Shown: piece by piece, positions 1 through 64,000 of the stretch
How positions within the stretch are numbered: the first letter of the stretch is position 1
How the letters are laid out: each line of letters begins with the position of its first letter
Virus record (IMG/VR): IMGVR_UViG_3300021067_000006
Span: 26,838 to 90,837 of that record
DNA from: a virus
Reading direction: 5' to 3' (one strand)
Length of the DNA stretch: 64,000 nt
Position numbers and translations under genes: made by a program
Notes under the pieces: model-generated
What the model saw: only the letters and a program-made list of their open reading frames with translations
Told to the model about the DNA's origin: nothing
Database searches by the model: none

Positions 1-797
1 TTGTCGCGCAGCACGGCGTTCTCGTTCTGCACGCGCTCAGCGAGCTGCCGAGCGCCATCGACGGTCGATTGCCAGAACTCGTCGCGCGCCTTCACCGCGG
101 CGAGGATTCGCGCGTCCAACGCCTCGAGCGCGTCGCAGAGCACGTGCACGCTCTCGCCCGCGGCGCCGTCGTTCCTGAACTTTTCACGGCAGAACGCGAT
201 CGCGGCGCGCACCTTCTCGTCGGTGTGCGGCTTCGCTCTGCTACCGCACCCGTACCACTTCTCGCGCGCCACCGTCGCGCGGTCGAACGCGGCCATGCAC
301 TCGAATAGGAATTCGCCGAGCACGAAGTCCGGCGTGTTGCTGTGCCGCTCGGCGCCGTTCCGGTTCACGACCTGAGCGAGCTCGCGCATGAACTGCTCGT
401 CGCGCTCGAGCTGCGCATCAGCCGCCGCGTGCAGCCCGGCGAGGTCGCGCTCGACACCGAACAGCGGCTCGACAGGCTCGACCATCGGCTGCGCTTCCGG
501 CTGCACCGGAGACTCCGCGCACAACCGCAGCGCCTCGCTCAATTCGTCAGCCATTTCTTCGAAGAATACTTGCGGGTTCGTGTACCCGTCCTCGCGCAAT
601 CCGCGAATCCTCTCTCGCCATGCCTCGTGTAACTTGTTGAGCGGCGCCAGCTTCGTCGACTCGCGTCGCTCGTCGAACCTGCCGAGGTCGTACACCGCGC
701 GCCGCCCGAGGTTGTCGAGATCATCTCGCCCCGACTGGTCGCGCAGGAAGCCGTTAGCGAATTCGCGTTTGAGGTCTTCGTCGGTTCGATTCGTCAT
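1..797 (-). CDS. Hypothetical phage protein, runs off the left edge (contains NTPDF motif)
   Basis: Not in the ORF track; translated by hand: MTNRTDEDLKREF...ELAQVVNRNGAERHSNTPDFVLGEFLFECMAAFDRATVAREKWYG...; SD-like AAGGGGA upstream; no stop seen before the window edge. Confidence 0.75.
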   Translation of the reverse strand, partial: MTNRTDEDLKREFANGFLRDQSGRDDLDNLGRRAVYDLGRFDERRESTKLAPLNKLHEAWRERIRGLREDGYTNPQVFFEEMADELSEALRLCAESPVQPEAQPMVEPVEPLFGVERDLAGLHAAADAQLERDEQFMRELAQVVNRNGAERHSNTPDFVLGEFLFECMAAFDRATVAREKWYGCGSRAKPHTDEKVRAAIAFCREKFRNDGAAGESVHVLCDALEALDARILAAVKARDEFWQSTVDGARQLAERVQNENAVLRD

Positions 798-810
798 CGT
801 CAATCCCCTT

Positions 811-945
811 TCACGGCGCTCCGCGCAGCAGCAGCTCGCTCTCGACTTCATCCAGGTGCGCGAGGTACGCGACAAGTGATGCTGCCGCAACGCTCGCGGC
901 AAGCGCGACAAGCACGAGCAGCACGCGGAAGCGAGGCTCGCTCAC
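811..945 (-). CDS. Small single-TM protein (44 aa)
   Basis: GTGA overlap with upstream gene; hydrophobic VLLVLVALAASVAAASLVAYL. Confidence 0.55.
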   Translation of the reverse strand: MSEPRFRVLLVLVALAASVAAASLVAYLAHLDEVESELLLRGAP

Positions 946-1421
946 GACGCCTCGACGTAACACTTCGGGCGGCAGAGCTCGCAGCGCGTGCCCGCACGCA
1001 GCCACTCGTCGGAACCCTTGCGATAGCCCCACGCTGCGCCGGCGCGATGCGCGAGCTCGTTGGCGCAGCGCTCACACGCGACCGCCGCGATGAGCTGCGC
1101 CTCGCGCAAGCCGTGGCGCGGCGCGCGTAGGTAACCGCGGCAGAGCGAGCGCAGCCGCTCACGCAGCGTCGGCCTCACGAGCGCGAGCACGAGGCCCGGG
1201 CTGTACGTGGCCGTGCCGCGCATCAGCAGGCGCGTCTCGCTTTGCTCGCCGTCGGGGTCAGCTACGGCCGCGAGCTGATGCACCGTCTCGTGCATCGCGA
1301 CCTCGCGCACGCGCATGAAACAGAAGCCGTGCGGCGGGTCAACGAGCGAACCACCCTGCGGCGGAACCCAGCGGCGCCCTTCGTGGTCTTCGTACCAGAG
1401 AGTCGGGGGATGGCTTTGCAT
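942..1421 (-). CDS. Hypothetical protein (159 aa)
   Basis: MQSHPPTLWYED start 7 nt after CATCAT; C-terminal Cys pairs. Confidence 0.65.
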   Translation of the reverse strand: MQSHPPTLWYEDHEGRRWVPPQGGSLVDPPHGFCFMRVREVAMHETVHQLAAVADPDGEQSETRLLMRGTATYSPGLVLALVRPTLRERLRSLCRGYLRAPRHGLREAQLIAAVACERCANELAHRAGAAWGYRKGSDEWLRAGTRCELCRPKCYVEAS

Positions 1422-1435
1422 ACCCCCGATGATGC

Positions 1436-1702
1436 TCACCGAGGCAACGAGCCGCGCACGTACACCCGCTCCTGCGTCGCGACGCATGGTTGCTGCACGA
1501 GCCTGATCTCACCGAGCTCGACCATCCGATCAAGGCACGCGAGCATCAGGTACGAATCACCAGTCGACGTCATCAGCGCTTCGACCACACGCACAGCGCC
1601 AGCAACCGCGAGCAGCTCACGCACCCGATCGCGAATCTGAAGAAACATCACCTGCCCGTCATCGGTGAACAGGCGCGACTTCTCTTTGGCGTAGTCGTAC
1701 AT
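1436..1702 (-). CDS. Hypothetical phage protein (88 aa)
   Basis: MYDYAKEKSRLFTDDGQVMFLQIRD; start 7 nt after CATCAT. Confidence 0.75.
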   Translation of the reverse strand: MYDYAKEKSRLFTDDGQVMFLQIRDRVRELLAVAGAVRVVEALMTSTGDSYLMLACLDRMVELGEIRLVQQPCVATQERVYVRGSLPR

Positions 1703-1716
1703 GAGACCGATGATGC

Positions 1717-1929
1717 TCACCGCATCAGGGCATCGCGGCGCAGGCACGCGACGTCGTCGCCGTAGCCCGTGCTCGCAAGGTTCTGCACGGGCACGCCCTC
1801 GCGGCGGATGCACTCGAGCGCGCGCTCGAATCGCTGCTCGCGCTCACGGCTGCACGTCGACCCCATCAGCGCAGTCGACGTGCCGACGACCGAGCTGATG
1901 AGCAGGCAATGCCAAACCTTCACGGTCAC
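1717..1929 (-). CDS. Small hypothetical protein with hydrophobic N-terminus (70 aa)
   Basis: GTGA overlap with upstream stop; fills the gap in the gene chain. Confidence 0.45.
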   Translation of the reverse strand: MTVKVWHCLLISSVVGTSTALMGSTCSREREQRFERALECIRREGVPVQNLASTGYGDDVACLRRDALMR

Positions 1930-2159
1930 GGCAGGCCCTTCTCGGCAGCCCACCATCCTTCAACGACGAGCGTCCCCTCGGCGTGCTCGCCGGCGTCGAA
2001 CACCTCGCTGTCGTCGTGCACCAGGCTCTTTGGGATCCACCGCTCGACGCGATCGAGCTCGTCGTCCGTCGGCTGCAGCTCAATCAACAACGCGCGGTCC
2101 GTCTCCCGCAGGCAGCGCGCGCGGCAGTGGTAGAGCTCGGCCTCGTCGTCGCGGCTCAC
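1926..2159 (-). CDS. Small phage protein with WIPKS motif (77 aa)
   Basis: RETDRALLIE...WIPKS...VEGWWAAEKGL; GTGA coupling. Confidence 0.7.
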   Translation of the reverse strand: MSRDDEAELYHCRARCLRETDRALLIELQPTDDELDRVERWIPKSLVHDDSEVFDAGEHAEGTLVVEGWWAAEKGLP

Positions 2160-2677
2160 AGCGACCGCCACTTCTGCGAGAAGCGCCGTCGGAGCTCGGC
2201 GAGACTCTCGGCGCGCTCGCCCGGCCACGCCTCACGCGGCGTCGTCGCAGCGTCCACGCCCGCGGGCAGCTCGCCGAACACGCGCGAGAACAGCTCCTCG
2301 GCGAGGCCCGCAAGCGCCGCGGTCGGAGGCGCAACGAGCGAGCCGTCGAGCAGCGCGCAGAGCACCTCGGCGTCGGTCGCCGGGCGCGTGTCCTCGCCGC
2401 GCTGCACGCGCTCGATGAGCTCGCAGCAGTGCGCCCGGTACGTGCTGAGCGCCTTGCCGAGCAGCGGCCGCGTCGGCTGCAAAAGCGCGAACGTCGCGCG
2501 CTGCTCTCCCGTCTCGGCGAGCACCGTCTCGGCCACGGCCATGCACTCGAACGTGAAGCGCACGGCCTCGCAGGCGCTCGCGCCGAGATGGGCGAACAGC
2601 GCGTCGAGCACCACGCCACGCATGCCCCGGTCGGGGCGGGATATGCAATCGCGCGATTCCAAAGACCGGGTTGTCAC
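2156..2677 (-). CDS. Hypothetical protein (start could be ATG 2623)
   Basis: Coupled overlaps at both ends; palindrome copy near the 5' end. Confidence 0.65.
   Translation of the reverse strand: MTTRSLESRDCISRPDRGMRGVVLDALFAHLGASACEAVRFTFECMAVAETVLAETGEQRATFALLQPTRPLLGKALSTYRAHCCELIERVQRGEDTRPATDAEVLCALLDGSLVAPPTAALAGLAEELFSRVFGELPAGVDAATTPREAWPGERAESLAELRRRFSQKWRSL
2642..2663. promoter_or_regulatory. 22-bp palindrome copy 1 (TATGCAATCGCGCGATTCCAAA)
   Basis: Matches a family of 8 dispersed copies. Confidence 0.75.
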
Positions 2678-2937
2678 GGCGTCGTCCCTTCCTCATCGGC
2701 CACTTCACACGCGCGTAGAACGCTGGCTTTCCACTGCTCCATCGCGAACAGCAGCACGGGCAGGTCCTGCGAACCGCCCCGCTGCCAGTACGTTCGGCGG
2801 CCACCGTCGGCGAGCACAACCACCGAGTGAAACTTGCCGGCCTTCGCCTCGGCGAGCGCGCTCTCGAGCACGCTCACGACCTCAGCCACGATGGCCGGCG
2901 GTACCGCCGGCGCGAGCTGTATCGGCTTCTCGCTCAC
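2674..2937 (-). CDS. Hypothetical protein (87 aa)
   Basis: GTG-SEKPIQLAP; GTGA overlaps. Confidence 0.65.
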   Translation of the reverse strand: MSEKPIQLAPAVPPAIVAEVVSVLESALAEAKAGKFHSVVVLADGGRRTYWQRGGSQDLPVLLFAMEQWKASVLRACEVADEEGTTP

Positions 2938-4118
2938 GGCAGGCTCACCGTCTTCAGCTTGAGCAGCTGCGCGTGCTTCGTCACGCGCGCACGGAAGGCG
3001 TCGACGTGCTCCGCCTTGCACGTACAGCGACCCTCGGGCGAGCCGAGCCGACCGCACGGGCACGGCAGCGTCGACGCGATGATGCGCGCCGGGCGCGCCG
3101 GCAGCCGCACCTCGACGCCGTCGGCACGCCGATACTTGACGTGCCCCTGCTCGAGCACGCGCGCCATTGCCTCGATCGACGACGTTCGCCAGTCGCCGAG
3201 CTCATCGAGCACGAGCACGCCGTGCGTCGCCATCGACACCTCACCGAACGACCAGATCGTCGGCGTCAGCTCGAACCCGATGAGCCCCCGCTCGCTCACC
3301 GAGCAGTGTGGCGCGCGCGCCGGCCGCACCGCGCCCGCCGGCGCCATCCCGATTCCAGCGGCCGAGCGGATGGCGAGCACCTCGAGCGCCTGCAACGGCC
3401 CGAGCGCGCCGAGCTCGTACAGCGCCGCGCGCGCCACCGAGCTCACGCGGTACTCGTTCGACACGTAGCTCGGGCTGATGAGCAGCACGTCGCCCGTGCG
3501 CGGCACCTGCTCGGGCAGCACAGGCACCGGCATCGTCGACCACTGCCGCTCGTTGTCGAGCTCGGGTGTGAGGGTCGTGCGTGCGCCCAACGTGAGCCCG
3601 TGTCCCGGCCGCCCCGTGCGCGCGAACTCGAGCACGGGCCTGAGATGCCGCGCGCCGTAGACCGTGACGTTCTCGGCGAGGCTCGCCTCGGGCAAGTCCT
3701 CATCGCACACCACGACTGTGCGGCAGGCGCCCGTGTCGGCGATGGCCTTCACGCGGGCAAGGCAACCGCGTACCGGCCGGAGCTCGCCGCCGAGCCCGAG
3801 CGACGCGACGCAACCGATCTCGAGCATCGCGCTCGCATCGTCGAACGTGGCATCCGCCACTGCGAGCGCGAGGTCAAAGCCGTAATCGAGACCTTTCACG
3901 TCGAACGCGACCGGCGGCTTGCCGAGCACGGCGGTATCGCTCGCGACTAGCGCCGCGCTCACACGAACCGTCGCCTCGCGCACGCGCATCGAATCGCCGC
4001 CGTAGTTGGGGAACGCGTACCGATTGAGCAGCAGAGCGTCATTCGCGGCAGCGCTCGCGGTGATGGTGAGATGCTCGCCTTCGACGCCAACGAGCCGCGC
4101 GGTGTGAACGAGAGTCAT
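2934..4118 (-). CDS. ComM/YifB (Mg-chelatase-related) homolog with degenerate Walker A and C-terminal truncation
   Basis: VREATVRV, FDLALAVA, SLGLGGELRPVRG, RAPHCS, GEVSMATHGVLVLDEL, PCPCG..CTC motifs; no GxxGxGK(T/S). Confidence 0.85.
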   Translation of the reverse strand: MTLVHTARLVGVEGEHLTITASAAANDALLLNRYAFPNYGGDSMRVREATVRVSAALVASDTAVLGKPPVAFDVKGLDYGFDLALAVADATFDDASAMLEIGCVASLGLGGELRPVRGCLARVKAIADTGACRTVVVCDEDLPEASLAENVTVYGARHLRPVLEFARTGRPGHGLTLGARTTLTPELDNERQWSTMPVPVLPEQVPRTGDVLLISPSYVSNEYRVSSVARAALYELGALGPLQALEVLAIRSAAGIGMAPAGAVRPARAPHCSVSERGLIGFELTPTIWSFGEVSMATHGVLVLDELGDWRTSSIEAMARVLEQGHVKYRRADGVEVRLPARPARIIASTLPCPCGRLGSPEGRCTCKAEHVDAFRARVTKHAQLLKLKTVSLP

Positions 4119-4150
4119 GGTTCGGAGGATGCCGCACGCGCAGCGGCAGC

Positions 4151-4243
4151 TCATCGCCAACCTAAGTCGACCGCGATGTCGTTAGCTACAACCCAAGCAA
4201 CGAAAACGCACAGCAGGCAATCGATTAGATCGATAACGTTCAC
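4151..4243 (-). CDS. 30-aa hydrophobic micropeptide MNVIDLIDCLLCVFVAWVVANDIAVDLGWR
   Basis: SD-like GAGAGGTGG before GTG; paralogous to the neighbouring micropeptide. Confidence 0.55.
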   Translation of the reverse strand: MNVIDLIDCLLCVFVAWVVANDIAVDLGWR

Positions 4244-4253
4244 GAGCCACCTC

Positions 4254-4343
4254 TCATCCGCGCCACCCGCAGAACGTCGCCACGACATCGGTCACGACCC
4301 ACGCGACGCTGACGCAGACCATGACCTCAAACAACCCGCCCAT
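4254..4343 (-). CDS. 29-aa hydrophobic micropeptide MGGLFEVMVCVSVAWVVTDVVATFCGWRG
   Basis: TGATG coupling to upstream gene; paralogous to 4151-4243. Confidence 0.55.
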   Translation of the reverse strand: MGGLFEVMVCVSVAWVVTDVVATFCGWRG

Positions 4344-4561
4344 CACGGCGCGCGCTTCCTCGCGAGCTGCCGCGCAATGTCGCCGGCCGGCGTCAGCTCA
4401 GCCGGCGCTGTCGCGCTGTAACGCAACAGCGCCCGGTCGATGAGCAGCCCGAGCGTGCGCGTGACGTGCCGCGAATATCGCCGTAGCCCGAACGGCGAGC
4501 GGCCCTCGGCGATGCAGTCGAGCACTTCGCACTGAAACGCGGTCAGCGGCTTCTCGCTCAC
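4343..4561 (-). CDS. Small winged-helix-like protein (72 aa)
   Basis: LTAFQCEVLDCI...TLGLLIDRALL...ELTPAG pattern. Confidence 0.6.
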   Translation of the reverse strand: MSEKPLTAFQCEVLDCIAEGRSPFGLRRYSRHVTRTLGLLIDRALLRYSATAPAELTPAGDIARQLARKRAP

Positions 4562-4743
4562 GACTTCACCAGCACGAGCCCGATGATTCGCTCGCCGTCC
4601 ATGAGCTCGGGTGTCCCGTGCGCGCTGTGTTCAGCGTAGAAAGCCCGCATCTCTTTCGCCGTGACGAGCGGATCGTCGCTCGCACGCACCGCAAGTGTCG
4701 CGCCGCACGTCGAGCATCGCAGGCCTGTGAGTCTCACGCTCAT
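4558..4743 (-). CDS. Small Zn-finger-like protein (61 aa)
   Basis: CSTC...H..H; coupled overlaps. Confidence 0.55.
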   Translation of the reverse strand: MSVRLTGLRCSTCGATLAVRASDDPLVTAKEMRAFYAEHSAHGTPELMDGERIIGLVLVKS

Positions 4744-6563
4744 GACTTTTCCACCACGGCCCGACGGAGCAGCACACGCGACTCCTCAGGCCCTTTCCAG
4801 AAAGGCTGAATCCAGATCGTTTTGCGCAGGCTGCGCCGCGGCCCGTGCACCTGCTGTCGCCAGTGCCCGCGCACCAGGAACTGCACCTTCGGGCTTCCGC
4901 CGCCCGCGCCGCGCCGGCGCCCCGATAGGTGCTCGGTGAGCTCACTGCGCAGGTCGAGCTCGAGCGGCTTGCTCAAGACGAACCGCGCCTGCTCGAGCTC
5001 GGGCGGACCTGAGCGCCCCTTCGCCGAGCGGCTCGTTCCCTCGCTCGCGCCGCGCTCGCGCCGGAACTCGTCGGGCTCACTGAGCGCGAGGCAGCAGCCG
5101 CGCACGAGCGCGCGGATCGTCGGCAAGAGGCGACCGCCGTAAGCACCGACCGCATCGGTCACATCGTCGATGTGCAGCACGGTGCCTTGCTCGAGCACGA
5201 GCGCGACCGGCTCGGCGCCGACGCACCACACGCGGCGTGTCGTGTTGCGCCCGAGCTCGGGGGTATCAAGCAGCCCGTCCGGCAGCGTGAGCGACCACGC
5301 CTTCCATGGCGCGCCGACCTCGACCGTATCGGGCACGTCCGTGAGCGCGAGCGCGGCAGCGAGCCGGTGCCCGACCTCGAGCCGCGCGAAGCTGCTGTCG
5401 AGCCACAGCTCGACGAAGTCGAGCATCGCAGTGACGGCCTTGGGTGCGAGCTCGATGTCGGGCTCGCCGTAGAAGAGCACCTTGCCAAGATGCCTGAGCT
5501 TCGCGAGCGCGGGTGAGCGGTTCGCCTCGCGCTCGAGCACACGCTGCAGGAGCTCGTGCCCGCCCTCGCCGAGCTCTTTCTCGAGGCGCCACAGCGGCCG
5601 GAACACGTACGCCGTCGCCATCGCCGTCGCCTCGACGTTGCTCGGCGTCTTCGCGTTCGGCGGGATCGGCGCGCGTGCCGCGGCCTGCCGCGCGTTGGCC
5701 ATCGCCTCGGCGATGCGCGCGAGCATCGCCGGATGCTCGCGCTCGAGCTCACGAAGTTTGCCGATCGACGGCCGGAGCTCGCCAAACTCGGCCTCGATGA
5801 GCACCTCATCGAGCAGCAGGTCGACGATGCGATCGAACGTGTTCGCGAGATCCATCGCGACGCGATCGAGAGGCGGCAGCTTCGCGCGCACGCGCCTGAG
5901 GATCTCTTTCCTCAGCGCGACTGTGTGGTCGACCGACGTGCGGCCACGCACGGGCCTGAGCTTCGGCATCTCCTCGAGCACCTCGAGCGTCGACTCGCGC
6001 ACGGCTTCGACGATGTCGCGCTCGACGTCGGCAGCGAACGCGTCGGCGATCTGCTCGGGCTTGCCGGCGGAGCCTGGCTGCATCGTCGCCGCCATGGTGA
6101 CCGCGGCACCGATGCGCACATCTTCGCTCTGCATCGCCGGCTGCTTGGCGATGAGCTCGTCGATGGCGTCGCTGTGCAGCGCCGGCTGCTCGGCGACGAT
6201 CGCCTCGAGGTCATCGGTGCGCAGCGTGAGCGCGGCGTGTCCGCTTCGCGTGAGCGCGACGTTGAGAGGGTCCGGCGCGCGCTCGGCCTGGTACCCGTCG
6301 CGCTGCAGCTTCCCCGCCATGTACGCCTGCGACATCGTGCGGCTGCCCGGGGGCGCATCCGCATGCGCAAGCGCGCGATAGCGGCTCGTGGCCTTGGTGA
6401 TGGTGCGAGGCGTGGCCGTGCTCAGCGTCGCCGCCGTCGCCGTCGAGTAGGGAATCGCTGCCGCTGCGGCGCCTCGCTCCGCGTTCGCCCGCTCTGCCTT
6501 CACCGCCTCGCCCGACCGCTCCGCTGCAGCGAGCCGGCGCCGCAGCCTCTTGCCCTTGCTCAT
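4740..6563 (-). CDS. Large hypothetical phage protein (607 aa) with C-terminal VRGHWR motif
   Basis: Start MSKGK 7 nt after CATCAT; C-terminal FLVRGHWRQQVHGP...IWIQPFWKG. Confidence 0.75.
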   Translation of the reverse strand: MSKGKRLRRRLAAAERSGEAVKAERANAERGAAAAAIPYSTATAATLSTATPRTITKATSRYRALAHADAPPGSRTMSQAYMAGKLQRDGYQAERAPDPLNVALTRSGHAALTLRTDDLEAIVAEQPALHSDAIDELIAKQPAMQSEDVRIGAAVTMAATMQPGSAGKPEQIADAFAADVERDIVEAVRESTLEVLEEMPKLRPVRGRTSVDHTVALRKEILRRVRAKLPPLDRVAMDLANTFDRIVDLLLDEVLIEAEFGELRPSIGKLRELEREHPAMLARIAEAMANARQAAARAPIPPNAKTPSNVEATAMATAYVFRPLWRLEKELGEGGHELLQRVLEREANRSPALAKLRHLGKVLFYGEPDIELAPKAVTAMLDFVELWLDSSFARLEVGHRLAAALALTDVPDTVEVGAPWKAWSLTLPDGLLDTPELGRNTTRRVWCVGAEPVALVLEQGTVLHIDDVTDAVGAYGGRLLPTIRALVRGCCLALSEPDEFRRERGASEGTSRSAKGRSGPPELEQARFVLSKPLELDLRSELTEHLSGRRRGAGGGSPKVQFLVRGHWRQQVHGPRRSLRKTIWIQPFWKGPEESRVLLRRAVVEKS

Positions 6564-7087
6564 GTCCCCGATGATGCGCGCCAACGGAGCGAGCGCACCT
6601 CGGGAAGCCGGATGTCTTCGGGCACGCGCCACAGGCCGAGCTGTCCCCTGCACGGCACTGGCTCGGGCAGCGGCGCGTAATCGAGCACCGAGTAACCGTG
6701 CTGCCCGGCGATGCGCCATCGGTCCTGCGGGCCACGCACGACGCCGTCGTACACGCCGAGGGGTATGCCGAACCGCAGCAGCCCGACGATCGAACCGTAC
6801 GGCGGAGCGACGCGGCCCTTGATCAACGCGCCGCAGTCGTACTCGGGCACAAGCTCGGTAGGCACGCCCGCGCGCGCCGCGAGCTCGCAGTACGCCTTGA
6901 ACGCAGCGCGCGATGGGCGCTGCGAGACGTGCATCCAAACGACTCGATGCTCGAGCGGCAGCGCGCGCTTGCGGTTCTCCACAAGCTTCAGGTGCTCGGG
7001 CGGCAGCGCCGCCATGAACAGCGGCACAGGCCACTGAAACGACAGCGCCCTCGTCGCCGAGCGAAACCAATCCTTCGACAGGGTCAT
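6560..7087 (-). CDS. ASCH-domain protein (175 aa)
   Basis: ALSFQWP, KLVENR, GSIVG, PLPEPVPCRGQLGLW motifs. Confidence 0.8.
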   Translation of the reverse strand: MTLSKDWFRSATRALSFQWPVPLFMAALPPEHLKLVENRKRALPLEHRVVWMHVSQRPSRAAFKAYCELAARAGVPTELVPEYDCGALIKGRVAPPYGSIVGLLRFGIPLGVYDGVVRGPQDRWRIAGQHGYSVLDYAPLPEPVPCRGQLGLWRVPEDIRLPEVRSLRWRASSGT

Positions 7088-7344
7088 CGGCGACACGATG
7101 CCGCCGGTTTGGAATCGCGCGGTTCCAAACCGCGGTGAAGCACGACGAACCAATCGCGCGGACAAAGCGTCATGCCCGAGGGAAGCATCGCGAAGTGCGC
7201 GATGCGCGCGCCCTGCAGCTCAGCGAGCGGCCCGCGGTAGTCGGTGAAGCTCACGATCGTGTCGCGCCCCGGCGCCCACCACACGCGCAGCACGTCGCCG
7301 ACGCGCAGGTCTTCGGACCATACGTGCTCACCGTCGTCGCTCAC
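7084..7344 (-). CDS. Hypothetical protein (86 aa)
   Basis: GTGA coupling; EDLRVGDVL motif. Confidence 0.6.
   Translation of the reverse strand: MSDDGEHVWSEDLRVGDVLRVWWAPGRDTIVSFTDYRGPLAELQGARIAHFAMLPSGMTLCPRDWFVVLHRGLEPRDSKPAASCRR
7108..7129. promoter_or_regulatory. 22-bp palindrome copy 2 (TTTGGAATCGCGCGGTTCCAAA)
   Basis: Immediately upstream of the CATCGT hexamer of the ASCH gene. Confidence 0.8.
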
Positions 7345-7829
7345 CCGACCATCCCAGGCAGCAAGAGCCGCGGCGTCTTGCCGGTCCGGTAACTCTCTTC
7401 GAGAGAGTCGGCGACGAGCAAGTGCACCGGACGCCCGTCGGGCAGCAGGATGTCGGCGAGGAATTCGCGCTCGACCGTCGTGATGCCGTCGGCGATGGCC
7501 TCGAGCTTCGCCGTCACGAGCAGGAGCAGGCGCCGCCACGACTGCCGCTCGAGCTGCGCGAGCCGCTCGCGGCGCCACTGCTCGCGCGACTTCCCGCGCC
7601 GGCGGTGTGGCACCTCGATGTCCTGCGGCACGCGCACCTCGAACCGGATCATCCGCTCCTGCAGCCGGCACTGCACCGCGGCAAGGCCGGTCTTGTCGTC
7701 GACGTAGGTCGCCCGCTCGCTCGCGCCGTGCTTCGCGAGCAGCGCGTCGAGCTGCGCCCGCGTGCGCTCGACCGGCACGCTCGTCGTTTCGGCAAACCGT
7801 CGCGGCTTCGGCGCCTTGGCTTTCGTCAT
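7341..7829 (-). CDS. Hypothetical phage protein (162 aa)
   Basis: FAETTSVPVERTRAQLDALLAKHGA...WRRLLLLVTAKLEAI...EFLADILLPDG; CATCAT-N7-ATG. Confidence 0.8.
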   Translation of the reverse strand: MTKAKAPKPRRFAETTSVPVERTRAQLDALLAKHGASERATYVDDKTGLAAVQCRLQERMIRFEVRVPQDIEVPHRRRGKSREQWRRERLAQLERQSWRRLLLLVTAKLEAIADGITTVEREFLADILLPDGRPVHLLVADSLEESYRTGKTPRLLLPGMVG

Positions 7830-8068
7830 CGACTCGATGATGCCGATGCGCCCTTGCACTCCACGCAGAACGGCTGCCGGCTCATCTCGGCGAACCCAAG
7901 GTCAGCCGCCACGGTGCGCGGCGAGCGACGCGCGGCAATGAGCAGCCGCGGCCTCTCGAGCTCGACACCGCAGCACGTCGACGAATGCGATCCGTAGCTC
8001 GCCTTGACGCGGTGCCAGGCGCCGCCCTGCTCGGCGACCCACACGGTCAGCCTCACGAGCTCAGGCAT
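7826..8068 (-). CDS. Small Cys/His protein (80 aa)
   Basis: TGATG coupling; WH...CCG...CVEC. Confidence 0.55.
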   Translation of the reverse strand: MPELVRLTVWVAEQGGAWHRVKASYGSHSSTCCGVELERPRLLIAARRSPRTVAADLGFAEMSRQPFCVECKGASASSSR

Positions 8069-8604
8069 CAGGCGTCGTCGCCTTCCCAGCGCAGCGCGAA
8101 CCGCTCGTACACGCTCGGCCGGTTCAGCCCGAGCTCGACCCACGCGGTCCCGCGCGCCTCGCCCCACGTCGGCGCGAACACGTGACACGTCGACTCCGCC
8201 CGGTCGGTGCCGATGGGCGCCAGCCAGAACCGATACCAGCGCCGGCCCGCGATGTGCGGGAAGCGCGCGAGCGCGAGACGCAAGCTCGACGGCAGCGCCT
8301 GCAAATTGAACTCATCGGGCACGCATGTGTCCGGCCCTCGAGCCTCGTGCTCTTCGTCGGAGCGCGGCATCCTGACGTCGGTCGGCAACACCTCGAACAT
8401 GGGCCTACCGCCGTGCTCGAAAGGCACGCGGTGAGCGCACACCCGCCGCGCATTGAAAGGGTCGGCGAGGTCGACGCTATCGGAGCGCTGCGCGACCACG
8501 CGCCGGACCTGCCCGGCGCAAAGCGAGTAGTCGATCGTGAGCTGCTTGATGACGACGCGCGCGCCGATGAGAGAGCGGCGGCGCGGTCCTACGAAGCGCT
8601 TCAT
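8068..8604 (-). CDS. Hypothetical protein (178 aa)
   Basis: Coupled overlaps at both ends. Confidence 0.6.
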   Translation of the reverse strand: MKRFVGPRRRSLIGARVVIKQLTIDYSLCAGQVRRVVAQRSDSVDLADPFNARRVCAHRVPFEHGGRPMFEVLPTDVRMPRSDEEHEARGPDTCVPDEFNLQALPSSLRLALARFPHIAGRRWYRFWLAPIGTDRAESTCHVFAPTWGEARGTAWVELGLNRPSVYERFALRWEGDDA

Positions 8605-8792
8605 TCGGCAGCCTCGCTCGCTCGGTGCCTGAGTTTTGGGTTCTGCCGCTCGGCGTCGCAGGCCTTGCAGCGGCTCTGCCTGCCCGTCCAGTGCCCGCGG
8701 TCGGCGAAGAACTGGTCGAGGGGCTTGATGGTGTCGCAGCGGTAGCAGAGCTTGAGCCCAGGCCCGGGCTCGGGGTTTCGTCGGCGGCTCAT
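8601..8792 (-). CDS. Stand-alone Zn finger resembling N-termini of HNH/EndoVII proteins (63 aa)
   Basis: KLCYRCDTIKPLDQF...QSRCKAC. Confidence 0.7.
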   Translation of the reverse strand: MSRRRNPEPGPGLKLCYRCDTIKPLDQFFADRGHWTGRQSRCKACDAERQNPKLRHRASEAAE

Positions 8793-9391
8793 GGGGGGAG
8801 CTTCCCTTCCGCCTTGCAGTCGTCGCAGACGCCTTGGTAGTTGGCTCCGACCTTTACGTCGCAGCCCGGCGCCGCACAGGGCCAGCCGCCGTCGTTGGCG
8901 TCGAACACGTCCTCGGCGTTGCAGCGCGGGCAGCGCGGGAATGCTTCACCGGCAGGGATGACCTGCCGCCAAACGTTGTCGCAGCCGGAGCAGACGAGCC
9001 GGAAGGTCGGCGGTAGCGGGGGAGCTTCGGGCGGGGGCTGCGCGATGCGCGGCCCTCCGAAGTAGAGGTCGGCCGCGTCGCGTACTGCCCGCTTGAGCTC
9101 GCGCACGATACGCACCGCGTGCTCGGCGTTCGGCTTGGCGAAGTCGACGCCGATGAACGCATCAGGCTCGAACTTCTCGCACCCCTGATGCTCGAACGTG
9201 AGCAGGCCGGCGCGATGGCTCGCAGGGTTCGAGCACACGAGCCAGTCGGCACCGAGCTCACCCGCGAGCGGCAGCGCGAACCGGCAGCCGTGCGAGCAGT
9301 CGGGGATGGTGCGCTCGCGCGTGCCGTAGGGCGCGAAGTCCTCAGGCAGGTTCTTGACGAGCTCGAGCAGGGCTTGGCGCCGTTCGCTCAT
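8789..9391 (-). CDS. Cys-rich multi-Zn-finger hypothetical protein (200 aa)
   Basis: DCSHGCRF, VCSNP, FEHQGC, CSGC, CPRC, CDDC; ATGA coupling. Confidence 0.65.
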   Translation of the reverse strand: MSERRQALLELVKNLPEDFAPYGTRERTIPDCSHGCRFALPLAGELGADWLVCSNPASHRAGLLTFEHQGCEKFEPDAFIGVDFAKPNAEHAVRIVRELKRAVRDAADLYFGGPRIAQPPPEAPPLPPTFRLVCSGCDNVWRQVIPAGEAFPRCPRCNAEDVFDANDGGWPCAAPGCDVKVGANYQGVCDDCKAEGKLPP

Positions 9392-9807
9392 TCGCGTGCC
9401 CCTCGAGCTGAAGCCCGCGCAGCAGCACACGCAGCGCGAGCCGCAGCGCACGCGGCGCGCGCGTCGGCGTTGCCCTCGAGCGCACGCCGGCAAAGCTCAA
9501 CCTGCTCAACGTCGCTCGCCTCGGCAGCTTCGGCCGACAGCGCCGCGATCTGCTCGTCGGTGATGTCCTCGGCGTCGGCGCTCTCGGCGCCCAGCACCGT
9601 CGCGCAGAGCGCCTCGAGCTCGAGCCGGTACGTGCGCCAGCCCATCGGGCCAACCGGGCTCACCGTCACGAGCACCGCGGCGCCCGCGACCGCCACCTCG
9701 ACGCGGCGCCCGTCCTCGCAGGTCGCCTCACCGAGCACCTCGCGCAGCGCGAGCTCGCCCTCACGCACCGTCGCCGGCACGTGCAGCACCACCTCGCGCG
9801 CGCTCAC
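9388..9807 (-). CDS. Hypothetical protein (139 aa)
   Basis: Coupled overlaps. Confidence 0.6.
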   Translation of the reverse strand: MSAREVVLHVPATVREGELALREVLGEATCEDGRRVEVAVAGAAVLVTVSPVGPMGWRTYRLELEALCATVLGAESADAEDITDEQIAALSAEAAEASDVEQVELCRRALEGNADARAACAAARAACAAARASARGARE

Positions 9808-10082
9808 CGCCGCACCGGGCCGCAGCAGCGCGCGCCACCGGGGAGAGGACTCGACGGGTAGTGGTCGACGCAGTGCTCGGGCAGCTCCGCAGGATCGCTC
9901 GAGCAGCTGAAACCGTACGGCCGCTCGGGGTCGTTGAGCGCGCAGTAGTCGTCGAGCGCCTCAGTGCGCGCGCACTCGGGCGCGAACGGCTCGGGCTCGG
10001 CGTACTCGACGCCGTCGACGGCGCAAGCCTGCGACACGAGCACGAGGAACAGGGCAACAGCGGAACGGGTGTAGCGGAACAT
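9804..10082 (-). CDS. Cys-rich lipoprotein (92 aa)
   Basis: Signal peptide MFRYTRSAVALFLVLVSQA-C with lipobox; six more Cys in mature part. Confidence 0.7.
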   Translation of the reverse strand: MFRYTRSAVALFLVLVSQACAVDGVEYAEPEPFAPECARTEALDDYCALNDPERPYGFSCSSDPAELPEHCVDHYPSSPLPGGARCCGPVRR

Positions 10083-10387
10083 CAGAGATTCACTTTCAGC
10101 TCGTGGAAATTATGCGGACGGGCCTCGAGCCAAGTAGTCCCGTCCTCGCAGACGTAACGGACAAGGCGCCCGCCGTCGGAGTCGACAGGGCAGGGCACCA
10201 CACAGTGCGTGACGAGCGAGCCGGAGGGCCCGCGCATCGGGTAATCGGTGAGAGGCATCCGCCTCGGGAATGACGGCCGGAAGGCCTCGACGCTGTAGAG
10301 CTCGCGCCAAGCGCGGATGCGCGCCGCGCGCGACTCGTCCATACGGGCACGAATCGCGGCGGCGCGAGCAGCGCGGTCGTCGCTCAT
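10082..10387 (-). CDS. Hypothetical protein (101 aa)
   Basis: Coupled overlaps. Confidence 0.6.
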   Translation of the reverse strand: MSDDRAARAAAIRARMDESRAARIRAWRELYSVEAFRPSFPRRMPLTDYPMRGPSGSLVTHCVVPCPVDSDGGRLVRYVCEDGTTWLEARPHNFHELKVNL

Positions 10388-10548
10388 TGCTGCTTGAGCC
10401 CGGAGAAAGCCGGCAGACCCGAGCGATCGACGAAGCCGACGCGCAGCGCGTTCGCCGCTTCTTCCATGATGTTCGCCGCGTCGAACTGGCCGTCGGCGCG
10501 GAGGTTACGGGCCGTCGTCTCGAGAAACGTGATGTGCTTCGTGGTCAT
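10384..10548 (-). CDS. Small hypothetical protein (54 aa, MTTKHITFLETTARNL)
   Basis: Below ORF-track cutoff; SD AGGAG; first gene after promoter P1; ATGA overlap downstream. Confidence 0.65.
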   Translation of the reverse strand: MTTKHITFLETTARNLRADGQFDAANIMEEAANALRVGFVDRSGLPAFSGLKQQ

Positions 10549-10562
10549 CTTTCGAACTCCTA

Positions 10563-10643
10563 CCGGCTCAGCGCCGGGGTTACCGCCGCCGGCTCAGCGC
10601 CAGCGACAGAAGAGAGCATGGTCTATCTTGCGCTAGCGCGCAA
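10563..10643 (-). promoter_or_regulatory. Early promoter cassette P1: TTGCGC-N17-CATGCT plus two GCTGA-loop hairpins
   Basis: -35 at 10643-10638, -10 at 10620-10615; hairpins 10563-10577 and 10589-10603. Confidence 0.75.
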
Positions 10644-10668
10644 CCGAAAAGCGAACACCGGTCACGGG

Positions 10669-10959
10669 TCAACCTGAAACCCGCTCGGTTTGCTCCTGCA
10701 ACGCGGCGCGTGCCTCGGCCCGCGAACCGTAGCGGCGAGCGCTGTCCGGCTCGGTGCCTCGGTACACGAGCCAAACGGCACCCGTCGACTCGATAATCGC
10801 GAGCCGGTCCGATGGTTCGTGCTCCGAACCGTCCGACCAGTCCCAGGCGCCGCGCCGGTCGAGCAGGTCGGCCAGCGCGCGCGAGGGGTCTTCGTCTTCG
10901 TCGAACTGGTCGAGGATGGCGTCGACCGCGTTGCGATCTAGGGCGCGTGCCATCGTCAC
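10669..10959 (-). CDS. Acidic hypothetical protein (96 aa)
   Basis: GTGA coupling. Confidence 0.6.
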   Translation of the reverse strand: MTMARALDRNAVDAILDQFDEDEDPSRALADLLDRRGAWDWSDGSEHEPSDRLAIIESTGAVWLVYRGTEPDSARRYGSRAEARAALQEQTERVSG

Positions 10960-11249
10960 TCCGCCGCCTTTCGCCCGGCCGACACGAGCTCACGGCACGC
11001 GCGGCGGAAGTCGGCATCGCTGAGCCGGTGCAGCTCGGCGAGCAGAGCGCCGGTCATCCAGTAGTCGGGCGAGCCTCCCCACGAATCGAGCACGCCGTCC
11101 GCCTCGCGCGGCACGAGCGTTATCTCGCCGTCGATGCTGCGCTCACCGAGCCGCACCGTCACGTCGATGTCGACCGCGCCCTCGATGTCGATGCAGCTGC
11201 TCGGCGTCACCGCGCTCGCGTCGACCTCGATCACGAACTCGGCGTCCAT
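10956..11249 (-). CDS. Hypothetical protein (97 aa)
   Basis: TGATG coupling, MDAEFVIEV. Confidence 0.65.
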   Translation of the reverse strand: MDAEFVIEVDASAVTPSSCIDIEGAVDIDVTVRLGERSIDGEITLVPREADGVLDSWGGSPDYWMTGALLAELHRLSDADFRRACRELVSAGRKAAE

Positions 11250-11800
11250 CACGCGCTCCGCTTCTGCGACGCAGCCGCGTTCGCCCGGTATGCATCGAGG
11301 AACTGCGAGACGAGCAGGTCGCCGAACACGACGCTCGGCAGCATCGTCATCGAGTAGTCGTCGCCGTGCTGACCGCAGCGACCGATCCACAGCACGCGCC
11401 CCTTGTAATCCGGGAACGCCTTCGACAGCTCGGCCGCGAGCTTCAAGCCCTCATCGCTCGCAGGCAGCGTCACGAAACGGCGCGTATCGATGCCGCGGCA
11501 TTCGCTGTACCGGCCGCCGATCGCCTTCACCTTGCGCGCCCAGCCCTTGCGGGTGAAGTCGGGCGAGCCGTCGAGATGCAGCTCGACCTGCAGCGGACGC
11601 TCAGCGAGCTGCGCGCGCGTGCGCTCGAGCTCGCGACGCTTGCGCGCGTGCCGAAACACGTCGGCGCTGTGCTGCAACAGCATCGCGTCGATCCGCTCGA
11701 TGAAGCTGCCGACATACAGGCCGGCGTTCGCACGCTGCTGCAGCATCGCGCGCAGGTGTTGGGCGTCACGGTGGTCGAACGAGATGTACGAGGTAGGCAT
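11249..11800 (-). CDS. Hypothetical protein (183 aa)
   Basis: SD GAAAGG; first gene after P2. Confidence 0.7.
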   Translation of the reverse strand: MPTSYISFDHRDAQHLRAMLQQRANAGLYVGSFIERIDAMLLQHSADVFRHARKRRELERTRAQLAERPLQVELHLDGSPDFTRKGWARKVKAIGGRYSECRGIDTRRFVTLPASDEGLKLAAELSKAFPDYKGRVLWIGRCGQHGDDYSMTMLPSVVFGDLLVSQFLDAYRANAAASQKRSA

Positions 11801-11816
11801 CAAGGGAACCTTTCCG

Positions 11817-11896
11817 CCGGCTCAGCGCCAGGCAACGTCGACCGGCTCAGCACCAGCGACGAAAGAGAGCATGGTTCATCATGCGTCAGCACGCAA
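11817..11896 (-). promoter_or_regulatory. Early promoter cassette P2: TTGCGT-N17-CATGCT plus two GCTGA-loop hairpins
   Basis: -35 11896-11891, -10 11873-11868; hairpins 11817-11831 and 11842-11856. Confidence 0.75.
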
Positions 11897-12397
11897 CCGA
11901 AAAGCGACAGCCCATTCGTCTGCAGCCTCTTTCGACTCGAACACGAGCAGGGTAGCCTTGAGCCGACCGGCCCGGGCGTCGATGAGCAGGCGCTCGAGCA
12001 TCACGACCGGCTCGGCCGGCACAGACCCCGGCACGGTCGACGCGGGCAGCGCGGCGCTCGGCACCGATATGCATCCGCGCGATTCCAAACTTGCCCGTGC
12101 ACGCGCCTCGGCCGCCTCGAGGTGCGCGCGCAGCTCGGGCTCGACCGCCACGCGGTTCGCGACGCGGCGCTCGGCCGATGCCACCGACGAATGGTCGCGC
12201 AGCATCTGCCGCCCCGTCTCCGATTGCGACAGCCCGAGCCTGCGGCAGAGATAGATCGCAAACGCGCGCGCGTTGAACAGCGCCGGAGAACGCGCGAGCG
12301 GCGAGTTGTGCGGCACGATGACAGCGCTCGTGACACCGAGCGCGGCGAGCACCGCGTCGCGCACCGCGCTCGGTTCGAGCCCTAGCTGAGCAGCCAT
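11879..12397 (-). CDS. DnaA domain IV (Bac_DnaA_C)-like HTH protein (172 aa)
   Basis: ARAFAIYLCRRLGLSQSETGRQMLRDHSSVASA parallels DnaA RQIAMYL..SLPEIG..RDHTTV. Confidence 0.8.
   Translation of the reverse strand: MAAQLGLEPSAVRDAVLAALGVTSAVIVPHNSPLARSPALFNARAFAIYLCRRLGLSQSETGRQMLRDHSSVASAERRVANRVAVEPELRAHLEAAEARARASLESRGCISVPSAALPASTVPGSVPAEPVVMLERLLIDARAGRLKATLLVFESKEAADEWAVAFRLRADA
12068..12089. promoter_or_regulatory. 22-bp palindrome copy 3 (TATGCATCCGCGCGATTCCAAA)
   Basis: Intragenic member of the family. Confidence 0.7.
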
Positions 12398-12597
12398 CGC
12401 GGCTCCCCCATGAACGGCCGCGGCATCGGCGCGAACACGAATAGCTCGAGCTCGGTAGAGACGAACACGTCTTCGCTCAGCAGCAGCAACGCACACGCGG
12501 CGCAGCAAGGCAGGTCGCCGAAGGCGAGCGCGACCGCCGGGTCGCCGCACTCGCCGTCGGTGTCGACGTCGACGATCATCTCGCAGGTGCGCATCAC
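12382..12597 (-). CDS. Small Cys-rich protein (71 aa)
   Basis: C...CGDP...CCAAC; GTGA coupling. Confidence 0.55.
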   Translation of the reverse strand: MMRTCEMIVDVDTDGECGDPAVALAFGDLPCCAACALLLLSEDVFVSTELELFVFAPMPRPFMGEPRWLLS

Positions 12598-12818
12598 GGA
12601 TCGAGCCTCACATCGACGGACCCCGGCACCACGCGCGCGCCGAACCGACCGACTAGCTCGCGCGCGACTTCGTCATAGATCCACGGCGCACCCGGCGACC
12701 AGCGCACCAGGCGCCGCGTGCCGCTCTGCCCGTGCAGCCGGAACGAGATGACGTGCCGATACCAGGGCACTCCCTCAACGATCTGGTACGGCCGGCGCGT
12801 GCGGCGAACGCGTGTCAC
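12594..12818 (-). CDS. Hypothetical protein (74 aa)
   Basis: GTGA coupling. Confidence 0.55.
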   Translation of the reverse strand: MTRVRRTRRPYQIVEGVPWYRHVISFRLHGQSGTRRLVRWSPGAPWIYDEVARELVGRFGARVVPGSVDVRLDP

Positions 12819-13042
12819 GCGCACACCTCGTCGACGGTTCCAAGCGCGGGCTCGCAGCGCGAGCGCGCCGTGCGCGCGAACACGAAGCCCGCGGCGTCGA
12901 CCTCGAGGCAGACCTCGCACGCGGGCGGCGGCCGGTCATTCACCTCGAACGCATCGGCGCGCTCGTGAACGAACGCGCCGCGCCCCGACCGCGCCGCGGC
13001 GTGCGCCTCGCCGATCGCGAGTCTCAGAGCCTCAAGCGCCAT
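12815..13042 (-). CDS. Hypothetical protein (75 aa)
   Basis: CATCAT-N7-ATG; CEVC. Confidence 0.55.
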   Translation of the reverse strand: MALEALRLAIGEAHAAARSGRGAFVHERADAFEVNDRPPPACEVCLEVDAAGFVFARTARSRCEPALGTVDEVCA

Positions 13043-13047
13043 GCCCC

Positions 13048-13383
13048 TCATGATGCGTCCCTCACGATCGCAGCTAGCAGCCGACGTTCGCTCTCGAGCG
13101 CGGCACTCGCCTCGGGCGGCGGCGGCAGCGTCGGCGCCTCGCGGTCGCGGTACGTGTCGAGCCGCGCGCGCAGCACCGACGACAGCCGCTGCAGCCGGTC
13201 GCGCCGCGTCTTCGCAGCAGCCATCTCGATCGAGCCGGGCAGCGCATGGATCACGCCCTGCAGCACGCCGACCCGTGCGCGTTGTACCTGAGCGTAAACG
13301 GCCGTCACGACCTCGCGGTCATCGAGCTCGAGCGCGAGCGCTGCCTCGTTCTCGAGCATGATGACGTCTTCGAAGCGCCTCAC
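13048..13383 (-). CDS. Hypothetical protein (111 aa)
   Basis: GTGA coupling. Confidence 0.6.
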   Translation of the reverse strand: MRRFEDVIMLENEAALALELDDREVVTAVYAQVQRARVGVLQGVIHALPGSIEMAAAKTRRDRLQRLSSVLRARLDTYRDREAPTLPPPPEASAALESERRLLAAIVRDAS

Positions 13384-13787
13384 GACAGACCCCCGAAAAC
13401 GCGCGGGTTGCTCTCAACCTCGCGCCGCGCGTTGGCGACAGCTTCCTCGACGGTCGCACCGCTGCCGATGACCGTGTCCTCGAACCACACCGCGAACGGC
13501 TGCACCGTGTCGTCGTCCTCGACGTGCAGCTCGCAGCCGGGAAGGAACGACAGGTCGGGCGAGAGCGCCGGCCAATAGAAGAACGCCGTGCGGTCAGGGC
13601 CGACCGTGCACGCGAACGAGTACGCGGCGGGGAGGCTCTGTTGATAGGCGAGCAGCATCGCGCGCGCGACGTGCATCGGATCGGTGATGCGGATACACGG
13701 CGCCGCCGTGCGGTTGTCCATCACCTGCCACTGCGCCGCGAGCCCTGCCTGCTCGAGCAGCGCGAACAGCTGCTGCGCCGGACTCAC
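13380..13787 (-). CDS. Hypothetical protein (135 aa)
   Basis: GTGA coupling. Confidence 0.6.
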   Translation of the reverse strand: MSPAQQLFALLEQAGLAAQWQVMDNRTAAPCIRITDPMHVARAMLLAYQQSLPAAYSFACTVGPDRTAFFYWPALSPDLSFLPGCELHVEDDDTVQPFAVWFEDTVIGSGATVEEAVANARREVESNPRVFGGLS

Positions 13788-13987
13788 AGCGCACCCCGGC
13801 CGGAGTAGCGGACGCCCTCGGTGAGGAGCCAGCACACGTACGAGTCGTACGTGAGCACGTCGTTGCGACGCAGCTCGGCGTCGACATACGCGGCGTACTG
13901 CGTGTTGATCGCGGGCGCGGCATCAGCCGGCGCCGGAACCGTGACGAAAGATTGGGTCGTCGTCGGCGCGGGAATCGTGGTGAACAT
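13784..13987 (-). CDS. Hypothetical protein (67 aa)
   Basis: SD GGAGGAG; first gene after P3. Confidence 0.65.
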   Translation of the reverse strand: MFTTIPAPTTTQSFVTVPAPADAAPAINTQYAAYVDAELRRNDVLTYDSYVCWLLTEGVRYSGRGAL

Positions 13988-14002
13988 CGGGCAATCTCCT
14001 CC

Positions 14003-14081
14003 CCCGGCTCAGCGCCGGGCTCGTCGTCGGCTCAGCGCCGTCGACACAACTGAGCATGCAGCATCATGCGCCGACGCGCAA
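14003..14081 (-). promoter_or_regulatory. Early promoter cassette P3: TTGCGC-N17-CATGCT plus two GCTGA-loop hairpins
   Basis: -35 14081-14076, -10 14058-14053; hairpins 14003-14019 and 14028-14040; T-tract upstream of -35. Confidence 0.75.
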
Positions 14082-14432
14082 CTAAAAAGTGTGCGGCGCG
14101 CGCGACCCCTCGAAAAGACGTGCGCACAACGCACACACCCACACTTCGGCCGCCGGGTCCCGCCGACCATCCGAGCAGCGCGACTCGAACAGCGGCTCGG
14201 CCGGCACCGCAGCGACCATCACGCGCCGGCACGGCGCACAGAACACGGGACCGCCGTGCGGCACGAGCCATCCGACGATGAGGCACGAGCGCCCACCGAA
14301 CACGCGGCCCGCCTCGACAGCCGACAGCCCACCGCCCGTGTTCGGTGACACCGGGCCAAAGCAGTCGACCTTGCTCGGTTGCCAGGCGAACAGGTCGAGC
14401 TGCCGATCGGACACCACGCGGCGCGACATCAC
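14082..14432 (-). CDS. Zn-finger protein with N-terminal QLDLF clamp-binding-like motif (116 aa)
   Basis: RQLDLF; CAPC...CALC; GTGA coupling. Confidence 0.55.
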   Translation of the reverse strand: MMSRRVVSDRQLDLFAWQPSKVDCFGPVSPNTGGGLSAVEAGRVFGGRSCLIVGWLVPHGGPVFCAPCRRVMVAAVPAEPLFESRCSDGRRDPAAEVWVCALCARLFEGSRAPHTF

Positions 14433-14995
14433 TCCCGCAGCAGCACCGCCACCGCGCGCAGGCGCTCGGCGCGCCGCTCGAGTTGCTCTGCGCGCCGGTT
14501 GCCCGAGCCCTTGAGCTGCTGCTCGATGAGCTCAGCGAGCCGCTCGGCAAGCTGCGACGGGGCGAGCACAGCCGCAGCTTCGACGTCACCGATCACGCTC
14601 TCGACCACCCGCGCTTTCGTGACCCACTGGTCGGGCTTTTCGGGGTCGTCGTGCCAAACACCGCTTCGTGCGATCGACGCGAAGCGCCCATCGTCGAGCA
14701 GGTAGAGACGCTCGCCACCGAGCGAACCGCTGTCGTCGCCGGGCCCCTCGGTAAACCCATCTTCGAGCAGCACGCCGCGCGGCTCACGCGGATCAGCGTA
14801 CATCCGTTCCTCTTGCCCACGAGCTCGCCGCATGCCCGCGACTTGAATCGCCGAGCAGAGCGCGGGCAGCGCCGGACGCACCGCCTCGACGATCGCGCGC
14901 ATCGCGTCGCCCGCCGCACGCTCGGCCTCGGCACCCGCGGCGAGCTTCCGATCGTGCTGCGCCGCGAGCTCTTCGACTTGTCTCTTGCTGGTCAT
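14429..14995 (-). CDS. Hypothetical coiled-coil protein (188 aa)
   Basis: MTSKRQVEELAAQ; coding-like composition. Confidence 0.65.
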   Translation of the reverse strand: MTSKRQVEELAAQHDRKLAAGAEAERAAGDAMRAIVEAVRPALPALCSAIQVAGMRRARGQEERMYADPREPRGVLLEDGFTEGPGDDSGSLGGERLYLLDDGRFASIARSGVWHDDPEKPDQWVTKARVVESVIGDVEAAAVLAPSQLAERLAELIEQQLKGSGNRRAEQLERRAERLRAVAVLLRE

Positions 14996-15033
14996 CGTCG
15001 TGCATCCTGAGTCGTGGTCGTCGCGCGCGCCGC

Positions 15034-15330
15034 TCACCCTGGCCTCGTCGGCTCGTCTTCGGACATGAGCGCCTGAGCGCGCGCATCCTGCAGCGACGTG
15101 AGCGAGCGACCGCTGCGCACGCAAACGCCGTCGACGTAGAAGCTCGCGACGTAAACGCCGTTGCGCTTCGACGTGCGCACGCACGCCGTATCGCCGTGCT
15201 GGTCGAGCCATTCCATCTCGCGCCTGCAGGTCTCTGCGTTGCGCTCTGCGACCATGCGATGCACGCGCTCCTGCACACTCTCGATCGAAACCGGGGCGCC
15301 GTTCGCCGAACGCCGATAGTTGCCGTCCAT
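15034..15330 (-). CDS. Hypothetical protein (98 aa)
   Basis: SD GAAAGG; first gene after P4. Confidence 0.65.
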   Translation of the reverse strand: MDGNYRRSANGAPVSIESVQERVHRMVAERNAETCRREMEWLDQHGDTACVRTSKRNGVYVASFYVDGVCVRSGRSLTSLQDARAQALMSEDEPTRPG

Positions 15331-15347
15331 TGGGGGGAACCTTTCAT

Positions 15348-15425
15348 GCCGCTCAGCGCGGCGTGTGAAACCGAGCTCAGCGCCCGGCGAGAGTCGACAC
15401 TAGCTCATGATGCTCCGACGCGCAA
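15348..15425 (-). promoter_or_regulatory. Early promoter cassette P4: TTGCGC-N17-TAGTGT plus two GCTGA-loop hairpins
   Basis: -35 15425-15420, -10 15402-15397; hairpins 15348-15362 and 15371-15387. Confidence 0.7.
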
Positions 15426-15426
15426 G

Positions 15427-16002
15427 CTATTCGCTCTCACCGGGCGGAAGCGCGGGCATAGCCGCCGGTGCTTCCGCCACCTCGACGCCTGCAGCGTCGA
15501 CCACACCCGGGTCGGGCATGCGCACAAGCATCAGCCGCACGCGGTCGAGCAGCCCAGTGCCCGGCACCCGCGCTTTCTCGAGCGCGGTCTGCGCCTCGAT
15601 CGCTTCCGTCATCAGCCGCGTCGCAGCTTCAGCCTGCCGCTGCGCGACGGGCATGTCGCCCGACAGCGCACGCACGGCGCGCATGAACGCCGTCACGACG
15701 ATGCCCTCGAGCTGCGTGACACGCTTGCCTAACAACGCATTCCGCTCTTCTAGCTGCTGAAGTTTCCGAGCTTCCTGCCACGCGTTCCGTGAACGCTCGA
15801 CGTCACCGCGTTGCTTGGCCTCGAGCAAATTGAGCGCACGCGCCGCGAAGCTGAGCTCGACACGCGCAGCCTCCGAAGTTCCAGCGACGAGCGGGCGCGC
15901 GCGTTCTTCGAGCTCGAGCAGCTCACGACGCAAACGCTCGAGCTCGGAGCTCGGCTCGATGATCGCGTTCGTCGGCGGCAGTAGTTTCGGCACGTCCGCC
16001 AT
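15427..16002 (-). CDS. Coiled-coil hypothetical protein (191 aa)
   Basis: MADVPKLLPP; heptad-rich. Confidence 0.65.
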   Translation of the reverse strand: MADVPKLLPPTNAIIEPSSELERLRRELLELEERARPLVAGTSEAARVELSFAARALNLLEAKQRGDVERSRNAWQEARKLQQLEERNALLGKRVTQLEGIVVTAFMRAVRALSGDMPVAQRQAEAATRLMTEAIEAQTALEKARVPGTGLLDRVRLMLVRMPDPGVVDAAGVEVAEAPAAMPALPPGESE

Positions 16003-16009
16003 GATGCCG

Positions 16010-16861
16010 TCACCGCTCTGCGATCTGCGCGGCGATGCTCTCCGCCGCACTCGTCCCGTAGTAATCGCGCCCGGCGCGCAGCATGCCGCTCGCGCGTGCC
16101 TGCTCGCGCGCCATCCATGCAGCCATCAACGTGTCGCCCGTGTGCGCGTTCGGTGTGTACGCGAGCAGGTCGTCGACGAACGTCTGCACGCCCGGCGCGC
16201 AGCGCCCGCGCTCGTCCGCGGGGATGAGCCATGCACCGTTCTCGAGCTCAACGAGCAGCGACTCGACGCCGAACAGCGGGTTGCGCTTGTTGCGTGCAGA
16301 CGTCTCGTGCGAGCGCACGCGCAGCGTCGCGTCGAGCTCGAGCGACCACTGCCTGAGGTAGTCCTGGAACGCGTTCGTCTCGATGCGCACGATCGACTCA
16401 AACCGATCGTGATGCGACCGCACGAGCTCGATGAGCGCGCGACCGCCCATGCGCCCCGAGTTGACGTCGAGCACGAGGCGACGATTATCAGCGAGCACGG
16501 CGAACGTGAACACCGAGCAAAGGTCCGACCCCTTCCGGCGCGACGCGGCGAGGTCGACGCCGGTGAACGCACCGCCCCGTTCCCATCGCGCCTGCGGTCG
16601 GTCGTAGTCGAGCTCGCGCGCGCGTGCTTTCGCCGCTCGGATCCATTCGTCTTTGACGCGCGCGCTCGTGTCGTCGCGCGTCCGGTTGCCGTACGCACGC
16701 GCGAACTCCGAGCCGCCGCCCATCATCGTGCGGATCTCAACGAGCTTCTCGCGCGGGAACTTGCCCGGCCAAAGCGGCACGATGTCGTGCGCGTCGACCC
16801 AGCCAGCGCTCTCCGACGCCACAAGCGCCGCATCGCTCGGCGACAGCGCCGCTGGTTTCAC
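16010..16861 (-). CDS. Terminase large subunit, RNase H-like nuclease half
   Basis: PLWPGKF, GVDLA..SD, IETNAFQ, GDTLMAAW motifs. Confidence 0.85.
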   Translation of the reverse strand: MKPAALSPSDAALVASESAGWVDAHDIVPLWPGKFPREKLVEIRTMMGGGSEFARAYGNRTRDDTSARVKDEWIRAAKARARELDYDRPQARWERGGAFTGVDLAASRRKGSDLCSVFTFAVLADNRRLVLDVNSGRMGGRALIELVRSHHDRFESIVRIETNAFQDYLRQWSLELDATLRVRSHETSARNKRNPLFGVESLLVELENGAWLIPADERGRCAPGVQTFVDDLLAYTPNAHTGDTLMAAWMAREQARASGMLRAGRDYYGTSAAESIAAQIAER

Positions 16862-17805
16862 AGCGCCCCCGCGCGCATCTCTTCGGCGGCTTGCTCGATG
16901 AGCTCACGCCGATCATTCGCGACGAGTCGATGCACTCCCGAGTCGCCGCCGATGAGCGACGGTCGAATGTCGGGCGAATCGAAGTCGTCGGCGTTCTTGA
17001 AAAAGACGTTGCCCCACGCGTCCATGCTGCAGCTCGGCCATCCGATTTTCTCGAGCTCGTACGTGACATCCTCCGGATGCCATGGCGTGTTCGTCACGCA
17101 GCAGCGCGCGCCCTTCTCGCCGAGCCGCGTGACCACCGTCGAAAGTACCCACTTGTTTACCTTGCGACGCTGCTCCGCGGTGCTCGTGTTCTGCTCATCG
17201 AGGATGTCGTCGACGTTCGCCCAGTTCAGGCGCGAGCCCGGTAGGCGCTTGCTATCGAGCCCGAGCGCGACGCACGATGGATCGCGAATGCCGTACGGTC
17301 GATCGATCGTGATGGCCGTCTGCGTCCACGGCTCTCCGTCGCGCTGCGTCGGCAGAAGCTGCGGGTAAACGAGCCGGAGCTCCGGGCTATCCTCGATGTA
17401 CGAACGCACGGCGAGCAGCGGCTTGCTCGCCTGATCTTCGCTGCTCGAGATGAACGCGCCGCGCGTCGTCTTGCTTTTCCCGAGCTGCCACAACGTGAGC
17501 CCAGTCATGCAGAACGACTTAGAAAACCCGACGGGCAAACGCAGCACCGTAAACGGGTAGTGCCGCACGAAGTCGAACAGCACGCGCTGATGCGGCAGCG
17601 TCACGATACGCACGCGCGTTGTCTCCTCGCGCATCACGTACCCAAAAAAGTGCTTTGGGCTCTCACGCGCGAGCGCGACGCGCCGCATGTTCCACTCGAC
17701 TAGCAGCCGCTCCTCATCCGACAGCGCGGCGAGCCGCGAGAACGGCGCGCCGCGCGGCGGGTTGTGAATGCTGTCGAGGTACTGCTCGGGGCTCGGCTGT
17801 GCCAT
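16858..17805 (-). CDS. Terminase large subunit, ATPase half
   Basis: LPHQ, LPVGFSKS (Walker A), WANVDD (Walker B), TPWHPED. Confidence 0.85.
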   Translation of the reverse strand: MAQPSPEQYLDSIHNPPRGAPFSRLAALSDEERLLVEWNMRRVALARESPKHFFGYVMREETTRVRIVTLPHQRVLFDFVRHYPFTVLRLPVGFSKSFCMTGLTLWQLGKSKTTRGAFISSSEDQASKPLLAVRSYIEDSPELRLVYPQLLPTQRDGEPWTQTAITIDRPYGIRDPSCVALGLDSKRLPGSRLNWANVDDILDEQNTSTAEQRRKVNKWVLSTVVTRLGEKGARCCVTNTPWHPEDVTYELEKIGWPSCSMDAWGNVFFKNADDFDSPDIRPSLIGGDSGVHRLVANDRRELIEQAAEEMRAGAL

Positions 17806-17880
17806 CGGTCCGGTGCGCTGTTCCTTTCGGACGGCGCGCCCGGGGATAGCGCAGGAGAGGGGGCTCCCGAGTCGCTGAGC

Positions 17881-18453
17881 TTAGCTCGACTCTGGACGCC
17901 ACGCGCGTAGCTGCGCGAGGACACGCAGATACGTCGCCCGCCGAGCGCCGACGTCGCGCAGGCTACCCGAGCAGCCGCGCCCGCCGTACGCCGAGAAGAC
18001 ACGGTCGATCCACTGCTCGCCGCCGTGCGCCTCGAACGAGCGGCAGAGCCACCGCGCTCGCGTGATCGCCCGCACCGCGGCGCCCGCGGCAACGCTCGTC
18101 GGCTGCAGGCCTGCACCGACGAGCGCGTCGAACACCTCGTCGGAAACGACAGCGCCGCGTTGCAGCTGCCAAGGGCTTCGCGCCCGGCCGCGGTCGCACT
18201 CCCACGGCTTGCACTGCCCCTCGTGAATCCTCAGCGAGAAGCGCGATTCCGAGTCGCCGATGGTGATCGCGAACGCGGCTAGCTGCTCACGCGGCCACGG
18301 CCAGCGAGGCTCAGCCTGCACCGCGACGGCGAGCGCATCGGCGACGACCGCGAGCTGCGCACGCTTGAGCTCGTGGTGCTCGCGATCTTCGTGGAACACA
18401 GGTCGGGCGAGGAGCGCGGCGAGGATCGCGCCGGCTGCGATGGTGCTGGACAT
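17881..18453 (-). CDS. Lytic transglycosylase (SLT)/lysozyme-like exported protein (190 aa)
   Basis: Hydrophobic N-terminus; IGDSESRF and GRARSPWQL resemble SLT motifs I and II; later AY motif. Confidence 0.6.
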   Translation of the reverse strand: MSSTIAAGAILAALLARPVFHEDREHHELKRAQLAVVADALAVAVQAEPRWPWPREQLAAFAITIGDSESRFSLRIHEGQCKPWECDRGRARSPWQLQRGAVVSDEVFDALVGAGLQPTSVAAGAAVRAITRARWLCRSFEAHGGEQWIDRVFSAYGGRGCSGSLRDVGARRATYLRVLAQLRAWRPESS

Positions 18454-18462
18454 GCCCGGGGT

Positions 18463-19035
18463 CTACTCCGCTTCGGCCGCCTGCGGGGGTTGACCGTCGT
18501 ACAGCACATCCGGCTGCGACGCGCGCTGCCCGCTCGACACGAGCGTCGTCGTGGAAGTCGGCTGCTCCGCCGCCGCTGTCGCCCGCGAACCACGACGAGC
18601 GCGCTCGCGCACGAACTCCGGCGCCGCCGGGATCTCCCTTCCGTTCTTCGCTGCACGCACCGCGCGACGTGTCCACGCGAGCACCTCGGCCCTCTGACTC
18701 TGAGACCACGCCCGGATCGTAGAGATGGACGGCGGTCGCTCGAGCACTTCAGAAAGCCTCTGCTTAAGCAGAATGGGTTCGTCGATGGTGGCCTCGACAC
18801 CATCGACACGAGCCGCCGTCACACGCGTCTCGGTTGCAGGCGTCGCATTGAGTTGCTGCGCCGAGAACTTGAGCAGCGCTCCGTTCTCGGCGAACACCAC
18901 TTCGGCGTCGAGCGGTTGCGCCCTAAGGTGCTCGGGAATCATGTCGAGCGTGCGCGCACCCGCGATGATCGCATCGGTCAATTCGGCCATCGAAAGCACG
19001 ATCGCATCGCGCAATACAGGATTACGTTCGGTCAT
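18463..19035 (-). CDS. Hypothetical protein (190 aa)
   Basis: CATCAT-N7-ATG start. Confidence 0.65.
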   Translation of the reverse strand: MTERNPVLRDAIVLSMAELTDAIIAGARTLDMIPEHLRAQPLDAEVVFAENGALLKFSAQQLNATPATETRVTAARVDGVEATIDEPILLKQRLSEVLERPPSISTIRAWSQSQRAEVLAWTRRAVRAAKNGREIPAAPEFVRERARRGSRATAAAEQPTSTTTLVSSGQRASQPDVLYDGQPPQAAEAE

Positions 19036-19700
19036 GGCGTCGATGATGCCACGACACCCGGCACATCGATCACGTCACGGCCTGCCGCACGCATCAGCTC
19101 GCGCTGCTCGATGATGGCGCGCTCGCGCTCTTCTGCAGTCATGCCCGCGAGCACGGAAACGAGCGACGCAGCGAGACCCTCATCGCCGGTGAGATGCACG
19201 CGCCTCGGTGCGATCGTCCCGGTGATATCGGCGAGCAGCCGCTCGTGCTGATTCACGCTCGACCACGGCACCTTCGCCGAACTGCGCATGCGCAGCAGGT
19301 CGTTCTGCAAACGCTCGACCTGCTCCGCTGCGATCGTCGCGCGCCGGTCTTTGTACTCGGCATGCAGGTCCGCACGGATCTCCTGCATGCGCAGCTGCAC
19401 GGTGCGCAGCGACAACCGATGCCGAACGAACGCGAGCTCGGCCGCGCAGTGCGGGCACTGCGTGACGTCGACCGGAACCCGTCGACCACACGAGCCGACG
19501 CAATCGCGCGTGTTGACGATCTCGGCAACGCGCGTCGACGGCGCGCCCGACAGCATCAGGCTCGCAACGAGCAGCCGAACCGCTTCGGTCGACTCCTCAC
19601 CCTCGGCGCCGCCCGTGCCGCCCGTGCCGCGTGAGTTAGCCGGCGGAAGGGACTTCGGGGCCGGTGCTCGCGGTACTCGCATCCTGCGAGGGTAGCTCAC
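19032..19700 (-). CDS. Probable terminase small subunit
   Basis: HTH-like region with Zn-ribbon insert, helical core, LLADITGTIAPRRVHLTG tail; near terL. Confidence 0.65.
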   Translation of the reverse strand: MSYPRRMRVPRAPAPKSLPPANSRGTGGTGGAEGEESTEAVRLLVASLMLSGAPSTRVAEIVNTRDCVGSCGRRVPVDVTQCPHCAAELAFVRHRLSLRTVQLRMQEIRADLHAEYKDRRATIAAEQVERLQNDLLRMRSSAKVPWSSVNQHERLLADITGTIAPRRVHLTGDEGLAASLVSVLAGMTAEERERAIIEQRELMRAAGRDVIDVPGVVASSTP

Positions 19701-19959
19701 GATTCAAGATGCGCAGCAGCTCACGTTTCTGCTCACCGCCCGGCAGCGCCGCAGCAGCGCCGCGAATCGCCTCGAGCCAGTCGGTGCGCACGAGCTCGAG
19801 CGCGACCATCTCGCGGCCACTATTCGGCTCGCCGTGCAGAAACTCGTAACCGATCTCGACCATCTGAACGGTGCCGTCGACGAACGGCACCGTCATCGAC
19901 AGCCGCCCCCGCCTCACGACGAGGCCGAGCCCGGCGTTCCAATCGAGAAACGCCGTCAC
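19636..19959 (-). CDS. Hypothetical protein (107 aa)
   Basis: GTGA coupling; overlaps putative terS 5' end. Confidence 0.5.
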   Translation of the reverse strand: MTAFLDWNAGLGLVVRRGRLSMTVPFVDGTVQMVEIGYEFLHGEPNSGREMVALELVRTDWLEAIRGAAAALPGGEQKRELLRILNRELPSQDASTASTGPEVPSAG

Positions 19960-20234
19960 GTCGCAGCCTCGAGCATCCCGATCGCGCTGTCGAGCGACGC
20001 TCGGAGCCAACGCGCCTCGTCCAGGTCGAGCGTGATCCGCCCGACGAGCTCCGATTCGAGCGGCCGCCCGCTGCCGTCAACGCCCGTCTCGACCAGCTCG
20101 ATGACACCCGCAAAGCTGCCCGTCTGCAACCTCACGAACAGCCGCGCAGGGTGATGCGAGACGGGCCTTGTCGCGCGTGTCCACTCGTGCGCCCCGAGCT
20201 CGTCGCAGTATCGCGGTTCGGTCTGCTCTTGCAT
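19956..20234 (-). CDS. Hypothetical protein (92 aa)
   Basis: CATCAT-N7-ATG. Confidence 0.6.
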   Translation of the reverse strand: MQEQTEPRYCDELGAHEWTRATRPVSHHPARLFVRLQTGSFAGVIELVETGVDGSGRPLESELVGRITLDLDEARWLRASLDSAIGMLEAAT

Positions 20235-20255
20235 CAAGTCGATGATGCCGGGCCG

Positions 20256-20277
20256 TTTGGAATCGCGCGATTGCATA
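20256..20277. promoter_or_regulatory. 22-bp palindrome copy 4 (TTTGGAATCGCGCGATTGCATA)
   Basis: Upstream of CATCAT hexamer leading into the terminase region. Confidence 0.8.
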
Positions 20278-20287
20278 CGGGCCGTGG

Positions 20288-20764
20288 TCAAAGACCGTAC
20301 GCGGAAACCCTCACGCGAATCGTTCCCGGTGTGCCGACCGCGCCGACCTCGGCCTTGAGGAGCCGAAACAGCCGCGCACCCGCGGGCACGCGGAAGTCGG
20401 TCGCGAGCGCGTGCTCCGCCGCGCCGACGACCGGGCCGAGCACCTGCTCGGCGTACGCCTTGCGCGTCGCGTACGGCTCCGCCGCAACGACGCTGCCCTC
20501 GCTCGTCATCGAGCTAAACCCGAGCGCCGACTCATCGAATCCCCACTGCGGCCGCAGCGTGTAACTCCCGCCGGCGGCGCCGCCCGTGTAGTTGATCCCA
20601 ACGAGCACGAATCGCGCGCCGAGCGGCAGCTCGAGCCAATCGGGGTCATCGAACGCGCCGGCCGCAGGCAGCGCTGCGCTCGGATAGAGCTCGACCAGGG
20701 TCGAGCTCGGCTGGTCGAGCGTGAGCCTGCGGTCGGTGAACCCGGGAATACGCCTTGTCGCCAC
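20288..20764 (-). CDS. Hypothetical beta-rich protein (158 aa), possibly virion-associated
   Basis: TAGGCT-N6-GTG, the same class of start as structural genes. Confidence 0.65.
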   Translation of the reverse strand: MATRRIPGFTDRRLTLDQPSSTLVELYPSAALPAAGAFDDPDWLELPLGARFVLVGINYTGGAAGGSYTLRPQWGFDESALGFSSMTSEGSVVAAEPYATRKAYAEQVLGPVVGAAEHALATDFRVPAGARLFRLLKAEVGAVGTPGTIRVRVSAYGL

Positions 20765-20776
20765 GCGACCAGCCTA

Positions 20777-21196
20777 TCAGGCGTTGAAGTTTTGCGCGAC
20801 GCCCGTGCCCAACGTCAGCTTGCGCGCGGGAAAGCAGTAACCGACCTCCTGCGGCAACTCACGGCGCAGCACCAGGTCGACCGCGTCGAGCAGGTTGAAG
20901 TCGTGCTGACGCTGATTCTGCCACCGCACGTAACAGCCAAGGCACCACACGCCGACGTCGATGAGCCGCGGCGCCTCGCGTACCAAGCGCGGCCCTCGCC
21001 GGCACTGCCTCACCCTGCGCAGCGGCAACGCCTCGGCGTCGTACAACTCGACCTCGACGCAGGTCTGCCCGTCAATCTCGGAACGCTGCGCTTGAATGAG
21101 ATACCGCGAACAGATCGCCGGCGCCTGCCTCGGCACCTCGAGCAACAGCGTCCCGTGCCGACCGACCACACGGTATATCGGCACGGCGTCGATCAC
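20777..21196 (-). CDS. Hypothetical protein (139 aa)
   Basis: GTGA coupling. Confidence 0.5.
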   Translation of the reverse strand: MIDAVPIYRVVGRHGTLLLEVPRQAPAICSRYLIQAQRSEIDGQTCVEVELYDAEALPLRRVRQCRRGPRLVREAPRLIDVGVWCLGCYVRWQNQRQHDFNLLDAVDLVLRRELPQEVGYCFPARKLTLGTGVAQNFNA

Positions 21197-21372
21197 GGCG
21201 TACCCCATGCGCGAGCACGCAACGCGAGCACCGAACCGAGCGCATGCACTTCGATGCGAACGAACGCCACGACGCGACCGCGTCGCATGGCATACGCGCC
21301 ACACGCGACGCAGCGTGCGACGCGCGCTGCTGTAAGCGGCCTCGAGCAGTACGGGCACAGGGTCGTCGGCAT
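21193..21372 (-). CDS. Small Zn-ribbon protein (59 aa)
   Basis: CPYC...CVAC. Confidence 0.5.
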   Translation of the reverse strand: MPTTLCPYCSRPLTAARVARCVACGAYAMRRGRVVAFVRIEVHALGSVLALRARAWGTP

Positions 21373-21451
21373 TCCGGCGCATCTTGCCCGACAGCGCGAA
21401 CGCGCATCAAGAGCAGAAACGCAACGCGCTGGAAAATTGGGGGTGTAAGTC

Positions 21452-23530
21452 CTACCGGAACCGGTCGAGGAACGGCTCGACCGCAGCAATCGAACGCGCC
21501 CGCGGCATGTGCGGCAACGCCTCGATGAACTTCGCGCCGTAGGGCTTCGTCACCATCCGCCGATCGCACACCACCACGACGCCGTAATCGCTCACCGAAC
21601 GGATCAACCGGCCGACCCCCTGCCGCATGCGCAGCACCGCGCGCGGCAGGTAATAGTTCCGGAACCACCGCGAGTCGACGGCCTTGCGCGCATCGAGCAC
21701 CGGGTCGGATACAGGATCGAACGGCAGCCGGTCAATGAGCAGCGCGGTCAGCGACTCACCCGGCACGTCGACGCCTTCCCAAAGGGACTCGGTGCCGAGC
21801 AGCACGCTGTCACGCTCGCGCCGGAACTGATCGACCAACTGCGTGCGCGGCGCATCGCCCTGGCACAGCACGGGATAGGGGAGCCCCGCCCGCATCAACC
21901 GATCGCGCACCGCGTTCAACACGCGATAGCTCGTGAACAACCCGAGCGTGCGGCCGCGCGCGACTTCAACGAGCTCGACCAGCGCGCCGCTTACCTCGGC
22001 CGCGAACGCTTGGTTGTTCGGGTCGCAGAGCGGCGGGGTCACGAGCAGGCATCGCGAGTAATCGAAAGGGCTCTCGACAGCGAGCCACGCGAAATCATCG
22101 ACGCCGAGCTCAGCCGCAACGAACTCGAACCCGTCTTCGCCCGGGCCATCAGCGAGCGTCGCCGACACGAGCGCCGCACGCTTCGGCGATTCCTTCGACT
22201 CCCACAGCCCACGCCGCAGAAACCCCGCGGCGGTCATTGGCTCGGCAACGAGCGACACCATCGTGCCGCCGGGGCGTGTCTCGTTCTCGACGAAGTAGAC
22301 CCATTCCTCGCCATCGAGCAGCTCACGCGCTGCCGCGATGAGGCCCGCGTGCCGCAGGCAGAGGTCGCGCCGCTGCCTCAGAAACTCGCGGCCCGCCGCC
22401 GGCGTGCCGCCGTTCTCGGATGCATCACCAAGCCTCGTCGCCGCGAGGCGCATCAGGCGCTCGAGCTCGGAGCCGTCGAACATGCGCTCGCAGTCGAGCC
22501 GCGCCTCGTACCGCTTCGACATCTCGAGCTGCGCGAGCTCATAAAAAAAGGCGTCGGCTGCGCCGAGCACCTCGTTACGCAGGTCGGGGTCGATGTTGCG
22601 CGGTACGCCGAGCCGCTCGGCTCGTTTGGTACCACCGACGAGCAGGTCGACCGCGGTGCGCGCGCCGCCCGGCGAAAGCCTGCGGGCGAAGTATTGGCGC
22701 GCGATGTCACCCGCACGGTGCGCCTCATCGAATACCAAGTTGCTGTGCAACGGAAGCACGCCGCGCGCACCTCCCATTCGCAGCTCAAGATCGATGAAAT
22801 ACAGGTGATAATTCGTGACGACGATGTCGACCTGCTCGAGCTGCTTGCGCGCCACGCGCGGGAAGCACGAGCCGTCGTTGTAGTGCATGCACTTTTTGCC
22901 GAGGCAGTCCTCGCTCGACACCGTCACCGCGCGGCGCACGCTCGGCATGAGCTCGAACGGCAGCTCGGAAATGTCGCCGAGCTCGCTGCCCTCCGCCCAC
23001 TCGATCACGCGCTCGAGTTGCTGCTGCTCACGCAGCACCGGCAGGCGCTTGCCGATCAGCCGCTCGTTCTGCGCGACGTCGAGCGCCTCACGGCAAGCGT
23101 AGTTCTGGAACCCTTTGGCGATCGCAAACGTGAAGCCAACCCCCTCGACGCCGAACGCGCGCTGCAGCATCGGCAGGTCTTTCCCGACGAGCTGTTCCTG
23201 CAGCGCGATGTTCGCGGTCGCGACGATCGTACGCTCGTGCCGCGCGAGCGCCGCGCGCACTGCCGGCACGAGGTACGCGACCGACTTGCCGACGCCCGTC
23301 GGTCCCTCGGCGAGCAGCGTACGCTGCCCGTCGAGCTCGCCCGAGAAGATGCGGTCGACCGCCGACGAGAGCAGCACCTGCCCCTCGCGTTTCCGGTAAC
23401 CACTCACCTCAGCAGCAAGGGGCCCGCCTTCTGCGAACATCGCCTCGACGTCGAAGTCGTGCACCTCGCGCGTGAGCGACGGGGACAACTCCACGTCGTC
23501 GGGGTCGATGTCTTCGGCTGATAAGGTCAC
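21452..23530 (-). CDS. DinG/YoaA-family Fe-S DNA helicase
   Basis: Q motif REGQ, GPTGVGKS, four Fe-S Cys, DEAH, SAT, LFTSY, EGVDVPG, QGVGRLIR. Confidence 0.93.
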   Translation of the reverse strand: MTLSAEDIDPDDVELSPSLTREVHDFDVEAMFAEGGPLAAEVSGYRKREGQVLLSSAVDRIFSGELDGQRTLLAEGPTGVGKSVAYLVPAVRAALARHERTIVATANIALQEQLVGKDLPMLQRAFGVEGVGFTFAIAKGFQNYACREALDVAQNERLIGKRLPVLREQQQLERVIEWAEGSELGDISELPFELMPSVRRAVTVSSEDCLGKKCMHYNDGSCFPRVARKQLEQVDIVVTNYHLYFIDLELRMGGARGVLPLHSNLVFDEAHRAGDIARQYFARRLSPGGARTAVDLLVGGTKRAERLGVPRNIDPDLRNEVLGAADAFFYELAQLEMSKRYEARLDCERMFDGSELERLMRLAATRLGDASENGGTPAAGREFLRQRRDLCLRHAGLIAAARELLDGEEWVYFVENETRPGGTMVSLVAEPMTAAGFLRRGLWESKESPKRAALVSATLADGPGEDGFEFVAAELGVDDFAWLAVESPFDYSRCLLVTPPLCDPNNQAFAAEVSGALVELVEVARGRTLGLFTSYRVLNAVRDRLMRAGLPYPVLCQGDAPRTQLVDQFRRERDSVLLGTESLWEGVDVPGESLTALLIDRLPFDPVSDPVLDARKAVDSRWFRNYYLPRAVLRMRQGVGRLIRSVSDYGVVVVCDRRMVTKPYGAKFIEALPHMPRARSIAAVEPFLDRFR

Positions 23531-23925
23531 GGCTCGAGAATGCCGCGACGCCTGCGAAGCTCAAGGGCCTGCTCGACTGCTGCGCTCAAGTCTTCGACCA
23601 GAAACGGTTTGTAAAGCACGACGCAGCCGATCTGCTTTAGAAACGCCTCTTGATGGATCCGGTTCAAGCCTGAGATAACGACGACCGCGACGTCGCTGTA
23701 CTCGGAACGAACGCGGCGCACGAGCTCGAGCCCGCCGTACGGCATGACCCAATCGGTCACGAGCACATCGACGTCGTCGCGCGCAGCAAGACGCTCGAGA
23801 ACCTCGAGCCCGTCGACGGCTTTCTCGATCTGAAAAGCGTGCGCGAGCACGCGCTCGAGCGCTCGCAACACAAGCGGCTCATCATCGGCGACGAGTAGCA
23901 CGCGCAAAGGGTGGGAAGCGGACAC
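23527..23925 (-). CDS. Stand-alone CheY-like response regulator receiver (132 aa)
   Basis: VADDE, TDWVMP (phosphoacceptor Asp), ISG, KPF; TACGAT-N7-GTG. Confidence 0.9.
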   Translation of the reverse strand: MSASHPLRVLLVADDEPLVLRALERVLAHAFQIEKAVDGLEVLERLAARDDVDVLVTDWVMPYGGLELVRRVRSEYSDVAVVVISGLNRIHQEAFLKQIGCVVLYKPFLVEDLSAAVEQALELRRRRGILEP

Positions 23926-23938
23926 CCGGCCAATCGTA

Positions 23939-24166
23939 TCAGCGCGGCTCGAATGGGTCCCGATGCGCGTGCTGCGCAGCGAACTGGCGGATGCGCGCCC
24001 GCACCCGCCCGGACATGCAGAGCCCCTGCCACGTCGCGCCGCAAACCGTGCATTCGCACCAGTACCGCTGCCCGTCCGACTCACCCGAGGCCGGGTCGAT
24101 TACCCGCTGCTCGTGCCGCCCGCGCACGTGAGGGAACCCAAGCGGGCTCCACTCAACGACGGCCAC
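23939..24166 (-). CDS. Small C2H2-like Zn protein (about 75 aa)
   Basis: CTVC...HAH; start uncertain. Confidence 0.55.
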   Translation of the reverse strand: MAVVEWSPLGFPHVRGRHEQRVIDPASGESDGQRYWCECTVCGATWQGLCMSGRVRARIRQFAAQHAHRDPFEPR

Positions 24167-24407
24167 CGGGGAAGGCCTCGCGATAGACGCGCTCGAGATT
24201 GACGCGAGCGCCAGCCGACTCGACGTCATCGGCGCTGAGGAACTTCCCGAGCGCGTCGAGCACCGCGTCGACGCGCTGGCGATCATGGTTCATCCTGGCG
24301 AAAGCTTCGGCGAGATCCTGCTCGCGGCGCGTCGCCTCGGCCAACGCGGCCGAGTAGAAGTCGACCGCCGCGACGAGCGCGTTGCTGCCGCGCAGCTCGA
24401 GCGCCAT
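24153..24407 (-). CDS. Hypothetical coiled-coil protein (84 aa)
   Basis: MALELRGSN; helical. Confidence 0.55.
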   Translation of the reverse strand: MALELRGSNALVAAVDFYSAALAEATRREQDLAEAFARMNHDRQRVDAVLDALGKFLSADDVESAGARVNLERVYREAFPGGRR

Positions 24408-24421
24408 TGGACCGCGCCCGG

Positions 24422-24832
24422 TCACCGCCGCACCTCGCGCACCACGCGAACACCGCCGCGCTCGAGCGCGTGCTCGACCTCGGCAGCCTCGCGCACGGTC
24501 ATCCCGCCGCCGGCCGGCGCGCTCCAAAAGTCGGGCATCAGATCGGTCACGCTCCAATCATGCTGCGCCTGCTCGGCGAGCAGCTCGGGCTCCGTCGCCG
24601 GCCCCGGCCAATCGCGCTCGAGCCACTCATACCCGCGCGCGAAGCCCTGCTCGTACGAGCCCTCGGCCAGCGCGACCGCGAACGCCTCCCACTCGTCGGC
24701 GGTAGCATCGGGGCGGTACCGCCGAAACATCAGCACCTCGTCGCGCAACCGGCGCGGCGCACGCGGTCCCTCGTGATAGCGGCTGATGAATCGCTCGAGC
24801 AGATGCAGCAGCCAACGGCCGGCGCGCGTCAC
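24422..24832 (-). CDS. Hypothetical protein (136 aa)
   Basis: GTGA coupling. Confidence 0.65.
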   Translation of the reverse strand: MTRAGRWLLHLLERFISRYHEGPRAPRRLRDEVLMFRRYRPDATADEWEAFAVALAEGSYEQGFARGYEWLERDWPGPATEPELLAEQAQHDWSVTDLMPDFWSAPAGGGMTVREAAEVEHALERGGVRVVREVRR

Positions 24833-25530
24833 TTGATCGCAGCTGCAGCGTCGAGCACCGCGCGCTCGACGATGTCTGTGACGCTCTCCGCCGAACGCTC
24901 AGCACCGAGCCGGCGCACGGCCTCGAGAAACCGCTCGTGCCGTTCGGCGGTGAAGTACAAAGGGACCGTCTTCGTGTGCTGATTCTGCGACACGAGCGGC
25001 GCCGGAGGCGAGCTCGGCCGCGCGACGTCGAACGCCATCATCTTCGTGAGCGCGTCCTCGGTGATGCCGAGCTCGAGACTTACGGTCGGGAAGTCTTCGA
25101 CGCCGAGACTCTGCACGAGCTGCGCGGCGGCCGTCGGATCGAACTTGCCGTGCTTGGTGTCGAGCTCGAACGTGAGCGCGCGCGCATCGCGCTCGGTGAG
25201 CCGGCTAAGAAAGACGACCGGCCCACGCTCGAACCCGAGCTCAGTCGCGACCGTCCATCGCTGCTCGCCGTCGATGATGACGTCGCGCCGACGGCCCTTC
25301 TCGTCGGTGCCCCACACGAGCAGCGCCTGACTCGTGATCCATCCCTTCGTTCGAAAGCCGTGCGCGAGCGCACGACGCTCGAACTGCGTCATGCGATTGG
25401 GGTTCCACTCATTCGGCTTCAGCTTGGCAAGCTCGTACAGCACGACCGCGCCGACGACGAAACCACCGGCGAGCCTCGCGCCTGAGCGTTCGTTTCGCGC
25501 TGCTGCCTTCATCCGTCGGGAAGTTACCAC
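24829..25530 (-). CDS. ParB/Srx N-terminal-domain protein with predicted C-terminal ribbon-helix-helix
   Basis: LKPNEWNPN, IIDGEQRW; C-terminal KTVPLYF strand then two helices. Confidence 0.8.
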   Translation of the reverse strand: MVTSRRMKAAARNERSGARLAGGFVVGAVVLYELAKLKPNEWNPNRMTQFERRALAHGFRTKGWITSQALLVWGTDEKGRRRDVIIDGEQRWTVATELGFERGPVVFLSRLTERDARALTFELDTKHGKFDPTAAAQLVQSLGVEDFPTVSLELGITEDALTKMMAFDVARPSSPPAPLVSQNQHTKTVPLYFTAERHERFLEAVRRLGAERSAESVTDIVERAVLDAAAAIK

Positions 25531-26108
25531 GGCTTTTTACCGACGCGCCTGAGCAGCACCGACGGCGCAATCTGCACGAGCTGCGACGCGAGCAGCACGT
25601 GCAGATCGACACCGTGCACGACGAGCTCACCGACCATCGACGGTCCGATGCGCAGCCCGCGCAGCAGCGCCGCCTCGATGATGACGTGCCACGACATCCG
25701 GTTGCCGCGGAAGAACAGCAACGGCTTGAGCCCATCGAAGCGCGCGGCCGCTTCGCACTGACGCCACCATCGCAGGACGGGCGAGCGCGGATCGCCGGCG
25801 AGGAACAGCTCGTACGACCACGCGCCCGCGCGCCGCACTCTGAACGGCTTGCCGTTGATCTTTTCTCGCACGGTCATCGCCTGCCGACGGAACTTCACCT
25901 CGACCGAAAACGGGAACAGCGTGCACGTCTCGGGGTCGACCATCACATCGCCACGCGCCTTGAACCCCGCCGTTTTCGAACTCGCCCACCCGCCCGATCG
26001 CGGCGTTCGAACGAACGTCGCATCGGGCTCGAGCTGCCGCCACCACGGCTCAAGAATCCTCACGACCTCGAGCTCACCGAACGCGCCCTTTTTGATCAGC
26101 GTCGCCAT
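25524..26108 (-). CDS. Hjc-like PD-(D/E)XK Holliday junction resolvase
   Basis: KGAFGELEV, SGG, GDV, SVEVK, WWRQC, PLLFF. Confidence 0.8.
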   Translation of the reverse strand: MATLIKKGAFGELEVVRILEPWWRQLEPDATFVRTPRSGGWASSKTAGFKARGDVMVDPETCTLFPFSVEVKFRRQAMTVREKINGKPFRVRRAGAWSYELFLAGDPRSPVLRWWRQCEAAARFDGLKPLLFFRGNRMSWHVIIEAALLRGLRIGPSMVGELVVHGVDLHVLLASQLVQIAPSVLLRRVGKKPW

Positions 26109-28024
26109 CACGCGACCTCGACGCGCGACCACGGCCCCGACGCACGCACGACAATGCGCCTCGGCACGCTCTCGAGGAACGCCCGATCGTGCGCCGACAC
26201 GATGGCCTGCTCGAACGTGCCGAGCAGCATGCGCTGTATCGCCGCCGACACCGACGCGCGGTGCGCACGATCCATCTGCGCGAGCGGTTCGTCGAGCGCG
26301 GCCACCGACCACCGCGCCGAGCGCCGCGCGCGCAGCCACCGGAACGCGGCGGTGCGCAGCGCGAGCCCGCCCAGGTCGGCGGCCGCGCCGTCGCTCTGAT
26401 GCGACAGCCGGAACCGCACGCGGTTCGACACCTTGGGCCCGCGCGTCGCACCGCAGCGCGCGCACTGCCTCACCCGCGTCGACGCGGGGAACGGCGAGCC
26501 GCAGCCCGAGCAGCGGACGGCGAGCTCTTTCGTCTCCCGTCCCCAGCTGAGCGAGACCGCCAAGTCGACCCCCGCCTCGGCGAGCACGCCGTTCGCCGCC
26601 CGCACGACGCCGCCCACGGCCTGCTCGGCCGCGGCACGCTGCGCTCCCTCCGGCCCGAGAATAGCCAACGCCGCGCGCCGGGCGGCCAGAGAACGCGCGA
26701 GCTCGGCGAGCCGGGCGTCGGCGTCGGCGACGCGGGCGAGCGCAGCCTCGGCCTCACCGAGCGCCGCCCGCGCGCGTTCGACGGCCGACCGATCCACAAG
26801 CGGCGGCTGCTCGACCGGGGGCAGCACGTCGGGCAGCTGCTCGGAATCGATCCACGCCAGCCGCGCCGCGGCTTCCACAGCCGCATCGAGCCGCGCGCTG
26901 GCCTGGTCAAGCCGGCGCTGCTGCGCCCGCGCTTCATCGAACGAACACTCAACCAGCCCGCCCCGCGTCTCGGCTTCTTTCCGTGCGGCTTCCGCCTTCG
27001 CGAGCGCGGCACGGTTCTCCGCGGTGCGCGCGTTGATCTGCTCCCGCGCCGGACAGTCGATACCGGCCACGGGACAACGCCCATCGAACTGCCCGCTCAC
27101 CAGCTTGCGCGCGCGCTCAACCTCACGCCGCGCCTCGTCGCGCGCGTGCAGCTCCCGCTCGCGCTTCGCGACAATCGCCTCGACGTCGGGAACCGGAACG
27201 GCCTTGAGCTCGGCGACCTCACCGGCGAGCGCTTCGACCTGCTCGAGCAGACGCCGCCGCTCGTCGCGAGTTTTCAGCTTGAGCGCGAGCTCGGCATGAG
27301 CGCGCAGCTTCTCGCTCGCCGAGTTTGCCGCAGCGTGGTCAGCCTCGAATCGCGCCTGCGCCGCAACGAGCTCAGCACGACGCCGCTCGACCTCAGCCTC
27401 GGTGCCGCCCGCCTCGAGCCCAGCGACGCGCGCCGCGATGCAGCGACCGTGTTCGGTCATCAGCTCGTTGAGCTCGTCGCTCACGGCATCCGCCGCCTCG
27501 GCCAGCTTGCCCGTCTGCAGCCATCGCTCAAACGCTTCAGTCGACGCCGTGCTACCCGCCGACACGAGCCCCGGCAGCGCGCGCTGCTCGGCGATGCAGG
27601 TGTCGAGCATCTCGACCACCTCGAACCCAAGGTAACCAGGCAGCGCACGCTCAGCCTCATCGCCGCGCAGCACCGTGCCGTCGGGCAGCGCGAACTCGAG
27701 TGATTCGCTCGCGCCGAGCGGCTTCAGTCGCGAGATGAACGCGCCGTCGCTGAGCTCGATGTCGACACCGACCTGCTCGCTACGCACGCCCGTCGCACGG
27801 TCGTACGAAACAAGGTCCTCGACGGAGTCGACAGTGCGCGGTCGCTTGCCGTCGAGCGCCCAGCGAATCGCGCGCAGCAAGCTCGTCTTGCCGAGGTAGT
27901 TGCTGCGCGCCGCGTCCTGCTCGTCCTCGGCTGTGAGCGCGTACACGCCCGGGCCGAGCTCGAGCTCGTGCACGCCGCGGAACCGCTGCCAGTCGATGAG
28001 CCGCAGCCCGACGATGTGCGTCAC
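26108..28024 (-). CDS. Rad50/SbcC-like SMC ATPase
   Basis: SNYLGKTS, Q-loop, coiled coils, CPV hook region, LDEP, AH. Confidence 0.9.
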   Translation of the reverse strand: MTHIVGLRLIDWQRFRGVHELELGPGVYALTAEDEQDAARSNYLGKTSLLRAIRWALDGKRPRTVDSVEDLVSYDRATGVRSEQVGVDIELSDGAFISRLKPLGASESLEFALPDGTVLRGDEAERALPGYLGFEVVEMLDTCIAEQRALPGLVSAGSTASTEAFERWLQTGKLAEAADAVSDELNELMTEHGRCIAARVAGLEAGGTEAEVERRRAELVAAQARFEADHAAANSASEKLRAHAELALKLKTRDERRRLLEQVEALAGEVAELKAVPVPDVEAIVAKRERELHARDEARREVERARKLVSGQFDGRCPVAGIDCPAREQINARTAENRAALAKAEAARKEAETRGGLVECSFDEARAQQRRLDQASARLDAAVEAAARLAWIDSEQLPDVLPPVEQPPLVDRSAVERARAALGEAEAALARVADADARLAELARSLAARRAALAILGPEGAQRAAAEQAVGGVVRAANGVLAEAGVDLAVSLSWGRETKELAVRCSGCGSPFPASTRVRQCARCGATRGPKVSNRVRFRLSHQSDGAAADLGGLALRTAAFRWLRARRSARWSVAALDEPLAQMDRAHRASVSAAIQRMLLGTFEQAIVSAHDRAFLESVPRRIVVRASGPWSRVEVA

Positions 28025-28137
28025 TCGCCGCGCCTCTTTCGCGTCAACAGGTTGATCGCAATCACGCAGCCGAGAATGCCGCCGACAACGATCGCGATGT
28101 AGACCCACGCCGCGACAGTCTCGGCCTGCGATGCCAT
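28021..28137 (-). CDS. Small single-TM protein (38 aa)
   Basis: WVYIAIVVGGILGCVIAINLL then RKRR; TATGAT-N6-ATG. Confidence 0.6.
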   Translation of the reverse strand: MASQAETVAAWVYIAIVVGGILGCVIAINLLTRKRRGE

Positions 28138-28144
28138 GCGCCGA

Positions 28145-28591
28145 TCATAGGCCAGCGCCAGCGAGCGCGTGCTCGATGACACGCTCGACCTCATGCCAGT
28201 CCACGTCGACGGCGCTGCGCTCGCGCGCTCGAGCGAGCAGGTCGGCGACCACGCCGCGCAAATCGAGCGCGGCCTCAACGTCCACAGCGCCCGCCACACG
28301 CTCCACGTCGCGCTCGGGAAGCTCAGCAGCGCCAGCCTCGGGCGGTAAGTCCTGCACGCGCACAGCGCCCGCAGCACGGGCCTGCCGCTTCCATTCGGCA
28401 ACCGCTGCCGCCTCGGTGCCCGCCGGCGGCCGAACCCAAACAATCGCGCCGTCGAGCGAATCGAGGCTTTCCACAGGCTTGTGGAATTCCTGCGCGGAAA
28501 CGACCACCAACCGGCGCGCCTCGAGCGGCTCGAACCTCACCGGTTTGGAATCGCGCCGTTCCATACCGGCCTTGCTTCTCGGCACTCGCAT
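28145..28591 (-). CDS. Probable C-terminal part of Mre11/SbcD (cap and Rad50-binding helices)
   Basis: VRFEPLEARRLVVV...GAIVWVR...helical tail; TGATG coupling to nuclease ORF. Confidence 0.6.
   Translation of the reverse strand: MRVPRSKAGMERRDSKPVRFEPLEARRLVVVSAQEFHKPVESLDSLDGAIVWVRPPAGTEAAAVAEWKRQARAAGAVRVQDLPPEAGAAELPERDVERVAGAVDVEAALDLRGVVADLLARARERSAVDVDWHEVERVIEHALAGAGL
28544..28565. promoter_or_regulatory. 22-bp palindrome copy 5 (TTTGGAATCGCGCCGTTCCATA)
   Basis: At the SbcD split junction. Confidence 0.7.
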
Positions 28592-29322
28592 CAGCCCCCC
28601 CGCTCGGTGTCGACTTCCAAGATGCCCGGGACATTCTCGCACTCGTCGCGCGTAAACCTGCAGACGCTTCCCGGGATCTCGACGCCGCGATACGTCTGCC
28701 GCCGATGGTAATGCGCGTTGAACAGCAGCGCGTTCGGAAACAACCGACGCACCGTGTCGATGGGAAAGAACACGTCGCGCCCGCGCGCCATATCCTTCGT
28801 TTCCGAACCCGTTGCGATGCCCTCGAGCATCAGATGCCCGGCCACCGCAGCGACCTTTGCACCGAGCCCGACGCGCGTGAGCTCCGCCGCTAGCTCGCAC
28901 ACCTCAGCCTTGGGGTCGTACGCGTGCGACGTCGGAACGTACGGCAGCAGCACGACAGCCTCGCCCGCGCCGACCTGGACATAGCGCGGCCGCTTCACGA
29001 GCGTGACGCCCGCAACGAACGCGAGCGGATCGAGCGTCGTCGTCCCGTACCCATCTTCGAGCACGTCGTGATTGCCGGGAATCGCGATCGTGTCGATGCC
29101 CTCGACGTCGAGCTTGCTTGCGAACTCGGCGAACAGCGTAATGCACCGCACAAGGTTCTCGCTCTCCGGATCGGCAAGGTCGCCGAGGAACAGAACCTCA
29201 TCGACCCGTCGCTTGAGCGCACGTTCGAACACGAGCTCAAGCGCGCGCGCGACATCGTCGAACCGCGAGAAACCCGCAGTCGACTTGTCCGGATGCAGGT
29301 CGCCGACGATCAACGACTTCAC
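28591..29322 (-). CDS. Mre11/SbcD metallophosphoesterase nuclease domain
   Basis: GDLH, GD, GNHD, GH, AHYH motifs; near sbcC. Confidence 0.9.
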   Translation of the reverse strand: MKSLIVGDLHPDKSTAGFSRFDDVARALELVFERALKRRVDEVLFLGDLADPESENLVRCITLFAEFASKLDVEGIDTIAIPGNHDVLEDGYGTTTLDPLAFVAGVTLVKRPRYVQVGAGEAVVLLPYVPTSHAYDPKAEVCELAAELTRVGLGAKVAAVAGHLMLEGIATGSETKDMARGRDVFFPIDTVRRLFPNALLFNAHYHRRQTYRGVEIPGSVCRFTRDECENVPGILEVDTERGG

Positions 29323-30503
29323 TTCGCACCCGCGCGGCATTCGGCTTCGACTCGCGCGAGCAGCTCAACGTCGGCACGCAGCTTCCGCAGCGCCGCACGT
29401 TCGCCCTGCCCGAGCTTCGCGCCGCTCGCGCTGTAATGCGAACCGTTCTGCTTGGCGACTCCGAGCTCGAGCGCAAGCTCGAGCACGTCGCGCGCACGAT
29501 CGAAACCTTCGGGCGCATCGACGCCGTTGCTCGTGTGAAACCACGCAAGCGGAGTAATCTCGCGCTTGCCCGCGATCTTCGTTTTCAGCACGCCGACGCG
29601 ATGCCGCTCGCCGATGAACACGCGCTCGCCATCCTCCGTATCTTCGACGATCGACGAACGCTCGACGCGCAGCCGTAGCGACGGGCCGAACTTCATATTT
29701 TCCCCGCCCATGAGCTCGACCACGTCGCGCGAGTACAGCCCTTCCCCCTTCGTCACTTTCTCGCGGCCGATGAGCACCGCCGCCGTGCGCGTGCGCGCGA
29801 GCAACGGCAGCAGCTCATCGATCCACGCCGCATTGTAAGCGGCCTTGAGCTGCGCGAGTCGACGGCCTGCACCGTCCTCTTTCTTCGGCGGCGCACGTCG
29901 ACCGCGTTTCTTCGCTTCCTCAGCGTCGGCCTGCTCTTGCGCCTTCGCAGCCTTCGCGGCCTTCACCATCTCATCGAAGGCGTCTTTCGGTACGAGCGCG
30001 CGGATGCTGTCGATCACGACGATGCCCGTCGTGTCGGGCGGGATGCGCCCCTTGTCGCGCGCAGTACCGATTCGGTTCGCCCAATCTTTCACACCCTCGC
30101 GCGTCGCTTCGTAGTCGGTCACCGGTATCGCCGAGAACGACGGGTAATCGTACGCCTCGCCGACGAGCAGACGCGCGTACGGCTCAGGCGTGCTGTGCTC
30201 GGCGTCGGCGAACGCGGCGAAGTGACCGCGCTCGAGAAACGAACGCAGCAGGCCGAGCTGCAGCGTCGACTTACCTTCGTTGCTCGGGCCGTGGATCACG
30301 GTCAGCCGCGCGATGGGAAAGCCGCCAACCCCGATGCGATGGTCGAGCTGCGGGAATATCGTCGGCACGGCTTGAACGCGGCCGATGACTTCGCGCGCGG
30401 GACGAAACGCCGAGAACTCGCCGGCCACTGCCGACAACGCTTCGATGCGCTCACGATTACTCGCAGCTTGCGCCGCGATGCTCGCACGGGGTTGGCGGCT
30501 CAT
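29319..30503 (-). CDS. RecA/UvsX-like recombinase
   Basis: GVGGFPIARLTVIHGPSNEGKST, DAEH, IDSI, GGENMKF, KTK. Confidence 0.9.
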   Translation of the reverse strand: MSRQPRASIAAQAASNRERIEALSAVAGEFSAFRPAREVIGRVQAVPTIFPQLDHRIGVGGFPIARLTVIHGPSNEGKSTLQLGLLRSFLERGHFAAFADAEHSTPEPYARLLVGEAYDYPSFSAIPVTDYEATREGVKDWANRIGTARDKGRIPPDTTGIVVIDSIRALVPKDAFDEMVKAAKAAKAQEQADAEEAKKRGRRAPPKKEDGAGRRLAQLKAAYNAAWIDELLPLLARTRTAAVLIGREKVTKGEGLYSRDVVELMGGENMKFGPSLRLRVERSSIVEDTEDGERVFIGERHRVGVLKTKIAGKREITPLAWFHTSNGVDAPEGFDRARDVLELALELGVAKQNGSHYSASGAKLGQGERAALRKLRADVELLARVEAECRAGAK

Positions 30504-30506
30504 GAC

Positions 30507-30749
30507 TCAGTCCGGAACCTTCGCGACGTTCTGCTGTTGCCACTGCTCGATCTCGTCGGCGTAGCGCATAGCGCGCTCCGCCTTCTCGACCGTCGCCTCG
30601 TTTCCCTCACCCTCGCGCGATGCGTCCAGCGCCGCGCTCGCCCAGAACCGGATGGTCGCCGGCGCAAGCCGGTCTTGCCCGCGCAGCACGAAGATGGGTT
30701 CGTCGTCGCGCGCGTTCTGCAGGCACTTGCTCTCGTGTTTGGTGCTCAC
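30507..30749 (-). CDS. Small phage protein with DEPIFVLR motif (80 aa)
   Basis: DEPIFVLRGQDRLAP; SD GAGGAG. Confidence 0.75.
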   Translation of the reverse strand: MSTKHESKCLQNARDDEPIFVLRGQDRLAPATIRFWASAALDASREGEGNEATVEKAERAMRYADEIEQWQQQNVAKVPD

Positions 30750-30832
30750 TTCGAATTCTCCTCACCATGGCAGGTCGTCATCGCCGAACAGCTCGGCGGC
30801 TGTTCGGCGGGCCTTGAACGTTTCGAGCTCGA

Positions 30833-32116
30833 CTAGTCGCCTCCCTTCGCAGCTTCGCGCTCGCGCTGCCGACGAGACACTCGCGCGTCGACACGCCGCG
30901 TTTCCGGTTTTGGCTCGGGCTTCGGCTTGAGTTTGTACGTGCCGTTGTTCGCGTCGTACTCGTACTCGGCGCCGCAGTGCGGGCACGTCAATGCATCGGC
31001 CGCCATGGGCTTTTTGCACGAGTCGCACTCGACTTCCTCGTCGTCCTCGCCCTCGTCGTCGTCCTCGTCGTCCTCGCCCTCGTCGTCTTCGTCGTCGTCT
31101 TCGTCGTTGTCGCTGGCGTTGGCACCGTGATCGAACGACTCGGGCAGATCGAGCAGCGAAGGGTTTTCCTTTTTCAGGAACTTCGTAATCGGCTCGAACA
31201 GCTCAGCCCACGGCGGGTCGACCGTCTCGTGACACCAATGGGTTTCGAACAGCTGTCGAAGCACCGCGACGTTCGACGGTCCGATGAGCTCATCGATCGC
31301 CGGCGGCTCGGCGTCGAACACGCGTTTGATCTCGTCGCTGAGCTTGATGCTGGTGATCACTTTCGCGTCGTACTTGTTCGAGAACTCCTCGCTTTCGTCG
31401 TACCGCCAGCGGAAGCACACCGGATGCTTTCGCGGATCGCCCTCGTCTTTGCCGAGGTCTTCGCGCCGATCGTTGATCAGCTTTTTCATCTTGTCGCCGA
31501 GCGTCTGCGACTCGATCGCAATCACGCAGCCGTCGCCGGGCTCGTCGTTCTGCACGACACGAAACACGTACTGCAGCCGCGCCGTCGAGTTTTCCATGAA
31601 CGCCTCGTCGCGCCGGATGCCTGCTCGTCTGAGCTCGCGCTTCTCGGCTTCGGTCATATCCTTTTTCCCGAAGATGCCGGTGAAGCCGCCAGCGTGAATC
31701 ACCTGGTCATCGTCGCCGCCCGCTTCAAACCGAAAGATGGGATCGCACCATCCGATCTTTCGGTCGGCGATCTGCTCGCGTACCCACTCGAGAGTCAGCG
31801 AGAACGGGCACACCTCCGGCGGATACTCGCGCGTGCCGTCGTTGTTCCTGAAGCGCTGCTTGCGCAGCACCGACTCGCGCTCGTACGAGTTGAAGCGGAT
31901 GCGACGCACCTTGAGCACGTAGTCGTTTGTCTTCTCGTCTTTCATCCGCACGACGCGCGCGAATCCATGAGCCCACAGCGCGGCCATGCCCGTCGCCGGA
32001 TGCAACCAGATGTCGACCTGCCCGTCCTTTTTCCAGTTCTTGAGGTAGCCCGCACCGCCGCTCGAGCCGCTGTGCGTGAGCCATTCGTCCATGTCCATTT
32101 CGCGCGATGACACCAT
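30833..32116 (-). CDS. Probable single-stranded DNA-binding protein (gp32-like) with acidic tract and Zn ribbon
   Basis: Position between PolB and RecA; long D/E tract; CDSC..CPHC. Confidence 0.55.
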   Translation of the reverse strand: MVSSREMDMDEWLTHSGSSGGAGYLKNWKKDGQVDIWLHPATGMAALWAHGFARVVRMKDEKTNDYVLKVRRIRFNSYERESVLRKQRFRNNDGTREYPPEVCPFSLTLEWVREQIADRKIGWCDPIFRFEAGGDDDQVIHAGGFTGIFGKKDMTEAEKRELRRAGIRRDEAFMENSTARLQYVFRVVQNDEPGDGCVIAIESQTLGDKMKKLINDRREDLGKDEGDPRKHPVCFRWRYDESEEFSNKYDAKVITSIKLSDEIKRVFDAEPPAIDELIGPSNVAVLRQLFETHWCHETVDPPWAELFEPITKFLKKENPSLLDLPESFDHGANASDNDEDDDEDDEGEDDEDDDEGEDDEEVECDSCKKPMAADALTCPHCGAEYEYDANNGTYKLKPKPEPKPETRRVDARVSRRQREREAAKGGD

Positions 32117-32175
32117 CGGTTCTGTTCTCCGTTCTTCGTTCGGTTTCCGTGCAGAGCGAGCTCGGCCGAGCTCGT

Positions 32176-33021
32176 TCAATCTGAGCGCTGTCGCGCCACC
32201 ATCTGCCGCAAGTCCCGTGCTCGCTCGATGGTACGAGCCTCGAGCGACTCGAGCGCAGCAATCATGCGGCGTGCCTTGCCTCTGCGCATCTCGAGGTCGC
32301 GCCACTCGCGCGGGTACTTCTCAGCGAGCGCGGCGTCGATGTCCGCTTCCGTGATCTGCTTGCTGCGCCCGACCGGTTCATCCGTCTTCGCTTTCTTCGC
32401 AGCTTCGGCTGCAGCCTTGTGGCGTGCTCGTTCGACTTCGAGGTCGGCGATCACGCCCGCGCGCAGCGCTGCAACGATCGTCTTCGCGTCGAGCTCGTAA
32501 GCGTCGTGAGCGACCTTCGCGTTCACAAGCAACAGCGTCGCGCGGTACGCGATGTCCTCGGCGTGGTCGAGCGCGTCAACGAGGTCGCCGTAAGCCAAGC
32601 CGCTCGCGGCGCGGCGCGCGCCGAACGACAGCGCTTCGCGAATCTCACGGTACTCGGCATCCGGTTCGGCCAGGTCGTAGAGATGATCGACGATACGGTC
32701 GTACCCCGCGCCCATCGAAAGGTCCGAAGCCTCTTTGCCAGCGAGCTCGCGCTGTCGCGCAGCAGTGCGTTCTTCGACCTCGCGCTGCGACAGCTCGACC
32801 TCACGTTCGAGCTGCGCAGGTGGCCGCTCAAAAGCCTCTCTCACTTCTCTCTCAGCGTTCGACGTATCGCGATCGTCCGGTCGAACATCGCCGCTTGTCA
32901 CACGCGCTTGTCCTGCCTGCGCCTCTTTCGGCGCACTGGCTTCGGCTCGTCCGGCTTCGGCTTGTCCGGCGGCGGGTTCATCGGTTCGCTTCCTCGGCTG
33001 TACCTGGGTTCGGCTTCTCAC
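32176..33021 (-). CDS. Coiled-coil hypothetical protein (281 aa)
   Basis: CATGAT-N7-GTG; helical; UvsY-like position. Confidence 0.65.
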   Translation of the reverse strand: MRSRTQVQPRKRTDEPAAGQAEAGRAEASAPKEAQAGQARVTSGDVRPDDRDTSNAEREVREAFERPPAQLEREVELSQREVEERTAARQRELAGKEASDLSMGAGYDRIVDHLYDLAEPDAEYREIREALSFGARRAASGLAYGDLVDALDHAEDIAYRATLLLVNAKVAHDAYELDAKTIVAALRAGVIADLEVERARHKAAAEAAKKAKTDEPVGRSKQITEADIDAALAEKYPREWRDLEMRRGKARRMIAALESLEARTIERARDLRQMVARQRSD

Positions 33022-33040
33022 GCCGCCCATCATGCCGCCG

Positions 33041-35482
33041 TCAGAAGCCAAACCCCATCTGCTCGCGCGGCACCGGTCGTCCACGTTCACGCGGGCGAGA
33101 GCGTCCGAAGCTGCGATGCCAGTCGTAGTCGGGGAAGCACACCTCGAGCACGCGCTCGGTGGGCGGCCACACCAGCGTCTCCCAGAGGTAGTGCCGATCT
33201 TCGGTGCCGGGTTCGAACTCGAACAGCCCAACGACCTTCTGCGGCGAGCGCGCACCGTCCACGACCACGTACTCGATGCGCACGCCTTGGCTCACGTCCA
33301 TGCCGAGCTCGCGCATGCGGCGCGCGAGCTCGACGTGCACGGCCTGCGATGCCCACTCATCGCCGTGCTTTTTCTTACGGCGCGCGTAGCCCTCGATCTC
33401 GCGGCTAAGCTGCTTGCTCAGCACGAAGTCGTCGCGCTCGAGCCGACCCTTGAGCACGCGCGCGCGCCATCGATCGGCAAGCTCGCAGAAGTCGCGATGC
33501 GTGTACGGCAGCACAGCCGGCGCTTCCGGCCGGTCCATGCACAGCAGGACCCTGACGGCTTCCTCTTGCATCTCGCGAGCGAGTCGCGCGGAGTCGCCGC
33601 GCTTGAACTCGAGCCCCTTGATCTCGGGGCGCGACAGCTCATTCGCGCGCTTGCCGTCGAAGTGCTCGAACCGTCCGGCGTAGCGTTTCTTTTTGACGTA
33701 AACGAGAATCGAGAATCGCTTCTCGTAAGCGAGCTTGACGCCGAACGGCGGACGACAGCCGCAGCTCGCGAGCAACTTCGGATACAGCTCACGGTTGCAC
33801 GCTTCGACGAACGTACGGAACCGCTGTTCTTCGACGCCCGCGGCGAACACCGAGTCGGTGTCGACTGCGATCGTCTCGATGCCGTGCTGCTCGCGACCGT
33901 ACGCAATCGTCGACTTGATCAGCCACACGCCGGCCTGCGCCACCGACTCGGCGATCTGCCGGCGAAAAAACCTCGAGAACGGCGACCCGACGACGCCGTA
34001 AAACGAGTTGTTGATCTGCTTGTATGCCGTGCTCCGACGGTCCGCGTCTTTCCACTCGTCAGTGCCTGGAACCGCTGCAGCTTTCGCGCGCTTCCACTGC
34101 TCGCGCAACCGCGCGATCTCTTCGACTGCGACGACGAGCAGCCCTTTCGGTTCGGTGCGGAACACCTCGCCCGTCATCGGCACGCGGCAGTAGCCCGGCG
34201 GCGGAGGCACGAGCTCGACACGAGGGTCAACGTTGGGCGCGATGAGACGCTGCGCAGCCTCGGGAACATGCGTCTCGAGCGACATGTTCCACGCGACGAT
34301 GTTGCGCGGGTACATCGCCGCGAAGTCGGCAACGTCGACACCGCGAAGCACACCCTTGTGCTTCGGCTCCATGACGTAAGCGCCGGCGAATGGGTCGGCT
34401 TCGCCCGGCGTTTGGAAGCGCGATGGGAAGTGACCGCCGCCGCGCTCGCGCGCGAGCCGCAGGATGAACGACTCCACGAAGCTCGTCGCCCGCATACCGC
34501 GCGCATCGGGGAACGTGCCGCACACGAGGCACAACTCGATCATCAGCTCGATGAAGCCGGTGCGCTTCTCAATGCGCCACGCGAGCTCAGTGTCGACGAC
34601 GTTGTAATCGCTGAGCAGCGCGCGCTGCTCGCCACCGGCGGCCCAGTAATCCCAGGACTTGCGCGCTTCAACGGAAAGCTTCGCGACGTCGGCCTCGCCG
34701 TGCAGCACACGCGCTGCCACGCGGCCGAGCGCCATGCTCTGCTTCTCCTCGCCGCTCTCGGATGCCGAGATGTTTCCCTTGCGAAAGATGGCGAGGTGAT
34801 CGGCCGTGAGCCAGCGCCTCAGGTTCACGCGGATACCGAGCCGCGCGACGCGCGCGCCAAGCACCGGGAAGTCGAAGCCGTGCTCGTCATCCTCCCAATC
34901 GTCGCCGCCGTACCACGCGAGCACGAGGTCGACCGACATGAGCTCGTCGAATAGGTCCTCGAGCAGCAGCGTCTCGGCCTCGTCGGTGTCGTGCTCGAGC
35001 ACGCCTCTGACCTTCTCGCCGTCCTCGAACGTGAGCGACCAGCACAGCACGCGCGCCTCGCTCTTCTGCGACATCGGCACACGCGAATCCGTCTCGATGT
35101 CGAGGATCGCCCAACGCGGGCGCTGCACCGAGAACCCGCGCTCGACCATCACGCGGCGCACCGGGTTCAGGTCGCCTTCATACGTGGCGATGCCGCGCTG
35201 CTCGAAGTAGCCGCCGCGCCCACAGAACGACCGCGCGACGTCGTAGCTCGCCCAGCGCAGCCGAACCCAATCGCCCTCGATCGCGTAGCCGCGCACCGCG
35301 CGCGATCGCTTCGCCTGCGCTTCGATGTCCGCGGCGAAGTCCTCGCGTCGGATGTGGCACGCGTACTCGGCGGGGAACAGATGCTTGCTGACAGAGCCGT
35401 CCTGCTCACGGCGCAGCAGCACCACGCGGTCGCCAGCGACGAACCCGTTGACGAAAAATTGAGGCGGACCCGACCCGTTCAT
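33041..35482 (-). CDS. Family B DNA polymerase
   Basis: DIETD (ExoI), FDF (ExoII), YNVVD (ExoIII), DFAAMYP, KQINNSFYG, DTDS, KKRYAG, KGLE. Confidence 0.95.
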   Translation of the reverse strand: MNGSGPPQFFVNGFVAGDRVVLLRREQDGSVSKHLFPAEYACHIRREDFAADIEAQAKRSRAVRGYAIEGDWVRLRWASYDVARSFCGRGGYFEQRGIATYEGDLNPVRRVMVERGFSVQRPRWAILDIETDSRVPMSQKSEARVLCWSLTFEDGEKVRGVLEHDTDEAETLLLEDLFDELMSVDLVLAWYGGDDWEDDEHGFDFPVLGARVARLGIRVNLRRWLTADHLAIFRKGNISASESGEEKQSMALGRVAARVLHGEADVAKLSVEARKSWDYWAAGGEQRALLSDYNVVDTELAWRIEKRTGFIELMIELCLVCGTFPDARGMRATSFVESFILRLARERGGGHFPSRFQTPGEADPFAGAYVMEPKHKGVLRGVDVADFAAMYPRNIVAWNMSLETHVPEAAQRLIAPNVDPRVELVPPPPGYCRVPMTGEVFRTEPKGLLVVAVEEIARLREQWKRAKAAAVPGTDEWKDADRRSTAYKQINNSFYGVVGSPFSRFFRRQIAESVAQAGVWLIKSTIAYGREQHGIETIAVDTDSVFAAGVEEQRFRTFVEACNRELYPKLLASCGCRPPFGVKLAYEKRFSILVYVKKKRYAGRFEHFDGKRANELSRPEIKGLEFKRGDSARLAREMQEEAVRVLLCMDRPEAPAVLPYTHRDFCELADRWRARVLKGRLERDDFVLSKQLSREIEGYARRKKKHGDEWASQAVHVELARRMRELGMDVSQGVRIEYVVVDGARSPQKVVGLFEFEPGTEDRHYLWETLVWPPTERVLEVCFPDYDWHRSFGRSRPRERGRPVPREQMGFGF

Positions 35483-35555
35483 GCAGACGGGAGCGCCGGG
35501 GAAGGGAAGCCCGGCGCCGGAGGTTGGTGGGGTCGTCGGGTTCGGGTCCGCCTCA
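35460..35555 (-). promoter_or_regulatory. Long hairpin enclosing the PolB start codon, followed by a T-tract
   Basis: 14-bp perfect IR 35460-35473 / 35542-35555; inner IR 35493-35500 / 35510-35517. Confidence 0.6.
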
Positions 35556-35556
35556 C
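35479..35556 (-). CDS. Putative 25-aa leader peptide MRRTRTRRPHQPPAPGFPSPALPSA
   Basis: CATCAT-N7-GTG start; TGA overlaps PolB ATG (ATGA). Confidence 0.45.
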   Translation of the reverse strand: MRRTRTRRPHQPPAPGFPSPALPSA

Positions 35557-35561
35557 AAGTC

Positions 35562-36875
35562 CTATGATGCCGCGTCGACCTTTCGGTGCTCGATGATCAA
35601 CACGAGCCCGCGGCCCTCGACGTTGACCAGCCGATAGTGCGTCTCGGTTCCGTTGATCGCAACGTCGAGCCCGTGCGGATCGTCGTCGACCGACGTCGCC
35701 GCGCGCGGCGTCCCGTCGACGTTGGGGTTGCGCGCGTACAGCGCGATCTCGCGACGCTGGCTCGAGTGCACGAGCACGATCTCGTCCTCGGAAACGATAC
35801 GCGGTCGGGACGCAGGCGCGCCGCCCGTACCCGTGCTCGGCTTGTCTGCACTCGGCTGCTGCACGTTCGCCGCGCTCGCCGCGCCGTTCGCTTCCGATGG
35901 CTCTGCCTTGCGCGTGCCGTCGAACGGCGTGCCCGTGCGCGCCGTTCCGAAGCCACCGCGCGAGCTCGGCTGCACGACAGGATCGCGCGTCGCGCCGGGA
36001 TGTTCCTGCTGCACTCGCTGCTCGAGCTCACGACTGCTCAGCACCCCGGCTTTCTCGAGCAGCTTCGCGCGTGCTTCCTCTGGCACTCGCACGAGCACCT
36101 TCAGCTTGGTGATCCCAAACTTCCTGACGTCGGCTTCCTCGAACGCCGTCGCGACCGCCATCACGTCGCGCGCGAGCTGCGGCGACATGTTGAGCTCGGC
36201 TGTGCAGAACGCCGCCCATGACTTGTACAGCGGCTGCCCCTTCGCATCGACGCGAAACTTGTACAGACCACGATCGTAGTTGTCGAACAGGGCACGGCCT
36301 AGCTGCCAGTACGTTCCGACCGCGTCGCCCTGCAGCGTCTTGATGCGCTTGACCGATGCGTCGAGCTCTTTCGCTGCGCCCTTCATCGCCGCCGCGTTCG
36401 ACGTCGCGAGCGGCAGCGCCGGCGCCTTCTCAGTCGCAGCCGGTTTCGATGCAGCAGCGGGCTTCGACACACCTGCCGGCTTCGCCTTCGTCGCAGCAGG
36501 CTTCGCCTTCGTCGCAGCAGGCTTCGCCTTCGACGCAGCAGGCTTCGCCTTCGCTTCATCAGCGGCAGCCTTCACCTGCACACCCGACGCCGCAGGCGAG
36601 TCTGCGGTCGGCGCGGTCTCACCGGTTCCGCAGTACGGACACACCGGCAGCGAGAGCAGCGACGGCCCGCCGCAGCTGCGGCAGTCGCCGAGCTTTTTCT
36701 CGTCCTTTTCCTTCAGGACTATATCGGCATATTCGCGCACACGTTTTTCGACGGAGTCTTTCGCCGTGAACTTGAGGCCGGCCTGCTTCGCGTATTCGTT
36801 GAGGGTCGTGAGATTCACCTTCGCGAGGTCGACACCACGCACCAACTTCGGAACGTTCGCTACTGCTTGAGTCAT
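35562..36875 (-). CDS. Putative DNA-binding protein with Zn ribbon, histone H1-like repeats and DUF3102-like helical core
   Basis: CRSC..CPYC; (KAKPAAT/S)n; YWQLGRAL...SWAAFCTAEL. Confidence 0.7.
   Translation of the reverse strand: MTQAVANVPKLVRGVDLAKVNLTTLNEYAKQAGLKFTAKDSVEKRVREYADIVLKEKDEKKLGDCRSCGGPSLLSLPVCPYCGTGETAPTADSPAASGVQVKAAADEAKAKPAASKAKPAATKAKPAATKAKPAGVSKPAAASKPAATEKAPALPLATSNAAAMKGAAKELDASVKRIKTLQGDAVGTYWQLGRALFDNYDRGLYKFRVDAKGQPLYKSWAAFCTAELNMSPQLARDVMAVATAFEEADVRKFGITKLKVLVRVPEEARAKLLEKAGVLSSRELEQRVQQEHPGATRDPVVQPSSRGGFGTARTGTPFDGTRKAEPSEANGAASAANVQQPSADKPSTGTGGAPASRPRIVSEDEIVLVHSSQRREIALYARNPNVDGTPRAATSVDDDPHGLDVAINGTETHYRLVNVEGRGLVLIIEHRKVDAAS
36478..36553. repeat. Coding tandem repeat, 21-bp unit x about 3.6
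   Basis: GGCTTCGCCTTCG(TC/AC)GCAGCA units encoding KAKPAAT/S. Confidence 0.85.
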
Positions 36876-37519
36876 GAGAGAGGGCTTTCACTGGATTGAG
36901 AGAGGGTAGCTTTGAGCACACGGCGCACTGCGCGCTCAGCGTGCTCGGGTTCGATGTTGAATGCGAGATGCAGCATGCTGTTCCGCCGCACTGTTTCGAC
37001 CGTCTGCCGGAGGTCACCGGTGCGAGCCAGCACGCCGAGCACGTACCGCTGCAAGCTCTCCTGCGCTCGCTCTGCGAGCAACGCAAGCGTCTCGCGACGC
37101 TCGCACTGCTCGTGCATCTCGACCGTCTCGTCGACGTCGGCAGACGCCTTTTCGACGAGACGCTGCTCGGCCGTGCCGTCGATAGCTAAACACGCGAACG
37201 GCAACGGGTAACGGGACTTGCTTTTGCCGTCGCGGCGGAACGCACAGCGCTCGCGATGCAGCCACTTGACCGCCTTGTCACACGCGTTCCAAACGACGAA
37301 ATCTTCGAGCGACCGCCCCCGTTCCGGATCCCAACGCGGCACCCGTCGGTGGACGTCGGCGAGCATCACCTGCACGACATCCTCGATGTCGACCGAAGGC
37401 GGTAGGCGCCAGCGTCGAATCAGCGACGACGCGAGGGAAAACCATTCCTTTCGGGTGATGGCGTAGAAGCGGGCAAAGGTGATGCGCCCGCAGTGATAAG
37501 CGCGCAACTCGTTTTTCAT
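36872..37519 (-). CDS. Phage-encoded sigma-70-family factor (215 aa)
   Basis: IEDVVQ...RWDPERGRSLEDFVVW resembles region 2; helical region-4-like C-terminus. Confidence 0.75.
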   Translation of the reverse strand: MKNELRAYHCGRITFARFYAITRKEWFSLASSLIRRWRLPPSVDIEDVVQVMLADVHRRVPRWDPERGRSLEDFVVWNACDKAVKWLHRERCAFRRDGKSKSRYPLPFACLAIDGTAEQRLVEKASADVDETVEMHEQCERRETLALLAERAQESLQRYVLGVLARTGDLRQTVETVRRNSMLHLAFNIEPEHAERAVRRVLKATLSQSSESPLS

Positions 37520-37537
37520 GACGGCGACTTCCGTGCG

Positions 37538-37597
37538 AAAGTGAGGCGCTGCGGCTCGCCAACCCTCGAGAGGGGAGGGAAGGCGAGCCGCAGCGCC
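37538..37597 (-). terminator. Strong hairpin (16-bp IR) with weak U-tract upstream of the sigma gene
   Basis: 37545-37560 / 37582-37597 perfect IR, then TCACTTTC on minus strand. Confidence 0.55.
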
Positions 37598-37607
37598 ATC
37601 GGGCCCC

Positions 37608-39176
37608 TCAGATAGTGATCGCCTCGAACGGCAGAGCGCGGCGCTTCTGGTCGAGCAACAGGCGACCGGCAGCAGCCTGCACCTCATCCTCGAGCCACGG
37701 GTCCGTGTTGACCTCGTGAGCCCAGCGCGTGAAAGCGTTGACGACCGCGGCGCGGGTCACGCCGCGCGCGGGGTCGGGGCGCCCGTCAACGAGCGAGCTG
37801 CGCGTCGCGCTGCTCACGTCGCGGTCGTACATCGACAGCAGCTGTCGCACGACCTCGGGGCGCTTGCCTCGCACCGGCACGAGCTCGCGCTCGATGCAGC
37901 CGTTGAACGCAGCCGCGAGCACCTCGCGCGCCGGCCGGGACATCAGCTCTTCGTCGGCGGCGCTGAGCACGTTCTCGTGCGTGGCCAGGTTCCAGGCCCG
38001 CACGAAGTGATCGATCTTGCCGAGCGCCGCAGCGAACTCATCGTCGAACCGTTCGGCGAGCGCCTCGACGCTGCCGACGTGACGGATGCGAGCGACCTCC
38101 TGCGAGGCCTCATCGAGGATGATGAGGTTTAGGCAGAGGTTCTGCCAAACAACCGCGCTCACGACGATCGAGCCCGAGCCATCGTCGCGCGTGCGCACCG
38201 TGACGCCCGCTTTAAAAAACTCGCCGGCGACGTAGTTCTCGGGCTGCACGTCGCTGTGAAACAGCGCCTCGATGCGCGTGCGCACGCCGTCGTACACGAC
38301 CCCGCCGCGCGCGCCGTCGGCGTAGCCGAGCGTGTTGAGCGAGCGCCGTACCGCCGCAGCGACGCGATCCGAGTCGAACGTCGCGTACTTCGGACCAACG
38401 ACGCCGAACACCTCGGGCTTGTCCTCGGGCCCGCGCAGGCGCAGCTTCGCGTCGCCCCGCTGAGCCTGTGCACCATCGTCGCCCGCGAGCCAGTGGTTGA
38501 CGTTCGTCGCGCGCAGCCGCGGCGTGCAGCGCTCGAGGTACTCACGGCCTCCGATGCCCGAGCGCGTCAGCAGACCGCCGAACCCGACCACCGAAGGGAA
38601 CCCGACGAGCCGGTGCACGTCACCCTCGGTGCGAACGAACGCGCCATCGCTGCGCATGCGCAGCTCGCCGAGCGGCATGTCGAGGTCGCGCCGGTTCTCG
38701 TCGACGATGCGCCGCTCGAACGCGACACAGCTGTCGACCGTGCGATCCATGGCCGACCACTCGAGACGCGACGTGCGCGCGTTCTCGACGCCGACATCGA
38801 TCACGCGCGAGCCCCGAGCGTAAACCGTCTGCTTCGGCGCAAAGCCATTCGCTTCCGCTGCCGCCTTGTCAGCGAGAGACCGGGCACGGCCTTCCTCGCT
38901 GATGCCGCCTTCCTGCCGCGACACCCGCGGCACGCGGCCAGCCGGCGGCGCGATGACAATGGGAGCAGTCGAGCCATCGCCAAGCGCGTGCGGCGCCGGC
39001 TGTGCAGCGGGCGCCGGTATGGCGCCGCGCGGTTGCATATCGTTCGAAGCGACCGGGGTCACCTTTGGAACGCCACCACCCGCGAGCTTCACGAGCTCGT
39101 CGCACGTCGCGAACGTCTGCTCGGCCGATACGATCCGCTTCTCATTCCCCAGGGTCACGATGTACTGCTGTTGCAT
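37608..39176 (-). CDS. DUF932-like protein (522 aa)
   Basis: VFGVVGPKY, RDDGSGS, LCLNL, IRHVG, VVNAFT motifs. Confidence 0.7.
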   Translation of the reverse strand: MQQQYIVTLGNEKRIVSAEQTFATCDELVKLAGGGVPKVTPVASNDMQPRGAIPAPAAQPAPHALGDGSTAPIVIAPPAGRVPRVSRQEGGISEEGRARSLADKAAAEANGFAPKQTVYARGSRVIDVGVENARTSRLEWSAMDRTVDSCVAFERRIVDENRRDLDMPLGELRMRSDGAFVRTEGDVHRLVGFPSVVGFGGLLTRSGIGGREYLERCTPRLRATNVNHWLAGDDGAQAQRGDAKLRLRGPEDKPEVFGVVGPKYATFDSDRVAAAVRRSLNTLGYADGARGGVVYDGVRTRIEALFHSDVQPENYVAGEFFKAGVTVRTRDDGSGSIVVSAVVWQNLCLNLIILDEASQEVARIRHVGSVEALAERFDDEFAAALGKIDHFVRAWNLATHENVLSAADEELMSRPAREVLAAAFNGCIERELVPVRGKRPEVVRQLLSMYDRDVSSATRSSLVDGRPDPARGVTRAAVVNAFTRWAHEVNTDPWLEDEVQAAAGRLLLDQKRRALPFEAITI

Positions 39177-39194
39177 CTCTTGCGTCTGCTTTCT

Positions 39195-39253
39195 CCGGCT
39201 CAGCGCCGGGCACCAACAAGAGACACCCTAGAGCATCTTGCGTCGTCGCGCAA
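39195..39253 (-). promoter_or_regulatory. Early promoter cassette P5: TTGCGC-N17-TAGGGT plus one GCTGA-loop hairpin
   Basis: -35 39253-39248, -10 39230-39225, A-tract upstream; hairpin 39195-39209. Confidence 0.75.
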
Positions 39254-39274
39254 CTACTTTTTTTCGGCGGCCCC

Positions 39275-39670
39275 TCAGGCCGCCCGGGAAGGGCGCGGGT
39301 CTTTGAACCCGGCCTCCCGCAGCGCGTCGATCCAACGAGCCACCGAGCTCGGCTGCACGCCGAGGGCCTCTGCGACTTTGTTCTGCTGCCCGAGCTCGGC
39401 GAACAGGGTTACGAGCCGAGCGTGCACGGCCTCCGGCTGGGAATCGATGAGCAGCGAGAACGTCGCGACGCCGGCCTCGATGCGGGGGTCGGTGTAGCCC
39501 TCGGCCCCGAGCCGAGAGATCCACCGCGTCACCGTCGACGGCGCAACGCCGAGCGCACGCGCGACCGCGTGCAGCCCACGCTGCCGCTTGAAGCTCGAGA
39601 CGAGCTTCGCGTGCGCACGCGCGGGGTCGGTCGTAACGAGCGCGCCTAGGGGGTCGTGACGGAATGACAT
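39275..39670 (-). CDS. Tandem double-HTH protein (131 aa)
   Basis: AVARALGVAPSTVTRWISRL and KVAEALGVQPSSVARWIDAL repeats. Confidence 0.8.
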   Translation of the reverse strand: MSFRHDPLGALVTTDPARAHAKLVSSFKRQRGLHAVARALGVAPSTVTRWISRLGAEGYTDPRIEAGVATFSLLIDSQPEAVHARLVTLFAELGQQNKVAEALGVQPSSVARWIDALREAGFKDPRPSRAA

Positions 39671-39683
39671 TGCCGTGTCGCGA

Positions 39684-39833
39684 TTATGCCGCAGACGCCT
39701 CAGCTAGGGTGGAGAAGTAACGCGCGAGCGCGTCGATGTCCTCGATGGCTTCGGCGTGGGTCGACGCGCGAATCTCATCCGCGATCTCATCGACCGTCTT
39801 ACCGGCGCACGCTGCTCTGATGCTGTCGATCAC
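39684..39833 (-). CDS. Small acidic protein (49 aa)
   Basis: GTGA coupling; below ORF-track cutoff. Confidence 0.5.
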   Translation of the reverse strand: MIDSIRAACAGKTVDEIADEIRASTHAEAIEDIDALARYFSTLAEASAA

Positions 39834-40069
39834 TTCTTCCACGGCGTCTCTCTCCGGCGACGTCGCTCAGCACGCAGCGCGTCGACCTGCTCCCAAAGCT
39901 TGACACGAGATAGCACGCGGTAAAGGTGACGACGGCTCACGCACAGATCGTGGGCTGCCGCGCGCACGTTGCCCCCTCGGCGCTCGAGCGCCTGCAGCAG
40001 CAAGGCGCGGCCCTGCTCGATGTCCTCGGACACCACGCGGAACACGTGCGGGCGCTTCGTGTCAGCCAA
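39830..40069 (-). CDS. Fis-type HTH protein (79 aa)
   Basis: ALERRGGNVRAAAHDLCVSRRHLYR. Confidence 0.8.
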   Translation of the reverse strand: MADTKRPHVFRVVSEDIEQGRALLLQALERRGGNVRAAAHDLCVSRRHLYRVLSRVKLWEQVDALRAERRRRRETPWKK

Positions 40070-41018
40070 CGCTCACCAGCCTTGCCAGTTCAGCCGGCTC
40101 GAGCGCATCGCAGTCGACGCCTTCGGGCAACAGCACACGAGCCACGACAGCGTGCCGCGCGAGCACGTCGTGCAACATGGTGAATGCCTTCCGCCCAGCG
40201 TCATCCTGGTCAGTTGCCACGACGACGCGGGCGAACGACGCGAGCTTCGACACCTGACTCGGATGCAGCGACGAGCCCATGAGCGCGGCGATCGCGACGT
40301 CGGGCAGAGCGCGCTCGACGGCGAGCGCGTTGAACGCGCCTTCGGTGACGACCACGGTGCTGCGCTCGCTCGGCCACCACTCCTCACCGAACACCGCCGC
40401 GGGCGAGGGCCGCTCGCGCGCCGCGGGCTCGCGGTACTTCCGTTTCGCGCGAACGATGGCGCGCGCCGTGTACGAGAGCAGCCTGCCGTTCCCATCTCGC
40501 ACGGGAATCACCACGCGCGGGATTCCCTCGAGCTCACCGTCTTCGTACGCCAAACCCTCAGGCGCGAAGCCGAGGCCCCATCTCACGACCTGCGAAGCCG
40601 TGAGCTTCCGAACGTCGAGCACGTAGCTGCGCGCGTCGTCAGGCCATGCGTCGAGCGTGGCGAACTCCACGACGTCCGGCATCACCAGCCCGGCGAACCG
40701 CTCGCGCAGCTCGAGCTCGACCGCGTGCGGCACAGGGCGCGCCGTGGGCGGCATCTCTTTGAGCCAGTCGATCGCTTCCTTCGGGGTGATGTCGAGCACG
40801 ATCGCAACGAGCTTCATCGGCCCGCCGTGAAAGCCGCACGAGAGGCACGAATGGCAAGCGTGGTACGGATGGCCCGGCTCATCGCGGATGAACCACGGTG
40901 TGCCTGAGCGCGTGATGTGATCGGGGTTCGGACACGATGCCTCGAACTTCCGAGCGCCAACACGCTTCGCTCGAATCTGCAGGCGCTCGAGTAGCAGCTC
41001 GACGTCGACGCGGAACAT
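40062..41018 (-). CDS. DnaG-type primase (Zn-binding + TOPRIM)
   Basis: CPNPDH..CLSC; TEGAFN; DQDDAG. Confidence 0.88.
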   Translation of the reverse strand: MFRVDVELLLERLQIRAKRVGARKFEASCPNPDHITRSGTPWFIRDEPGHPYHACHSCLSCGFHGGPMKLVAIVLDITPKEAIDWLKEMPPTARPVPHAVELELRERFAGLVMPDVVEFATLDAWPDDARSYVLDVRKLTASQVVRWGLGFAPEGLAYEDGELEGIPRVVIPVRDGNGRLLSYTARAIVRAKRKYREPAARERPSPAAVFGEEWWPSERSTVVVTEGAFNALAVERALPDVAIAALMGSSLHPSQVSKLASFARVVVATDQDDAGRKAFTMLHDVLARHAVVARVLLPEGVDCDALEPAELARLVSVG

Positions 41019-41032
41019 CACCGTGATGATGC

Positions 41033-42559
41033 TCAGCCACGGCCCGCGAACGATCGTCGCTTGCCGTTCGAGCGCGGCGGTTGCACGTCGCCACCGAGGA
41101 ACGAGTCCATCTCGCTGAGCTCGCCGGGGCGCGCGACGTCGATCGTCCTACCGTTCTCGAACGTCGCAAACTCCGGGTCCCAGTCGAACTCCACGCACTG
41201 CGGCGCGACACCGAAACGTTGCTTGAGGATCAGGATCTCGGCCTTGTCGTCCGGCACCGAGCGGTAGAGGAACGGACGGTAGATGCCGAGCATCGCGTCG
41301 GCGATGTCGACCCAAGCGCTATTCCCCTTCACCGCCTCGAGCGTCGGCCTCTTGTCCTCGCGCGTCTCGACGTCTTTGAGCCTGAGCTGCTGCACGAGCA
41401 CGAGATGCGCACGCGTCTCCTGCCCGATCGCCTGAATGCGGTAGAGCGCCGATTCTTCCTGGTCGGGCTGCGTCTCCACGAGCGAACGGCGAAACAGATC
41501 GAGCACGGCCACGTCGCAGCCGCTGCCCGCGATGTGCCCCTCGATGAGGTCGAGGTGCCGGTCGTTCATCCGCCCGCGCTCCCAGCGCTCCTCGCTGCGC
41601 ACGCGCCCGAAGGGCAGCTCGAAAAAGCGGATCATCGCCCCGAGCTCTTCCATTCGCTCGAGCAAGATGTCCTGCTCCTCAGCGTCGAACTCGCCTACCA
41701 TCATGTCGGTGCGCGACCATCCGAGATCCATCGTTGCAAGCAGCTCGAGCGACGGCCCGGGCATCTGCTCCCACGCGCCCCACAGCACCTTCCGCCCACT
41801 GCGAACCCAGTGCAGCACCTTGCGCGCCGTGCTCGTCGTCTTACCCGAGCGCGACACGCCGACGACGACCGTCACTTTCCCAGGCGACGCGCCCGGTATC
41901 ATCCGCGGTTCTCCCTCGAGGCACTTTCGATAGGTCTTGCCGTGTTCGTCTTTGCGTTCGGCGAAGTCATGCGGCCCGTAGAAGTCGAGCCCGTCGAGCC
42001 CGTAGGTAAACGTCGCGTGCCCCGTACGCCGGCGCGTGAGCTCGACCGCGTGCTCGCGCACAACCGCGCCCGAGTCGCGCAAGTAACGCAGATCGCCAAG
42101 CCCCTCGAACGGCACTGCGACCTGCTTGGCGAGCGCGCGCACGCGGTCAGGTTCTGCAGTCGGATCGCGAATGGCTTCGACGAACGAAGCTAGCGGACCT
42201 TTCGCGCATTCGATGCGCGCGCGATCCCAGCGCACCGACTCGACGTGCTGTTTCAGATTCGCGGCTGAGCTCGGCTGCGACGTGCGTGCGTACTCTTCGA
42301 GCACACGAACGTCGACGCGCTCGCCTGCGATCGACTGCACCGTAGCCGCGTCCGGCGTGAGCCCGCGCCGATCGATCTCCTGCAGCGCGCGCCACATCTC
42401 CTCATGGCCAGCGGCGAAGAACGACTCGGCGGGGAGCGCGCGCAGATAGCGCTTGCGCGCTGACTCGTCGGTGTACACGGCCGCGATGACCGCGACCTCG
42501 TTCACGGAGTCGGCAACGATCTTCGCGACCTCGCGCTTCGACTCGGTGCGCTTTTTCAT
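41033..42559 (-). CDS. DnaB-like replicative helicase
   Basis: GVSRSGKTT, EQM, VLD, QQL, DIADAMLGIYR, KQRFG. Confidence 0.9.
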   Translation of the reverse strand: MKKRTESKREVAKIVADSVNEVAVIAAVYTDESARKRYLRALPAESFFAAGHEEMWRALQEIDRRGLTPDAATVQSIAGERVDVRVLEEYARTSQPSSAANLKQHVESVRWDRARIECAKGPLASFVEAIRDPTAEPDRVRALAKQVAVPFEGLGDLRYLRDSGAVVREHAVELTRRRTGHATFTYGLDGLDFYGPHDFAERKDEHGKTYRKCLEGEPRMIPGASPGKVTVVVGVSRSGKTTSTARKVLHWVRSGRKVLWGAWEQMPGPSLELLATMDLGWSRTDMMVGEFDAEEQDILLERMEELGAMIRFFELPFGRVRSEERWERGRMNDRHLDLIEGHIAGSGCDVAVLDLFRRSLVETQPDQEESALYRIQAIGQETRAHLVLVQQLRLKDVETREDKRPTLEAVKGNSAWVDIADAMLGIYRPFLYRSVPDDKAEILILKQRFGVAPQCVEFDWDPEFATFENGRTIDVARPGELSEMDSFLGGDVQPPRSNGKRRSFAGRG

Positions 42560-42576
42560 CGCCCGCCGATGATGCG

Positions 42577-43113
42577 TCAGCGCCTGCGCGCGCTTGCCGT
42601 GCGGTAATCAACGAGCAGCGATCGGTGCGCGAACTGCAGACGCCAGCCGAGTCGACGCCCGTCGGTCTTTCCCTCGGCGCGGCGCACGCGCTCGGCCTTG
42701 TTCTCTCGCGCCCAGCACCACTGCACGAAGTGCACGGCCGCGACCACGGCGTCGCCGAACTCTTTCCGCAAGAGCGCGCGTGCGCTCGACGTCGCAGCGA
42801 GAAACTCTTTCTCGAGCTCTTGAGCGTCGACGCCGTACACGTGCCGATGCGACAGCGCATAGAGCCCGACAAGCGTGCGCGCGTCAGCACCATCCCACGC
42901 GCGCTCCCCCTCGTGACGTCGCGCGATGCGCGCCTCGGCGTCGGCGATGTGCCGCGCGAGAGACTTGCGCAGATCGCTTGCTCCTCGGCGTCGCTTCAGA
43001 TTCCTCGGCTTCACGCTGTCGGCCGCTTCCTCGAACGACATCTCGCGCGACGCTGGCGTGTTCGACTCGCGCATGAGCGCGCGCAACTTGTCTGCCGTCA
43101 TCGGTCGACGCAT
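42577..43113 (-). CDS. Hypothetical protein (178 aa)
   Basis: TGATG coupling. Confidence 0.65.
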   Translation of the reverse strand: MRRPMTADKLRALMRESNTPASREMSFEEAADSVKPRNLKRRRGASDLRKSLARHIADAEARIARRHEGERAWDGADARTLVGLYALSHRHVYGVDAQELEKEFLAATSSARALLRKEFGDAVVAAVHFVQWCWARENKAERVRRAEGKTDGRRLGWRLQFAHRSLLVDYRTASARRR

Positions 43114-43589
43114 CAGCTCGCCTTCGGATCTTCGCAGCACTCGAGATGGTTGAAAAACTGAACGCGGCGTAGCTCGAACTCCGCTTCGAACATCGTCGCC
43201 GCAACCGTGCGAGCTCGCACGTACGCGTCGCGCGCGCTCTCACCCGTGCCTACCGTGATCGCAACGGAGATAGGACCGACCTCGAACCCGTTATGCTTCA
43301 CCGGCCAGAACACCTCTTTGCCGATCGTCACGGTGATCGTCGCGCCCGCGCCGAGCTCGGTGCTCTCGATTCGTTCGAGATGCTTGTCCGCGCTGATGCC
43401 CTTCGACATCTTCGCGCTCTTGACGCCGGCCTCCGCCGGCGCTGCCGACGTCGGCGCGTTCTGCGGTTTGGAATCGCACGATTCCAAACCGGCGCTGCGA
43501 TCAGCGGCGCCAGCCTGCGAAGAGCCCGTCGCCGTCGTCGCCTGCGTCGTCGTCCTCGGCCCGCCTACTTCGCTTCGTTTCCTGACCAT
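43113..43589 (-). CDS. Hypothetical protein (158 aa)
   Basis: Globular C-terminal half; overlaps helicase 3' end. Confidence 0.65.
   Translation of the reverse strand: MVRKRSEVGGPRTTTQATTATGSSQAGAADRSAGLESCDSKPQNAPTSAAPAEAGVKSAKMSKGISADKHLERIESTELGAGATITVTIGKEVFWPVKHNGFEVGPISVAITVGTGESARDAYVRARTVAATMFEAEFELRRVQFFNHLECCEDPKAS
43467..43488. promoter_or_regulatory. 22-bp palindrome copy 6 (TTTGGAATCGCACGATTCCAAA)
   Basis: Near-perfect dyad, intragenic. Confidence 0.8.
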
Positions 43590-45195
43590 CTCGCTTCCTC
43601 GCCTTCAGGTATTCACGCGCGCTCACCCACTCGTCGCCGCTCAGCACGCGCACGTCGCTGAGCCACCGAGCTAGCAGCCGCACAGCCTCGTCGCCGTACA
43701 CGAGCGAGTCGTGAAGCATGTACACGATGCCGCGCCGCTTACCCTCGGCAGCACGAGCGAACCTGCCGAGGTACTGCCGCAGCTGCATCTCGCTCTCGTC
43801 GCGATGCACGACCGTCGACGCGATGCACCCGCGCGCGAGCGCGCGGTGCGACTCGAACCCGACGCCGACTTTCTTGAACGTGCCTACCGCGAGACGAAAC
43901 TCACCGCTCGCAAACCGATCGCGGTTCGATTCGAAGAGCGCGTCGTCTTCGTCGCCCGACAATCGGCAGCAGGGCGCAAGCGCGTTGAGCCGCGACTCGA
44001 GCAGCGTGCAATGCTCGACGCGCTCGGTGAGCACGAGCATCTGCTCGCCGTCGGCGATCGCTTGCTGCGCGCACCACGCGACGAGCTCGTTGCGCTGCTC
44101 ATCGTTCGCCATCTTCGCGATGAGCTGCGGGCGCTGCTCGAACTTCTGCTGCGCGATGAGCTTCGCGCGATGCCTTGCGGCGCGCGCGCGATCGACGCTG
44201 TCGAGAATCGCTCGGTCTTTGAGGCGCAGCTTCGATTCGTCGAGCGTCGTGTACCAAGGCGCGGCGAACGACGTCGGCACCACACGCACCGCGACCTCGA
44301 CGATCGCACCCGACGCGATGAGCTCGTCGCGCGAGACGCGCTCGCTCTGCTCGCCGAACATGTCGTATGTCAGAAACTCGCGCTCGTCCGCGCGACGCTC
44401 GTCGTCCGACACGCCGAGCCGATAGCGCGCCGGGAACGCATCAACCGTCTCCTGCACCGTGCGCGCTGCAGCTTGCTGCACTTCGTCGAACGCGACGAAC
44501 CCGAAATACGGCGCAACTTCCTCGGCGCACTTCCACAGCGTCTGCTGCATCGCGATCGTCACGCGGCCGATGTTCCGCACGCCACCGCGAATCACGCCCG
44601 CCTCGATGCCGAGGAACTTCCGTGTCGCGAGCAGCCACTGGTCGAAGATGGCGGACGTCGGCGCGACGACGAGCGTCGGCACGCCAAGCCGCGCGGCAGC
44701 GCCAAGCACGGCGACCGTCTTGCCGCTCGCGGTCGGCGACCGCCACAGAAGCTGCTCGTGCCGCTCGAGCGCGCTCACGAGCCGCAGCTGATGCGGCCTG
44801 AGCTGCTGCCCGTCGGCGAGCTCGCCGAGCGGCCCCGGCTCGACCCGAAGCCGGCTCTCGCCGAGCGTGCGCCGGTCGAGCACGTCCGGCGCGATGCCGT
44901 GCGCCGCGAGCCGGTCGAGCACCCGCTTGAGCCCGCCGCGCGGGAACGTGAGCCAGTTGCCGGCGAGCGCGCCCATGTCGAGCTCAACCCACTTCTCGCG
45001 GCGCCACGTCGCAACGAACGACCGCGGCTCGTACCCACGCCGGAACCTGAGCCACGTCGCGTGCTCGGGGTTCGGGTGAATGAACTTCCCGCAAAGCTCG
45101 TCGGCAGCCACGCGCGGCAAGTCGTCGGCCGCGACGCGCACGCGGTTGTCGATGAGCACTCGCGCGGTGTTGGGTCGAGCGATGTTGGGCCTCAC
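43501..45195 (-). CDS. SF2 (UvsW/SSL2-like) helicase
   Basis: LRPHQ, SPTASGKT, FDEVQ, VGVGFE, QYLGRFAR; CATCAT-N7-GTG. Confidence 0.88.
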   Translation of the reverse strand: MRPNIARPNTARVLIDNRVRVAADDLPRVAADELCGKFIHPNPEHATWLRFRRGYEPRSFVATWRREKWVELDMGALAGNWLTFPRGGLKRVLDRLAAHGIAPDVLDRRTLGESRLRVEPGPLGELADGQQLRPHQLRLVSALERHEQLLWRSPTASGKTVAVLGAAARLGVPTLVVAPTSAIFDQWLLATRKFLGIEAGVIRGGVRNIGRVTIAMQQTLWKCAEEVAPYFGFVAFDEVQQAAARTVQETVDAFPARYRLGVSDDERRADEREFLTYDMFGEQSERVSRDELIASGAIVEVAVRVVPTSFAAPWYTTLDESKLRLKDRAILDSVDRARAARHRAKLIAQQKFEQRPQLIAKMANDEQRNELVAWCAQQAIADGEQMLVLTERVEHCTLLESRLNALAPCCRLSGDEDDALFESNRDRFASGEFRLAVGTFKKVGVGFESHRALARGCIASTVVHRDESEMQLRQYLGRFARAAEGKRRGIVYMLHDSLVYGDEAVRLLARWLSDVRVLSGDEWVSAREYLKARKRDGQETKRSRRAEDDDAGDDGDGLFAGWRR

Positions 45196-45216
45196 GTCGC
45201 CGATGATGCCCGCCCG

Positions 45217-45238
45217 TATGCAATCGCGCGATTCCAAA
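45217..45238. promoter_or_regulatory. 22-bp palindrome copy 7 (TATGCAATCGCGCGATTCCAAA)
   Basis: Upstream of the CATCAT hexamer heading the replication genes. Confidence 0.8.
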
Positions 45239-45345
45239 CCGCGCGGCCCCGGGTTTCGGTTTGTACGTGGACACGGGGAGTGTCTACGACCCCGCGTCGA
45301 TGGGGGAAGGATCGACTGCACGCTGCGGCGCCGCAGGCGTCGCGT

Positions 45346-45459
45346 GCACGTTTTCGAGCAACGACGCGTTACGAGGCGAGCGAAGCGAGCCGAGTAACCG
45401 TTCGTTGCTCGAAAACGTGCTCACCAAGTCCATCGGTGAAGGTCACTCGCTTCGCTCGC
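45346..45459. other. Structured intergenic element (candidate origin or ncRNA)
   Basis: 19-bp perfect IR 45346-45364 / 45402-45420; loop GCGAGCGAAGCGAG (45376-45389) complementary to 45446-45459. Confidence 0.5.
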
Positions 45460-45546
45460 TCCCTCACCTTTCCCGCCCGACCGCCCCGGTAGGTTACGAC
45501 AGAAGCCCGTCGAGTTGCAACATACAAAACGCGCGATGATAACCGC

Positions 45547-46218
45547 TTACGGTTTCGCGGACTTCGGCGCGAGCTCATCGAACTCGGGGAGCTCGAGCGG
45601 CTTCGGCGGCGCGAGCGGTACCGGCGGCGGTAGGTTCGGACCCGTCGGCGCAGCTGTAGGATCGCGCCGCTTCGTCGGCAGCTGCGCCGCTTCCTCGCGT
45701 GCCTGCTCCTCTTCGTGCTGTCGCAGCTTCGCGAGGTCGCGCGAGAGCGCAGCGAGCTCGCGGCTCTTCTGCTCGACGGCTGCGCTCAGCTGCTCGTAAC
45801 CGGCGCGGTTGCGCGGGTCGACCGGCGGCGGCTTGTTCTCGGCGCGCACGGCGACGATGAGACCGGTCACCGCGATGATGACCGCCGGCACGGACGGCAG
45901 CAGACGCACGATCCACGGGTCGCGCGGTGCGGGCAGCGAGCTCTTCTTGTCGACGGCTTCGACCTGTGCCTTGAGCTCGAGCATCTGCTGCTCGAGCGAG
46001 CGCACGCGCTCGCGCTCGGCGTCGCGCTGCCGCTCGAGCACGATGTTCTCGGCGATGAGCTCGCGCTGTCGCTGCTCGGCAAGCTCTTCGGCGTGCAGAC
46101 GGTCGAGGTCGTCGCTGCTCTGCCGCCGTGGGTTGCGGCTCAAAGCAGCGGCGCGCGCAGCCGGGTCGCGCTCGCGCGCGAGGTCACGGCGCGGAGGGGG
46201 CGCCTTCGGATCTGGCAT
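45547..46218 (-). CDS. Single-TM coiled-coil protein (223 aa)
   Basis: Coiled coil, TM VPAVIIAVTGLIVAV, coiled coil, Pro-rich tail. Confidence 0.65.
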   Translation of the reverse strand: MPDPKAPPPRRDLARERDPAARAAALSRNPRRQSSDDLDRLHAEELAEQRQRELIAENIVLERQRDAERERVRSLEQQMLELKAQVEAVDKKSSLPAPRDPWIVRLLPSVPAVIIAVTGLIVAVRAENKPPPVDPRNRAGYEQLSAAVEQKSRELAALSRDLAKLRQHEEEQAREEAAQLPTKRRDPTAAPTGPNLPPPVPLAPPKPLELPEFDELAPKSAKP

Positions 46219-46244
46219 GTTGCGCCGCGAAGCGTAGCAGCGGC

Positions 46245-47768
46245 TCACGTACAGTCGTCGCGCTCGATGTACAGGTCGAACGACACGCCGCCGCCCTTTA
46301 CGCGTGCGAGAGCCGACCACACCGCCGCGTATACCTCGCCGCTCGCCACGCTCTCGCCGTCGAAGAACGCGTCGTGATCGAGCGCGTTCACGTCGAGCGC
46401 CGAGCCCTGCTGATCGACAGGCATCTCGGGCACGCCGATCAGAAAGAAGCCGCGAAACTCGAGGTAATCGAGCAGCAGTTTCCACCGGTGCGGCTGTTCG
46501 TCCGGCATGTCGAACGCGAATGACCGCGCCGGGTCACCTGCCGGATCGACGTCGAAGTACAGACCGGGGAGCTTCGCGGTGCCCGGCTCGCGCAGACACG
46601 CGGCGAACCCGAGCGGCGCGAGCACCCGGTTCGCTGCGCGCAGCAGCGCGTTCGGTGACACGACGTCGTCGCTCGCCGCGAGCCGCTCGCGGTACGTGTC
46701 GTCCGGCTCTGCCGTCGCGCGCGGCAACATCATCCCGATGCCGAGCTCATCGAGCACGCCGAGCCGGCCGCCCGCTGGGCTCGATGGGTTCGTGACCGCG
46801 ACGCCGAGCTCGACCCACGACAGCACGCGCCACGTGACTGCTGAGCTCGCCGGCAGCGTCGAACCGATCTCGACCTGGTAAGGCCCGGTTGCACCGCTTA
46901 CCAAGCCGGTGAGCGTGCCCGTCGGCGCTTGCCCCGAGCGCACCGCCACCGCCAAGCGCGTCGCCGACGCCCACAGCACGAGGCCCTCGCCGCCCGTCCA
47001 GGTCACCACCTCGCCCGCCTCGAACGTGCCCGTTACGGCTCCTGTAGCGCGCAGCACGGCGTCCGTGTCCAGGCGGACGACCAGACCGTCGACGCTCACG
47101 ACGCGGCGCACCTGACGAAAAGCTGGCGAGGTCGACTCGAGCAGCACGTACTGCCCGCGCTGCGCCGTCGTGAGTACGTCCGGCTCGGGCGCGAGCTCGA
47201 GCACGTTCGTCGAAAGGTCGCTCACGATCGCCGAGCTCGCGGCGCCGCCGCTCGAGAGCGTCTCACCAGGCTGAGACAACCGGGTAAGCGTCCCCGGCAG
47301 GGGGAAGTTGTACGAGGGGCCCGGCTTGTCGGCGACGAACATCGCGAGCTCGGGTCCCATCTGCCCCGGCCCAATCACGAGCGACTCAGCAGCGGCGTAG
47401 CGCAGCCCGTCGTCGACGCTCACCGGGCCGTCGCCGCCAAAGTCGACAGCATCGTGCTCCACGACCAGGCCGTCGAGCACGATCGGCTGCAGCGCGTCGA
47501 CGACCGCCGTCGGCGCGCGCGTCGCCTCGAGCAGCACCACAGCGCGCTGCTCCCCAGCCGCAGGCTCGTCCGTCTGCCCCGACCACGGCAGCAGAAACAG
47601 CTGCTGCGTCGACCGGTCGATCGAGAGCGAAACCCGCGCGTGCTGCGCTAGCCCCTGCTGAATGACCGCGGCGCTCACCTCGTCGGCGAGCAGCGGCTCG
47701 GCGTAGCCGGCATCGACGGCCGACTGCCACAGCGCAAGCAGCTCGGCCTCGGTGAGCGGCCCCGGCAT
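46245..47768 (-). CDS. Baseplate wedge subunit (P2 gpI/Mu gp48-like)
   Basis: LDELG..LPRATAEPDDTYRERL; follows baseplate J. Confidence 0.65.
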   Translation of the reverse strand: MPGPLTEAELLALWQSAVDAGYAEPLLADEVSAAVIQQGLAQHARVSLSIDRSTQQLFLLPWSGQTDEPAAGEQRAVVLLEATRAPTAVVDALQPIVLDGLVVEHDAVDFGGDGPVSVDDGLRYAAAESLVIGPGQMGPELAMFVADKPGPSYNFPLPGTLTRLSQPGETLSSGGAASSAIVSDLSTNVLELAPEPDVLTTAQRGQYVLLESTSPAFRQVRRVVSVDGLVVRLDTDAVLRATGAVTGTFEAGEVVTWTGGEGLVLWASATRLAVAVRSGQAPTGTLTGLVSGATGPYQVEIGSTLPASSAVTWRVLSWVELGVAVTNPSSPAGGRLGVLDELGIGMMLPRATAEPDDTYRERLAASDDVVSPNALLRAANRVLAPLGFAACLREPGTAKLPGLYFDVDPAGDPARSFAFDMPDEQPHRWKLLLDYLEFRGFFLIGVPEMPVDQQGSALDVNALDHDAFFDGESVASGEVYAAVWSALARVKGGGVSFDLYIERDDCT

Positions 47769-48895
47769 CAGACGAACACCACGCGCTCGAGCGTCGTGCG
47801 CAGCGTGCGGCCCGCCGCCGGCACGATGTCACCGATCGGCTGCTCGAGCGTGCCGTCGACCGGCACGAGGCCTTCAGCGCGGAAGCGCGCGAACACCGCG
47901 CCGACGTCGTTGCGCAAGAGCGGCTGCCCCGCGCCCAGGCTGTTGACGAATGACACGAGCGCGGCGCGCACGCGCTCGCGCAGCGCCGGCGCATCGATGC
48001 CCGCGAGGAACGTCGGGCGCACGACGAGGTCGACCATCTGCGGCACCGACAGATCGATCACGACCGCGATGCCGCCGCAGCGGTATTCGAGCAGCTTCAC
48101 GCGCACGCGCTCGGCGAGCACGCGCGACGCGACGCCCGAGGAGTCGGCGATCAGCAGGCGCACCACGCGCGCCGGCGTCGCATCCTGCTCAACTTCCTCG
48201 ATCGCGAGCGCGCTCTCAACGCCCGGCACCGCGCGCGCGCCCGTCTCGATCGCCGCGAGAATCCCGCGCCGGCGCGCCAAGTGCCCCGCGCGAAGCCGCT
48301 CACGAAACACGTCGCGCGTCTCAGCGTCCTCGCCGCCCGCCGCCGGCTCGGGGTTGTTGACCTCGATCGTGGGGTCGAACAGCAGGTCGGGCCGAGCGAA
48401 CCGTCGGATCGCGTTCGCGCCGACTTGCTGGTCTTTGCCGGCCTGCGCCGAGCGCGCTTCGACCGTCGCGATGAGGTCGGATGCCGAACCGTTCGCGGTG
48501 AGCGCCGCCGTCTGCAGCGTGAAATACTCGATGCCCCCGATCGTCGTGAGCTTCGTCCCTGCCGTGATCGAACCCGCGCCTGCCGCGTTCGAGCGCCGCG
48601 TGAACACGACCGGCACGAGCGCTGGTGACGCGCCCTTGCGCGGCAGCTCGCCGCCGAACCGATCGAACGCCCAGCGGTCGAGGTCGTCGTCGCTCTCGCA
48701 GCCGTCCAGGAACTGCGCCGCCATGCGATCGGCGAGCTGCCGCGACACCGCGGCAGCAACGAAACTCTGCGATCCGATGAACAGGTTGATGTCGCTGCCC
48801 TCGACGTCGACCTTCGCGGGATCGATGCGCCGCGCTCGAGCGAGCACGTACTGCCTGCCGATCTCGTACAGCGCGAGCCTGGAGAGGATCTCCAT
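47768..48895 (-). CDS. Baseplate J-like protein
   Basis: LDRWA, PRKGASPA, VNNPEPAAGGEDAETRDVFRER, VPGVESA. Confidence 0.9.
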   Translation of the reverse strand: MEILSRLALYEIGRQYVLARARRIDPAKVDVEGSDINLFIGSQSFVAAAVSRQLADRMAAQFLDGCESDDDLDRWAFDRFGGELPRKGASPALVPVVFTRRSNAAGAGSITAGTKLTTIGGIEYFTLQTAALTANGSASDLIATVEARSAQAGKDQQVGANAIRRFARPDLLFDPTIEVNNPEPAAGGEDAETRDVFRERLRAGHLARRRGILAAIETGARAVPGVESALAIEEVEQDATPARVVRLLIADSSGVASRVLAERVRVKLLEYRCGGIAVVIDLSVPQMVDLVVRPTFLAGIDAPALRERVRAALVSFVNSLGAGQPLLRNDVGAVFARFRAEGLVPVDGTLEQPIGDIVPAAGRTLRTTLERVVFV

Positions 48896-48910
48896 GCCCG
48901 GCAGCGTAGC

Positions 48911-49771
48911 TCAGCGCGCCGGCGGGGAAGGCGCGGCGAGAGCCACGTCACGGCCCCCGGACGTCGTTGCGCGCACGACAAACACGATCATCTCGCCGCG
49001 GCGCTCGGCCGTGACCGTGGCGCGCAGCGTGTCGGGCTCGAGCCGCACCTGTTGCTCGGCGTCGCTCGCGAGCCGCGCGAGCTCGCTCTCGCGCGCGAGG
49101 CCTTTCACCGACTCGACCAGAAGCACGCCGTAACCAGGCAGATGCGCGTACCGCCCGCGCGGCGTCGACAGCCGGCGCAGCACGCGCTTCTCGTAGCTCG
49201 CGAGGCCCTGGTCGAACGCGAGGTCGCCGCCCTCGTCCACCACGTAAGAGCCGAGCACCACGGCGCCCGGCACGTCGGTACGCTGCTGCGGGTTGGCGAC
49301 GTCACGCGAGAGCACAGCGAGCTCGGGCAGCGGCGCCTGCCGCGGCGCCCGCACGCCGTCGAACTCGCGCACCATGAGCGGGATCGGGTCGCCCGATTCG
49401 AGGTCAACGAGCCCCGTCGCCGACACCACGTAACGCGACGGGTAGCTGCTGAGCGAGCGGTCGAGGTACACGTCGACGAGTCGGCCATCGCTGTCGTCGG
49501 CGACCACGGCGCGCGCCGCCGCCACCGCTCGCGCCGGCTCACCCCGCGCGTCAACGCTGCCCGCCACCGGTGAGAGCGCGTACCGCCCGCGCCACGACGC
49601 ATCACCTGGGTCGAGTACGTTCGACATGTAGACCGGCGCGGAAAACTCGAGCCGCACGACGTTCTCGCGCACAGCGAGCGCGCGGATGAGGAACGTCTCG
49701 GCGAACACGCCGAACGCCGAGCCCGCAGGCATCGAGCCAAACGGCCCGACGCCAGCGCCGCCCATCGTCAC
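48911..49771 (-). CDS. Baseplate gp25/W-like protein with N-terminal Ig-like domain
   Basis: RRLSTPRGRYAHLPGYG; precedes J. Confidence 0.7.
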   Translation of the reverse strand: MTMGGAGVGPFGSMPAGSAFGVFAETFLIRALAVRENVVRLEFSAPVYMSNVLDPGDASWRGRYALSPVAGSVDARGEPARAVAAARAVVADDSDGRLVDVYLDRSLSSYPSRYVVSATGLVDLESGDPIPLMVREFDGVRAPRQAPLPELAVLSRDVANPQQRTDVPGAVVLGSYVVDEGGDLAFDQGLASYEKRVLRRLSTPRGRYAHLPGYGVLLVESVKGLARESELARLASDAEQQVRLEPDTLRATVTAERRGEMIVFVVRATTSGGRDVALAAPSPPAR

Positions 49772-50484
49772 GCGACGAGGCCCCCGGGATCGTCGCTCGG
49801 CGGAGTCTCGCGCAACAGCTCGTCGAGCGAGAACTGCGCGGCGAGCGCGCGCTCGAACAGGCGCTCGAGCTCGGGGTCGCGCAGCTGCTGCACCGGCGTC
49901 GCGCCTGCGATGCGGCGCTCGAATTCGGCCTGCAGCGACACGACCGCTTTGAGGTACTTGTTGCGATCCGCCGTGAAGTAGCCCGCGCTCGCGAGCGCTC
50001 CGATGAACACGGCAGCGTCGCCGCTCGCGAGCGCTATCCAGCTCGCGCGATAGCGCTTCAAGTTGCTGAGCAGATCGAAGTATTGATAAACGCCGTCGTA
50101 CGCGTTAGCGAACGCGCGAAACCTCGACTGCGGATTGCCGGGCGGAACCGTCGGCGGCGGGAACCGAGCATCGGGGAGGCCGAGCGGGTCTTTCGGGTTG
50201 TGCGGCGTGTCGGGTCTGAACACGATGCGCTTGCCTTGGATGATCTCGTCGCACGTGAAACACGTGAACTGACCGCCCATCGTCGGCGTGCACTTCTGGT
50301 TTCCGAGGTTGAAGCGGTGCACCTTCACGAAGCGAGCTGTTTCCAGCGCCATCTTCGCGAGCACGAGCGCACGCACCTTGTCGCGCGCGCCCGGGATGTA
50401 GGCCGGCAGCACGTCGCCGACGATCCGCAACATGTCGTCGACGGGCACCGGCGTGAGTTTGTCTTCGACGTAGGTTGCGATCAT
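49768..50484 (-). CDS. GH73 (FlgJ/glucosaminidase-like) peptidoglycan hydrolase (238 aa)
   Basis: ALET (catalytic Glu), NLGNQK, FRAF, RY, AGYFTADRNKY; ATGA coupling. Confidence 0.8.
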   Translation of the reverse strand: MIATYVEDKLTPVPVDDMLRIVGDVLPAYIPGARDKVRALVLAKMALETARFVKVHRFNLGNQKCTPTMGGQFTCFTCDEIIQGKRIVFRPDTPHNPKDPLGLPDARFPPPTVPPGNPQSRFRAFANAYDGVYQYFDLLSNLKRYRASWIALASGDAAVFIGALASAGYFTADRNKYLKAVVSLQAEFERRIAGATPVQQLRDPELERLFERALAAQFSLDELLRETPPSDDPGGLVA

Positions 50485-52121
50485 CCGAGCTTCCATCCGT
50501 GAACGGACATGAACGAAGTGCCGAGCCCCGTCGCGCTGTTGAACAGAGCCTGCAGACGGATCGACGAGCGGCTGTTCGCGAGATGACCGTTGCGTGAGCG
50601 TAACGGCACGACGAACATCGGTGTCTGCACGGAGTTGCCCGACGAGTAAACCCAATGCGATGTCTGCATCAGCGCGGCCACCGTGATCGTCGATGACGCC
50701 GCGTCCATGAGATGCGCCGAGATTGCCATCGGCTGATCGGAAGCAGCAGTTACGGTGAGAGCTGAGATGCTCACGATGATCTCGCTCGCGGCGACCGGAA
50801 CGATGACGCCGTCGGGCAGCGTGAACGTGAGCGAAGCCGTCGTTTGCGCCGACGGCGCGAGGTTCAGATCGCTTGGTACTTGGTGCCCGTTGTAGTGCCA
50901 GCGACCATTCGCAATACCCGGTCGGAACGCCGCCGTCTCGATGCTTTGGATTCCGAGCGCGACGCCGCGATGCCCACCGGTAAACCCGCACATCGCAGGT
51001 GCCGGCACGCCGTCGTAGTAGCCGCCGGCGAACGGCGTTTGCCGCGTGACCGTCAGGATCCCACGCGGCCCGCGCGGTGTGCGCACGCCGAACGCGGGGT
51101 TGACGACCTGCCCGTATCGAACCCAGCGAGGCAGCCCGTGCGGGAACAGCGCCGCGATGTAATAGACGGACTTCGCACCCGGGAAAGTGAAGCCGTCGGC
51201 TTGATTCTGCACGGAGTTGACGTGCAGCAGAGACTCGCCGCCGTCGGGCCCCGCCGACGATCCGAACGCCGCGAGCGAGCTCGCGCTTGAACGCAGCAAG
51301 TCGCCGCCGGCGAAGTAGCCGTTGAAAGTCGCATCGCTGTAGCCCTGCAGAAAGCGGTTCGCGCCGGTGCCTTCCATCACCGAGTATTCGCAGCGATCGA
51401 TCCGAGCTTCCTGGTCGAGGAAATCCTCGGTCGTGAATGGGTCGGTGCGCGGCATCCGTTCGTCGACCAGCGGACGCACATCCCAGAAGTCGCACTGCGA
51501 GAAGTTGGAAGCGCCGACCTGCACGCAGCACACCGCGAGCGGCAGCCAGCCCGACACGACACCGGGGAAACCACCGCCCGACGTGCCGACGCGGATGCGA
51601 AATTCAAGCGTCGTGGACTTCACCTTGTCCACGAGTGCCGGCGCGAAGAGCCCGGTCGAGGTGTCGAAGATGTTGCGGTTGCCGCTCTCCGTTACCGTGT
51701 CGAGCGGCCGGCACTCGATGACGTCGAGCCGCGTGCCACCGCCCGCGTTCGCGGTGAACGTGAGCACGCCGAGCGTCGGCAGCCCCGGCGACACGCAGAG
51801 CGCATACGGGGAATCCTCAGCGCCGAGCGGGCCCGCGCCAGTACCGCGCCAGAACGCGACGACGCCCGGGTCGATCGTGAGGCTCGTCGCATTGTCGGGT
51901 CGCACCATCAGCCCAGCGAACACGTCCGCCGCGATGGGCGTTTCGACAGCGCCGCGGATCGACGAGAACCCGGGGGCGCGGTGAAAGCCCCATCGCTGAT
52001 CGTTGTACAGCGCTCGCAGCAGGCTGTCGCGGTCGCCCGCGAGCAGCGTCTGCAAGCGGTTGAAGTCCGGGCTGAGCAGCTGCTCGCGTGTCGAAAAGTG
52101 GATCCGGCGGGAGGCGGTCAC
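50481..52121 (-). CDS. Tail fibre/baseplate-attached protein (546 aa)
   Basis: Position in tail module; beta-rich Gly/Thr composition. Confidence 0.6.
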   Translation of the reverse strand: MTASRRIHFSTREQLLSPDFNRLQTLLAGDRDSLLRALYNDQRWGFHRAPGFSSIRGAVETPIAADVFAGLMVRPDNATSLTIDPGVVAFWRGTGAGPLGAEDSPYALCVSPGLPTLGVLTFTANAGGGTRLDVIECRPLDTVTESGNRNIFDTSTGLFAPALVDKVKSTTLEFRIRVGTSGGGFPGVVSGWLPLAVCCVQVGASNFSQCDFWDVRPLVDERMPRTDPFTTEDFLDQEARIDRCEYSVMEGTGANRFLQGYSDATFNGYFAGGDLLRSSASSLAAFGSSAGPDGGESLLHVNSVQNQADGFTFPGAKSVYYIAALFPHGLPRWVRYGQVVNPAFGVRTPRGPRGILTVTRQTPFAGGYYDGVPAPAMCGFTGGHRGVALGIQSIETAAFRPGIANGRWHYNGHQVPSDLNLAPSAQTTASLTFTLPDGVIVPVAASEIIVSISALTVTAASDQPMAISAHLMDAASSTITVAALMQTSHWVYSSGNSVQTPMFVVPLRSRNGHLANSRSSIRLQALFNSATGLGTSFMSVHGWKLG

Positions 52122-52164
52122 GGCGGTTACTTAACACGCGCGCGACCGCCCCCGCCGGCAGAGC

Positions 52165-52536
52165 TCACGGCAGGCCGTAATCCGGGGACGCGAGGTCGTA
52201 GAACCACGCGTCGTCGATGTCGGCGTCGGCCTGGAAGAACAGCAGGAGCTCGCCCTGCTCGGCGACGGTCAGCGTCGAGTTGTCGCCCGAGATGACGCTC
52301 GCCCGGACCTGCTCGACCAGCGCGGCCCCGCGGTTGTTGCCGGCGATGCCGCCTGCCCCGACCGGGGTACCGTACAGCGCCGGCGTCGTCGGCTCGCCTT
52401 CCTCGTCCATGCGGAACCTCACCGCCGTGAACAGGTCAACGCCCGGCTGGAACATGCCGAACCCCTTGTTGATGAGCGAGAAGCATCGCTCGACCTGCGC
52501 CTGATTCGCGCTGCGAAACCACCTATAGACTCCCAT
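52165..52536 (-). CDS. Hypothetical protein, possible fibre chaperone (123 aa)
   Basis: SD GAAAGGTAGG; follows fibre-like gene. Confidence 0.6.
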   Translation of the reverse strand: MGVYRWFRSANQAQVERCFSLINKGFGMFQPGVDLFTAVRFRMDEEGEPTTPALYGTPVGAGGIAGNNRGAALVEQVRASVISGDNSTLTVAEQGELLLFFQADADIDDAWFYDLASPDYGLP

Positions 52537-52557
52537 GACTGACCTACCTTTCAGAGC

Positions 52558-53460
52558 TTAGGAAACGCCAAAATGCGCCGCAGTGTAAGCCCTATATGCA
52601 GTAATCTCCGTCACGGGGTTGTACGAAAGGACGACCTTCTCACAGATGCGCGGCGTACCGAACGAAGCCGCGGTGTTGAGAGCACCGAGCGCGAGCGCAC
52701 CGGCAGTGATGGCAGCCGAATTGATCGCGATTCCTGAGAGGACGCTCGCGCCGACTTTGATGTAATCGCTCGCCGCGTTGTTCGAGGCAAATATCTCGTA
52801 CTCATAGAAGACGCCGGGAGTCATCAGCGACTCGGTGCCGACGAGGTTCGCGAATCTCACGGTGTTCGCTGCCGTGCCCGTGTTGAGCGAATGCCGCGTG
52901 CTCGTGTTACCGCCCCAAAAGACACGGCCGGCGACGTGCGAGGCACGCGCCATCACCCCGCAGTAGAACCGCGGCGCGCTGCTCGTGATGGGGAAAGCGA
53001 GCGTCGTACCCGGCGTAGTCATCAGATCGTCGCTGCCGTCGAAGTTGATCGAAGGCTTACCGCCCGCGCCGCCCGTCGCATCGTAAGCAGGCTGCGAGCT
53101 CGGCCCGCTCTGTGAGAACACGTTCGCACCGGGCTCCTGCCCGACCCACTGCGAGACGAACCCGCCCGCGTGCGTGACCCCGAGGTCAGCGCGCAGCCAG
53201 AGGTTCACGGTGCCGCTCACGAAGATGGTCAGCGGCGTTGCCGGTCCGGACGGCGGGCGTCGGCGCGCCCACATGCGAGTCGACCACGGACCGAACGGCG
53301 GCGGCCCCCACGCTTCGCGCCGTATGTGCTCGATTCGCTCGAGCTCGGCGAGCGCTTCAACGAATCGCTGCTCACGCGCGAAGCGCCGCGCGCGCTCTTC
53401 GCGCAGGAATCGCTCGGCAGGATCCACGAGCGCGACGAGTCGCGTGCTCTCGAACATCAC
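52558..53460 (-). CDS. LamG/ConA-like virion protein (300 aa)
   Basis: LWLRADLG...VSQW...PSINFDGSDD. Confidence 0.65.
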   Translation of the reverse strand: MMFESTRLVALVDPAERFLREERARRFAREQRFVEALAELERIEHIRREAWGPPPFGPWSTRMWARRRPPSGPATPLTIFVSGTVNLWLRADLGVTHAGGFVSQWVGQEPGANVFSQSGPSSQPAYDATGGAGGKPSINFDGSDDLMTTPGTTLAFPITSSAPRFYCGVMARASHVAGRVFWGGNTSTRHSLNTGTAANTVRFANLVGTESLMTPGVFYEYEIFASNNAASDYIKVGASVLSGIAINSAAITAGALALGALNTAASFGTPRICEKVVLSYNPVTEITAYRAYTAAHFGVS

Positions 53461-54695
53461 GGCTTGTCCAACACGATCGCGCCGACGACACCGTTAATCA
53501 GTGCCGTCGAACCGCTCGAATTGGTGATCGTGAACCGCACATCGGTGCCCGATACAGACGGCACGACTGAGAAGCCTGCGCCGAATTCATCGACGGTCGA
53601 GCTCAACACGATGATCGGCGTGCCCGAGATGTTGTGCGCGCGCACCGTCACCGCCTTGATGAACAAGCACGCGCCTGCACCATCATCGACCCAAACGTCG
53701 GCCGTGACCGTGTACCGTTTGCCGACGACCGAGAGCGAGTAGTCGGCCGTGAGCGTGCCGCCGTTGACGACGCTCTGCCGCACCTGCACCGGCGGCCACA
53801 GATCGACTTCGACGTTCTCCTGCCCGCGCGCGGCAAGCCGCGTCGGCATCGGATGCACGTGGTCGGCGCGCGACGCGGTCGACGAAACGCCCGGCGCAGC
53901 CGTCTCTGCCGGCGCCACCGGGTTGACGTTCGACACCGCGGCCGCGTTCGCGGCGACGCCGTCGAGCTTCGTTTTGTCCGCGGCCGACATGAACCCCGCG
54001 GTCGAGGTCGTCGCAGCCAAGTGCTGCGAGCCGCCGCCGAGGTTGCCGTGGTCGTGCGTGTGGTCGCTCGGCGCTGCCGTCGTCGCAACGCCGACGGTCG
54101 CGCCCGAGCTCACGATCGCCGCGGGCGTTCCGCTCTGCGCGTTCGCGCTCGCGTTCGCAGCTACGCCGTTCAGCTTGTTTTTGTCCGTGCCCGTCATGAA
54201 GCCGGCGTCGCCGCCAGCTACGACCACCGCGTGCAACGAACCGCCCGGCAGGTCGCCGTGCGCGTGCACGTGGTCGCCGCGCGCAGCCGTGACGTCGACA
54301 CCGGCCGAGCCGGACGTGGCCACCGCGTTCGGCGTGTCGTTGTCCAGCGCCGGCCCGCCCCCGCCCCCGCCGCTCGGCGGCTCTGCCCACGCGCCGTCAG
54401 CACGCAGGAAATTGGAAGTGCCGCCACCGCTCGCCGGCACGACGCCCTGCAGCAGGTCGGTGAACACCGACAAAAACGCCGTGACCGTCGCCGAGTTACC
54501 TTCCTCGACCACGCCCGCGCCCGAGCTGAAACGCCCGAGCACGCGACCCGACGCGCTCACCGTGCGGTGTAGAAGCGAGTCGGCGATGTCGAGGAACAGA
54601 GATCCGACGAGCGTCGCGGTGTTCGACGCGTTGGTCGTCGCGTCGCGAATCTGCGCGGCGCGCGTTTGCAGGTTGACCAGGGTCTGCAGCGACAT
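53457..54695 (-). CDS. Tail fibre protein with HxH and GFMSAADKTKLDG repeats
   Basis: Three DHxH motifs; two AGFM..DK.KL.GVAANA repeats. Confidence 0.75.
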   Translation of the reverse strand: MSLQTLVNLQTRAAQIRDATTNASNTATLVGSLFLDIADSLLHRTVSASGRVLGRFSSGAGVVEEGNSATVTAFLSVFTDLLQGVVPASGGGTSNFLRADGAWAEPPSGGGGGGPALDNDTPNAVATSGSAGVDVTAARGDHVHAHGDLPGGSLHAVVVAGGDAGFMTGTDKNKLNGVAANASANAQSGTPAAIVSSGATVGVATTAAPSDHTHDHGNLGGGSQHLAATTSTAGFMSAADKTKLDGVAANAAAVSNVNPVAPAETAAPGVSSTASRADHVHPMPTRLAARGQENVEVDLWPPVQVRQSVVNGGTLTADYSLSVVGKRYTVTADVWVDDGAGACLFIKAVTVRAHNISGTPIIVLSSTVDEFGAGFSVVPSVSGTDVRFTITNSSGSTALINGVVGAIVLDKP

Positions 54696-54699
54696 GCTG

Positions 54700-55902
54700 T
54701 TAGCCTACCCTGCCGAAGAGTCGGCCGAGCGTCGCGTTGCGATCGGCGAGGATCTTGGCGGCGCTGTGCGCCGTGTTCGAAATGCGAACCTGACTAATCA
54801 TACTTATCGGGACTTGATTGCTGATGAAATTTAGCCAACCGTTAGCGCCGCCGGTCGGTGCGGCTAACGGTGCAGATGGTGCTCCGCACGGCAAACCGTC
54901 TAGATAAAGCTGAACTACCTGCCCGGCCGTGCGTGTGGCTGCCACGTGCGTCACGCCCCAACCGGGCAAAAACCCGTTGACCGTATACGTGACATCTACA
55001 GTGGTTCCGTTCTGCTGTTTCCAAACGAAGTCGTTCGTAGTTAAATGGAACTGCAGTTCCCACTGTATATTGTTTGCCGCCGCACCCGTGACATTCGTAC
55101 CGAAGTAAAGAATCCTCGGCGAAGTTAACGAAGCGTTGTCGTATCGATGATAGAGGAATTCGACCGTCAATTCCCCAGGCATGACCAGTGCGGGCGTCGC
55201 GCCGACCGTTGTACGCACCACGTCGATTCCGCCGCTCGCACGAATACGGTCCAGCCCCCACAGGCCGGGCGCCATCGGCGAATACCGCGCCATGCCCACG
55301 GTCGCAACGGCGTGATACGCGTTCGGACCGAGGTCGACGAGCGAACGATCGAGCGGATAAAACGCGACCGTGTCGGCTTCGACGCCGAACCGACCGATCG
55401 AGCTGCCGACGTTGTTCGCCATCTCGGCCCACGCTCGCCACCAACCTGCATACGCGACTGCGTTCAGGTTCGCGTCAACGAAGTCGGTCGCGTTGTTGAT
55501 CGAGTCGGCGACGTTCTGATTGAGCAGCGACGCGAGCGGGTCGGCGAGCTCGTTGAGCGCGGGGATGATGAGCCCGTTCGGCGTTCGCACGACGAACACG
55601 CGCTGCTCACGCCGCTCCGTCGAGCGCCCTTCATCCTCGATGAGCTCGATGAGGTACGAGCCGTAACGCGCAGCGGTCGGTGAGAACGTCCACACCTTCG
55701 GGTCGCCCGTCGCGACGAGCGACACCACGGCCGTTGTGTCGCCGGGCGGAACCCACAGCAGGCGAAAGAGCGTCGTGCTGCCGCTGCCCGTGTTCCTCAG
55801 GGTGACGAGCGCGCCCGTCGCCAAACCGTCGGTGCGTGATCGACCGGGCGTGCCTGCGGCCAGGCCTGCCTGATCGATCCGCAACTGCATGGGCTGAGCC
55901 AC
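54700..55902 (-). CDS. Virion protein with C-terminal LamG/ConA domain (400 aa)
   Basis: VAFYPLD, LTVEF, THVAATR, LYLDG, ISQVRISNTA. Confidence 0.75.
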   Translation of the reverse strand: MAQPMQLRIDQAGLAAGTPGRSRTDGLATGALVTLRNTGSGSTTLFRLLWVPPGDTTAVVSLVATGDPKVWTFSPTAARYGSYLIELIEDEGRSTERREQRVFVVRTPNGLIIPALNELADPLASLLNQNVADSINNATDFVDANLNAVAYAGWWRAWAEMANNVGSSIGRFGVEADTVAFYPLDRSLVDLGPNAYHAVATVGMARYSPMAPGLWGLDRIRASGGIDVVRTTVGATPALVMPGELTVEFLYHRYDNASLTSPRILYFGTNVTGAAANNIQWELQFHLTTNDFVWKQQNGTTVDVTYTVNGFLPGWGVTHVAATRTAGQVVQLYLDGLPCGAPSAPLAAPTGGANGWLNFISNQVPISMISQVRISNTAHSAAKILADRNATLGRLFGRVG

Positions 55903-55917
55903 GCATGCGAGGGTAGC

Positions 55918-56214
55918 TCAGTCGGAGTCGAACGGGTCGACGGGGTCGACGTTCGAGACGCGCCCGCCGCCGAACGACGCGCTCGCGGCGAACGGTTGCG
56001 ACAGGTCGCAGCGCAGCGCGAGGCCGAGCGAGAGCTGCGGCGGGAAGCCCGCCGGCGGGAACTGGAATGAGGGCAGACGCAGCGACAGCGCGAAGAACGG
56101 AACGCCGAACCCGCAAAGCAACGGCCCCGAAGGGCTCGGCTCGAACGACGCCTCGAGCGCGGCTTCGCCCTGCGCCTCTGGCGCGGGGTAATCGATCGGC
56201 GGCGCGGTGCCCAT
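55918..56214 (-). CDS. Pro-rich hypothetical protein (98 aa)
   Basis: TAAGCT-N6-ATG; follows spike. Confidence 0.55.
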   Translation of the reverse strand: MGTAPPIDYPAPEAQGEAALEASFEPSPSGPLLCGFGVPFFALSLRLPSFQFPPAGFPPQLSLGLALRCDLSQPFAASASFGGGRVSNVDPVDPFDSD

Positions 56215-56223
56215 GCCCCGAGC

Positions 56224-57288
56224 TTAGCCGGTCTTGAAGTGCACCGCGCCGAGCCCCGGCGTGAGCTGCACGCCCGTCGGCGATGGCGGCGGCTTCGGCA
56301 GCCGCGCAGCGAGCGGAAGCCCCGCAGCGAGCGACGTCGCGGCCAACGGCGTGAGCGTGGTCGACACCGTGCCGCCACTTGCGACCGTCGCGAGCCACGC
56401 AGCGATGCCCGTACCGATGTGCGCGGCGGTAACCGGAAGCGCGGCGGCAGCGACGCCGATCTGCGTGAGGATGTTGGTGAGCGCGCCGACGACAAACTCC
56501 GTCGTCGCGACGTGCTCGACCGGCACGTTGTTGCCGATCGCGATGGTCACCGCGCCGGGCACCGCCACGTACAGCTCGCCGGCGAACGACGGTGCGCCTG
56601 AGCCGTTGAGCAGGATCTGCGCGTCGTCGATCTGCAGCACGCCGCGGCTCTCGGTGTAGTTGATCTGCAGCAGGTACCGCGGCGGTGACTCCGGCGTGCT
56701 CGGCCCCTGCACGCTGAATGCGTCCGGGCTCATCTGCAGCGCCGCGTTCTCGCCGTCTTTGATCGTCACGCTGCCGTCGTCGGCGAGCATGAACAGCGCG
56801 CCGCTCGCCGCGCTCCGGAACACGACCGGGCCGGCGAGCTCCTGCACGAAAGGGGTCCGCTGCCTGCGGAACGCGAAGCTGTTCGTCTTCGGGTCCTGCC
56901 CCGCGACGCTCTCCATCGGCAGCCGGTCGAGCGCGTTGTTGAGCCGGCCGACGATGACGGCGCCGCTGTCCTCGCGCCCGCTCGGCAAGAGCAGCACGAC
57001 CTCGTCGCCGTCGACGAACGGGTTGTACTCGCCCTCGCCGGCTCCCGCGATCGACGCGGCGATGCGCGCGAACACGGGCACCTTGCTCGGCTCGAGCCGA
57101 ACGCGAACGTAAACCTGCCCCTCGTCCTCGTTGAACTCGACCGGCGGATCGCCGTCGCCCGCAACGATGCCGTACGAGCACCACGTGCGCGTGTCGCGCC
57201 CGGGCCCGGAGAACGCTTCGGCCGCGCTCGATGCATCGAACGCGCGCATGCCGCCGAACGAACGACGCCGCGTTCGCGTGACGCTCAC
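56224..57288 (-). CDS. Baseplate spike (gpV/gp5 OB-fold)
   Basis: VRVRLEP...GEGEYNPFVDGDEVVLLLPSG...VIVGRL; GTGA coupling to hub. Confidence 0.75.
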   Translation of the reverse strand: MSVTRTRRRSFGGMRAFDASSAAEAFSGPGRDTRTWCSYGIVAGDGDPPVEFNEDEGQVYVRVRLEPSKVPVFARIAASIAGAGEGEYNPFVDGDEVVLLLPSGREDSGAVIVGRLNNALDRLPMESVAGQDPKTNSFAFRRQRTPFVQELAGPVVFRSAASGALFMLADDGSVTIKDGENAALQMSPDAFSVQGPSTPESPPRYLLQINYTESRGVLQIDDAQILLNGSGAPSFAGELYVAVPGAVTIAIGNNVPVEHVATTEFVVGALTNILTQIGVAAAALPVTAAHIGTGIAAWLATVASGGTVSTTLTPLAATSLAAGLPLAARLPKPPPSPTGVQLTPGLGAVHFKTG

Positions 57289-59030
57289 CGGCGCACCTCG
57301 TCGGCGACCGTCGAGCGCGACGCTGCACCGCCCGAGCTCGTGACTTCCTCGCCTTCGGGCAGCTGTCGATCGCTGCGCGCCGCGATGTAGTTGGCGACCT
57401 CGAGGTCGAGGTCGATGCCATCGCTCGAGCTCCACCCGATGCGCAGCGTGCGCAGACGGAACACGTGCGGCAGCGCGACGCTGCTTGCGACCGACTGATA
57501 GCTCATCGCGAAGCGCTGCGAGTAGCCGAGCGCGCGCATCAAGTCGGCGGCGCGTGTCGCGATGGCAAGCTCCGTCTCCTGCGTCGTGTTGCCGAACTCG
57601 GTGTCACGCAGCACGCGGATCTCGACCGGGTCGCCCGGCAGCGCGTCGAGCAGGTCGGGGTCGAGGTTGCTGCCGCCGAACGAGCCGAGGTCTCTCGTCA
57701 CGACGCGACCGGTGATCTCGTTTCGGTTCCACTGCTCGTAAGCGCTTTGCGCGACGAGCCGCAGCACAGCCTCGTCGCGCACGCCGTGTACCGTGATGAC
57801 GCGCCACTTCTCCTCCGCTGCGTCACCCGGCTGCAGCTTGCGCACGCGCTCGCCCTTCTGCGGGTAGCGCGCGATCAACGTCTTCTTTCGCGCGGTGTCG
57901 TAGCAACGCACCTCGATGTTCACGCTCTGTCCGCCGGCGTACTTCCGACCCAAGCTCATCTGCAGCACGTTGCGACCGTACAGCATCAGGCGGCGCACCA
58001 CCTCGACACCGCCCGGCAGCACGCGCCCGTCGAACGGATCGTCGTCGCGCGTCGGCAGCCGATCGTCGAGCAGCGTGCGCGGGCGCTGCACGACGATCGT
58101 CGAACCGACGAGGCGCACGACGTGACCAACCGATCCAGCCACGTCGGTGAAGTAGTCCCACACCTTGAGCTTGCCGCCGCCGGCGCCGCCACTCGGCGAA
58201 GGCCCGAGCTTCGGCTGAAACTTGGTGCTCTGCAGCGCCTGCTTGAGCACCGGCGGTTCGACGCCCGCAGGCCTGTACTCGACCGACAGCCCGCGGAACT
58301 GCGGGAAATTGGAGAGGTACTCGGCGAACGCGCGGTGCAGTGGCTGATCGACGGGAACCGTGAGCCCCGCCGGCGCTTCCTGGTCGATGAGCAATCGCGT
58401 GTTGTCGGTGCACTCGAGCGACACCGTCGGCTCGCCGTTCTCAGGCCACTGCACTTCCCACTCGTCGACCCAGCCCTCGAACCTGAGGTTGGTACGCGGG
58501 CGTCCTCGCTCGTCGGTGTACTCGTCCGGCACGACGTTGCGCGCAACGAGCACGCCGCCGGAGCTCGGCGACACCGATCGCACCTCGCCGGACACGCCGC
58601 GCTGATAGTCCTCGGCCGACACGCAGCCGAGGAAGAATTGCACCGCGCACGCGCGCACCGTGCGCGGGTCGAGCGGTAGATCGGCGTAGTCGAGCTCGAG
58701 CTTGAGCGTGTCCGCCGTGCGCAGTCCGTTGAGCCCAAGGTCGGCCGAGCTCGGCACGATGCCGTCGAGCACGTGCGTCAGGCCATCGACCGAACCCTGC
58801 TGCGCCTGCGGCGAACCGAGCGACGTCGGATCGTCGCCGGGCCCGAGCAGGAGCAGCCTGCCCTCCGTTTCGACCACGCGCAGGCGCTCTTTCGACAGGC
58901 TCTTCTTTCCGCCGCGAGCTGTCGCCGGACGCGGCGGCGGTTCGGGCGCCGCGGCGCTGCCGAACTCTTCGAGCCGCACGATGAGCCGCACGCGCGCCGA
59001 TGGGTAGTAGCCGGAGGGAACGTCTGCCAT
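57285..59030 (-). CDS. Baseplate hub (P2 gpD/Mu gp44-like)
   Basis: FEGWVDEW..VSLECTDNTRLLID; position between tail-X and spike. Confidence 0.7.
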   Translation of the reverse strand: MADVPSGYYPSARVRLIVRLEEFGSAAAPEPPPRPATARGGKKSLSKERLRVVETEGRLLLLGPGDDPTSLGSPQAQQGSVDGLTHVLDGIVPSSADLGLNGLRTADTLKLELDYADLPLDPRTVRACAVQFFLGCVSAEDYQRGVSGEVRSVSPSSGGVLVARNVVPDEYTDERGRPRTNLRFEGWVDEWEVQWPENGEPTVSLECTDNTRLLIDQEAPAGLTVPVDQPLHRAFAEYLSNFPQFRGLSVEYRPAGVEPPVLKQALQSTKFQPKLGPSPSGGAGGGKLKVWDYFTDVAGSVGHVVRLVGSTIVVQRPRTLLDDRLPTRDDDPFDGRVLPGGVEVVRRLMLYGRNVLQMSLGRKYAGGQSVNIEVRCYDTARKKTLIARYPQKGERVRKLQPGDAAEEKWRVITVHGVRDEAVLRLVAQSAYEQWNRNEITGRVVTRDLGSFGGSNLDPDLLDALPGDPVEIRVLRDTEFGNTTQETELAIATRAADLMRALGYSQRFAMSYQSVASSVALPHVFRLRTLRIGWSSSDGIDLDLEVANYIAARSDRQLPEGEEVTSSGGAASRSTVADEVRR

Positions 59031-59035
59031 GAGGG

Positions 59036-60268
59036 TTACGCCGTCGCCGCCGTGCGCTGCTCGAGCACCGTGCGCACCGGCACGATGATCGGGGTCCGCT
59101 CGGGCGGCAACACCGTGTACGCCGGCAGCCCGTTCGCGCGCGCGAGCTCGGCCGACAGATCGGTGCCGTAGTACCGCATCGCGATCTGCAGCAGCGTCTC
59201 ACCCTCGCGCGGCACGATGATCGCGAGCACGTCGTTCGGCCCTGCCTCGTTGCCCGTCGGCGTAGCCCCCGCAACGCGGCGCTGCCGTGCCTGCCTGGCA
59301 AGCGCGAGCGACGACGCCGACACGAGCTCAGCCTGTGTCTGCGCACGCCCGTAGTACGCCGCCGTGCGCGCGAGCACGGCCACGCGGCTCGTGTTCGCCA
59401 TCTGCTCGGGTCCGCGGCGTCCGGCCTCATCGACGAATTGGTTCGCCACCGACACCGCGTTCGTCGCGACGTCGAGCACGTGCCCGGCGATCGCCGCGGG
59501 CAGGTCGCGCACCTGCAGCACGAGGTCGCCAACGTGCTTCAGCCGATTCGTCACCTGCTGCGCAGAGCGGCCGAACGACTCGACGATCGCGAGCGGCGCA
59601 GTTGCCATCGACTCAAGCGAGCCGAGCGAAAACGTCGAGATGCTGTCGACCGTCCGGCGCTTTAGGAATTCCTCGACGAACACCGCGCGCACCGCGCCGT
59701 CGAGCGCGGCCATCGCGGTGCGCGCCGCGGCGATGAGGTCTTCGCCGCGGAACTCCAACGTCGGCGCGAGCGCGAGCCCGCGGCCCGACCACTCGAACGT
59801 CACCGACCACTGCACGTCGTCGAGCGTGCGGTAACGCGGCTCGAACTCTGTGATCCTGCCGACGCGCGTGATCCGCAGCTCATCGCGCGAGGAGATGCGA
59901 CCGGCACTGCTGAACCGCGTCGCGGTGTTGATCCACGTCACGCGCAGGAGCTGCCCGCCGAGTCGGATGGAATCAAGCGCCTCGGCGAGCTGATACGCGA
60001 GCGCAACCTCGTGCAGACCGCCGGAGTCGATGAACTCGCACGGCGCAACGACGAGACGATTCGTGTTCCATTCGCCCTGCCAATCGCTCGGCATCTCCTG
60101 CGGCGACAGCACGTGCTGCGTGGCGTCGGGGTTGCCCGGGTTCCAGCGCGTCGCAACGACCGTGCGTGACGCCCAACCCGCACCCTGCCGCGGCAGGCCA
60201 GAGCCCTTGAGCACGAGCCGACGTTTCTTGCCCGTGAGCTCTTCGATCGTCAGCGTCGACGCGGCCAC
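59036..60268 (-). CDS. Tube-initiator-like protein with C-terminal LysM/tail-X domain
   Basis: GETLLQIAMRYYG..LARANGL; downstream of tape measure. Confidence 0.7.
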   Translation of the reverse strand: MAASTLTIEELTGKKRRLVLKGSGLPRQGAGWASRTVVATRWNPGNPDATQHVLSPQEMPSDWQGEWNTNRLVVAPCEFIDSGGLHEVALAYQLAEALDSIRLGGQLLRVTWINTATRFSSAGRISSRDELRITRVGRITEFEPRYRTLDDVQWSVTFEWSGRGLALAPTLEFRGEDLIAAARTAMAALDGAVRAVFVEEFLKRRTVDSISTFSLGSLESMATAPLAIVESFGRSAQQVTNRLKHVGDLVLQVRDLPAAIAGHVLDVATNAVSVANQFVDEAGRRGPEQMANTSRVAVLARTAAYYGRAQTQAELVSASSLALARQARQRRVAGATPTGNEAGPNDVLAIIVPREGETLLQIAMRYYGTDLSAELARANGLPAYTVLPPERTPIIVPVRTVLEQRTAATA

Positions 60269-60290
60269 GCGCTCAGGCTAGCGCGCCCCG

Positions 60291-60312
60291 TATGGAACCG
60301 CGCGATTCCAAA
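60291..60312. promoter_or_regulatory. 22-bp palindrome copy 8 (TATGGAACCGCGCGATTCCAAA)
   Basis: Intergenic, upstream of TAGCCT hexamer. Confidence 0.8.
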
Positions 60313-60320
60313 CCCGAGGA

Positions 60321-60959
60321 TCAGAACCCGGCATCGAGCTTCGTGCGCTCTGCCCAGAGCTTCACCGCCGGCTCGTCGGCGGCGGTCGCTTCGTCGGTCG
60401 TCGTCGTCTCGGTGTACGGCTGCGCCTCTTGGATAAGAGCGCGCATCGCCCGCGCGAAGCGGTGCACGCGGAGTGCGGCCTCGGCGCACGCCTTCGCGTC
60501 CTCGCTCTTCGCCGCTGCAGCCGCCTCGTCGTCGGCTTCGACGGCCTGCTCGACCAGCTCGTCGGCGCGGTCGAGCAGCGCCTCGATGGCGTCGGGGTCA
60601 GCGCCACGCTCGGCTTCTGCCTCGGCCGTTGTGTGCATCTCAGCGAGCTGCTCGCGCGCGGCGTTGAGCGATTCGATGGCGCGCTCGCTCCACGTCGTGA
60701 TCGCCTCGAGCTCGCCCGCGTCGCCGAGCTCAGTCGCGCGCGCCTCGACTTCTTCGTCGCTGAGCTCGCCCTCCTCCTCGGCCTCGCCGTCGGTGTCGTC
60801 CTCGCCGCCCTCGACGGGGTCAGCGTCGGGGTCAGAGGAACCCGCGGCCTCAGCGACGAGCTCGGCGATCTGGTCGGGGGCGAGCGCGTCGAGTACGTCG
60901 GTCAGAGACCCGGCGGGAACGGCGGTGCCGGCGAGACCGGGGAGGATGGGCATCGTCAT
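60321..60959 (-). CDS. Highly acidic helical protein (212 aa)
   Basis: D/E/A-rich; between TMP and tail-X. Confidence 0.7.
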   Translation of the reverse strand: MTMPILPGLAGTAVPAGSLTDVLDALAPDQIAELVAEAAGSSDPDADPVEGGEDDTDGEAEEEGELSDEEVEARATELGDAGELEAITTWSERAIESLNAAREQLAEMHTTAEAEAERGADPDAIEALLDRADELVEQAVEADDEAAAAAKSEDAKACAEAALRVHRFARAMRALIQEAQPYTETTTTDEATAADEPAVKLWAERTKLDAGF

Positions 60960-60974
60960 CGCGCTAGGACTAGC

Positions 60975-62939
60975 TCAGAAGCCGAACGGTGACGACGTCG
61001 AAGCCTGCAGCCGACGCTCGGCGGACGACAGAATCCCACGCTGGAACAGCAACGCGATGCGATCGGGGTCCTCGTCGCGAAAGTCCTGCTGAACCTTGAA
61101 CGTCTGCCCGCCGTTGAACTGCACGAGCGGTTTGTCCGGCGCTGCTTTCCCTGCCGTGATTCCCGCCTTCTGCCGCAACTTGTCGGCGAAGTCCCCCGCC
61201 TTGTCGCCGACGAGCTCGGCGAGCGCGGTGAACGCGTCGGCCGTCATCACGCCCGACACCAAGAATGCGTCCTGCAACTGCTTCGACCCGACAAACAGCG
61301 ACGCCATATAGCGCTGCAGTCCGACGTTGTTCGACGCCGCTGCTTGCTGAAACATCGTGCCGAGCGAAGTGCCCGCAGCCATCGCCGCTGCGATGTCCTG
61401 CTCGGCCATGCTCAGGCTGCTCGAGCGCAGCCGCTCTGCCGTCTCTGCAGCTACCGCGCTGAGCTCGTTGGCGACGCTCTGCTGCTCGCGCAGTGAGCGC
61501 GCGAGAGCGGCGATGTTCTCGACGCTCTCGCCTTCCTTCGCTGCGAGCATCGTGGCCTCGCGTTCCATCCGCTCGATGAACTCGATCTGCTGCGCGCCCG
61601 TCGTGCGGTCGCCGAACTGCGGCCCCTCCGTTCCGATCTTCGCGAGCGCGGCTCGCTTCGCCTCGAGGTCGAGCTCGCGTTCGCTATCGAACGTGCGCGA
61701 CGCGCTCGCGTCTTTGAACGCCAGCACCGCCGCCGTCGCGCCGCCGAGCGCGAGCCCAAACGCGCCGAGCGCGGCGGCGCCGCCGGCGAACCCAGCGAGC
61801 TGCGCGGCGCCGACCGCGGTACCGCCGGCGCCCGCGCGCGCGACCGCGCCGACCACGCTGCCCGCGGCTTGGCCGAGCCCGCTGCGCGCGACCGCGTTGG
61901 CACCGAACGCGAGCGCGAGCTCTTCTTTGTGCGCGAGCGCGAACTGAATGACTTCGCGGCCCGTCTCGAACGCGGCGACGATGTCCTCGCGCAACTCAGC
62001 ACCGTGGTCGCGCAGGAACTTGAACCCGTTTTCGATCTCGTCGGCGGCTTGCTCGACCCACCTGCCGACGTCGACGGCCATCGTTTTCGCGAATTGCTCG
62101 ATCGCCATCTCGTTGTCACCGAGGAACGTGACGAGGCGCTGCAGCTGCGGCATCAGCGCCTCGATGAACGGCTCGCCAAGCTTCTCTTTGCTGATGTCGA
62201 CGATGTTCGCGAGCGACTGCCGCAGCTGATTGAACGTCGGCGGCGCCTTGCCGAGCTGCGTCGTCGCGCGCGTCAGGCCGTCGGTGAGGATTGCGAGGCG
62301 CTTCTCGTCGGTGAGCTCGGCCCAGCCCTTCGCGATGTTCTTCGTGTCGGCGCCGAACACGCCCGTCGACTGCAGCAGCTGGAACAGGCGACCGCGAGTC
62401 TTGAGCACGCCCTCGCTCATGAAGCCGAACTCCTGCGACACCGCCTCGAGCGGCAGCTTCATCTTGCCGGAGATGGCCGTCAGCTGATCGATCTGCATGC
62501 GCGCGTCGAACACGCCTTCTGCGGTCGCATCCTGAATCGCAAGCAGGCGACCGAACGCACCTTCGATCTGGTCGGTCGCAACACCGTGCCGCACCGACAA
62601 GCGATCGAGCTCGTCGGCGTAGCGGCCCGCTCGATCCATCGCTTCCTCGAACGGTATCTGCTGCACCGTCGAGATCATCGACGCGATGCTCGCGTCGAAC
62701 TCCTGCCCGCCCGACGCGGCGGTGATGAACGAGCTCGCGAAGTTGGTAGCCCCGCGAATCGCAGACGGGAAGTGAACGCCGGCGAGCGTCGAAAGCGAAT
62801 TCGACATGAAGCCGAGCCCGCGCTGCGCCGCTTGCCGCGTCCCTTCGAGCTGCGTGAAGCCGCCCTTGATGCGCTCCATCGTCGCCGTCGCGCCGTCGTC
62901 GAGCGTGAGCTTGGCTTTTACTTCTCGTTCTTCGGCCAT
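60975..62939 (-). CDS. Tape measure protein (654 aa)
   Basis: Ala-rich helical, hydrophobic Gly/Ala stretch, follows chaperone genes. Confidence 0.85.
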   Translation of the reverse strand: MAEEREVKAKLTLDDGATATMERIKGGFTQLEGTRQAAQRGLGFMSNSLSTLAGVHFPSAIRGATNFASSFITAASGGQEFDASIASMISTVQQIPFEEAMDRAGRYADELDRLSVRHGVATDQIEGAFGRLLAIQDATAEGVFDARMQIDQLTAISGKMKLPLEAVSQEFGFMSEGVLKTRGRLFQLLQSTGVFGADTKNIAKGWAELTDEKRLAILTDGLTRATTQLGKAPPTFNQLRQSLANIVDISKEKLGEPFIEALMPQLQRLVTFLGDNEMAIEQFAKTMAVDVGRWVEQAADEIENGFKFLRDHGAELREDIVAAFETGREVIQFALAHKEELALAFGANAVARSGLGQAAGSVVGAVARAGAGGTAVGAAQLAGFAGGAAALGAFGLALGGATAAVLAFKDASASRTFDSERELDLEAKRAALAKIGTEGPQFGDRTTGAQQIEFIERMEREATMLAAKEGESVENIAALARSLREQQSVANELSAVAAETAERLRSSSLSMAEQDIAAAMAAGTSLGTMFQQAAASNNVGLQRYMASLFVGSKQLQDAFLVSGVMTADAFTALAELVGDKAGDFADKLRQKAGITAGKAAPDKPLVQFNGGQTFKVQQDFRDEDPDRIALLFQRGILSSAERRLQASTSSPFGF

Positions 62940-62948
62940 GAGCAGAGC

Positions 62949-63314
62949 CTAGCCCTCGTCGTCGGGCAGCGGCAGCGCGAGCACGTCGTTCGAGCGCTTC
63001 CCGTTCTCGGCCTCGATGAGCTCGACCATGAGCTCGACGAACCGCGTGTAACGCCACAGCGGCAGCTGCTCGAGCTCACCGATCGGCTGCCGCAGGTAGC
63101 GCGCGAGCCGAACTAGCCCACGGTCGATGATGAGGTCGAGCTCAGCCGCGTTGACGCGACCGCACTGCGCGACGAGCACGCTCGCGTCGCGCGCGTCGTA
63201 GTGAAAGCCGGTGAGTTTGCGTAGCCGCTCGCGCACGACCAGCGGGTCGAGCCGCCAACCGTCGCGGTCGTGGTCTATCCGGCGGTCCTGACAGCGACGC
63301 AATTGGAGAAAAAA
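62949..63314 (-). CDS. Tail assembly chaperone T-frame (-1 frameshift extension)
   Basis: No credible own start; entered via T TTT TTC; LARYLRQPIGELEQLPLW motif. Confidence 0.75.
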   Translation of the reverse strand, partial: FFLQLRRCQDRRIDHDRDGWRLDPLVVRERLRKLTGFHYDARDASVLVAQCGRVNAAELDLIIDRGLVRLARYLRQPIGELEQLPLWRYTRFVELMVELIEAENGKRSNDVLALPLPDDEG

Positions 63315-64000
63315 TCGACGGTCTCCGCGTCGTTGAGCGTGTGCAGCTGCAGGTATATCTGCACGAGCATCACGCGGATCTTCTCGCCGACTTGTTGCCA
63401 GAACAGGTCGACGTTGCCCGCGGTCGAAGCGCCATCCCACGACACGAGCTGCCCGTCGATCGCACGAATCATCGACTTTGTGAGCTCTTCCAGCACGCGA
63501 CTGCCGTCGCCGATGGCGCGGCCGAGCGCGAGTTTCTTGTCGCCGACGCTGATCGGCCAGCAGATGATCTGCCGCTCGCCGAGCTCGGGCGCCGCCGTCC
63601 ACTCGGCTTTGAACTTCATGAACACGACCCGAGCACCGCGCGGAATCTTGAGCCCCGCCGGCATGCGAACCCAGTCGGGCGCGCCGCCGCGCTCGGGCGC
63701 CGGCAGCTGCTGCCTCGCCTGCTGACGCTGCATCTCTGCGGCGATGGGGTCCTGCCCGAGCAGCGGCGCCGGCACGGCAGTAGGCTGTCCTGCGTTCGCA
63801 GGCGTCGGCACGGCCGGCTGCACTACCTCGGGCGGAACGCCACCGGTCGGCGCTGCTCCGCCGCGCAGCTCATGCTCGGGGAGCAGCGTTCGGTGAAGCG
63901 GCGGACGATCGAGCCCGGGCTGTCGATGCGGCGGCGGGTCGTAGTCGTCGGAAACAGGCAGTGGCTGGGCAAAAGAGGGATGAGAGGTGTTTGCCATCAC
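63275..64000 (-). CDS. Tail assembly chaperone (G-like), Pro-rich N-terminus
   Basis: Upstream of TMP; slippery heptamer near 3' end; start at window edge. Confidence 0.75.
   Translation of the reverse strand: MMANTSHPSFAQPLPVSDDYDPPPHRQPGLDRPPLHRTLLPEHELRGGAAPTGGVPPEVVQPAVPTPANAGQPTAVPAPLLGQDPIAAEMQRQQARQQLPAPERGGAPDWVRMPAGLKIPRGARVVFMKFKAEWTAAPELGERQIICWPISVGDKKLALGRAIGDGSRVLEELTKSMIRAIDGQLVSWDGASTAGNVDLFWQQVGEKIRVMLVQIYLQLHTLNDAETVDFFSNCVAVRTAG

What the first reader, a model, noticed from the sequence alone, without database searches (positions are those of the whole stretch)
2642..60312. Eight dispersed copies of a 22-bp palindrome T(T/A)TG(G/C)AA(T/C)CGCGCG(A/G)TTCCA(A/T)A across all modules
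Seen: copies at 2642, 7108, 12068, 20256, 28544, 43467, 45217 and 60291, often with extra GG/CC or G/C flanks. The arms are AT-rich in a very GC-rich genome. Four copies (7108, 20256, 45217, 60291) lie 7-10 nt upstream of a -10-like hexamer, over the -35 zone of starts for the ASCH/VRGHWR genes, terminase region, replication genes and tail hub genes. Other copies are intragenic and impose LESRDC/RDSKP-like peptides on unrelated proteins, so the DNA rather than the protein is under selection. Inference: a genome-wide binding-site network for a dimeric phage protein. It could be an operator/roadblock system (functionally like mycobacteriophage stoperators, but symmetric) or a dispersed centromere (like the scattered inverted repeats of the N15 plasmid prophage). 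Candidate binders in the window are the ParB-N/RHH protein, the double-HTH protein, the Fis-like HTH and the DnaA-IV protein.
Basis: partly seen in the sequence, partly recalled or inferred. Interest (0 to 1): 0.85.

Follow-up and report, generated by a model that had tools for sequence, protein, structure and literature searches.

The report
Phage-wide palindromic protein docking sites
A 90.8-kb uncultured soil phage carries ten near-identical 22-bp palindromes spaced evenly at its gene-block boundaries, and eleven related phages each have 13-26 copies of their own version, so these are almost certainly docking sites for a phage-encoded DNA-binding protein that has not yet been identified.

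Summary
All eight copies are at the stated coordinates, with none in 100 shuffles. The complete 90.8-kb virus genome holds ten strong copies plus one degenerate copy (window 39018).

All genes are on the minus strand. Seven of the ten copies lie between a stop codon and the next start, and four overlap the -35 zone of leaderless-type promoters.

Eleven complete relatives each carry 13-26 copies of their own 16-bp palindrome. These are 72% intergenic, more evenly spaced than chance, and partly at orthologous junctions. The closest relatives differ by 1-2 bases per half-site in every copy.

Pair counts, flank tests and RNA folding give no support for a hairpin or terminator. No Y1 transposase, integrase or ParA was found.

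Best reading: double-stranded DNA sites for a two-fold symmetric phage protein that acts at transcription-unit boundaries.

The ParB-like candidate is disfavoured. It is absent from two palindrome-rich genomes and present in four palindrome-less ones. A small HTH family (tandemly duplicated here) and a phage sigma factor co-occur with the palindromes. No candidate co-varies significantly with them, so the binder and the direction of regulation are unresolved.

This scan has noted similar dispersed palindromes in many other phage genomes. The closest published case is the Cluster O mycobacteriophage repeat.

The parts
60291..60312 (.). Palindrome copy in the 52-nt gap between gene 60321-60959 and gene 59036-60268. 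On the minus strand it is followed by 10 nt, TAGCCT (60280-60275), 6 nt and GTG at 60268.
   Evidence: G001 has a site at the orthologous position upstream of the same tail-region gene.
45217..45238 (.). Palindrome copy upstream of the replication-module helicase. On the minus strand it is followed by 8 nt, CATCAT (45208-45203), 7 nt and GTG at 45195.
   Evidence: A site lies upstream of the helicase ortholog in 5 of 12 genomes.
43467..43488 (.). Palindrome copy 15 nt after the helicase stop codon, at the start of small gene 43113-43487. It has the most stable predicted hairpin of the ten copies (-18.9 kcal/mol).
   Evidence: A site lies just downstream of the helicase ortholog in 6 of 12 genomes by the 150-nt criterion, and in 8 of 11 synteny rows.
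39018..39039 (.). Degenerate eleventh copy (2 mismatches, one arm decayed), inside the 5' part of gene 37608-39176. It lies in the region where relatives have a full site, ahead of the unit that contains the sigma gene.
28544..28565 (.). Palindrome copy in the gap after the SbcD-like phosphoesterase gene (28591-29322), 28 nt after its stop codon.
   Evidence: A site follows a member of this gene family (which also contains the SbcC-like protein) in 6 of 12 genomes.
20256..20277 (.). Palindrome copy 13 nt after the stop of gene 20288-20764. On the minus strand it is followed by 8 nt, CATCAT (20247-20242), 7 nt and ATG at 20234.
12068..12089 (.). Truly intragenic copy, inside the DnaA_C-like HTH protein gene 11879-12397. 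The same frame is coding on both sides of it. As RNA it would not form the hairpin (-3.7 kcal/mol, z +1.5).
7108..7129 (.). Palindrome copy overlapping the last codons of the upstream ORF. On the minus strand it is followed by 7 nt, CATCGT (7100-7095), 7 nt and ATG at 7087.
2642..2663 (.). Palindrome copy in the 50-nt gap between gene 2674-2937 (stop 13 nt upstream) and gene 2156-2623.
39275..39670 (-). Candidate binder. A 131-aa protein made of two tandem four-helix HTH units (class B small HTH family). Relatives have single-unit versions, and the start of the recognition helix is hypervariable between phages.
   Evidence: Pfam HTH_23/HTH_28. AlphaFold2 model with pLDDT 86. An HTH of this wider family occurs in 12 of 12 palindrome-bearing genomes and 0 of 4 palindrome-less ones. 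Co-variation is not significant.
39830..40072 (-). A Fis-family HTH_8 gene (class A paralog) that my gene caller had missed, between the primase gene and the double-HTH gene. Its start codon is uncertain. Its recognition helix is conserved across phages with different palindromes, so it is an unlikely specificity reader.
36872..37519 (-). Phage-encoded sigma-70 family protein, present in all 12 palindrome-bearing genomes and in none of the 4 palindrome-less ones. Most relatives have a palindrome next to or just upstream of the unit that contains it.
   Evidence: Pfam Sigma70_r2, E = 6.7e-7
24829..25512 (-). ParB/Noc-superfamily protein with an N-terminal CTPase-type domain and a C-terminal ribbon-helix-helix-like segment.

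Best explanation
The palindromes are sites on double-stranded DNA for a sequence-specific, two-fold symmetric DNA-binding protein encoded by the phage itself. They are placed at the boundaries of transcription units along a genome that is transcribed in one direction.

Each half-site, T(T/A)TG(G/C)AA(T/C)CGC, is read by one subunit or one HTH unit.

In this phage four sites cover positions of roughly -22 to -45 of promoters that have only a -10 element and start transcription at the start codon. A bound protein there would occupy the -35 zone. My preferred reading is that occupancy switches these units off or insulates them from read-through, as an operator or roadblock does, in a lytic temporal programme rather than in lysogeny. 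The opposite sign, activation, is the main rival.

The most likely reader is the small HTH family encoded just after the primase. In this phage that protein is a single chain with two HTH units (window 39275-39670), possibly working with the phage sigma factor.

Shown: the sites, their symmetry, their placement, their conservation as a feature and their lineage-specific sequence. Inferred: that a protein binds them, which protein it is, and the effect on transcription.
For: (1) There are ten strong copies and none in shuffles.

(2) At the variable positions the two arms are not complementary in 4-7 of the 10 copies. Overall pairing is 77.5% against 78.8% in shuffles, so the arms vary independently, as half-sites for a dimer would.

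(3) Half-sites do not occur alone beyond chance.

(4) Eleven complete relatives each have 13-26 copies of their own 16-bp palindrome, and the consensus palindrome is symmetric through the centre in all of them.

(5) 164 of 228 sites lie outside called genes, although about 90% of each genome is coding. Many start within 15 nt of a stop codon and end 15-45 nt before the next start.

(6) Several junctions are shared across genomes, for example the helicase flanks.

(7) Spacing is more even than random in 11 of 12 genomes, with a coefficient of variation near 0.5 against 0.93.

(8) The closest relatives differ by 1-2 bases per half-site in every copy, which is concerted change.

(9) Gaps that carry a site are followed by leaderless-type starts 2.6 times more often than other gaps. 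In this phage the centre lies 18-21 bp upstream of the -10 hexamer at four sites.

(10) The motif is at chance level in 596 Gb of prokaryote genomes.

(11) The HTH family and the sigma factor are present in 12 of 12 genomes with palindromes and in 0 of 4 without.
Against: No protein has been shown to bind the sites. No candidate's recognition helix co-varies significantly with the half-site at n = 11-12 (partial r of 0.13 or less, p of 0.17 or more), and an unbiased window scan found nothing.

G008 and G010 share a palindrome core but differ in every candidate helix.

The phyletic pattern does not separate the HTH family and sigma from the rest of the replication module, which is also absent from the palindrome-less relatives.

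Only 51 of 228 sites have a recognisable leaderless promoter downstream, and the distance to the -10 element is broad across the family. Some sites are inside genes. A purely promoter-centred role therefore cannot cover all sites.

The sign of regulation is inferred only from geometry. The host is unknown, and the leaderless promoter model rests on sequence pattern alone.
Confidence: 0.55

Rival explanations
1. The same protein-site network acts positively. The bound dimer stands in for the missing -35 contact and recruits RNA polymerase, perhaps carrying the phage sigma factor, to -10-only promoters. Known parallels, recalled from memory, are the dyad sites of Mu Mor and C over the -35 region and the MotA box at -30 of T4 middle promoters.
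For: Four window sites are centred 18-21 bp upstream of the -10 hexamer, where a -35 element would lie. Across the family the distances cluster at 10-22 bp and 35-44 bp, about two helical turns apart. Sites are enriched before leaderless-type starts. A phage sigma factor is universal in the family, and a site often lies beside its gene.
Against: Each distance cluster is about half a helical turn wide. Only 22% of sites have such a promoter. Some sites are inside genes or precede Shine-Dalgarno-type starts. About 15 CATCAT-N7 starts in this phage have no palindrome, so the site is not needed for that promoter type.
Confidence: 0.22
2. The sites are loading or partition sites for the phage's ParB/Noc-superfamily protein. 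They would be a dispersed centromere, as in N15, or a KorB-style sliding-clamp silencing system.
For: The sites are 16-22 bp perfect palindromes, dispersed and evenly spaced, like parS, NBS and OB sites. The ParB-like family profile matches Noc and ParB at E = 1e-16. KorB is a precedent for a ParB-family global repressor that acts from palindromic operators (PMC11790492).
Against: The ParB-like gene is undetectable in G003 (24 sites) and G011 (19 sites), yet present in all four relatives that lack palindromes. Only the N-terminal domain aligns with confidence, and the stretch aligned to the ParB HTH is acidic and low-confidence. The ribbon-helix-helix strand is nearly identical in G007 and G006, which have different palindromes, and differs between G008 and G010, which share one. 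No ParA, integrase or serine recombinase was found.
Confidence: 0.06
3. The palindromes act as RNA, or as extruded DNA hairpins. They could be factor-independent terminators, 3'-end stabilisers, RNase processing sites, or substrates for the phage SbcCD-like nuclease that would seed recombination.
For: Many sites lie directly after stop codons. Six of the ten copies in this phage would fold at -11 to -19 kcal/mol. Flanks in G008 and G006 show some extra complementarity. The phage encodes SbcC-like, SbcD-like and RecA-like proteins next to copy 28544.
Against: There is no compensatory change: pairing is 77.5% against 78.8% in shuffles, and variable positions are mostly unpaired. Four of the ten copies fold no better than shuffled sequence, and none of the ten is followed by a run of U. 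Across 228 sites the flanks are no more complementary than with swapped partners (z = -0.1), and G:T and A:C mismatches are equal at 149 and 146. The consensus palindrome is symmetric through the centre in every lineage, which a hairpin loop does not require. A structure-only role does not explain identical sequences within a genome.
Confidence: 0.07
4. The palindromes are selfish or recombination-driven repeats. They could be REP- or MITE-like elements spread by a transposase, or linker sequences homogenised by gene conversion, with no regulatory role.
For: The sequence is lineage-specific, changes in concert, and sits between genes just after stop codons, as bacterial REP elements do. The Cluster O paper reports deletions by recombination between its repeats (PMC4351075).
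Against: No Y1 (RAYT/IS200-type) transposase was found in five genomes. The element is only 16-22 bp long. Copies are over-dispersed rather than clustered, and positions are partly orthologous across phages that share only about 30-50% protein identity. This indicates long-term retention under selection.
Confidence: 0.04

Closest known systems
17-bp dyad-symmetric repeat of Cluster O mycobacteriophages (Corndog and relatives; PMC4351075)
   Same: A short repeat with dyad symmetry, with invariant arms, present in tens of copies over the whole genome. The copies are partly in short intergenic gaps and partly in genes. The flanks are G/C-rich. The repeat is absent from host genomes, and the authors proposed it as a site for a dimeric regulatory protein. 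Its function and binder are unknown.
   Different: The sequence and the phage family are unrelated; this is a roughly 90-kb phage with a baseplate-wedge gene and one-strand gene order. Here there is no unpaired spacer, so the palindrome runs through the centre. There are fewer copies (10, against 13-26 in relatives and 34 in Corndog). The five Cluster O phages all share one repeat sequence, whereas here twelve divergent relatives show that the sequence is rewritten lineage by lineage while the layout persists.
Operators and stoperators of Cluster A mycobacteriophages (L5 gp71, Bxb1, TipsytheTRex; PMC6550527, PMC9283540)
   Same: There are 20-30 binding sites for one phage protein spread through the genome. 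Most are not associated with promoters and a few lie within promoters. Each phage group has its own consensus, which tracks repressor divergence.
   Different: Stoperators are asymmetric, oriented with transcription, and bound by a monomeric immunity repressor of temperate phages. The sites here are symmetric and have no orientation. No integrase, ParA or recognisable immunity repressor was found.
KorB and its OB operators on plasmid RK2; ParB-parS and Noc-NBS (PMC11790492, PMC7383237, PMC8429893)
   Same: Short perfect palindromes (13-16 bp) lie at dispersed positions and are read by a dimer. KorB acts as a global repressor from sites at varied distances from promoters. In the ParB/Noc family, specificity changes through a few residues.
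   Different: The ParB-like protein of this phage family fails the presence/absence test and the co-variation test. There is no ParA partner.
Conserved inverted repeats bound by the phiC31 repressor in Streptomyces
   Same: A 17-bp inverted repeat recurs at many intergenic positions near unusual phage promoters in a high-GC actinophage, and one phage protein binds it.
   Different: phiC31 is temperate and its binder is the immunity repressor. No sequence or gene homology to phiC31 was tested or seen here.

Membership tests
Cluster O-type dispersed dyad repeat (descriptive class, function unknown) | One short dyad-symmetric sequence repeated many times across the whole phage genome, far above chance | tested here: met
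   Ten copies against none in shuffles; 13-26 copies in each of 11 relatives.
Cluster O-type dispersed dyad repeat (descriptive class, function unknown) | Absent from bacterial genomes, so not a host repeat | tested here: met
   Two hits in 596 Gb, which is about the number expected by chance. The one examined lies inside a conserved ORF. The host itself is unknown.
Cluster A stoperator/operator system | Asymmetric site in one orientation relative to transcription | tested here: not met
   The sites are palindromic. The mixed half-site types occur in both orders.
Cluster A stoperator/operator system | Binder is the immunity repressor of a temperate phage (with integrase or parABS present) | tested here: not met
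   No PF00589, PF00239 or PF13614 match in five genomes, while the control genomes were positive.
Cluster A stoperator/operator system | Many sites in short intergenic gaps, with a group-specific consensus | tested here: met
   72% of 228 sites lie outside genes. The consensus differs in each lineage.
ParB-parS / KorB-OB / Noc-NBS | A ParB-family protein with a DNA-reading domain co-occurs with the sites | tested here: not met
   The protein is absent from G003 and G011, which have 24 and 19 sites, and present in four genomes without sites. Only the N-terminal domain aligns with confidence.
ParB-parS / N15-type dispersed centromere | A partner partition ATPase (ParA/SopA) and a plasmid-prophage lifestyle | tested here: not met
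   No AAA_31 ParA-type match in five genomes. Protelomerase was not tested.
Intrinsic terminator / structured RNA element | A stable stem kept by compensatory changes, followed by a U-tract | tested here: not met
   none of the ten copies is followed by a T-run.
REP/RAYT-type mobile palindromes | A cognate Y1 transposase encoded in the genome | tested here: not met
   No PF01797 match in five genomes.
Activator site that replaces the -35 element (Mu Mor/C or T4 MotA-box type) | A site at a fixed position over the -35 zone of promoters that have a -10 but no -35 element | tested here: inconclusive
   The distance is fixed at 18-21 bp in four window sites, but across the family it is broad and bimodal and applies to only 51 of 228 sites.

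The most novel reading that the evidence does not exclude
These phages appear to be virulent. The evenly spaced, lineage-specific palindromes and a small, fast-evolving HTH protein, perhaps acting with the phage sigma factor, could form a private 'address code' for the whole transcription programme. One dimer would mark every unit boundary, and its specificity would be rewritten in concert at 10-26 sites as lineages split, so that co-infecting relatives cannot cross-regulate one another. This would be the lytic-phage counterpart of immunity specificity. It would also be a natural series of a dozen or more matched protein-DNA specificities.
Probability: 0.2. Interest if true: 0.75.

Novelty: new member of a known kind. 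Interest (0 to 1): 0.55.

Why it matters
Dispersed dyad repeats have been described in a few cultured phages, and their role is still unknown in the Cluster O case. This report shows the same kind of element as a family-wide trait of a large uncultured group of soil phages.

Three properties narrow the possibilities. The sites sit at unit boundaries. They are spaced more evenly than chance. The whole set changes in step between lineages.

If the binder is found, the family offers many natural pairs of matched protein and site for studying how a regulator and tens of its targets change specificity together. It could also supply orthogonal operator-repressor parts.

The recurrence of such elements in this scan suggests that genome-wide punctuation by a single site is a common and under-described feature of phage gene control.

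Tried and rejected
1. Close relatives. Relatives were reached instead through an alignment of baseplate-wedge homologs.

2. The same palindrome in relatives. None of the 75 loci has it within 3 mismatches. Only a 1.7-kb soil contig, L004, shares it.

3. Hairpin or terminator. Rejected.

4. Host repeat. Rejected.

5. REP/RAYT mobility. No Y1 transposase.

6. Lysogeny or centromere. No integrase, serine recombinase or ParA.

7. ParB-like protein as binder. Rejected on phyletic pattern and on its reading strand.

8. Co-variation to identify the binder. Four approaches all failed to reach significance:
- whole-protein residual correlation;
- a sliding-window scan using the pair that shares a palindrome;
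- visual comparison of helices;
- a partial Mantel-type test.
It was redone from stored files.

9. Enlarging the dataset. Only about 18 distinct palindromes were recoverable from the held loci.

10. Fold search of the double-HTH model. No significant match, only weak AraC-type two-HTH hits.

11. Profile searches of two other conserved small families against solved structures. Nothing useful.

12. A 14-mer repeated about 19 times in relative G016 turned out to be a tandem array at the ends of the contig, not a dispersed element.

Full report
**Observation**

The 22-bp pattern occurs at all eight stated positions, plus a degenerate ninth at 39018, and in none of 100 dinucleotide-preserving shuffles. 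The window is the last 64 kb of a one-contig virus record of 90,837 bp with 68% GC. The rest of the genome adds two copies, at genome positions 10121 and 21733, making ten strong copies.

A codon-usage gene caller places all 119 genes on the minus strand, so the element has to be read on that strand. The consensus is a 22-bp palindrome with a weaker cgg...ccg extension.

**Placement in this phage**

Frame-specific GC3 on either side of each copy gives the following:
- Seven of the ten copies lie strictly between an upstream stop codon and the next start: 60291, 45217, 43467, 28544, 20256, 2642 and genome 10121.
- Copy 7108 overlaps the last codons of the upstream ORF.
- Only 12068 and genome 21733 are truly intragenic.

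At four copies the palindrome is followed by 7-10 nt, then a -10-like hexamer (CATCGT, CATCAT, CATCAT or TAGCCT), then 6-7 nt and the start codon. This is the layout of leaderless promoters with only a -10 element. That reading is inference from sequence pattern, and the host is unknown. It puts the palindrome over the -35 zone.

The same CATCAT-N7-start layout occurs at about 15 other gene starts that have no palindrome. The palindrome is therefore an addition to a subset of such starts, not part of the promoter type.

**RNA hairpin or DNA site?**

A pair count on the ten aligned copies shows no selection for pairing. Pairing is 77.5% of cells against 78.8% in shuffles. At the three variable positions, 4-7 of the 10 copies are unpaired.

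Folded as RNA, the copies range from -2.4 to -18.9 kcal/mol, and four fold no better than shuffled sequence. None of the ten is followed by a run of U. Half-sites do not occur alone beyond chance, 3 against 2.6 expected.

The two arms therefore behave as independent draws from one degenerate half-site. This is what a dimeric protein on duplex DNA predicts.

**Is it a host or common repeat?**

The degenerate pattern gave 0 hits in viral contigs, 2 in 596 Gb of prokaryote genomes and 4 in metagenome contigs. These are about the numbers expected by chance. The hit in the Solirubrobacteraceae genome and its metagenome homolog lie inside a long conserved ORF, with no homolog of any phage candidate nearby.

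One metagenome hit, L004, is a true relative. It encodes a 49%-identical baseplate-wedge protein with the same palindrome 10 nt upstream of its start.

**Relatives**

The phage has no close cultured relative. The best capsid match is 31% identity to a Streptomyces phage. Its baseplate-wedge protein, however, has more than 450 metagenomic homologs, many on contigs of 85-100 kb.

An alignment-based scan returned 75 loci from IMG/VR. None has this palindrome. Many have their own recurring perfect palindrome.

I fetched eleven complete relatives. Each has 13-26 copies of a private 16-bp palindrome. For example, one relative has 26 perfect copies of a CCAAACCC-type arm, and others have GGGAACCC-, GGATGATC- or CGCACGGC-type arms.

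Across the twelve genomes:
- 164 of 228 sites (72%) lie outside called genes, although about 90% of the DNA is coding. Nearly half of the intergenic sites start within 15 nt of the upstream stop codon, and most end 15-45 nt before the next start.
- Spacing is more even than random in 11 of 12 genomes, with a coefficient of variation near 0.5 against 0.93 and P of 0.02 or less.
- Several positions are shared. A site flanks the helicase gene, upstream or downstream, in 11 of the 12 genomes. The junction after the SbcD/SbcC-like gene family carries a site in 6 of 12. The site upstream of the tail-region gene 59036-60268 is shared with G001 and G006.
- The closest relatives have palindromes that differ by one or two bases per half-site, and the difference is present in every copy. 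The set changes in concert.
- The consensus palindrome is symmetric through the centre in every lineage, which a hairpin loop would not require.
- Over all 228 sites the flanks are no more complementary than with swapped partners (z = -0.1), and G:T and A:C mismatches are equal at 149 and 146. Only G008 and G006 show a local excess of flank complementarity.

**Lifestyle and mobility**

No tyrosine integrase, serine recombinase, ParA-type ATPase or Y1 transposase was found in five genomes, and every search was positive in at least 6 of the 14 control genomes. Lysogenic immunity, a plasmid-prophage centromere and REP/RAYT-type spread are therefore all unsupported.

**Relation to promoters**

Gaps of 30 nt or more that carry a site are followed by leaderless-type starts in 26% of cases, against 10% for other gaps. 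Many still precede Shine-Dalgarno-type starts.

For the 51 sites with a clear -10 element and ORF, the distance from the palindrome centre to the -10 hexamer clusters at 10-22 bp and 35-44 bp, about two helical turns apart. In this phage it is 18-21 bp. This is compatible with either occlusion or replacement of the -35 contact, and I treat it as suggestive only.

**Who binds?**

The ParB-like protein (24829-25512) is a real ParB/Noc-superfamily member, E = 1e-16, but only its N-terminal domain aligns with confidence.
- Its putative ribbon-helix-helix strand does not follow the palindromes.
- It is undetectable in two palindrome-rich genomes.
- It is present in all four distant relatives that have no dispersed palindrome.
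I regard it as very unlikely to be the binder.

Those four palindrome-less relatives lack the sigma-70 family protein (36872-37519) and a family of small HTH proteins encoded just after the primase. Both are present in all twelve palindrome-bearing genomes. The rest of that replication module is missing from the four relatives too, so the pattern is permissive rather than specific.

The HTH family has two classes:
- Class A is a Fis-family HTH_8 protein above Pfam's cut-off. In the window it is an ORF my gene caller had missed, at about 39830-40072. Its recognition helix is conserved among five phages with very different palindromes, so it is a poor specificity reader.
- Class B has a hypervariable helix start. 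In this phage it is a tandem duplication of two four-helix HTH units in one chain (39275-39670; model pLDDT 86). Only one other 131-aa homolog turned up, at 67% identity, plus a weaker 113-aa match whose alignment also suggests two units.

This phage is one of only two among the twelve whose half-sites come in more than one flavour (the other is G008). That fits a pseudo-dimer, but the mix of half-site types is not statistically different from random assortment.

No candidate helix co-varies significantly with the half-site at n = 11-12. The binder is therefore unresolved. I rank class B HTH first, then the sigma factor or a class A/B pair, then the ParB-like protein well behind.

**Comparison with known systems**

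The closest published description is the 17-bp dyad repeat of Cluster O mycobacteriophages. It has 34 copies with invariant arms, is partly intergenic, is absent from hosts, and its function is unknown (PMC4351075).

Cluster A stoperators share the genome-wide layout and the group-specific consensus, but they are asymmetric, oriented, and bound by a lysogenic repressor (PMC6550527, PMC9283540).

KorB with its OB operators, and ParB/Noc with parS and NBS, share the palindrome type and the dispersed layout (PMC11790492, PMC7383237). The required protein fails the tests here.

This scan has recorded many similar cases in other phage genomes, including soil and wetland phages in which relatives keep the positions but change the sequence. 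Those notes are unchecked by me.

**Verdict**

The interpretation as a binding-site network is supported. The centromere and ParB readings are not.

The element is a new member of a known, poorly understood kind: dispersed dyad-symmetric docking sites in phage genomes. It has useful added properties, namely boundary placement, even spacing and concerted lineage-specific change. Its function is best guessed as control or insulation of transcription units. The sign of that control and the binder need experiment.

Noticed in passing
window 39830-40072 (minus strand): An ORF that my gene caller missed, between the primase gene and the double-HTH gene, encodes a Fis-family HTH_8 protein (Pfam 25.5 bits, cut-off 22). 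Paralogs sit at the same place in most relatives.
   Followed up: partly
window 1421-45195, about 15 gene starts: CATCAT (or CATCGT, CATCCT) followed by 7 nt and ATG/GTG precedes many gene starts, often only 1-12 nt after the upstream stop codon. Relatives use CATAAG, CATGAT, CATAGT, TAGGCT or TAGCCT in the same position. It looks like a -10-only leaderless promoter at very many genes, but a role in translational coupling is not excluded.
   Followed up: partly
window 26108-30428 (minus strand): A cluster of SbcC-like (26108-28024), SbcD-like phosphoesterase (28591-29322) and RecA-like (29319-30428) genes. All three gene families are present in all 12 palindrome-bearing genomes. Palindrome copy 28544 lies inside this cluster.
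   Followed up: no
window 4740-7087 (minus strand): Two overlapping reading frames. Gene 6560-7087 is followed by a long ORF whose best start (ATG 6563, preceded by CATCAT and 7 nt) overlaps it, while a 776-aa frame stays open from 7070. The gene structure here is unclear.
   Followed up: no
L004:383-404 (soil metagenome contig of 1,674 bp): This is the only other record found with this phage's palindrome. Its wedge protein is just 49% identical, less than that of relatives with different palindromes (up to 57%). Either the structural genes are mosaic or the palindrome type is older than the wedge tree suggests.
   Followed up: partly
relatives G008 (L119-L123) and G006 (L109-L113): In these two genomes the variable flanks outside the conserved core are more complementary within a site than between sites. 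In G008 the stem extension is 5.0 bp against 2.9 bp with swapped partners. No such excess is seen in the other ten genomes.
   Followed up: partly
G016 (L154:1-400 and L158, the contig ends): A tandem array of a 15-bp unit (about 19 copies in all) sits at both ends of this 82.8-kb relative. It is probably a terminal repeat structure.
   Followed up: no
window 23527-23901 (minus strand): A stand-alone response-regulator receiver domain protein (Pfam Response_reg, E = 4.7e-14) lies directly upstream of the DinG-type helicase gene.
   Followed up: no

Follow-up and report, generated by a model that had tools for sequence, protein, structure and literature searches.

A phage-encoded ComM/YifB-like protein, very probably a maintained pseudo-ATPase, from an uncultured soil phage

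In natural transformation, ComM serves as the motor for branch migration; both this role and its structure have been understood only recently. Within the same superclade, the N-terminal AAA+ module of BchD/ChlD of Mg chelatase is degenerate and ATPase-inactive, and stacks on or pairs with an active ring. The rings of ComM assemble through ATP plus DNA, and their Lon-Lon interface is weak (PMC11612176). The lid domain of ComM carries R463 (PMC11612176), and DprA recruits ComM by way of this lid (PMC12012524). The protein described here, P0001, has the domain order and fold of the ComM/YifB family (TIGR00368/COG0606; L. pneumophila structures 8RXD/8RXT; V. cholerae ComM, Nero et al. 2018), namely a Lon-like N domain followed by an MCM-type AAA+ core in which a C4 zinc motif is embedded. 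Both also carry RAPH, GE..A..G.L.LDE, and the Arg residues of sensor-3 and the PS1-beta hairpin. In contrast to ComM/YifB, P0001 is phage-encoded and is devoid of Walker A, the sensor-1 Asn, LLDRID, and the Mg_chelatase_C lid with its R463 and DprA-binding surface, so that a motor function appears to be excluded. No paper on a phage-encoded dead or lidless ComM was found in the literature searched.

Phage genome, gene, and neighborhood

The window analyzed is a stretch of 64,000 nucleotides (positions 26,838 to 90,837 of IMG/VR record IMGVR_UViG_3300021067_000006), and all coordinates refer to it. It belongs to a 90.8-kb tailed-phage genome from soil, uncultured, approximately 98% complete, and high in GC (70%). 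The genome encodes a PolB, a DnaB-like helicase, a baseplate wedge protein, and a RecA-like gene, which bears out the original prediction that the ComM-like gene is phage-encoded. Its own recombination genes comprise the RecA-like gene, an SbcC-like gene, and several helicases. The PolB shows less than 30% identity to the PolB of any listed phage, and the baseplate protein had no match. Neither a tyrosine nor a serine recombinase (integrase) was detected in this near-complete genome and, given the absence of both integrase types, the phage is probably virulent. The gene and the features next to it are as follows.

2934..4118, minus strand: ComM/YifB-like gene P0001, 394 aa, very probably encoding a pseudo-ATPase; stop codon within the coordinates
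4116..4132, minus strand: start signal GCATCCT-N7-ATG, one of 12 motif copies, coding strand only
2674..2937, minus strand: 87-aa ORF whose GTG start overlaps the P0001 stop (GTGA); phrog_796, function unknown; GC3 0.82
2156..2677, minus strand: 173-aa ORF, next in the run, its start overlapping the 87-aa ORF's stop; without family match

Translation of the frame at 2934-4118 gives 394 codons without frameshift or internal stop. The GC content by codon position is 0.71/0.52/0.88, and a GC3 peak follows the frame along the entire gene, reaching 0.95-1.0 at the codons of the degenerate P-loop. The ATG at 4118 falls in the invariant M1 column of the alignment with 42 relatives, and GCATCCT lies 7 nt ahead of it; the pattern GCATC(A/C)T-N7-start occurs 12 times against 0.41 expected, every copy being on the coding strand. 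The intact 394-aa ORF with its own CATCCT start, as first proposed, is therefore upheld by frame, codon composition, and start signal. Intactness alone is nonetheless weak evidence, because long ORFs easily persist at 70% GC. A spurious ORF of 655 aa, longer still, runs on the opposite strand (1983-3950). Neither a P-loop nor a lid is hidden in the alternative frames of the gene. Two soil DNA runs, possibly its source, contain the gene with zero differences, and a soil RNA library yielded one identical 151-nt contig, for which DNA carry-over is possible, along with unrelated short pieces.

The gene sits amid small genes of unknown function, outside the replication/recombination module, and Pfam and PHROGs assigned its neighbors only to families of unknown function. 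Judging by the overlap of stop and start, the 87-aa ORF is probably translationally coupled to P0001. A word-indexed protein search returned zero relatives of the 87-aa ORF, and an atlas look-up placed it in unnamed clusters only, a weak lead. The same kind of look-up gave an AcrVA2-like assignment at 0.83 to a 776-aa upstream protein, likewise a weak lead. PADLOC reported nothing for P0001 or its neighbors. Among 80 viral loci, no homologue of the ORFs within 10 kb of P0001 was found near any ComM-like gene. RadC-like genes stand beside or near members of the same clade in 8 of 78 viral loci; P0001 has no such neighbor.

The genomic setting bears on whether the gene could be a comM fragment at a phage attachment site, either left over from or serving as a repair piece for an element that integrates in host comM. 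The gene comM is a classic integration hotspot, comM insertions also occur among the IMG/VR matches, and several of these matches are pieces of canonical comM that lie at the end of a contig beside serine recombinases. However, the present phage genome is near-complete and lacks a recombinase, and P0001 lies mid-genome as a full ORF under the phage's own start motif. It also shares at most approximately 37% identity with full-length ComM-type matches and groups within a phage clade. The attachment-site reading is close to refuted.

Domain architecture and the nucleotide site

Sequence comparison and a confident structure model confirm that P0001 is ComM/YifB-like. The protein matches Pfam Mg_chelatase (PF01078) with an E-value of 1.5e-24 and 87 bits (cut-off 20.3), and the Walker A part of the profile is unmatched because the match spans only positions 42-186 of 207. 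The Lon-protease-like N domain (ChlI, PF13541) was found at E 2.4e-4, under the gathering score, and PHROGs gave no family for the protein (best E 0.06). A PDB sequence search retrieved L. pneumophila ComM (8RXD) at E 2.9e-22. The model, with a pLDDT of 90.5, is confident throughout and lower in the linker; its best fold match is ComM (8rxt/8rxd, TMq 0.70-0.72), its N domain matches the 8rxs Lon-domain hexamer (E 3e-8, TM by target 0.75), and the protease domains of Lon and RadA are also among the fold matches. Domains and motifs are located as follows.

3609..4118, minus strand: Lon-protease-like N domain, residues 1-170; 22/24 family-conserved columns kept
3494..3608, minus strand: interdomain linker, residues 171-208; pLDDT ~65
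2937..3493, minus strand: AAA+ alpha/beta core, residues 209-394; stops after the last core strand, lidless; 37/52 conserved columns
3438..3476, minus strand: Walker A site, residues 215-227 (SPSYVSNEYRVSS), replacing GxxGxGK(T/S)
3201..3218, minus strand: Walker B VLVLDE, residues 301-306, kept
3018..3062, minus strand: C4 zinc motif, residues 353-367 (CPCGRLGSPEGRCTC), four Cys kept

The alignment to 8RXD shows that RAPH, GEVS.A..GVLVLDE, and CPCG..CTC are present, the zinc cysteines being C353, C355, C365, and C367, and that the sensor-3 Arg (R320) and the Arg of the PS1-beta hairpin (R331) are kept. The Walker A motif GAPGSGKT of 8RXD aligns with PSYVSNEY, so that the Lys and Thr of the motif are replaced by Glu and Tyr, respectively. 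The sensor-1 Asn is likewise lost, as AAMNPCPCG of ComM aligns with ASTLPCPCG, with Leu351 in its place. The strand corresponding to GPLLDRID reads HAQLLKLKTV, with D-R-I-D replaced, and is modelled as a strand at residues 389-392. The protein ends at residue 394, 27 residues past the last Cys, and the whole lid domain is absent, including the position of ComM R463. PF13335 (the Mg_chelatase_C lid) had no match anywhere in the 90.8-kb phage, nor in the ORFs downstream of P0001.

These results agree with the original prediction in several respects: the Lon-like N domain (also by fold matches), RAPH, the Walker B segment, and the PCPCG..CTC zinc motif are retained, Walker A is absent, and, as far as sequence and model show, the protein is ATPase-dead. 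One of its points stands in part: the GPLLDRID segment had been described as lost, which holds for D-R-I-D and for the missing lid, but the strand itself is present. An alignment to TIGR00368 had been proposed as a check; it recovered a family match at 102.7 bits, but this is below the NCBIfam cut-off of 362.4.

Other differences bear on DNA binding. The H2i pore loop is remodelled, being hydrophobic and 3 residues longer than that of ComM, and 2/3 basic residues of the second DNA contact of ComM are changed, which suggests that the DNA binding of P0001 may be altered too. The AAA+ half is basic overall (pI 9.1).

Judging by the motif and lid losses, P0001 would neither bind nor hydrolyze ATP in the manner of ComM, and would thus not translocate on DNA. 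A non-canonical NTPase, in which the Asp-Glu of Walker B and the sensor-3 Arg work with substitute phosphate contacts, would draw on the conservation of these residues (including R320) and on the intact fold of the AAA+ core. However, the glycine-rich loop is gone, Glu occupies the position of the P-loop Lys, and the sensor-1 Asn, LLDRID, and the lid arginine are all absent. To our knowledge, no AAA+ protein has been found active with P-loop Lys, sensor-1 Asn, LLDRID, and lid arginine missing together, and such an enzyme is very unlikely here.

The lidless phage clade and probable maintenance of the gene

A tree of 170 rows (FastTree, long branches, midpoint rooting, with rows chosen by similarity to a Walker-A-less query) separated canonical ComM from a divergent clade of 76 rows that includes P0001, with 96% SH-like support. 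LLDRID is missing in most members of this clade, 43/76 rows are short, and many stop at the same point. The motif GxxxxGK[ST] is absent in 16/76 rows of the divergent clade vs. 1/94 canonical rows (Fisher p 1e-5), several of the 16 having a K-to-R change in the motif. Dozens of distant complete ORFs share the short form, many of them within viral contigs; examples are P0026 and P0153, which are the nearest rows to P0001 in the tree, and ORFs in L007, L009, L020, L026, L029, L039, L042, and L048. The short form is thus a family trait and not a truncation private to P0001, contrary to the earlier view of the C-terminal lack as a loss of this protein. P0001 belongs to an old divergent clade and is hence not a recent host capture.

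Close relatives are scarce. P0001 is an orphan with relatives no closer than 41% identity, and scans for P0026 gave no relatives in viral contigs and only relatives of ≤43% identity in metagenome contigs, mostly short ones. In five viral records that carry degenerate copies, of which two are complete and have terminal repeats, a second Mg_chelatase-type gene is absent, and P0001 is the sole PF01078 match in its own 90.8-kb genome.

Retention of conserved positions differs along the protein. The N domain keeps 22/24 conserved columns, which is the median value of the family (0.92), vs. 37/52 in the AAA+ core, the lowest of 42 members, as is the overall figure of 59/76. With a Fisher p of 0.07 for the contrast between N domain and core, it is suggestive that the losses are domain-specific, the core being hit and the N domain spared. 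Within the core, losses cluster at the nucleotide site and the H2i loop. The terminal branch of P0001 is the longest of the 170 rows (1.72 changes per site), and domain-specific loss on such a branch speaks against uniform neutral decay. For copies with a degenerate Walker A in other phages, dN/dS is approximately 0.21-0.23, compared with 0.11-0.21 for intact pairs; these dead relatives are under purifying selection. The complete ORFs of the homologs and these ratios speak against neutral evolution or frameshifting, raised with the first proposal as a sign of decaying capture.

The same data allow a decaying relic to be weighed, that is, a once-active phage ComM-like gene that lost its function and whose frame has stayed open since stops are rare at 70% GC. 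The long terminal branch, the lowest column retention, the orphan status, and the longer spurious ORF on the opposite strand would all fit decay of this kind. Against it, the losses fall mainly on the nucleotide site and H2i loop while the N domain, RAPH, Walker B, four Cys, and PS1-beta Arg are kept, all 394 codons are free of frameshift or internal stop, the gene still has the recurrent start motif and a stop codon that overlaps the start of the next gene, and the model is confident over the whole protein. Purifying selection on the dead relatives in other phages adds to this, and the identical contig in the soil RNA library does so as a weak point, given possible DNA carry-over. A relic is accordingly considered improbable, and, by its sequence features and model, P0001 is very probably a maintained pseudo-ATPase.

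Proposed role and comparison with known systems

The best explanation overall, to which we would give about even chances, is that P0001 is a maintained pseudo-ATPase of the phage lidless ComM/YifB branch. Its likeliest mode of action would be that of a static, nucleotide-independent binder. It may bind DNA or recombination intermediates with the pore hairpin and zinc knuckle that it keeps, together with the basic AAA+ half, and could act as a static cap or clamp, and not as a motor, in phage DNA metabolism or early host takeover. Recruitment by DprA through the lid would not be possible for the lidless protein. The repeated loss of catalytic residues in the clade suggests a clade function without need for ATP turnover. 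A wider proposal, which we regard as tentative and rather unlikely, is that lidless ComM-like proteins are phage-specific non-motor effectors that occupy recombination intermediates, or host rings of the ComM/RadA type, and block or redirect branch migration, P0001 being the nucleotide-independent end point. The repurposed scaffold named in the original prediction is compatible with everything seen.

The other mechanism put forward there was a dominant-negative poison, in which a dead subunit, with no P-loop or lid arginine to contribute, joins or caps the growing host ComM hexamer via its Lon-like and AAA+ faces, stops ring closure or ATP turnover, and blocks branch migration. Neither half of the inter-subunit ATP site is functional in P0001, its ring-scaffold N domain is retained at a family-typical level, and the sensor-3 Arg, a residue reaching into the neighbor's site (PMC11612176), is kept. 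The phage has no live paralogue for P0001 to pair with, and mobile elements are known to gain from comM inactivation (PMC11441513). However, neither integrase type is present, leaving no obvious gain from blocking transformation or curing, identity to full-length ComM-type matches is at most approximately 37%, and the gene, lying in an old divergent clade, is not a recent host copy. ComM, moreover, hexamerizes only with ATP plus DNA through a weak, non-specific Lon-Lon interface (PMC11612176), and the lid used by DprA for ComM recruitment is missing, which would preclude delivery by that route (PMC12012524). Poisoning of host ComM thus appears doubtful.

If it is true that an entire ComM branch resides in phages, has shed both LLDRID and the lid, and loses its P-loop time and again, the ComM scaffold has a second, motor-free use. 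Should proteins of this branch interfere with recombination or transformation in the host, this would be the protein-level counterpart of the well-known mobile-element insertion in comM; if lidless ComM-like proteins instead serve phage recombination, they would be a new accessory to phage RecA-type systems. The non-motor effector reading, if true, would give phages a novel means of controlling recombination or transformation in their hosts. Either way, these proteins offer natural separation-of-function variants for assigning ring formation, DNA binding, and recruitment to parts of ComM.

The systems most similar to P0001 differ from it in distinct ways. Members of the lidless phage clade, like P0001, end a few residues past the last core strand, lack LLDRID, and are complete ORFs in viral contigs, but most keep GxxGxGKT, whereas the P-loop of P0001 is the most thoroughly erased and its AAA+ core the most divergent. 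BchD pairs with a co-encoded active BchI, whereas neither the P0001 phage nor the five others in which degenerate copies occur carry a second gene of the Mg_chelatase type. RadA/Sms resembles P0001 in combining a Lon-like ring scaffold with a zinc finger, and works at RecA-made recombination intermediates (PMC11612176); unlike P0001, it is an active motor built on a RecA-type ATPase core, and its domains come in the reverse order. Insertion into comM by mobile elements, such as AbaR islands and serine-recombinase prophages, represents another route to interfere with ComM (PMC11441513); these elements break the host gene, whereas the phage described here, which has no recombinase, carries a divergent coding copy.

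The ComM-like gene and its phage genome

The window (bases 26838-90837 of a 90,837-bp IMG/VR virus record, 98% complete by CheckV) has a GC content of ~68% and carries nearly all genes on the minus strand. This record represents a genuine tailed phage, whose gene set includes a family-B DNA polymerase, a DnaB-like helicase, two further helicases, an SbcC-like protein, and a baseplate wedge subunit. The RecA-family and SbcC-like genes provide the phage with its own recombination set, located ~25 kb from the ComM-like gene. Neither a tyrosine nor a serine recombinase turned up in the phage genome, so a temperate lifestyle via integration is unlikely, and searches of the phage for a second Mg_chelatase gene, a Mg_chelatase_C domain, DprA, or RadC found none. 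Two soil metagenome runs contain identical DNA (zero differences) and may be the source of the phage DNA. The genes relevant here, in window coordinates, are as follows:

2934-4118, minus strand, ComM-like gene, 394 residues, no internal stop
2674-2937, minus strand, 87-aa ORF; its GTG start overlaps the TGA stop of the 394-aa gene (GTGA)
2156-2677, 173-aa ORF; its start overlaps the stop of the 87-aa ORF
4740-7070, minus strand, 776-aa protein directly upstream; its last 60 C-terminal residues match phrog_15934 (E 2e-14)
26108-28108, SbcC-like gene of the recombination set
29319-30503, minus strand, RecA-family recombinase (PF00154, 44.6 bits)

The GC of the 394-aa gene by codon position is 0.71/0.52/0.88, and in a sliding frame plot the GC3 peak stays in its frame from 4120 to 2920, reaching 0.95-1.0 at the codons of the degenerate P-loop. 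A 655-aa ORF on the opposite strand was rejected as coding, being a high-GC shadow. The start codon (ATG at 4118) aligns with the first column, invariant in 42 relatives, and is preceded by GCATCCT at a distance of 7 nt. The pattern GCATC(A/C)T-N7-(A/G/T)TG occurs 12 times in the window, on the coding strand only, against 0.41 expected from shuffling (1419, 1700, 4116, 6561, 7827, 13040, 15991, 19033, 20232, 35554, 41016, and 45193, all minus); the gene is therefore equipped with the start-proximal signal that recurs in this phage, which may be a -10-like element of leaderless messages. Both the intact ORF and the dedicated CATCCT start of the original prediction are thus confirmed.

The chained stop/start overlaps place the 394-aa gene first in a run of function-unknown genes. 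The 87-aa ORF, under the usual size cut-offs, has a coding-type GC3 (0.82) and matches phrog_796, a function-unknown family (E 2.8e-5); its closest Atlas clusters are unnamed and derive from phages and Candidatus Binatota. The 776-aa protein has no Pfam family and gives a weak Atlas lead to AcrVA2-like clusters (score 0.83, under the 0.9 mark). None of the window neighbours recurs beside any relative of the 394-aa gene.

Fold and residue-level comparison with ComM

The 394-aa protein matches Pfam Mg_chelatase (E 1.5e-24) over profile positions 42-186 of 207 only, and the ChlI N domain weakly. Against TIGR00368 it scores 102.7 bits, under the cut-off of 362.4. Its sole solved sequence relative is Legionella pneumophila ComM (8RXD, E 2.9e-22). 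An AlphaFold2 model built from 42 relatives is confident (pLDDT 90.5, pTM 0.89); the top Foldseek matches are ComM chains (TM by query 0.70-0.72), followed, for the N half, by the isolated ComM Lon-domain hexamer, Lon proteases, and the RadA protease-like domain. Sequence and model together show the fold, the domains present, and each motif lost or retained in the table below.

Alignment of the 394-aa protein to ComM 8RXD (residue roles per PMC11612176)
Feature; ComM; 394-aa protein; outcome
Walker A; 218-225 GAPGSGKT; PSYVSNEY; lost, Glu replaces the piston Lys and Tyr the Thr
Walker B; hhhhDE; VLVLDE; kept
Sensor 3; R316; R320; kept
PS1-beta hairpin; R328; R331; kept
H2i loop; GGGNPPKPG; GFELTPTIWSFG; remodelled, +3 residues, hydrophobic
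Sensor 1; N346; Leu351; lost
Zinc motif; four Cys; four Cys; kept
Second DNA contact; R366, R369, K373; H, A, R; two of three basic residues altered
LLDRID strand; GPLLDRID; HAQLLKLKTV; motif lost, strand 389-392 still in model
Lid (C-terminal domain); bears R463; absent; protein stops at residue 394

No P-loop or lid is encoded in the other frames of the locus, and the predicted absence of Walker A stands. The protein would neither bind nor hydrolyse ATP in the canonical manner and hence would not translocate. Although the protein is built on the ComM scaffold, filing it as ComM was rejected because five defining features of that family fail; it belongs to a lidless, mostly phage-borne branch that carries no name and on which no paper was found in the literature library searched.

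Relatives, viral loci, and selection

Among 1.84 billion representatives searched exhaustively with HMMER, no relative exceeded 41% identity, the value of the closest (P0026, 376 aa), and the 90% cluster of the gene holds identical copies only. About 50 of the best 150 matches are short proteins (345-425 aa) ending soon past the zinc motif. A FastTree analysis of 170 rows, to be read in view of its long branches, midpoint rooting, and rows picked by similarity to a P-loop-less query, split them with 96% support into 94 canonical rows, which are long, with Walker A and mostly with LLDRID, and 76 divergent rows, 43 of them short and nearly all without LLDRID. The 394-aa protein falls in the divergent clade, adjoining P0026 and P0153, and its terminal branch is the longest in the tree (1.72 vs. 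a median of 0.78). GxxxxGK[ST] is absent from 16/76 divergent against 1/94 canonical rows (Fisher p 1e-5), the latter an N-terminal fragment; many of the 16 carry a K-to-R or T-to-V/I/M/L change, the motif not being wholly lost.

Pattern scanning of IMG/VR confirmed 105 stretches. Canonical LLDRID-bearing copies often lie at contig ends next to serine recombinases, the arrangement classically produced when a prophage inserts into comM, and divergent-type copies are complete ORFs within 60-300 kb contigs, several of them high-GC. Short forms, ending 4-40 residues past the last strand, occur at L007, L009, L020, L023, L026, L029, L039, L042, L048, L076, and L080, most with an intact P-loop. Lack of the lid therefore characterises the family and is not confined to this protein; complete P-loop erasure is particular to the 394-aa gene and a few others. 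No second Mg_chelatase-type gene is present in five viral records that carry degenerate copies; two of these records are complete, with terminal repeats. In 8/78 viral loci the ComM-like gene has a RadC-like JAB gene directly upstream, overlapping it, or nearby (L048:185-835, where the two genes overlap, L004:1451-2164, L040:9328-9765, L026:9048-9695, L029:12460-12903, and three more); the pairing recurs but is not universal. In 14 low-GC viral loci, a conserved function-unknown ORF of ~110-130 aa directly adjoins the ComM-like gene (for instance, L061:10737-11090, L056:10754-11146, and L053:8997-9380).

Since the 394-aa gene has no close relatives, dN/dS on the gene itself is impossible, and selection was assessed indirectly in two ways. 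Across 76 columns conserved at ≥80% among 41 relatives, it retains 59, fewer than any other member (median 93%). The N domain retains 22/24, exactly the family median, and the AAA+ core 37/52, the lowest of 42 (36/46 minus the Walker A columns), a contrast with Fisher p 0.07; most of the 17 lost columns belong to the P-loop, to the H2i loop, or to positions bordering RAPH, SLAH, and Walker B. In other phages, degenerate-Walker A pairs (L043/L053 and L060/L062) show dN/dS of 0.21-0.23 and intact pairs 0.11-0.21. The low-GC genes L060:9659-10708 and L062:9611-10753 (80% protein identity, dN/dS 0.21) read GKNTKGRD and GQPSKGRD at Walker A, with a degenerate Walker B acid (VLFLKD, VLFLKE). Neutral evolution of homologs, named in the original prediction as the mark of a decaying capture, is thus contradicted at class level, the 394-aa gene itself lying outside this answer. 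That this gene is a decaying relic that has lost its function is improbable, and keeps some weight because stop codons are scarce at the phage's GC. A 151-nt contig from a soil metatranscriptome run, whose other pieces are short and unlike the window, is identical to window 3737-3887 within the gene, a weak hint of expression in which DNA carry-over is possible.

Possible role

The originally proposed poison subunit, a dead protein disabling host ComM, is mechanistically neat because the scaffold domain is retained although both ATP-site faces are disabled. However, the phage lacks an integrase, the phage clade is deep, identity to full-length ComM-type matches is at most ~37%, and ComM rings assemble only with ATP plus DNA, the Lon interface being weak (PMC11612176); we regard this model as unlikely. 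Our preferred reading, to which we give about an even chance, is a maintained pseudo-ATPase that would work without nucleotide and contribute to DNA transactions of the phage itself or to early takeover. DNA or recombination intermediates could be bound by the PS1-beta hairpin that the protein retains, together with its zinc knuckle and basic AAA+ half (pI 9.1 vs. 5.2 for the N domain); confidence in this DNA-binding role is lower than in the pseudo-ATPase assignment. The recruitment of ComM by DprA runs via its C-terminal domain (PMC12012524); the 394-aa protein would probably not be recruited by DprA through a lid, and it differs from ComM in that this DprA-recruiting domain is missing.

Follow-up and report, generated by a model that had tools for sequence, protein, structure and literature searches.

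Nine hairpins with an invariant GCUGA loop mark the mRNA leaders of five promoter cassettes in an uncultured high-GC phage

The GCUGA-loop hairpins described here are a genuine tag, kept by selection, on the 5' leader of mRNAs from an uncultured phage. Our preferred reading, to which we give a probability of roughly 45%, is that they form a 5'-terminal leader tag with a post-transcriptional effect on mRNA stability or translation, recognized by a trans-acting reader. The source phage has a high-GC, 91-kb genome (90.8 kb) coded mostly on one strand; "the window" is the whole 64-kb stretch of DNA that was analyzed. Four of the cassettes (P1 to P4) form the head of a 22.6-kb accessory island that is without a homologue in nine related genomes. 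The fifth (P5) drives a DUF932-domain gene located upstream of a sigma-like gene (Table 1).

Results

All nine hairpins lie on the minus strand where a previous sequence-only reading had placed them, and its description of tandem pairs between the -10 element and the SD at P1 to P4 is equally accurate, the loop-to-loop spacings being 26, 25, 23, and 24 nt. Hairpins and promoters correspond one to one. The promoter motif TTGCG-N7-9-GCA..AT has five copies in the whole 90.8-kb genome, hairpins follow each copy within 60 nt, and all nine hairpins sit behind these five copies. The cassettes share one design, TTGCGC, 17 nt, and yAkGsT, together with a TTGCG-N6-CGCAA dyad (5/5 promoters), and every cassette has a second -10-like motif, GCAWSAT, 8 nt upstream. 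Hairpin stems are 4 to 9 bp long and are not followed by a U-run, and the SD is unpaired, 1 to 5 nt downstream of the stem. On the sense strand there are 9 GCUGA-loop hairpins with stems of at least 5 pairs, and on the opposite strand there is 1; 300 dinucleotide shuffles give 1.65 +/- 1.3 for the sense strand, with a maximum of 7. The promoter-linked placement is a stronger argument than this excess.

Table 1. Promoters, GCUGA hairpins, and neighboring features (positions within the window)
Feature	Position	Strand	Remarks
P1 promoter	10615..10643	minus	-35 TTGCGC 10643-10638, 17-nt spacer, -10 CATGCT 10620-10615
P1 dyad	10643-10628	minus	TTGCGC-N4-GCGCAA
P1 distal hairpin	10585..10607 (core 10589-10603, extendable 10583-10609)	minus	9 bp, paired from predicted +1 (G at 10607)
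P1 proximal hairpin	10563..10577	minus	Ends 14 nt before ATG 10548
P2 promoter	11868..11896	minus	TTGCGT, 17 nt, CATGCT
P2 distal hairpin	11837..11860 (core 11841-11857)	minus	U.G closing pair, one bulge, paired from predicted +1
P2 proximal hairpin	11817..11831	minus	16 nt before ATG 11800
P3 promoter	14053..14081	minus	TTGCGC, 17 nt, CATGCT
P3 distal hairpin	14023..14045 (core 14028-14040)	minus	One A.A, paired from predicted +1
P3 proximal hairpin	14003..14019	minus	Abuts SD GGAGGAG; 15 nt before ATG 13987
Terminator-like hairpin with T-run	about 14140-14105	minus	Precedes P3
P4 promoter	15397..15425	minus	TTGCGC, 17 nt, TAGTGT
P4 distal hairpin	15370..15388	minus	7 bp with G.U pairs, paired from predicted +2
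P4 proximal hairpin	15348..15362	minus	GCCGC/GCGGC, two compensatory pair changes; 17 nt before ATG 15330
Sigma-like protein, 215 aa	36872..37519	minus	Sigma70_r2, E 6.7e-7; context
Hairpin with 16-bp stem, between DUF932 gene and sigma-like gene	37545..37597	minus	Context, outside the GCUGA family; no clear U-run
P5 promoter	39225..39253	minus	A-tract, TTGCGC, 17 nt, TAGGGT; dyad TTGCG-N6-CGCAA
P5 single hairpin	39195..39209	minus	Predicted +9; 18 nt before ATG 39176 of DUF932-domain gene

The loop and its closing pairs (C-G and G-C) are fixed in all nine copies, except for U.G in place of C-G in the distal P2 hairpin. In the alignment of the nine hairpins (A1), columns G8 and G10 to C16 are unchanging, while stems, inter-hairpin spacers, promoter spacers, and flanks have diverged. 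The stem cells comprise 48 Watson-Crick, 8 G-U, 0 A-C, and 1 other, and 44 of 45 cells are paired in the inner five pairs. Overall, 76.5% of cells are paired versus 22 to 52% when the partners are slid, and the observed score was reached in 1 of 500 shuffles. Since the stems are paired with 8 G-U and 0 A-C, the element folds on the transcribed strand. Two further claims of the sequence-only reading, that stems change in a compensatory manner and that their mismatches are G-U wobbles in the transcribed strand, are borne out by these counts (the 1 other cell aside). Changes on both sides are found at six of nine pairs and amount to few independent covariation events, because the two P4 hairpins account for most of the full compensatory changes.

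These patterns bear on the idea that the repeats are DNA-level sites (an operator, a cruciform, or a restriction/modification-type target) or RNase cleavage sites (for RNase III or a Cas6-like enzyme), which we consider improbable. It is true that GCTGAGC matches GCTNAGC and is a short interrupted palindrome, that a DpdA DNA-modification enzyme is encoded inside the island, and that 5 bp with a pentaloop comes near to Cas6f substrates in size. However, variable arms around a fixed asymmetric center are the reverse of an operator, the sense-strand stem mismatches are G.T and none is A.C, RNase III would need longer stems, and the proteins scanned yielded neither a Cas6-like nor any other RNase domain. 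The dyad in the promoter DNA has fixed arms and a variable center, the opposite of the hairpins, and the contrast is apparently one between an operator and an RNA hairpin.

Start sites were predicted from the leaderless genes of this phage family, with the start taken as the 8th nt after the -10 element. GCATCAT has 21 sense-strand copies versus 1 antisense copy and is followed by an ORF start at N6-8 in 14 of the 21 (at exactly N7 in 11). Relatives show TAnnnT, 6 to 7 nt, and a start codon, and one of them (G011) carries a TTGCGC-type promoter (TTGCGC/TTGCGG, 16 nt, TATAGT) on a leaderless gene. With starts assigned in this way, the predicted P1 to P4 leaders have MFE folds with exactly two hairpins and a free SD. 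Pairing in the distal hairpin begins at nt 1 or 2, within the limit of about 0 to 2 unpaired nt that defines a 5'-terminal stabilizer; the P5 hairpin would begin at +9. GC-rich shuffles fold well too, which keeps the z-scores of the leader folds modest (-1.1 to -2.2). If GCAWSAT were used as the true -10 element, the leaders would be about 8 to 10 nt longer and the distal hairpin would not be strictly terminal.

The same design occurs in a syntenic relative, G001, which has 17 cassettes with a promoter that differs from that of the source phage (G000). Their order is terminator, promoter, N7, hairpin at +1/+2, SD, and gene. Each has one hairpin with a different loop, C-R-A-N-G, and the loops vary. 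The hairpin at +1/+2 is part of the RNAfold MFE structure in 16 of the 17, the remaining unit being able to form a non-MFE one, and the stems hold 77 Watson-Crick and 11 G-U pairs. Among the genomes examined, G000 alone carries the GCUGA family; G001 and G011 each have one weak copy, and their orthologous DUF932 leaders retain CGCUGAG within a hairpin that is weaker or shifted in register. The loop itself accordingly has little comparative support. The sequence-only reading had suggested searching Rfam and running a covariance model; the former gave 0 matches at gathering score in the 64-kb window, and a model built from the nine hairpins found nothing comparable in the nine related genomes.

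Where the cassettes lie in the two genomes might suggest that the promoter-hairpin-SD block is a mobile site of homologous recombination that shuffles orphan genes and is kept uniform by gene conversion. P1 to P4 stand at the head of an island that the related genomes lack, and the G001 cassettes flank 17 orphan genes at another genome position. The PeSL (promoter-early stem-loop) cassettes of the T4-type phages RB49 and phi1 (PMC2839356, PMC4122927) likewise repeat a sigma70-like promoter, a stem-loop, and an SD before orphan genes in hypervariable, hyperplastic regions (PMC2839356), at positions that differ between related phages. This repeated composite is found here, in five cassettes; a terminator over -35/-10 is not. 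PeSL stem-loops lie between or over the -35 and -10 elements and terminate upstream transcription (PMC2839356), whereas the GCUGA hairpins are transcribed leader elements downstream of -10, without U-runs, in an unrelated high-GC phage family. Moreover, gene conversion would also homogenize stems and spacers, and these differ. Recombination of this kind may account for the spread of the cassettes, not for the fixed loop, and as an explanation of the hairpins we think it has little chance of being right.

Comparison with antitermination and related phage elements

The sequence-only reading had compared the hairpins with boxB/nut sites. In the corresponding model, an Arg-rich phage protein would bind the nascent GCUGA hairpins, and RNA polymerase from P1 to P5 would resist termination, for example at the hairpin before the sigma gene or at Rho-dependent sites in the island. 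Lambda boxB loops are GAAAA or GAAGA, and boxB is bound by the arginine-rich motifs of N proteins. The elements here resemble lambdoid boxB in size (a short GC stem of 5 bp with a fixed pentaloop), in their phage-specific sequence, and in being promoter-proximal on every unit, as boxB is on early transcripts. The statement that the loop does not fit lambda GNRNA is correct, but it leaves out the P22 form: GCUGA minus its U is GCGA and thus, by sequence logic, would be a P22-like GN(N)RA loop, and P22 boxB GACAA folds as a GNRA loop with its third base looped out (PMC12550061). A boxB/N-like role is possible, since the loop fits this P22 type. There are also small Arg-rich ORFs, such as a 63-aa protein (8601-8792) with an N-terminal RRR and a zinc ribbon and further Arg-rich proteins at 7341-7859 and 42577-43140, and a 16-bp hairpin does stand between the P5 gene and the sigma gene.

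On the other hand, the GCUGA sites follow five promoters rather than two and are twinned, with the distal hairpin at +1/+2 and the proximal one abutting the SD, which is not a nut feature. The predicted transcripts contain no conserved single-stranded, boxA-like element 5' of the hairpins, the inter-hairpin spacers are unconserved, and there would be no room for boxA because the distal hairpin begins at the predicted +1/+2. GCTCTCTT occurs in P1 and P2, inside or upstream of the -10 element, and is missing from P3 to P5. Across about 50 scanned proteins, Pfam and PHROG yielded neither an N-family match nor any other RNA-binding domain, although N proteins are short and divergent, and an ASCH protein that had been named as a candidate was not found among the proteins scanned. 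Nor is there an evident terminator set: on the sense strand of 7000-18000, which takes in the P4-P1 array, the single intrinsic-terminator-like site lies immediately before P3, which has its own promoter; Rho sites are not recognizable from sequence. In G001, each cassette has its own promoter and terminator, a layout that would lose its point under antitermination. The hairpin before the sigma gene had been presented as what antitermination would predict; the order is real, but it is not specific evidence, because DUF932 gene, hairpin, and sigma gene follow one another in G004 and G006 as well, where the leaders lack GCUGA hairpins. What is supported of the earlier proposal is that these are leader RNA elements of five cassettes. 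Nut membership and lambda-style antitermination are not supported as stated, and we regard an N/boxB-like mechanism as unlikely.

HK022 put RNAs are cis-acting twin stem-loops of about 70 nt, with long irregular stems, that modify RNA polymerase. They share with the present elements the arrangement of two adjacent stem-loops just past an early promoter, and put does not strictly require a protein factor; however, put loops are not identical. The MS2 and PP7 coat-protein operators, translational operator hairpins that contain the start codon or SD, are also small hairpins with a sequence-specific loop near the ribosome-binding site, whereas the GCUGA hairpins leave the SD free downstream of the stem. 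N4-type hairpin promoters are DNA hairpins with a 5- to 7-bp stem and a 3-nt loop, located upstream of the start and used by a giant virion RNA polymerase. We rejected this type: the loops here have 5 nt and lie downstream of a sigma70-like promoter, and no called ORF in the genome is longer than 884 aa.

Discussion

We favor a 5'-terminal leader tag that is read in trans. At P1 to P4 the distal hairpin would take in the first or second transcribed nucleotide, giving a message without a single-stranded 5' end, and a paired 5' end would block 5'-end-dependent decay (by RppH, RNase E, or RNase J). Stem-loops at the 5' end stabilize mRNA, since RppH and RNase E depend on a 5' end that is single-stranded (PMC3997798). 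The proximal hairpin lies just 5' of the SD, 14 to 18 nt before the start codon, leaving the SD unpaired. A trans factor, most probably an RNA-binding protein of phage or host origin, would read the fixed loop base-specifically and jointly set the stability and/or translation of a small regulon, whose members are the four island-head cassettes and the DUF932 gene that precedes the sigma gene. We infer such a reader because the loop, including the two "N" positions of GN(N)RA, is fixed while stems, spacers, and flanks drift; an invariant loop implies sequence-specific reading. About 50 scanned proteins yielded no candidate reader protein.

T7 phi10 transcripts, with a hairpin at +1, are a similar case of a structured 5' end. 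In the ompA/papA type of 5'-terminal stabilizer (Emory, Bouvet and Belasco 1992, reviewed in PMC3997798), the stem-loop takes in the first transcript nucleotides, and in G000 and G001 such a hairpin is predicted after each promoter. The known stabilizers occur singly and have no loop-sequence requirement, whereas the GCUGA loop is invariant and the hairpin is duplicated. That a pure 5' stabilizer needs neither a fixed loop nor a second hairpin is also a point against our preferred reading.

On a purely structural account, acting in cis, the hairpins would stabilize the 5' terminus and keep upstream sequence from pairing with the SD, and there would be no trans reader at all; the only reasons for the fixed loop would be the need for a particular compact fold or the youth of the copies. 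G000 and G001 both have their hairpins at the predicted 5' terminus, the G001 loops vary, and the DUF932 leaders of other contigs bear unrelated SD-adjacent hairpins (one with a GCGA tetraloop in L293, a long one in L297), all of which is consistent with this account. We nevertheless find it rather unlikely: five loop bases and their closing pairs are invariant in nine copies whose neighboring stems and spacers have diverged, fold constraint alone would free loop positions 2 and 3, and end protection needs no second identical hairpin.

Returning to a leader tag with a reader, we tentatively entertain a more specific form, about which we are considerably more doubtful. The hairpins would then supply the RNA component of an undescribed system that tags a phage regulon. 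A phage-encoded reader outside the N family may dock on the P22-like GN(N)RA loop at the 5' end of selected messages and control either message fate or polymerase. The G001 loops would represent a sister specificity, and the two would belong to one widespread, uncatalogued class.

If a specific reader exists, hairpin and reader would make up a compact RNA-protein pair that is portable and could be used much as boxB/N or MS2 are, from a phage lineage without a cultured member, and would show co-regulation of accessory genes. Without a reader, two diverged phages with mostly leaderless mRNAs would, at the predicted starts, cap every leadered mRNA with a +1 hairpin. This would illustrate clearly how 5' ends are protected in nature, and it would offer a useful rule for designing expression in hosts with high GC.

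Results

The source phage and its relatives

The window (bases 26838-90837 of a 90,837-bp IMG/VR virus record) has a GC content of 68% and carries nearly all of its genes on the minus strand, including those for a family-B DNA polymerase, RecA/UvsX-like and SbcC-like proteins, helicases, a DnaB-like helicase, a primase, a split large terminase, and a 215-aa Sigma70_r2 protein. A DNA similarity search against 50,697 phage records gave no match to this genome, and tblastn matches to the DNA polymerase were all below 30% identity, so we conclude that the phage has no cultured relative. Through a capsid search we obtained 43 related uncultured contigs, and ten were taken as whole or near-whole genomes. 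The related genome G001 is syntenic with the source phage, with protein identities of 30-66%. The two ORFs of the split terminase (ATPase and nuclease) overlap by 4 nt. A 437-aa protein found in all relatives, for which there was no Pfam match, combines a zinc-ribbon-like CxxC pair with a long Lys/Ala/Pro-rich (AKPA) repeat tract that appears reminiscent of histone H1-like DNA-binding tails.

Positions of the features discussed (window coordinates unless marked otherwise)
Feature	Position	Remark
Accessory island, 22.6 kb	~1-16010 + genome 20223-26837	
ComM/Mg-chelatase-like ATPase	2934-4160	In island
Papain-like protease	genome 17260-18066	Just outside island
Terminase nuclease ORF	16010-16861	
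Terminase ATPase ORF	16858-17805	
TTGCG-N6-CGCAA dyad	10628-10643, 11881-11896, 14066-14081, 15410-15425, 39238-39253	Overlaps -35 of all five cassettes
437-aa protein	35562-36875	
Sigma70_r2 gene and the 16-bp-stem hairpin preceding it	36872-37597	
HTH proteins	39275-39670, 39830-40069	Just upstream of P5
Small basic proteins	7341-7859, 8601-8792, 39830-40069, 42577-43140	
GCATCAT, exactly 7 nt, start codon without SD (examples)	41032, 20248, 19049, 16007, 13056, 7843, 6577, 1716, 1435	Minus strand
G001 tandem cassettes, n = 17	~G001:26170-37990 (about 6170-17990 of L129)	Terminator with A-rich loop and T-run

Nine hairpins with a fixed loop

A scan of the whole source genome for a GCTGA loop with at least four flanking pairs recovered on the minus strand all nine leader hairpins of the sequence-only reading. 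There were two further minus-strand hits in the window, both intragenic, and the remaining 26.8 kb of the genome contained no hit. Nine hairpins have stems of at least five pairs, whereas dinucleotide shuffles give 1.65 +/- 1.3. Their placement argues more strongly: the genome contains five copies of the promoter cassette motif, and within 60 nt of each come two hairpins (P1-P4) or a single one (P5), and then an SD and a start codon.

The same reading had described an invariant loop, covarying stems, and mismatches limited to wobbles in the transcribed strand, and a 23-column alignment of the nine hairpins agrees, apart from one mismatch. Neither the loop nor the two closing pairs vary, in contrast to their surroundings. 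At the five innermost positions 44 of 45 cells are paired, both sides change at six of nine pairs, and 76.5% of cells are paired, versus 22-52% when the partners are slid. Because most of the fully compensatory changes belong to the two P4 hairpins, there are few independent events. The non-Watson-Crick stem cells comprise eight G-U, no A-C, and one A.A; on the complementary strand, the G.U positions would read as C.A mismatches.

Promoters and predicted leaders

The five cassettes share TTGCGC/T, a spacer of exactly 17 nt, and CATGCT, TAGTGT, or TAGGGT, which all agree in A2 and T6. The dyad over the -35 is likely a binding site for a dimeric HTH regulator, and an equivalent dyad (CTGCGC-TATA-GCGCAG) occupies the same promoter place in the relative G011. 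In the dyad of the five cassettes the arms are constant and the centre varies freely, whereas the arms of the hairpins drift around a fixed, asymmetric centre. Based on this reverse behaviour and on the mismatches, all but one of which are G.U on the coding strand, we infer that the GCUGA elements work as RNA and not as DNA.

Across the phage family, TAnnnT followed by 6-7 nt and a start codon is common. G011 has the same promoter type on two genes (A-tract, TTGCGC or TTGCGG with the dyad, 16 nt, TATAGT), and at one of them the ATG is the 8th nucleotide after the -10. The source phage contains 21 sense-strand copies of GCATCAT versus one antisense copy; an ORF start lies 6-8 nt later in 14 of the 21, at exactly 7 nt in 11. 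We regard this motif as a probable -10 element for leaderless mRNAs, which the phage sigma may recognise.

With +1 set from sequence as the 8th nucleotide after the -10, RNAfold of the predicted P1-P5 leaders returned exactly the GCUGA hairpins and left the SD open. Pairing of the distal hairpin would then begin at nt 1 in P1-P3 and at nt 2 in P4, and the P5 hairpin would begin at +9; the proximal hairpin has its end 14-18 nt upstream of the start codon. A second -10-like motif, GCAWSAT, lies 8 nt upstream in each cassette and, if used, would make the leaders about 8-10 nt longer. We rejected a leader peptide (MLSxVxGAEP, P1-P3, with its ATG inside CATGCT), because it is missing from P4 and P5 and its ATG falls within the inferred -10.

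Conserved design, different loop

A covariance model of the nine hairpins, searched over 0.89 Mb in ten related genomes, found only its training hairpins at 24-31 bits. The next match scored 20.9 bits, and nothing exceeded this in G001 or G004-G011. G001 has 17 cassettes with a promoter unlike that of the source phage, in the order intrinsic terminator, TTGACT, G/T-rich spacer, TATGGT or TACGTT, 7 nt, one 15-17-nt hairpin, purine-rich SD, and orphan gene. Under the same start rule, RNAfold gives 16 units a hairpin at +1/+2; in the 17th such a hairpin is possible but non-MFE. The stems fall into several compensating classes (77 Watson-Crick and 11 G-U pairs), and the loop consensus, C-R-A-N-G, is looser than that of the source phage. 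As the hairpins are in place with another loop, the design is conserved and the loop phage-specific. Nine G001 hairpins have the 3' loop/stem string UGAGCC in common with those of the source phage.

The leader of the DUF932-domain gene (P5) offers one orthologous comparison. CGCUGAG is retained in G011 and G001, some 33-39 nt upstream of the ATG; the hairpin that holds it is register-shifted in G011 and weaker in G001. The string is absent from the corresponding leaders of G004, G006, and 12 further contigs, several of the 12 having an unrelated hairpin adjoining the SD. A generic scan of G004-G011 for units of -10, hairpin, and SD revealed no repeated family, and clustering of upstream regions yielded phage-specific palindromes. 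Each of these genomes has a perfect palindrome of its own, 18-24 bp long and present in 17-44 copies (e.g., CGGATGATCGATCATCCG, GACGCCGGATCGATCCGGCGTC, CTGGAACTCGAGTTCCAG); many gene-upstream copies are followed after a few base pairs by a TAnnnT box and then a leaderless start codon, and the palindromes look like a phage-specific activator or operator site in place of the -35. The source phage has no perfect palindrome of at least 16 nt with three or more copies.

A strict twin-hairpin pattern had no match in IMG/VR and 76 in metagenomes, all of them coding repeats, tandem repeats, or unrelated intergenic DNA, with no other carrier among the records searched, which may lack those very close to the window. 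A loose tandem-loop pattern was discarded, as its more than 118 IMG/VR matches were all coding or tandem-repeat noise. Rfam at gathering thresholds had no match in the window.

Genomic setting

P1-P4 head an island between the terminase and head genes that is essentially without homologue in nine relatives: three of about 32 called genes have one weak match each, in a single relative. It encodes a homologue of the DpdA 7-deazaguanine DNA transglycosylase (E 1.5e-81), a ComM-like ATPase, and many orphan genes. The G001 cassettes lie on the other side of the terminase. At P5, the DUF932-domain gene is directly followed by a hairpin with a 16-bp stem and then by the Sigma70_r2 gene; the order DUF932, hairpin(s), sigma is kept in G001, G004, G006, and G011. 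The G006 sigma gene has its own palindrome-type promoter.

Discussion

We tentatively propose, at a probability of roughly 0.45, that the GCUGA hairpins are a 5'-leader tag, capping the message and serving as a base-specific recognition site for a factor that acts on stability or translation. A hairpin that takes in the first transcribed nucleotides is a classic block to 5'-end-dependent decay, as RppH and RNase E both require a single-stranded 5' end (PMC3997798), and the distal hairpin would cap the message in this way. Such protection has good indirect support in the presence of a hairpin on each leadered cassette in two diverged phages that otherwise favour leaderless messages. However, end protection leaves unexplained why none of the five loop bases and neither closing pair varies among nine copies with drifted stems and spacers, and why the hairpin is doubled, with its second copy against the SD. 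These features favour a tag whose loop would be read by a base-specific factor acting on stability or translation. A purely structural role, one of the two main rivals, is unlikely.

The other main rival, N-like antitermination, is the boxB/nut-like role favoured by the sequence-only reading, and we consider it rather improbable. The likeness to boxB is real, as GCUGA fits the P22 GN(N)RA form (PMC12550061; PMC9830547), but the predicted transcripts contain no conserved boxA-like element, a defining feature of nut sites, and no N-like protein was found among the scanned proteins of the source phage. Intrinsic terminators are scarce in the P4-P1 array, every G001 cassette comes with a promoter and a terminator of its own, and the order DUF932, hairpin, sigma persists in relatives with motif-free leaders. 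Phylogenetic profiling for a reader of the proposed tag confined to the source phage and G001 returned no protein. A CsrA-type GGA-loop reading was dropped because the loop lacks GGA, and a K-turn or C/D-box-like reading because the loop is too small for a K-loop.

At the cassette level, the closest described system is the PeSL of T4-type phages, in which promoter, stem-loop, and SD precede orphan genes in hyperplastic regions (PMC2839356; PMC4122927). The stem-loop of a PeSL overlies the promoter and serves as a terminator, unlike the GCUGA hairpins, so the element is not a PeSL. At the hairpin level, boxB and 5' stabiliser stem-loops come closest, a likeness by which we claim membership in neither. 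In the literature and the RNA-family catalogue we found no catalogued family and no paper describing the GCUGA element, and the combination of promoter and fixed-loop leader hairpin is apparently undescribed. The element would be of the leader hairpin operator/stabiliser kind, and the recombination role proposed for PeSLs may explain the spread of the cassettes.
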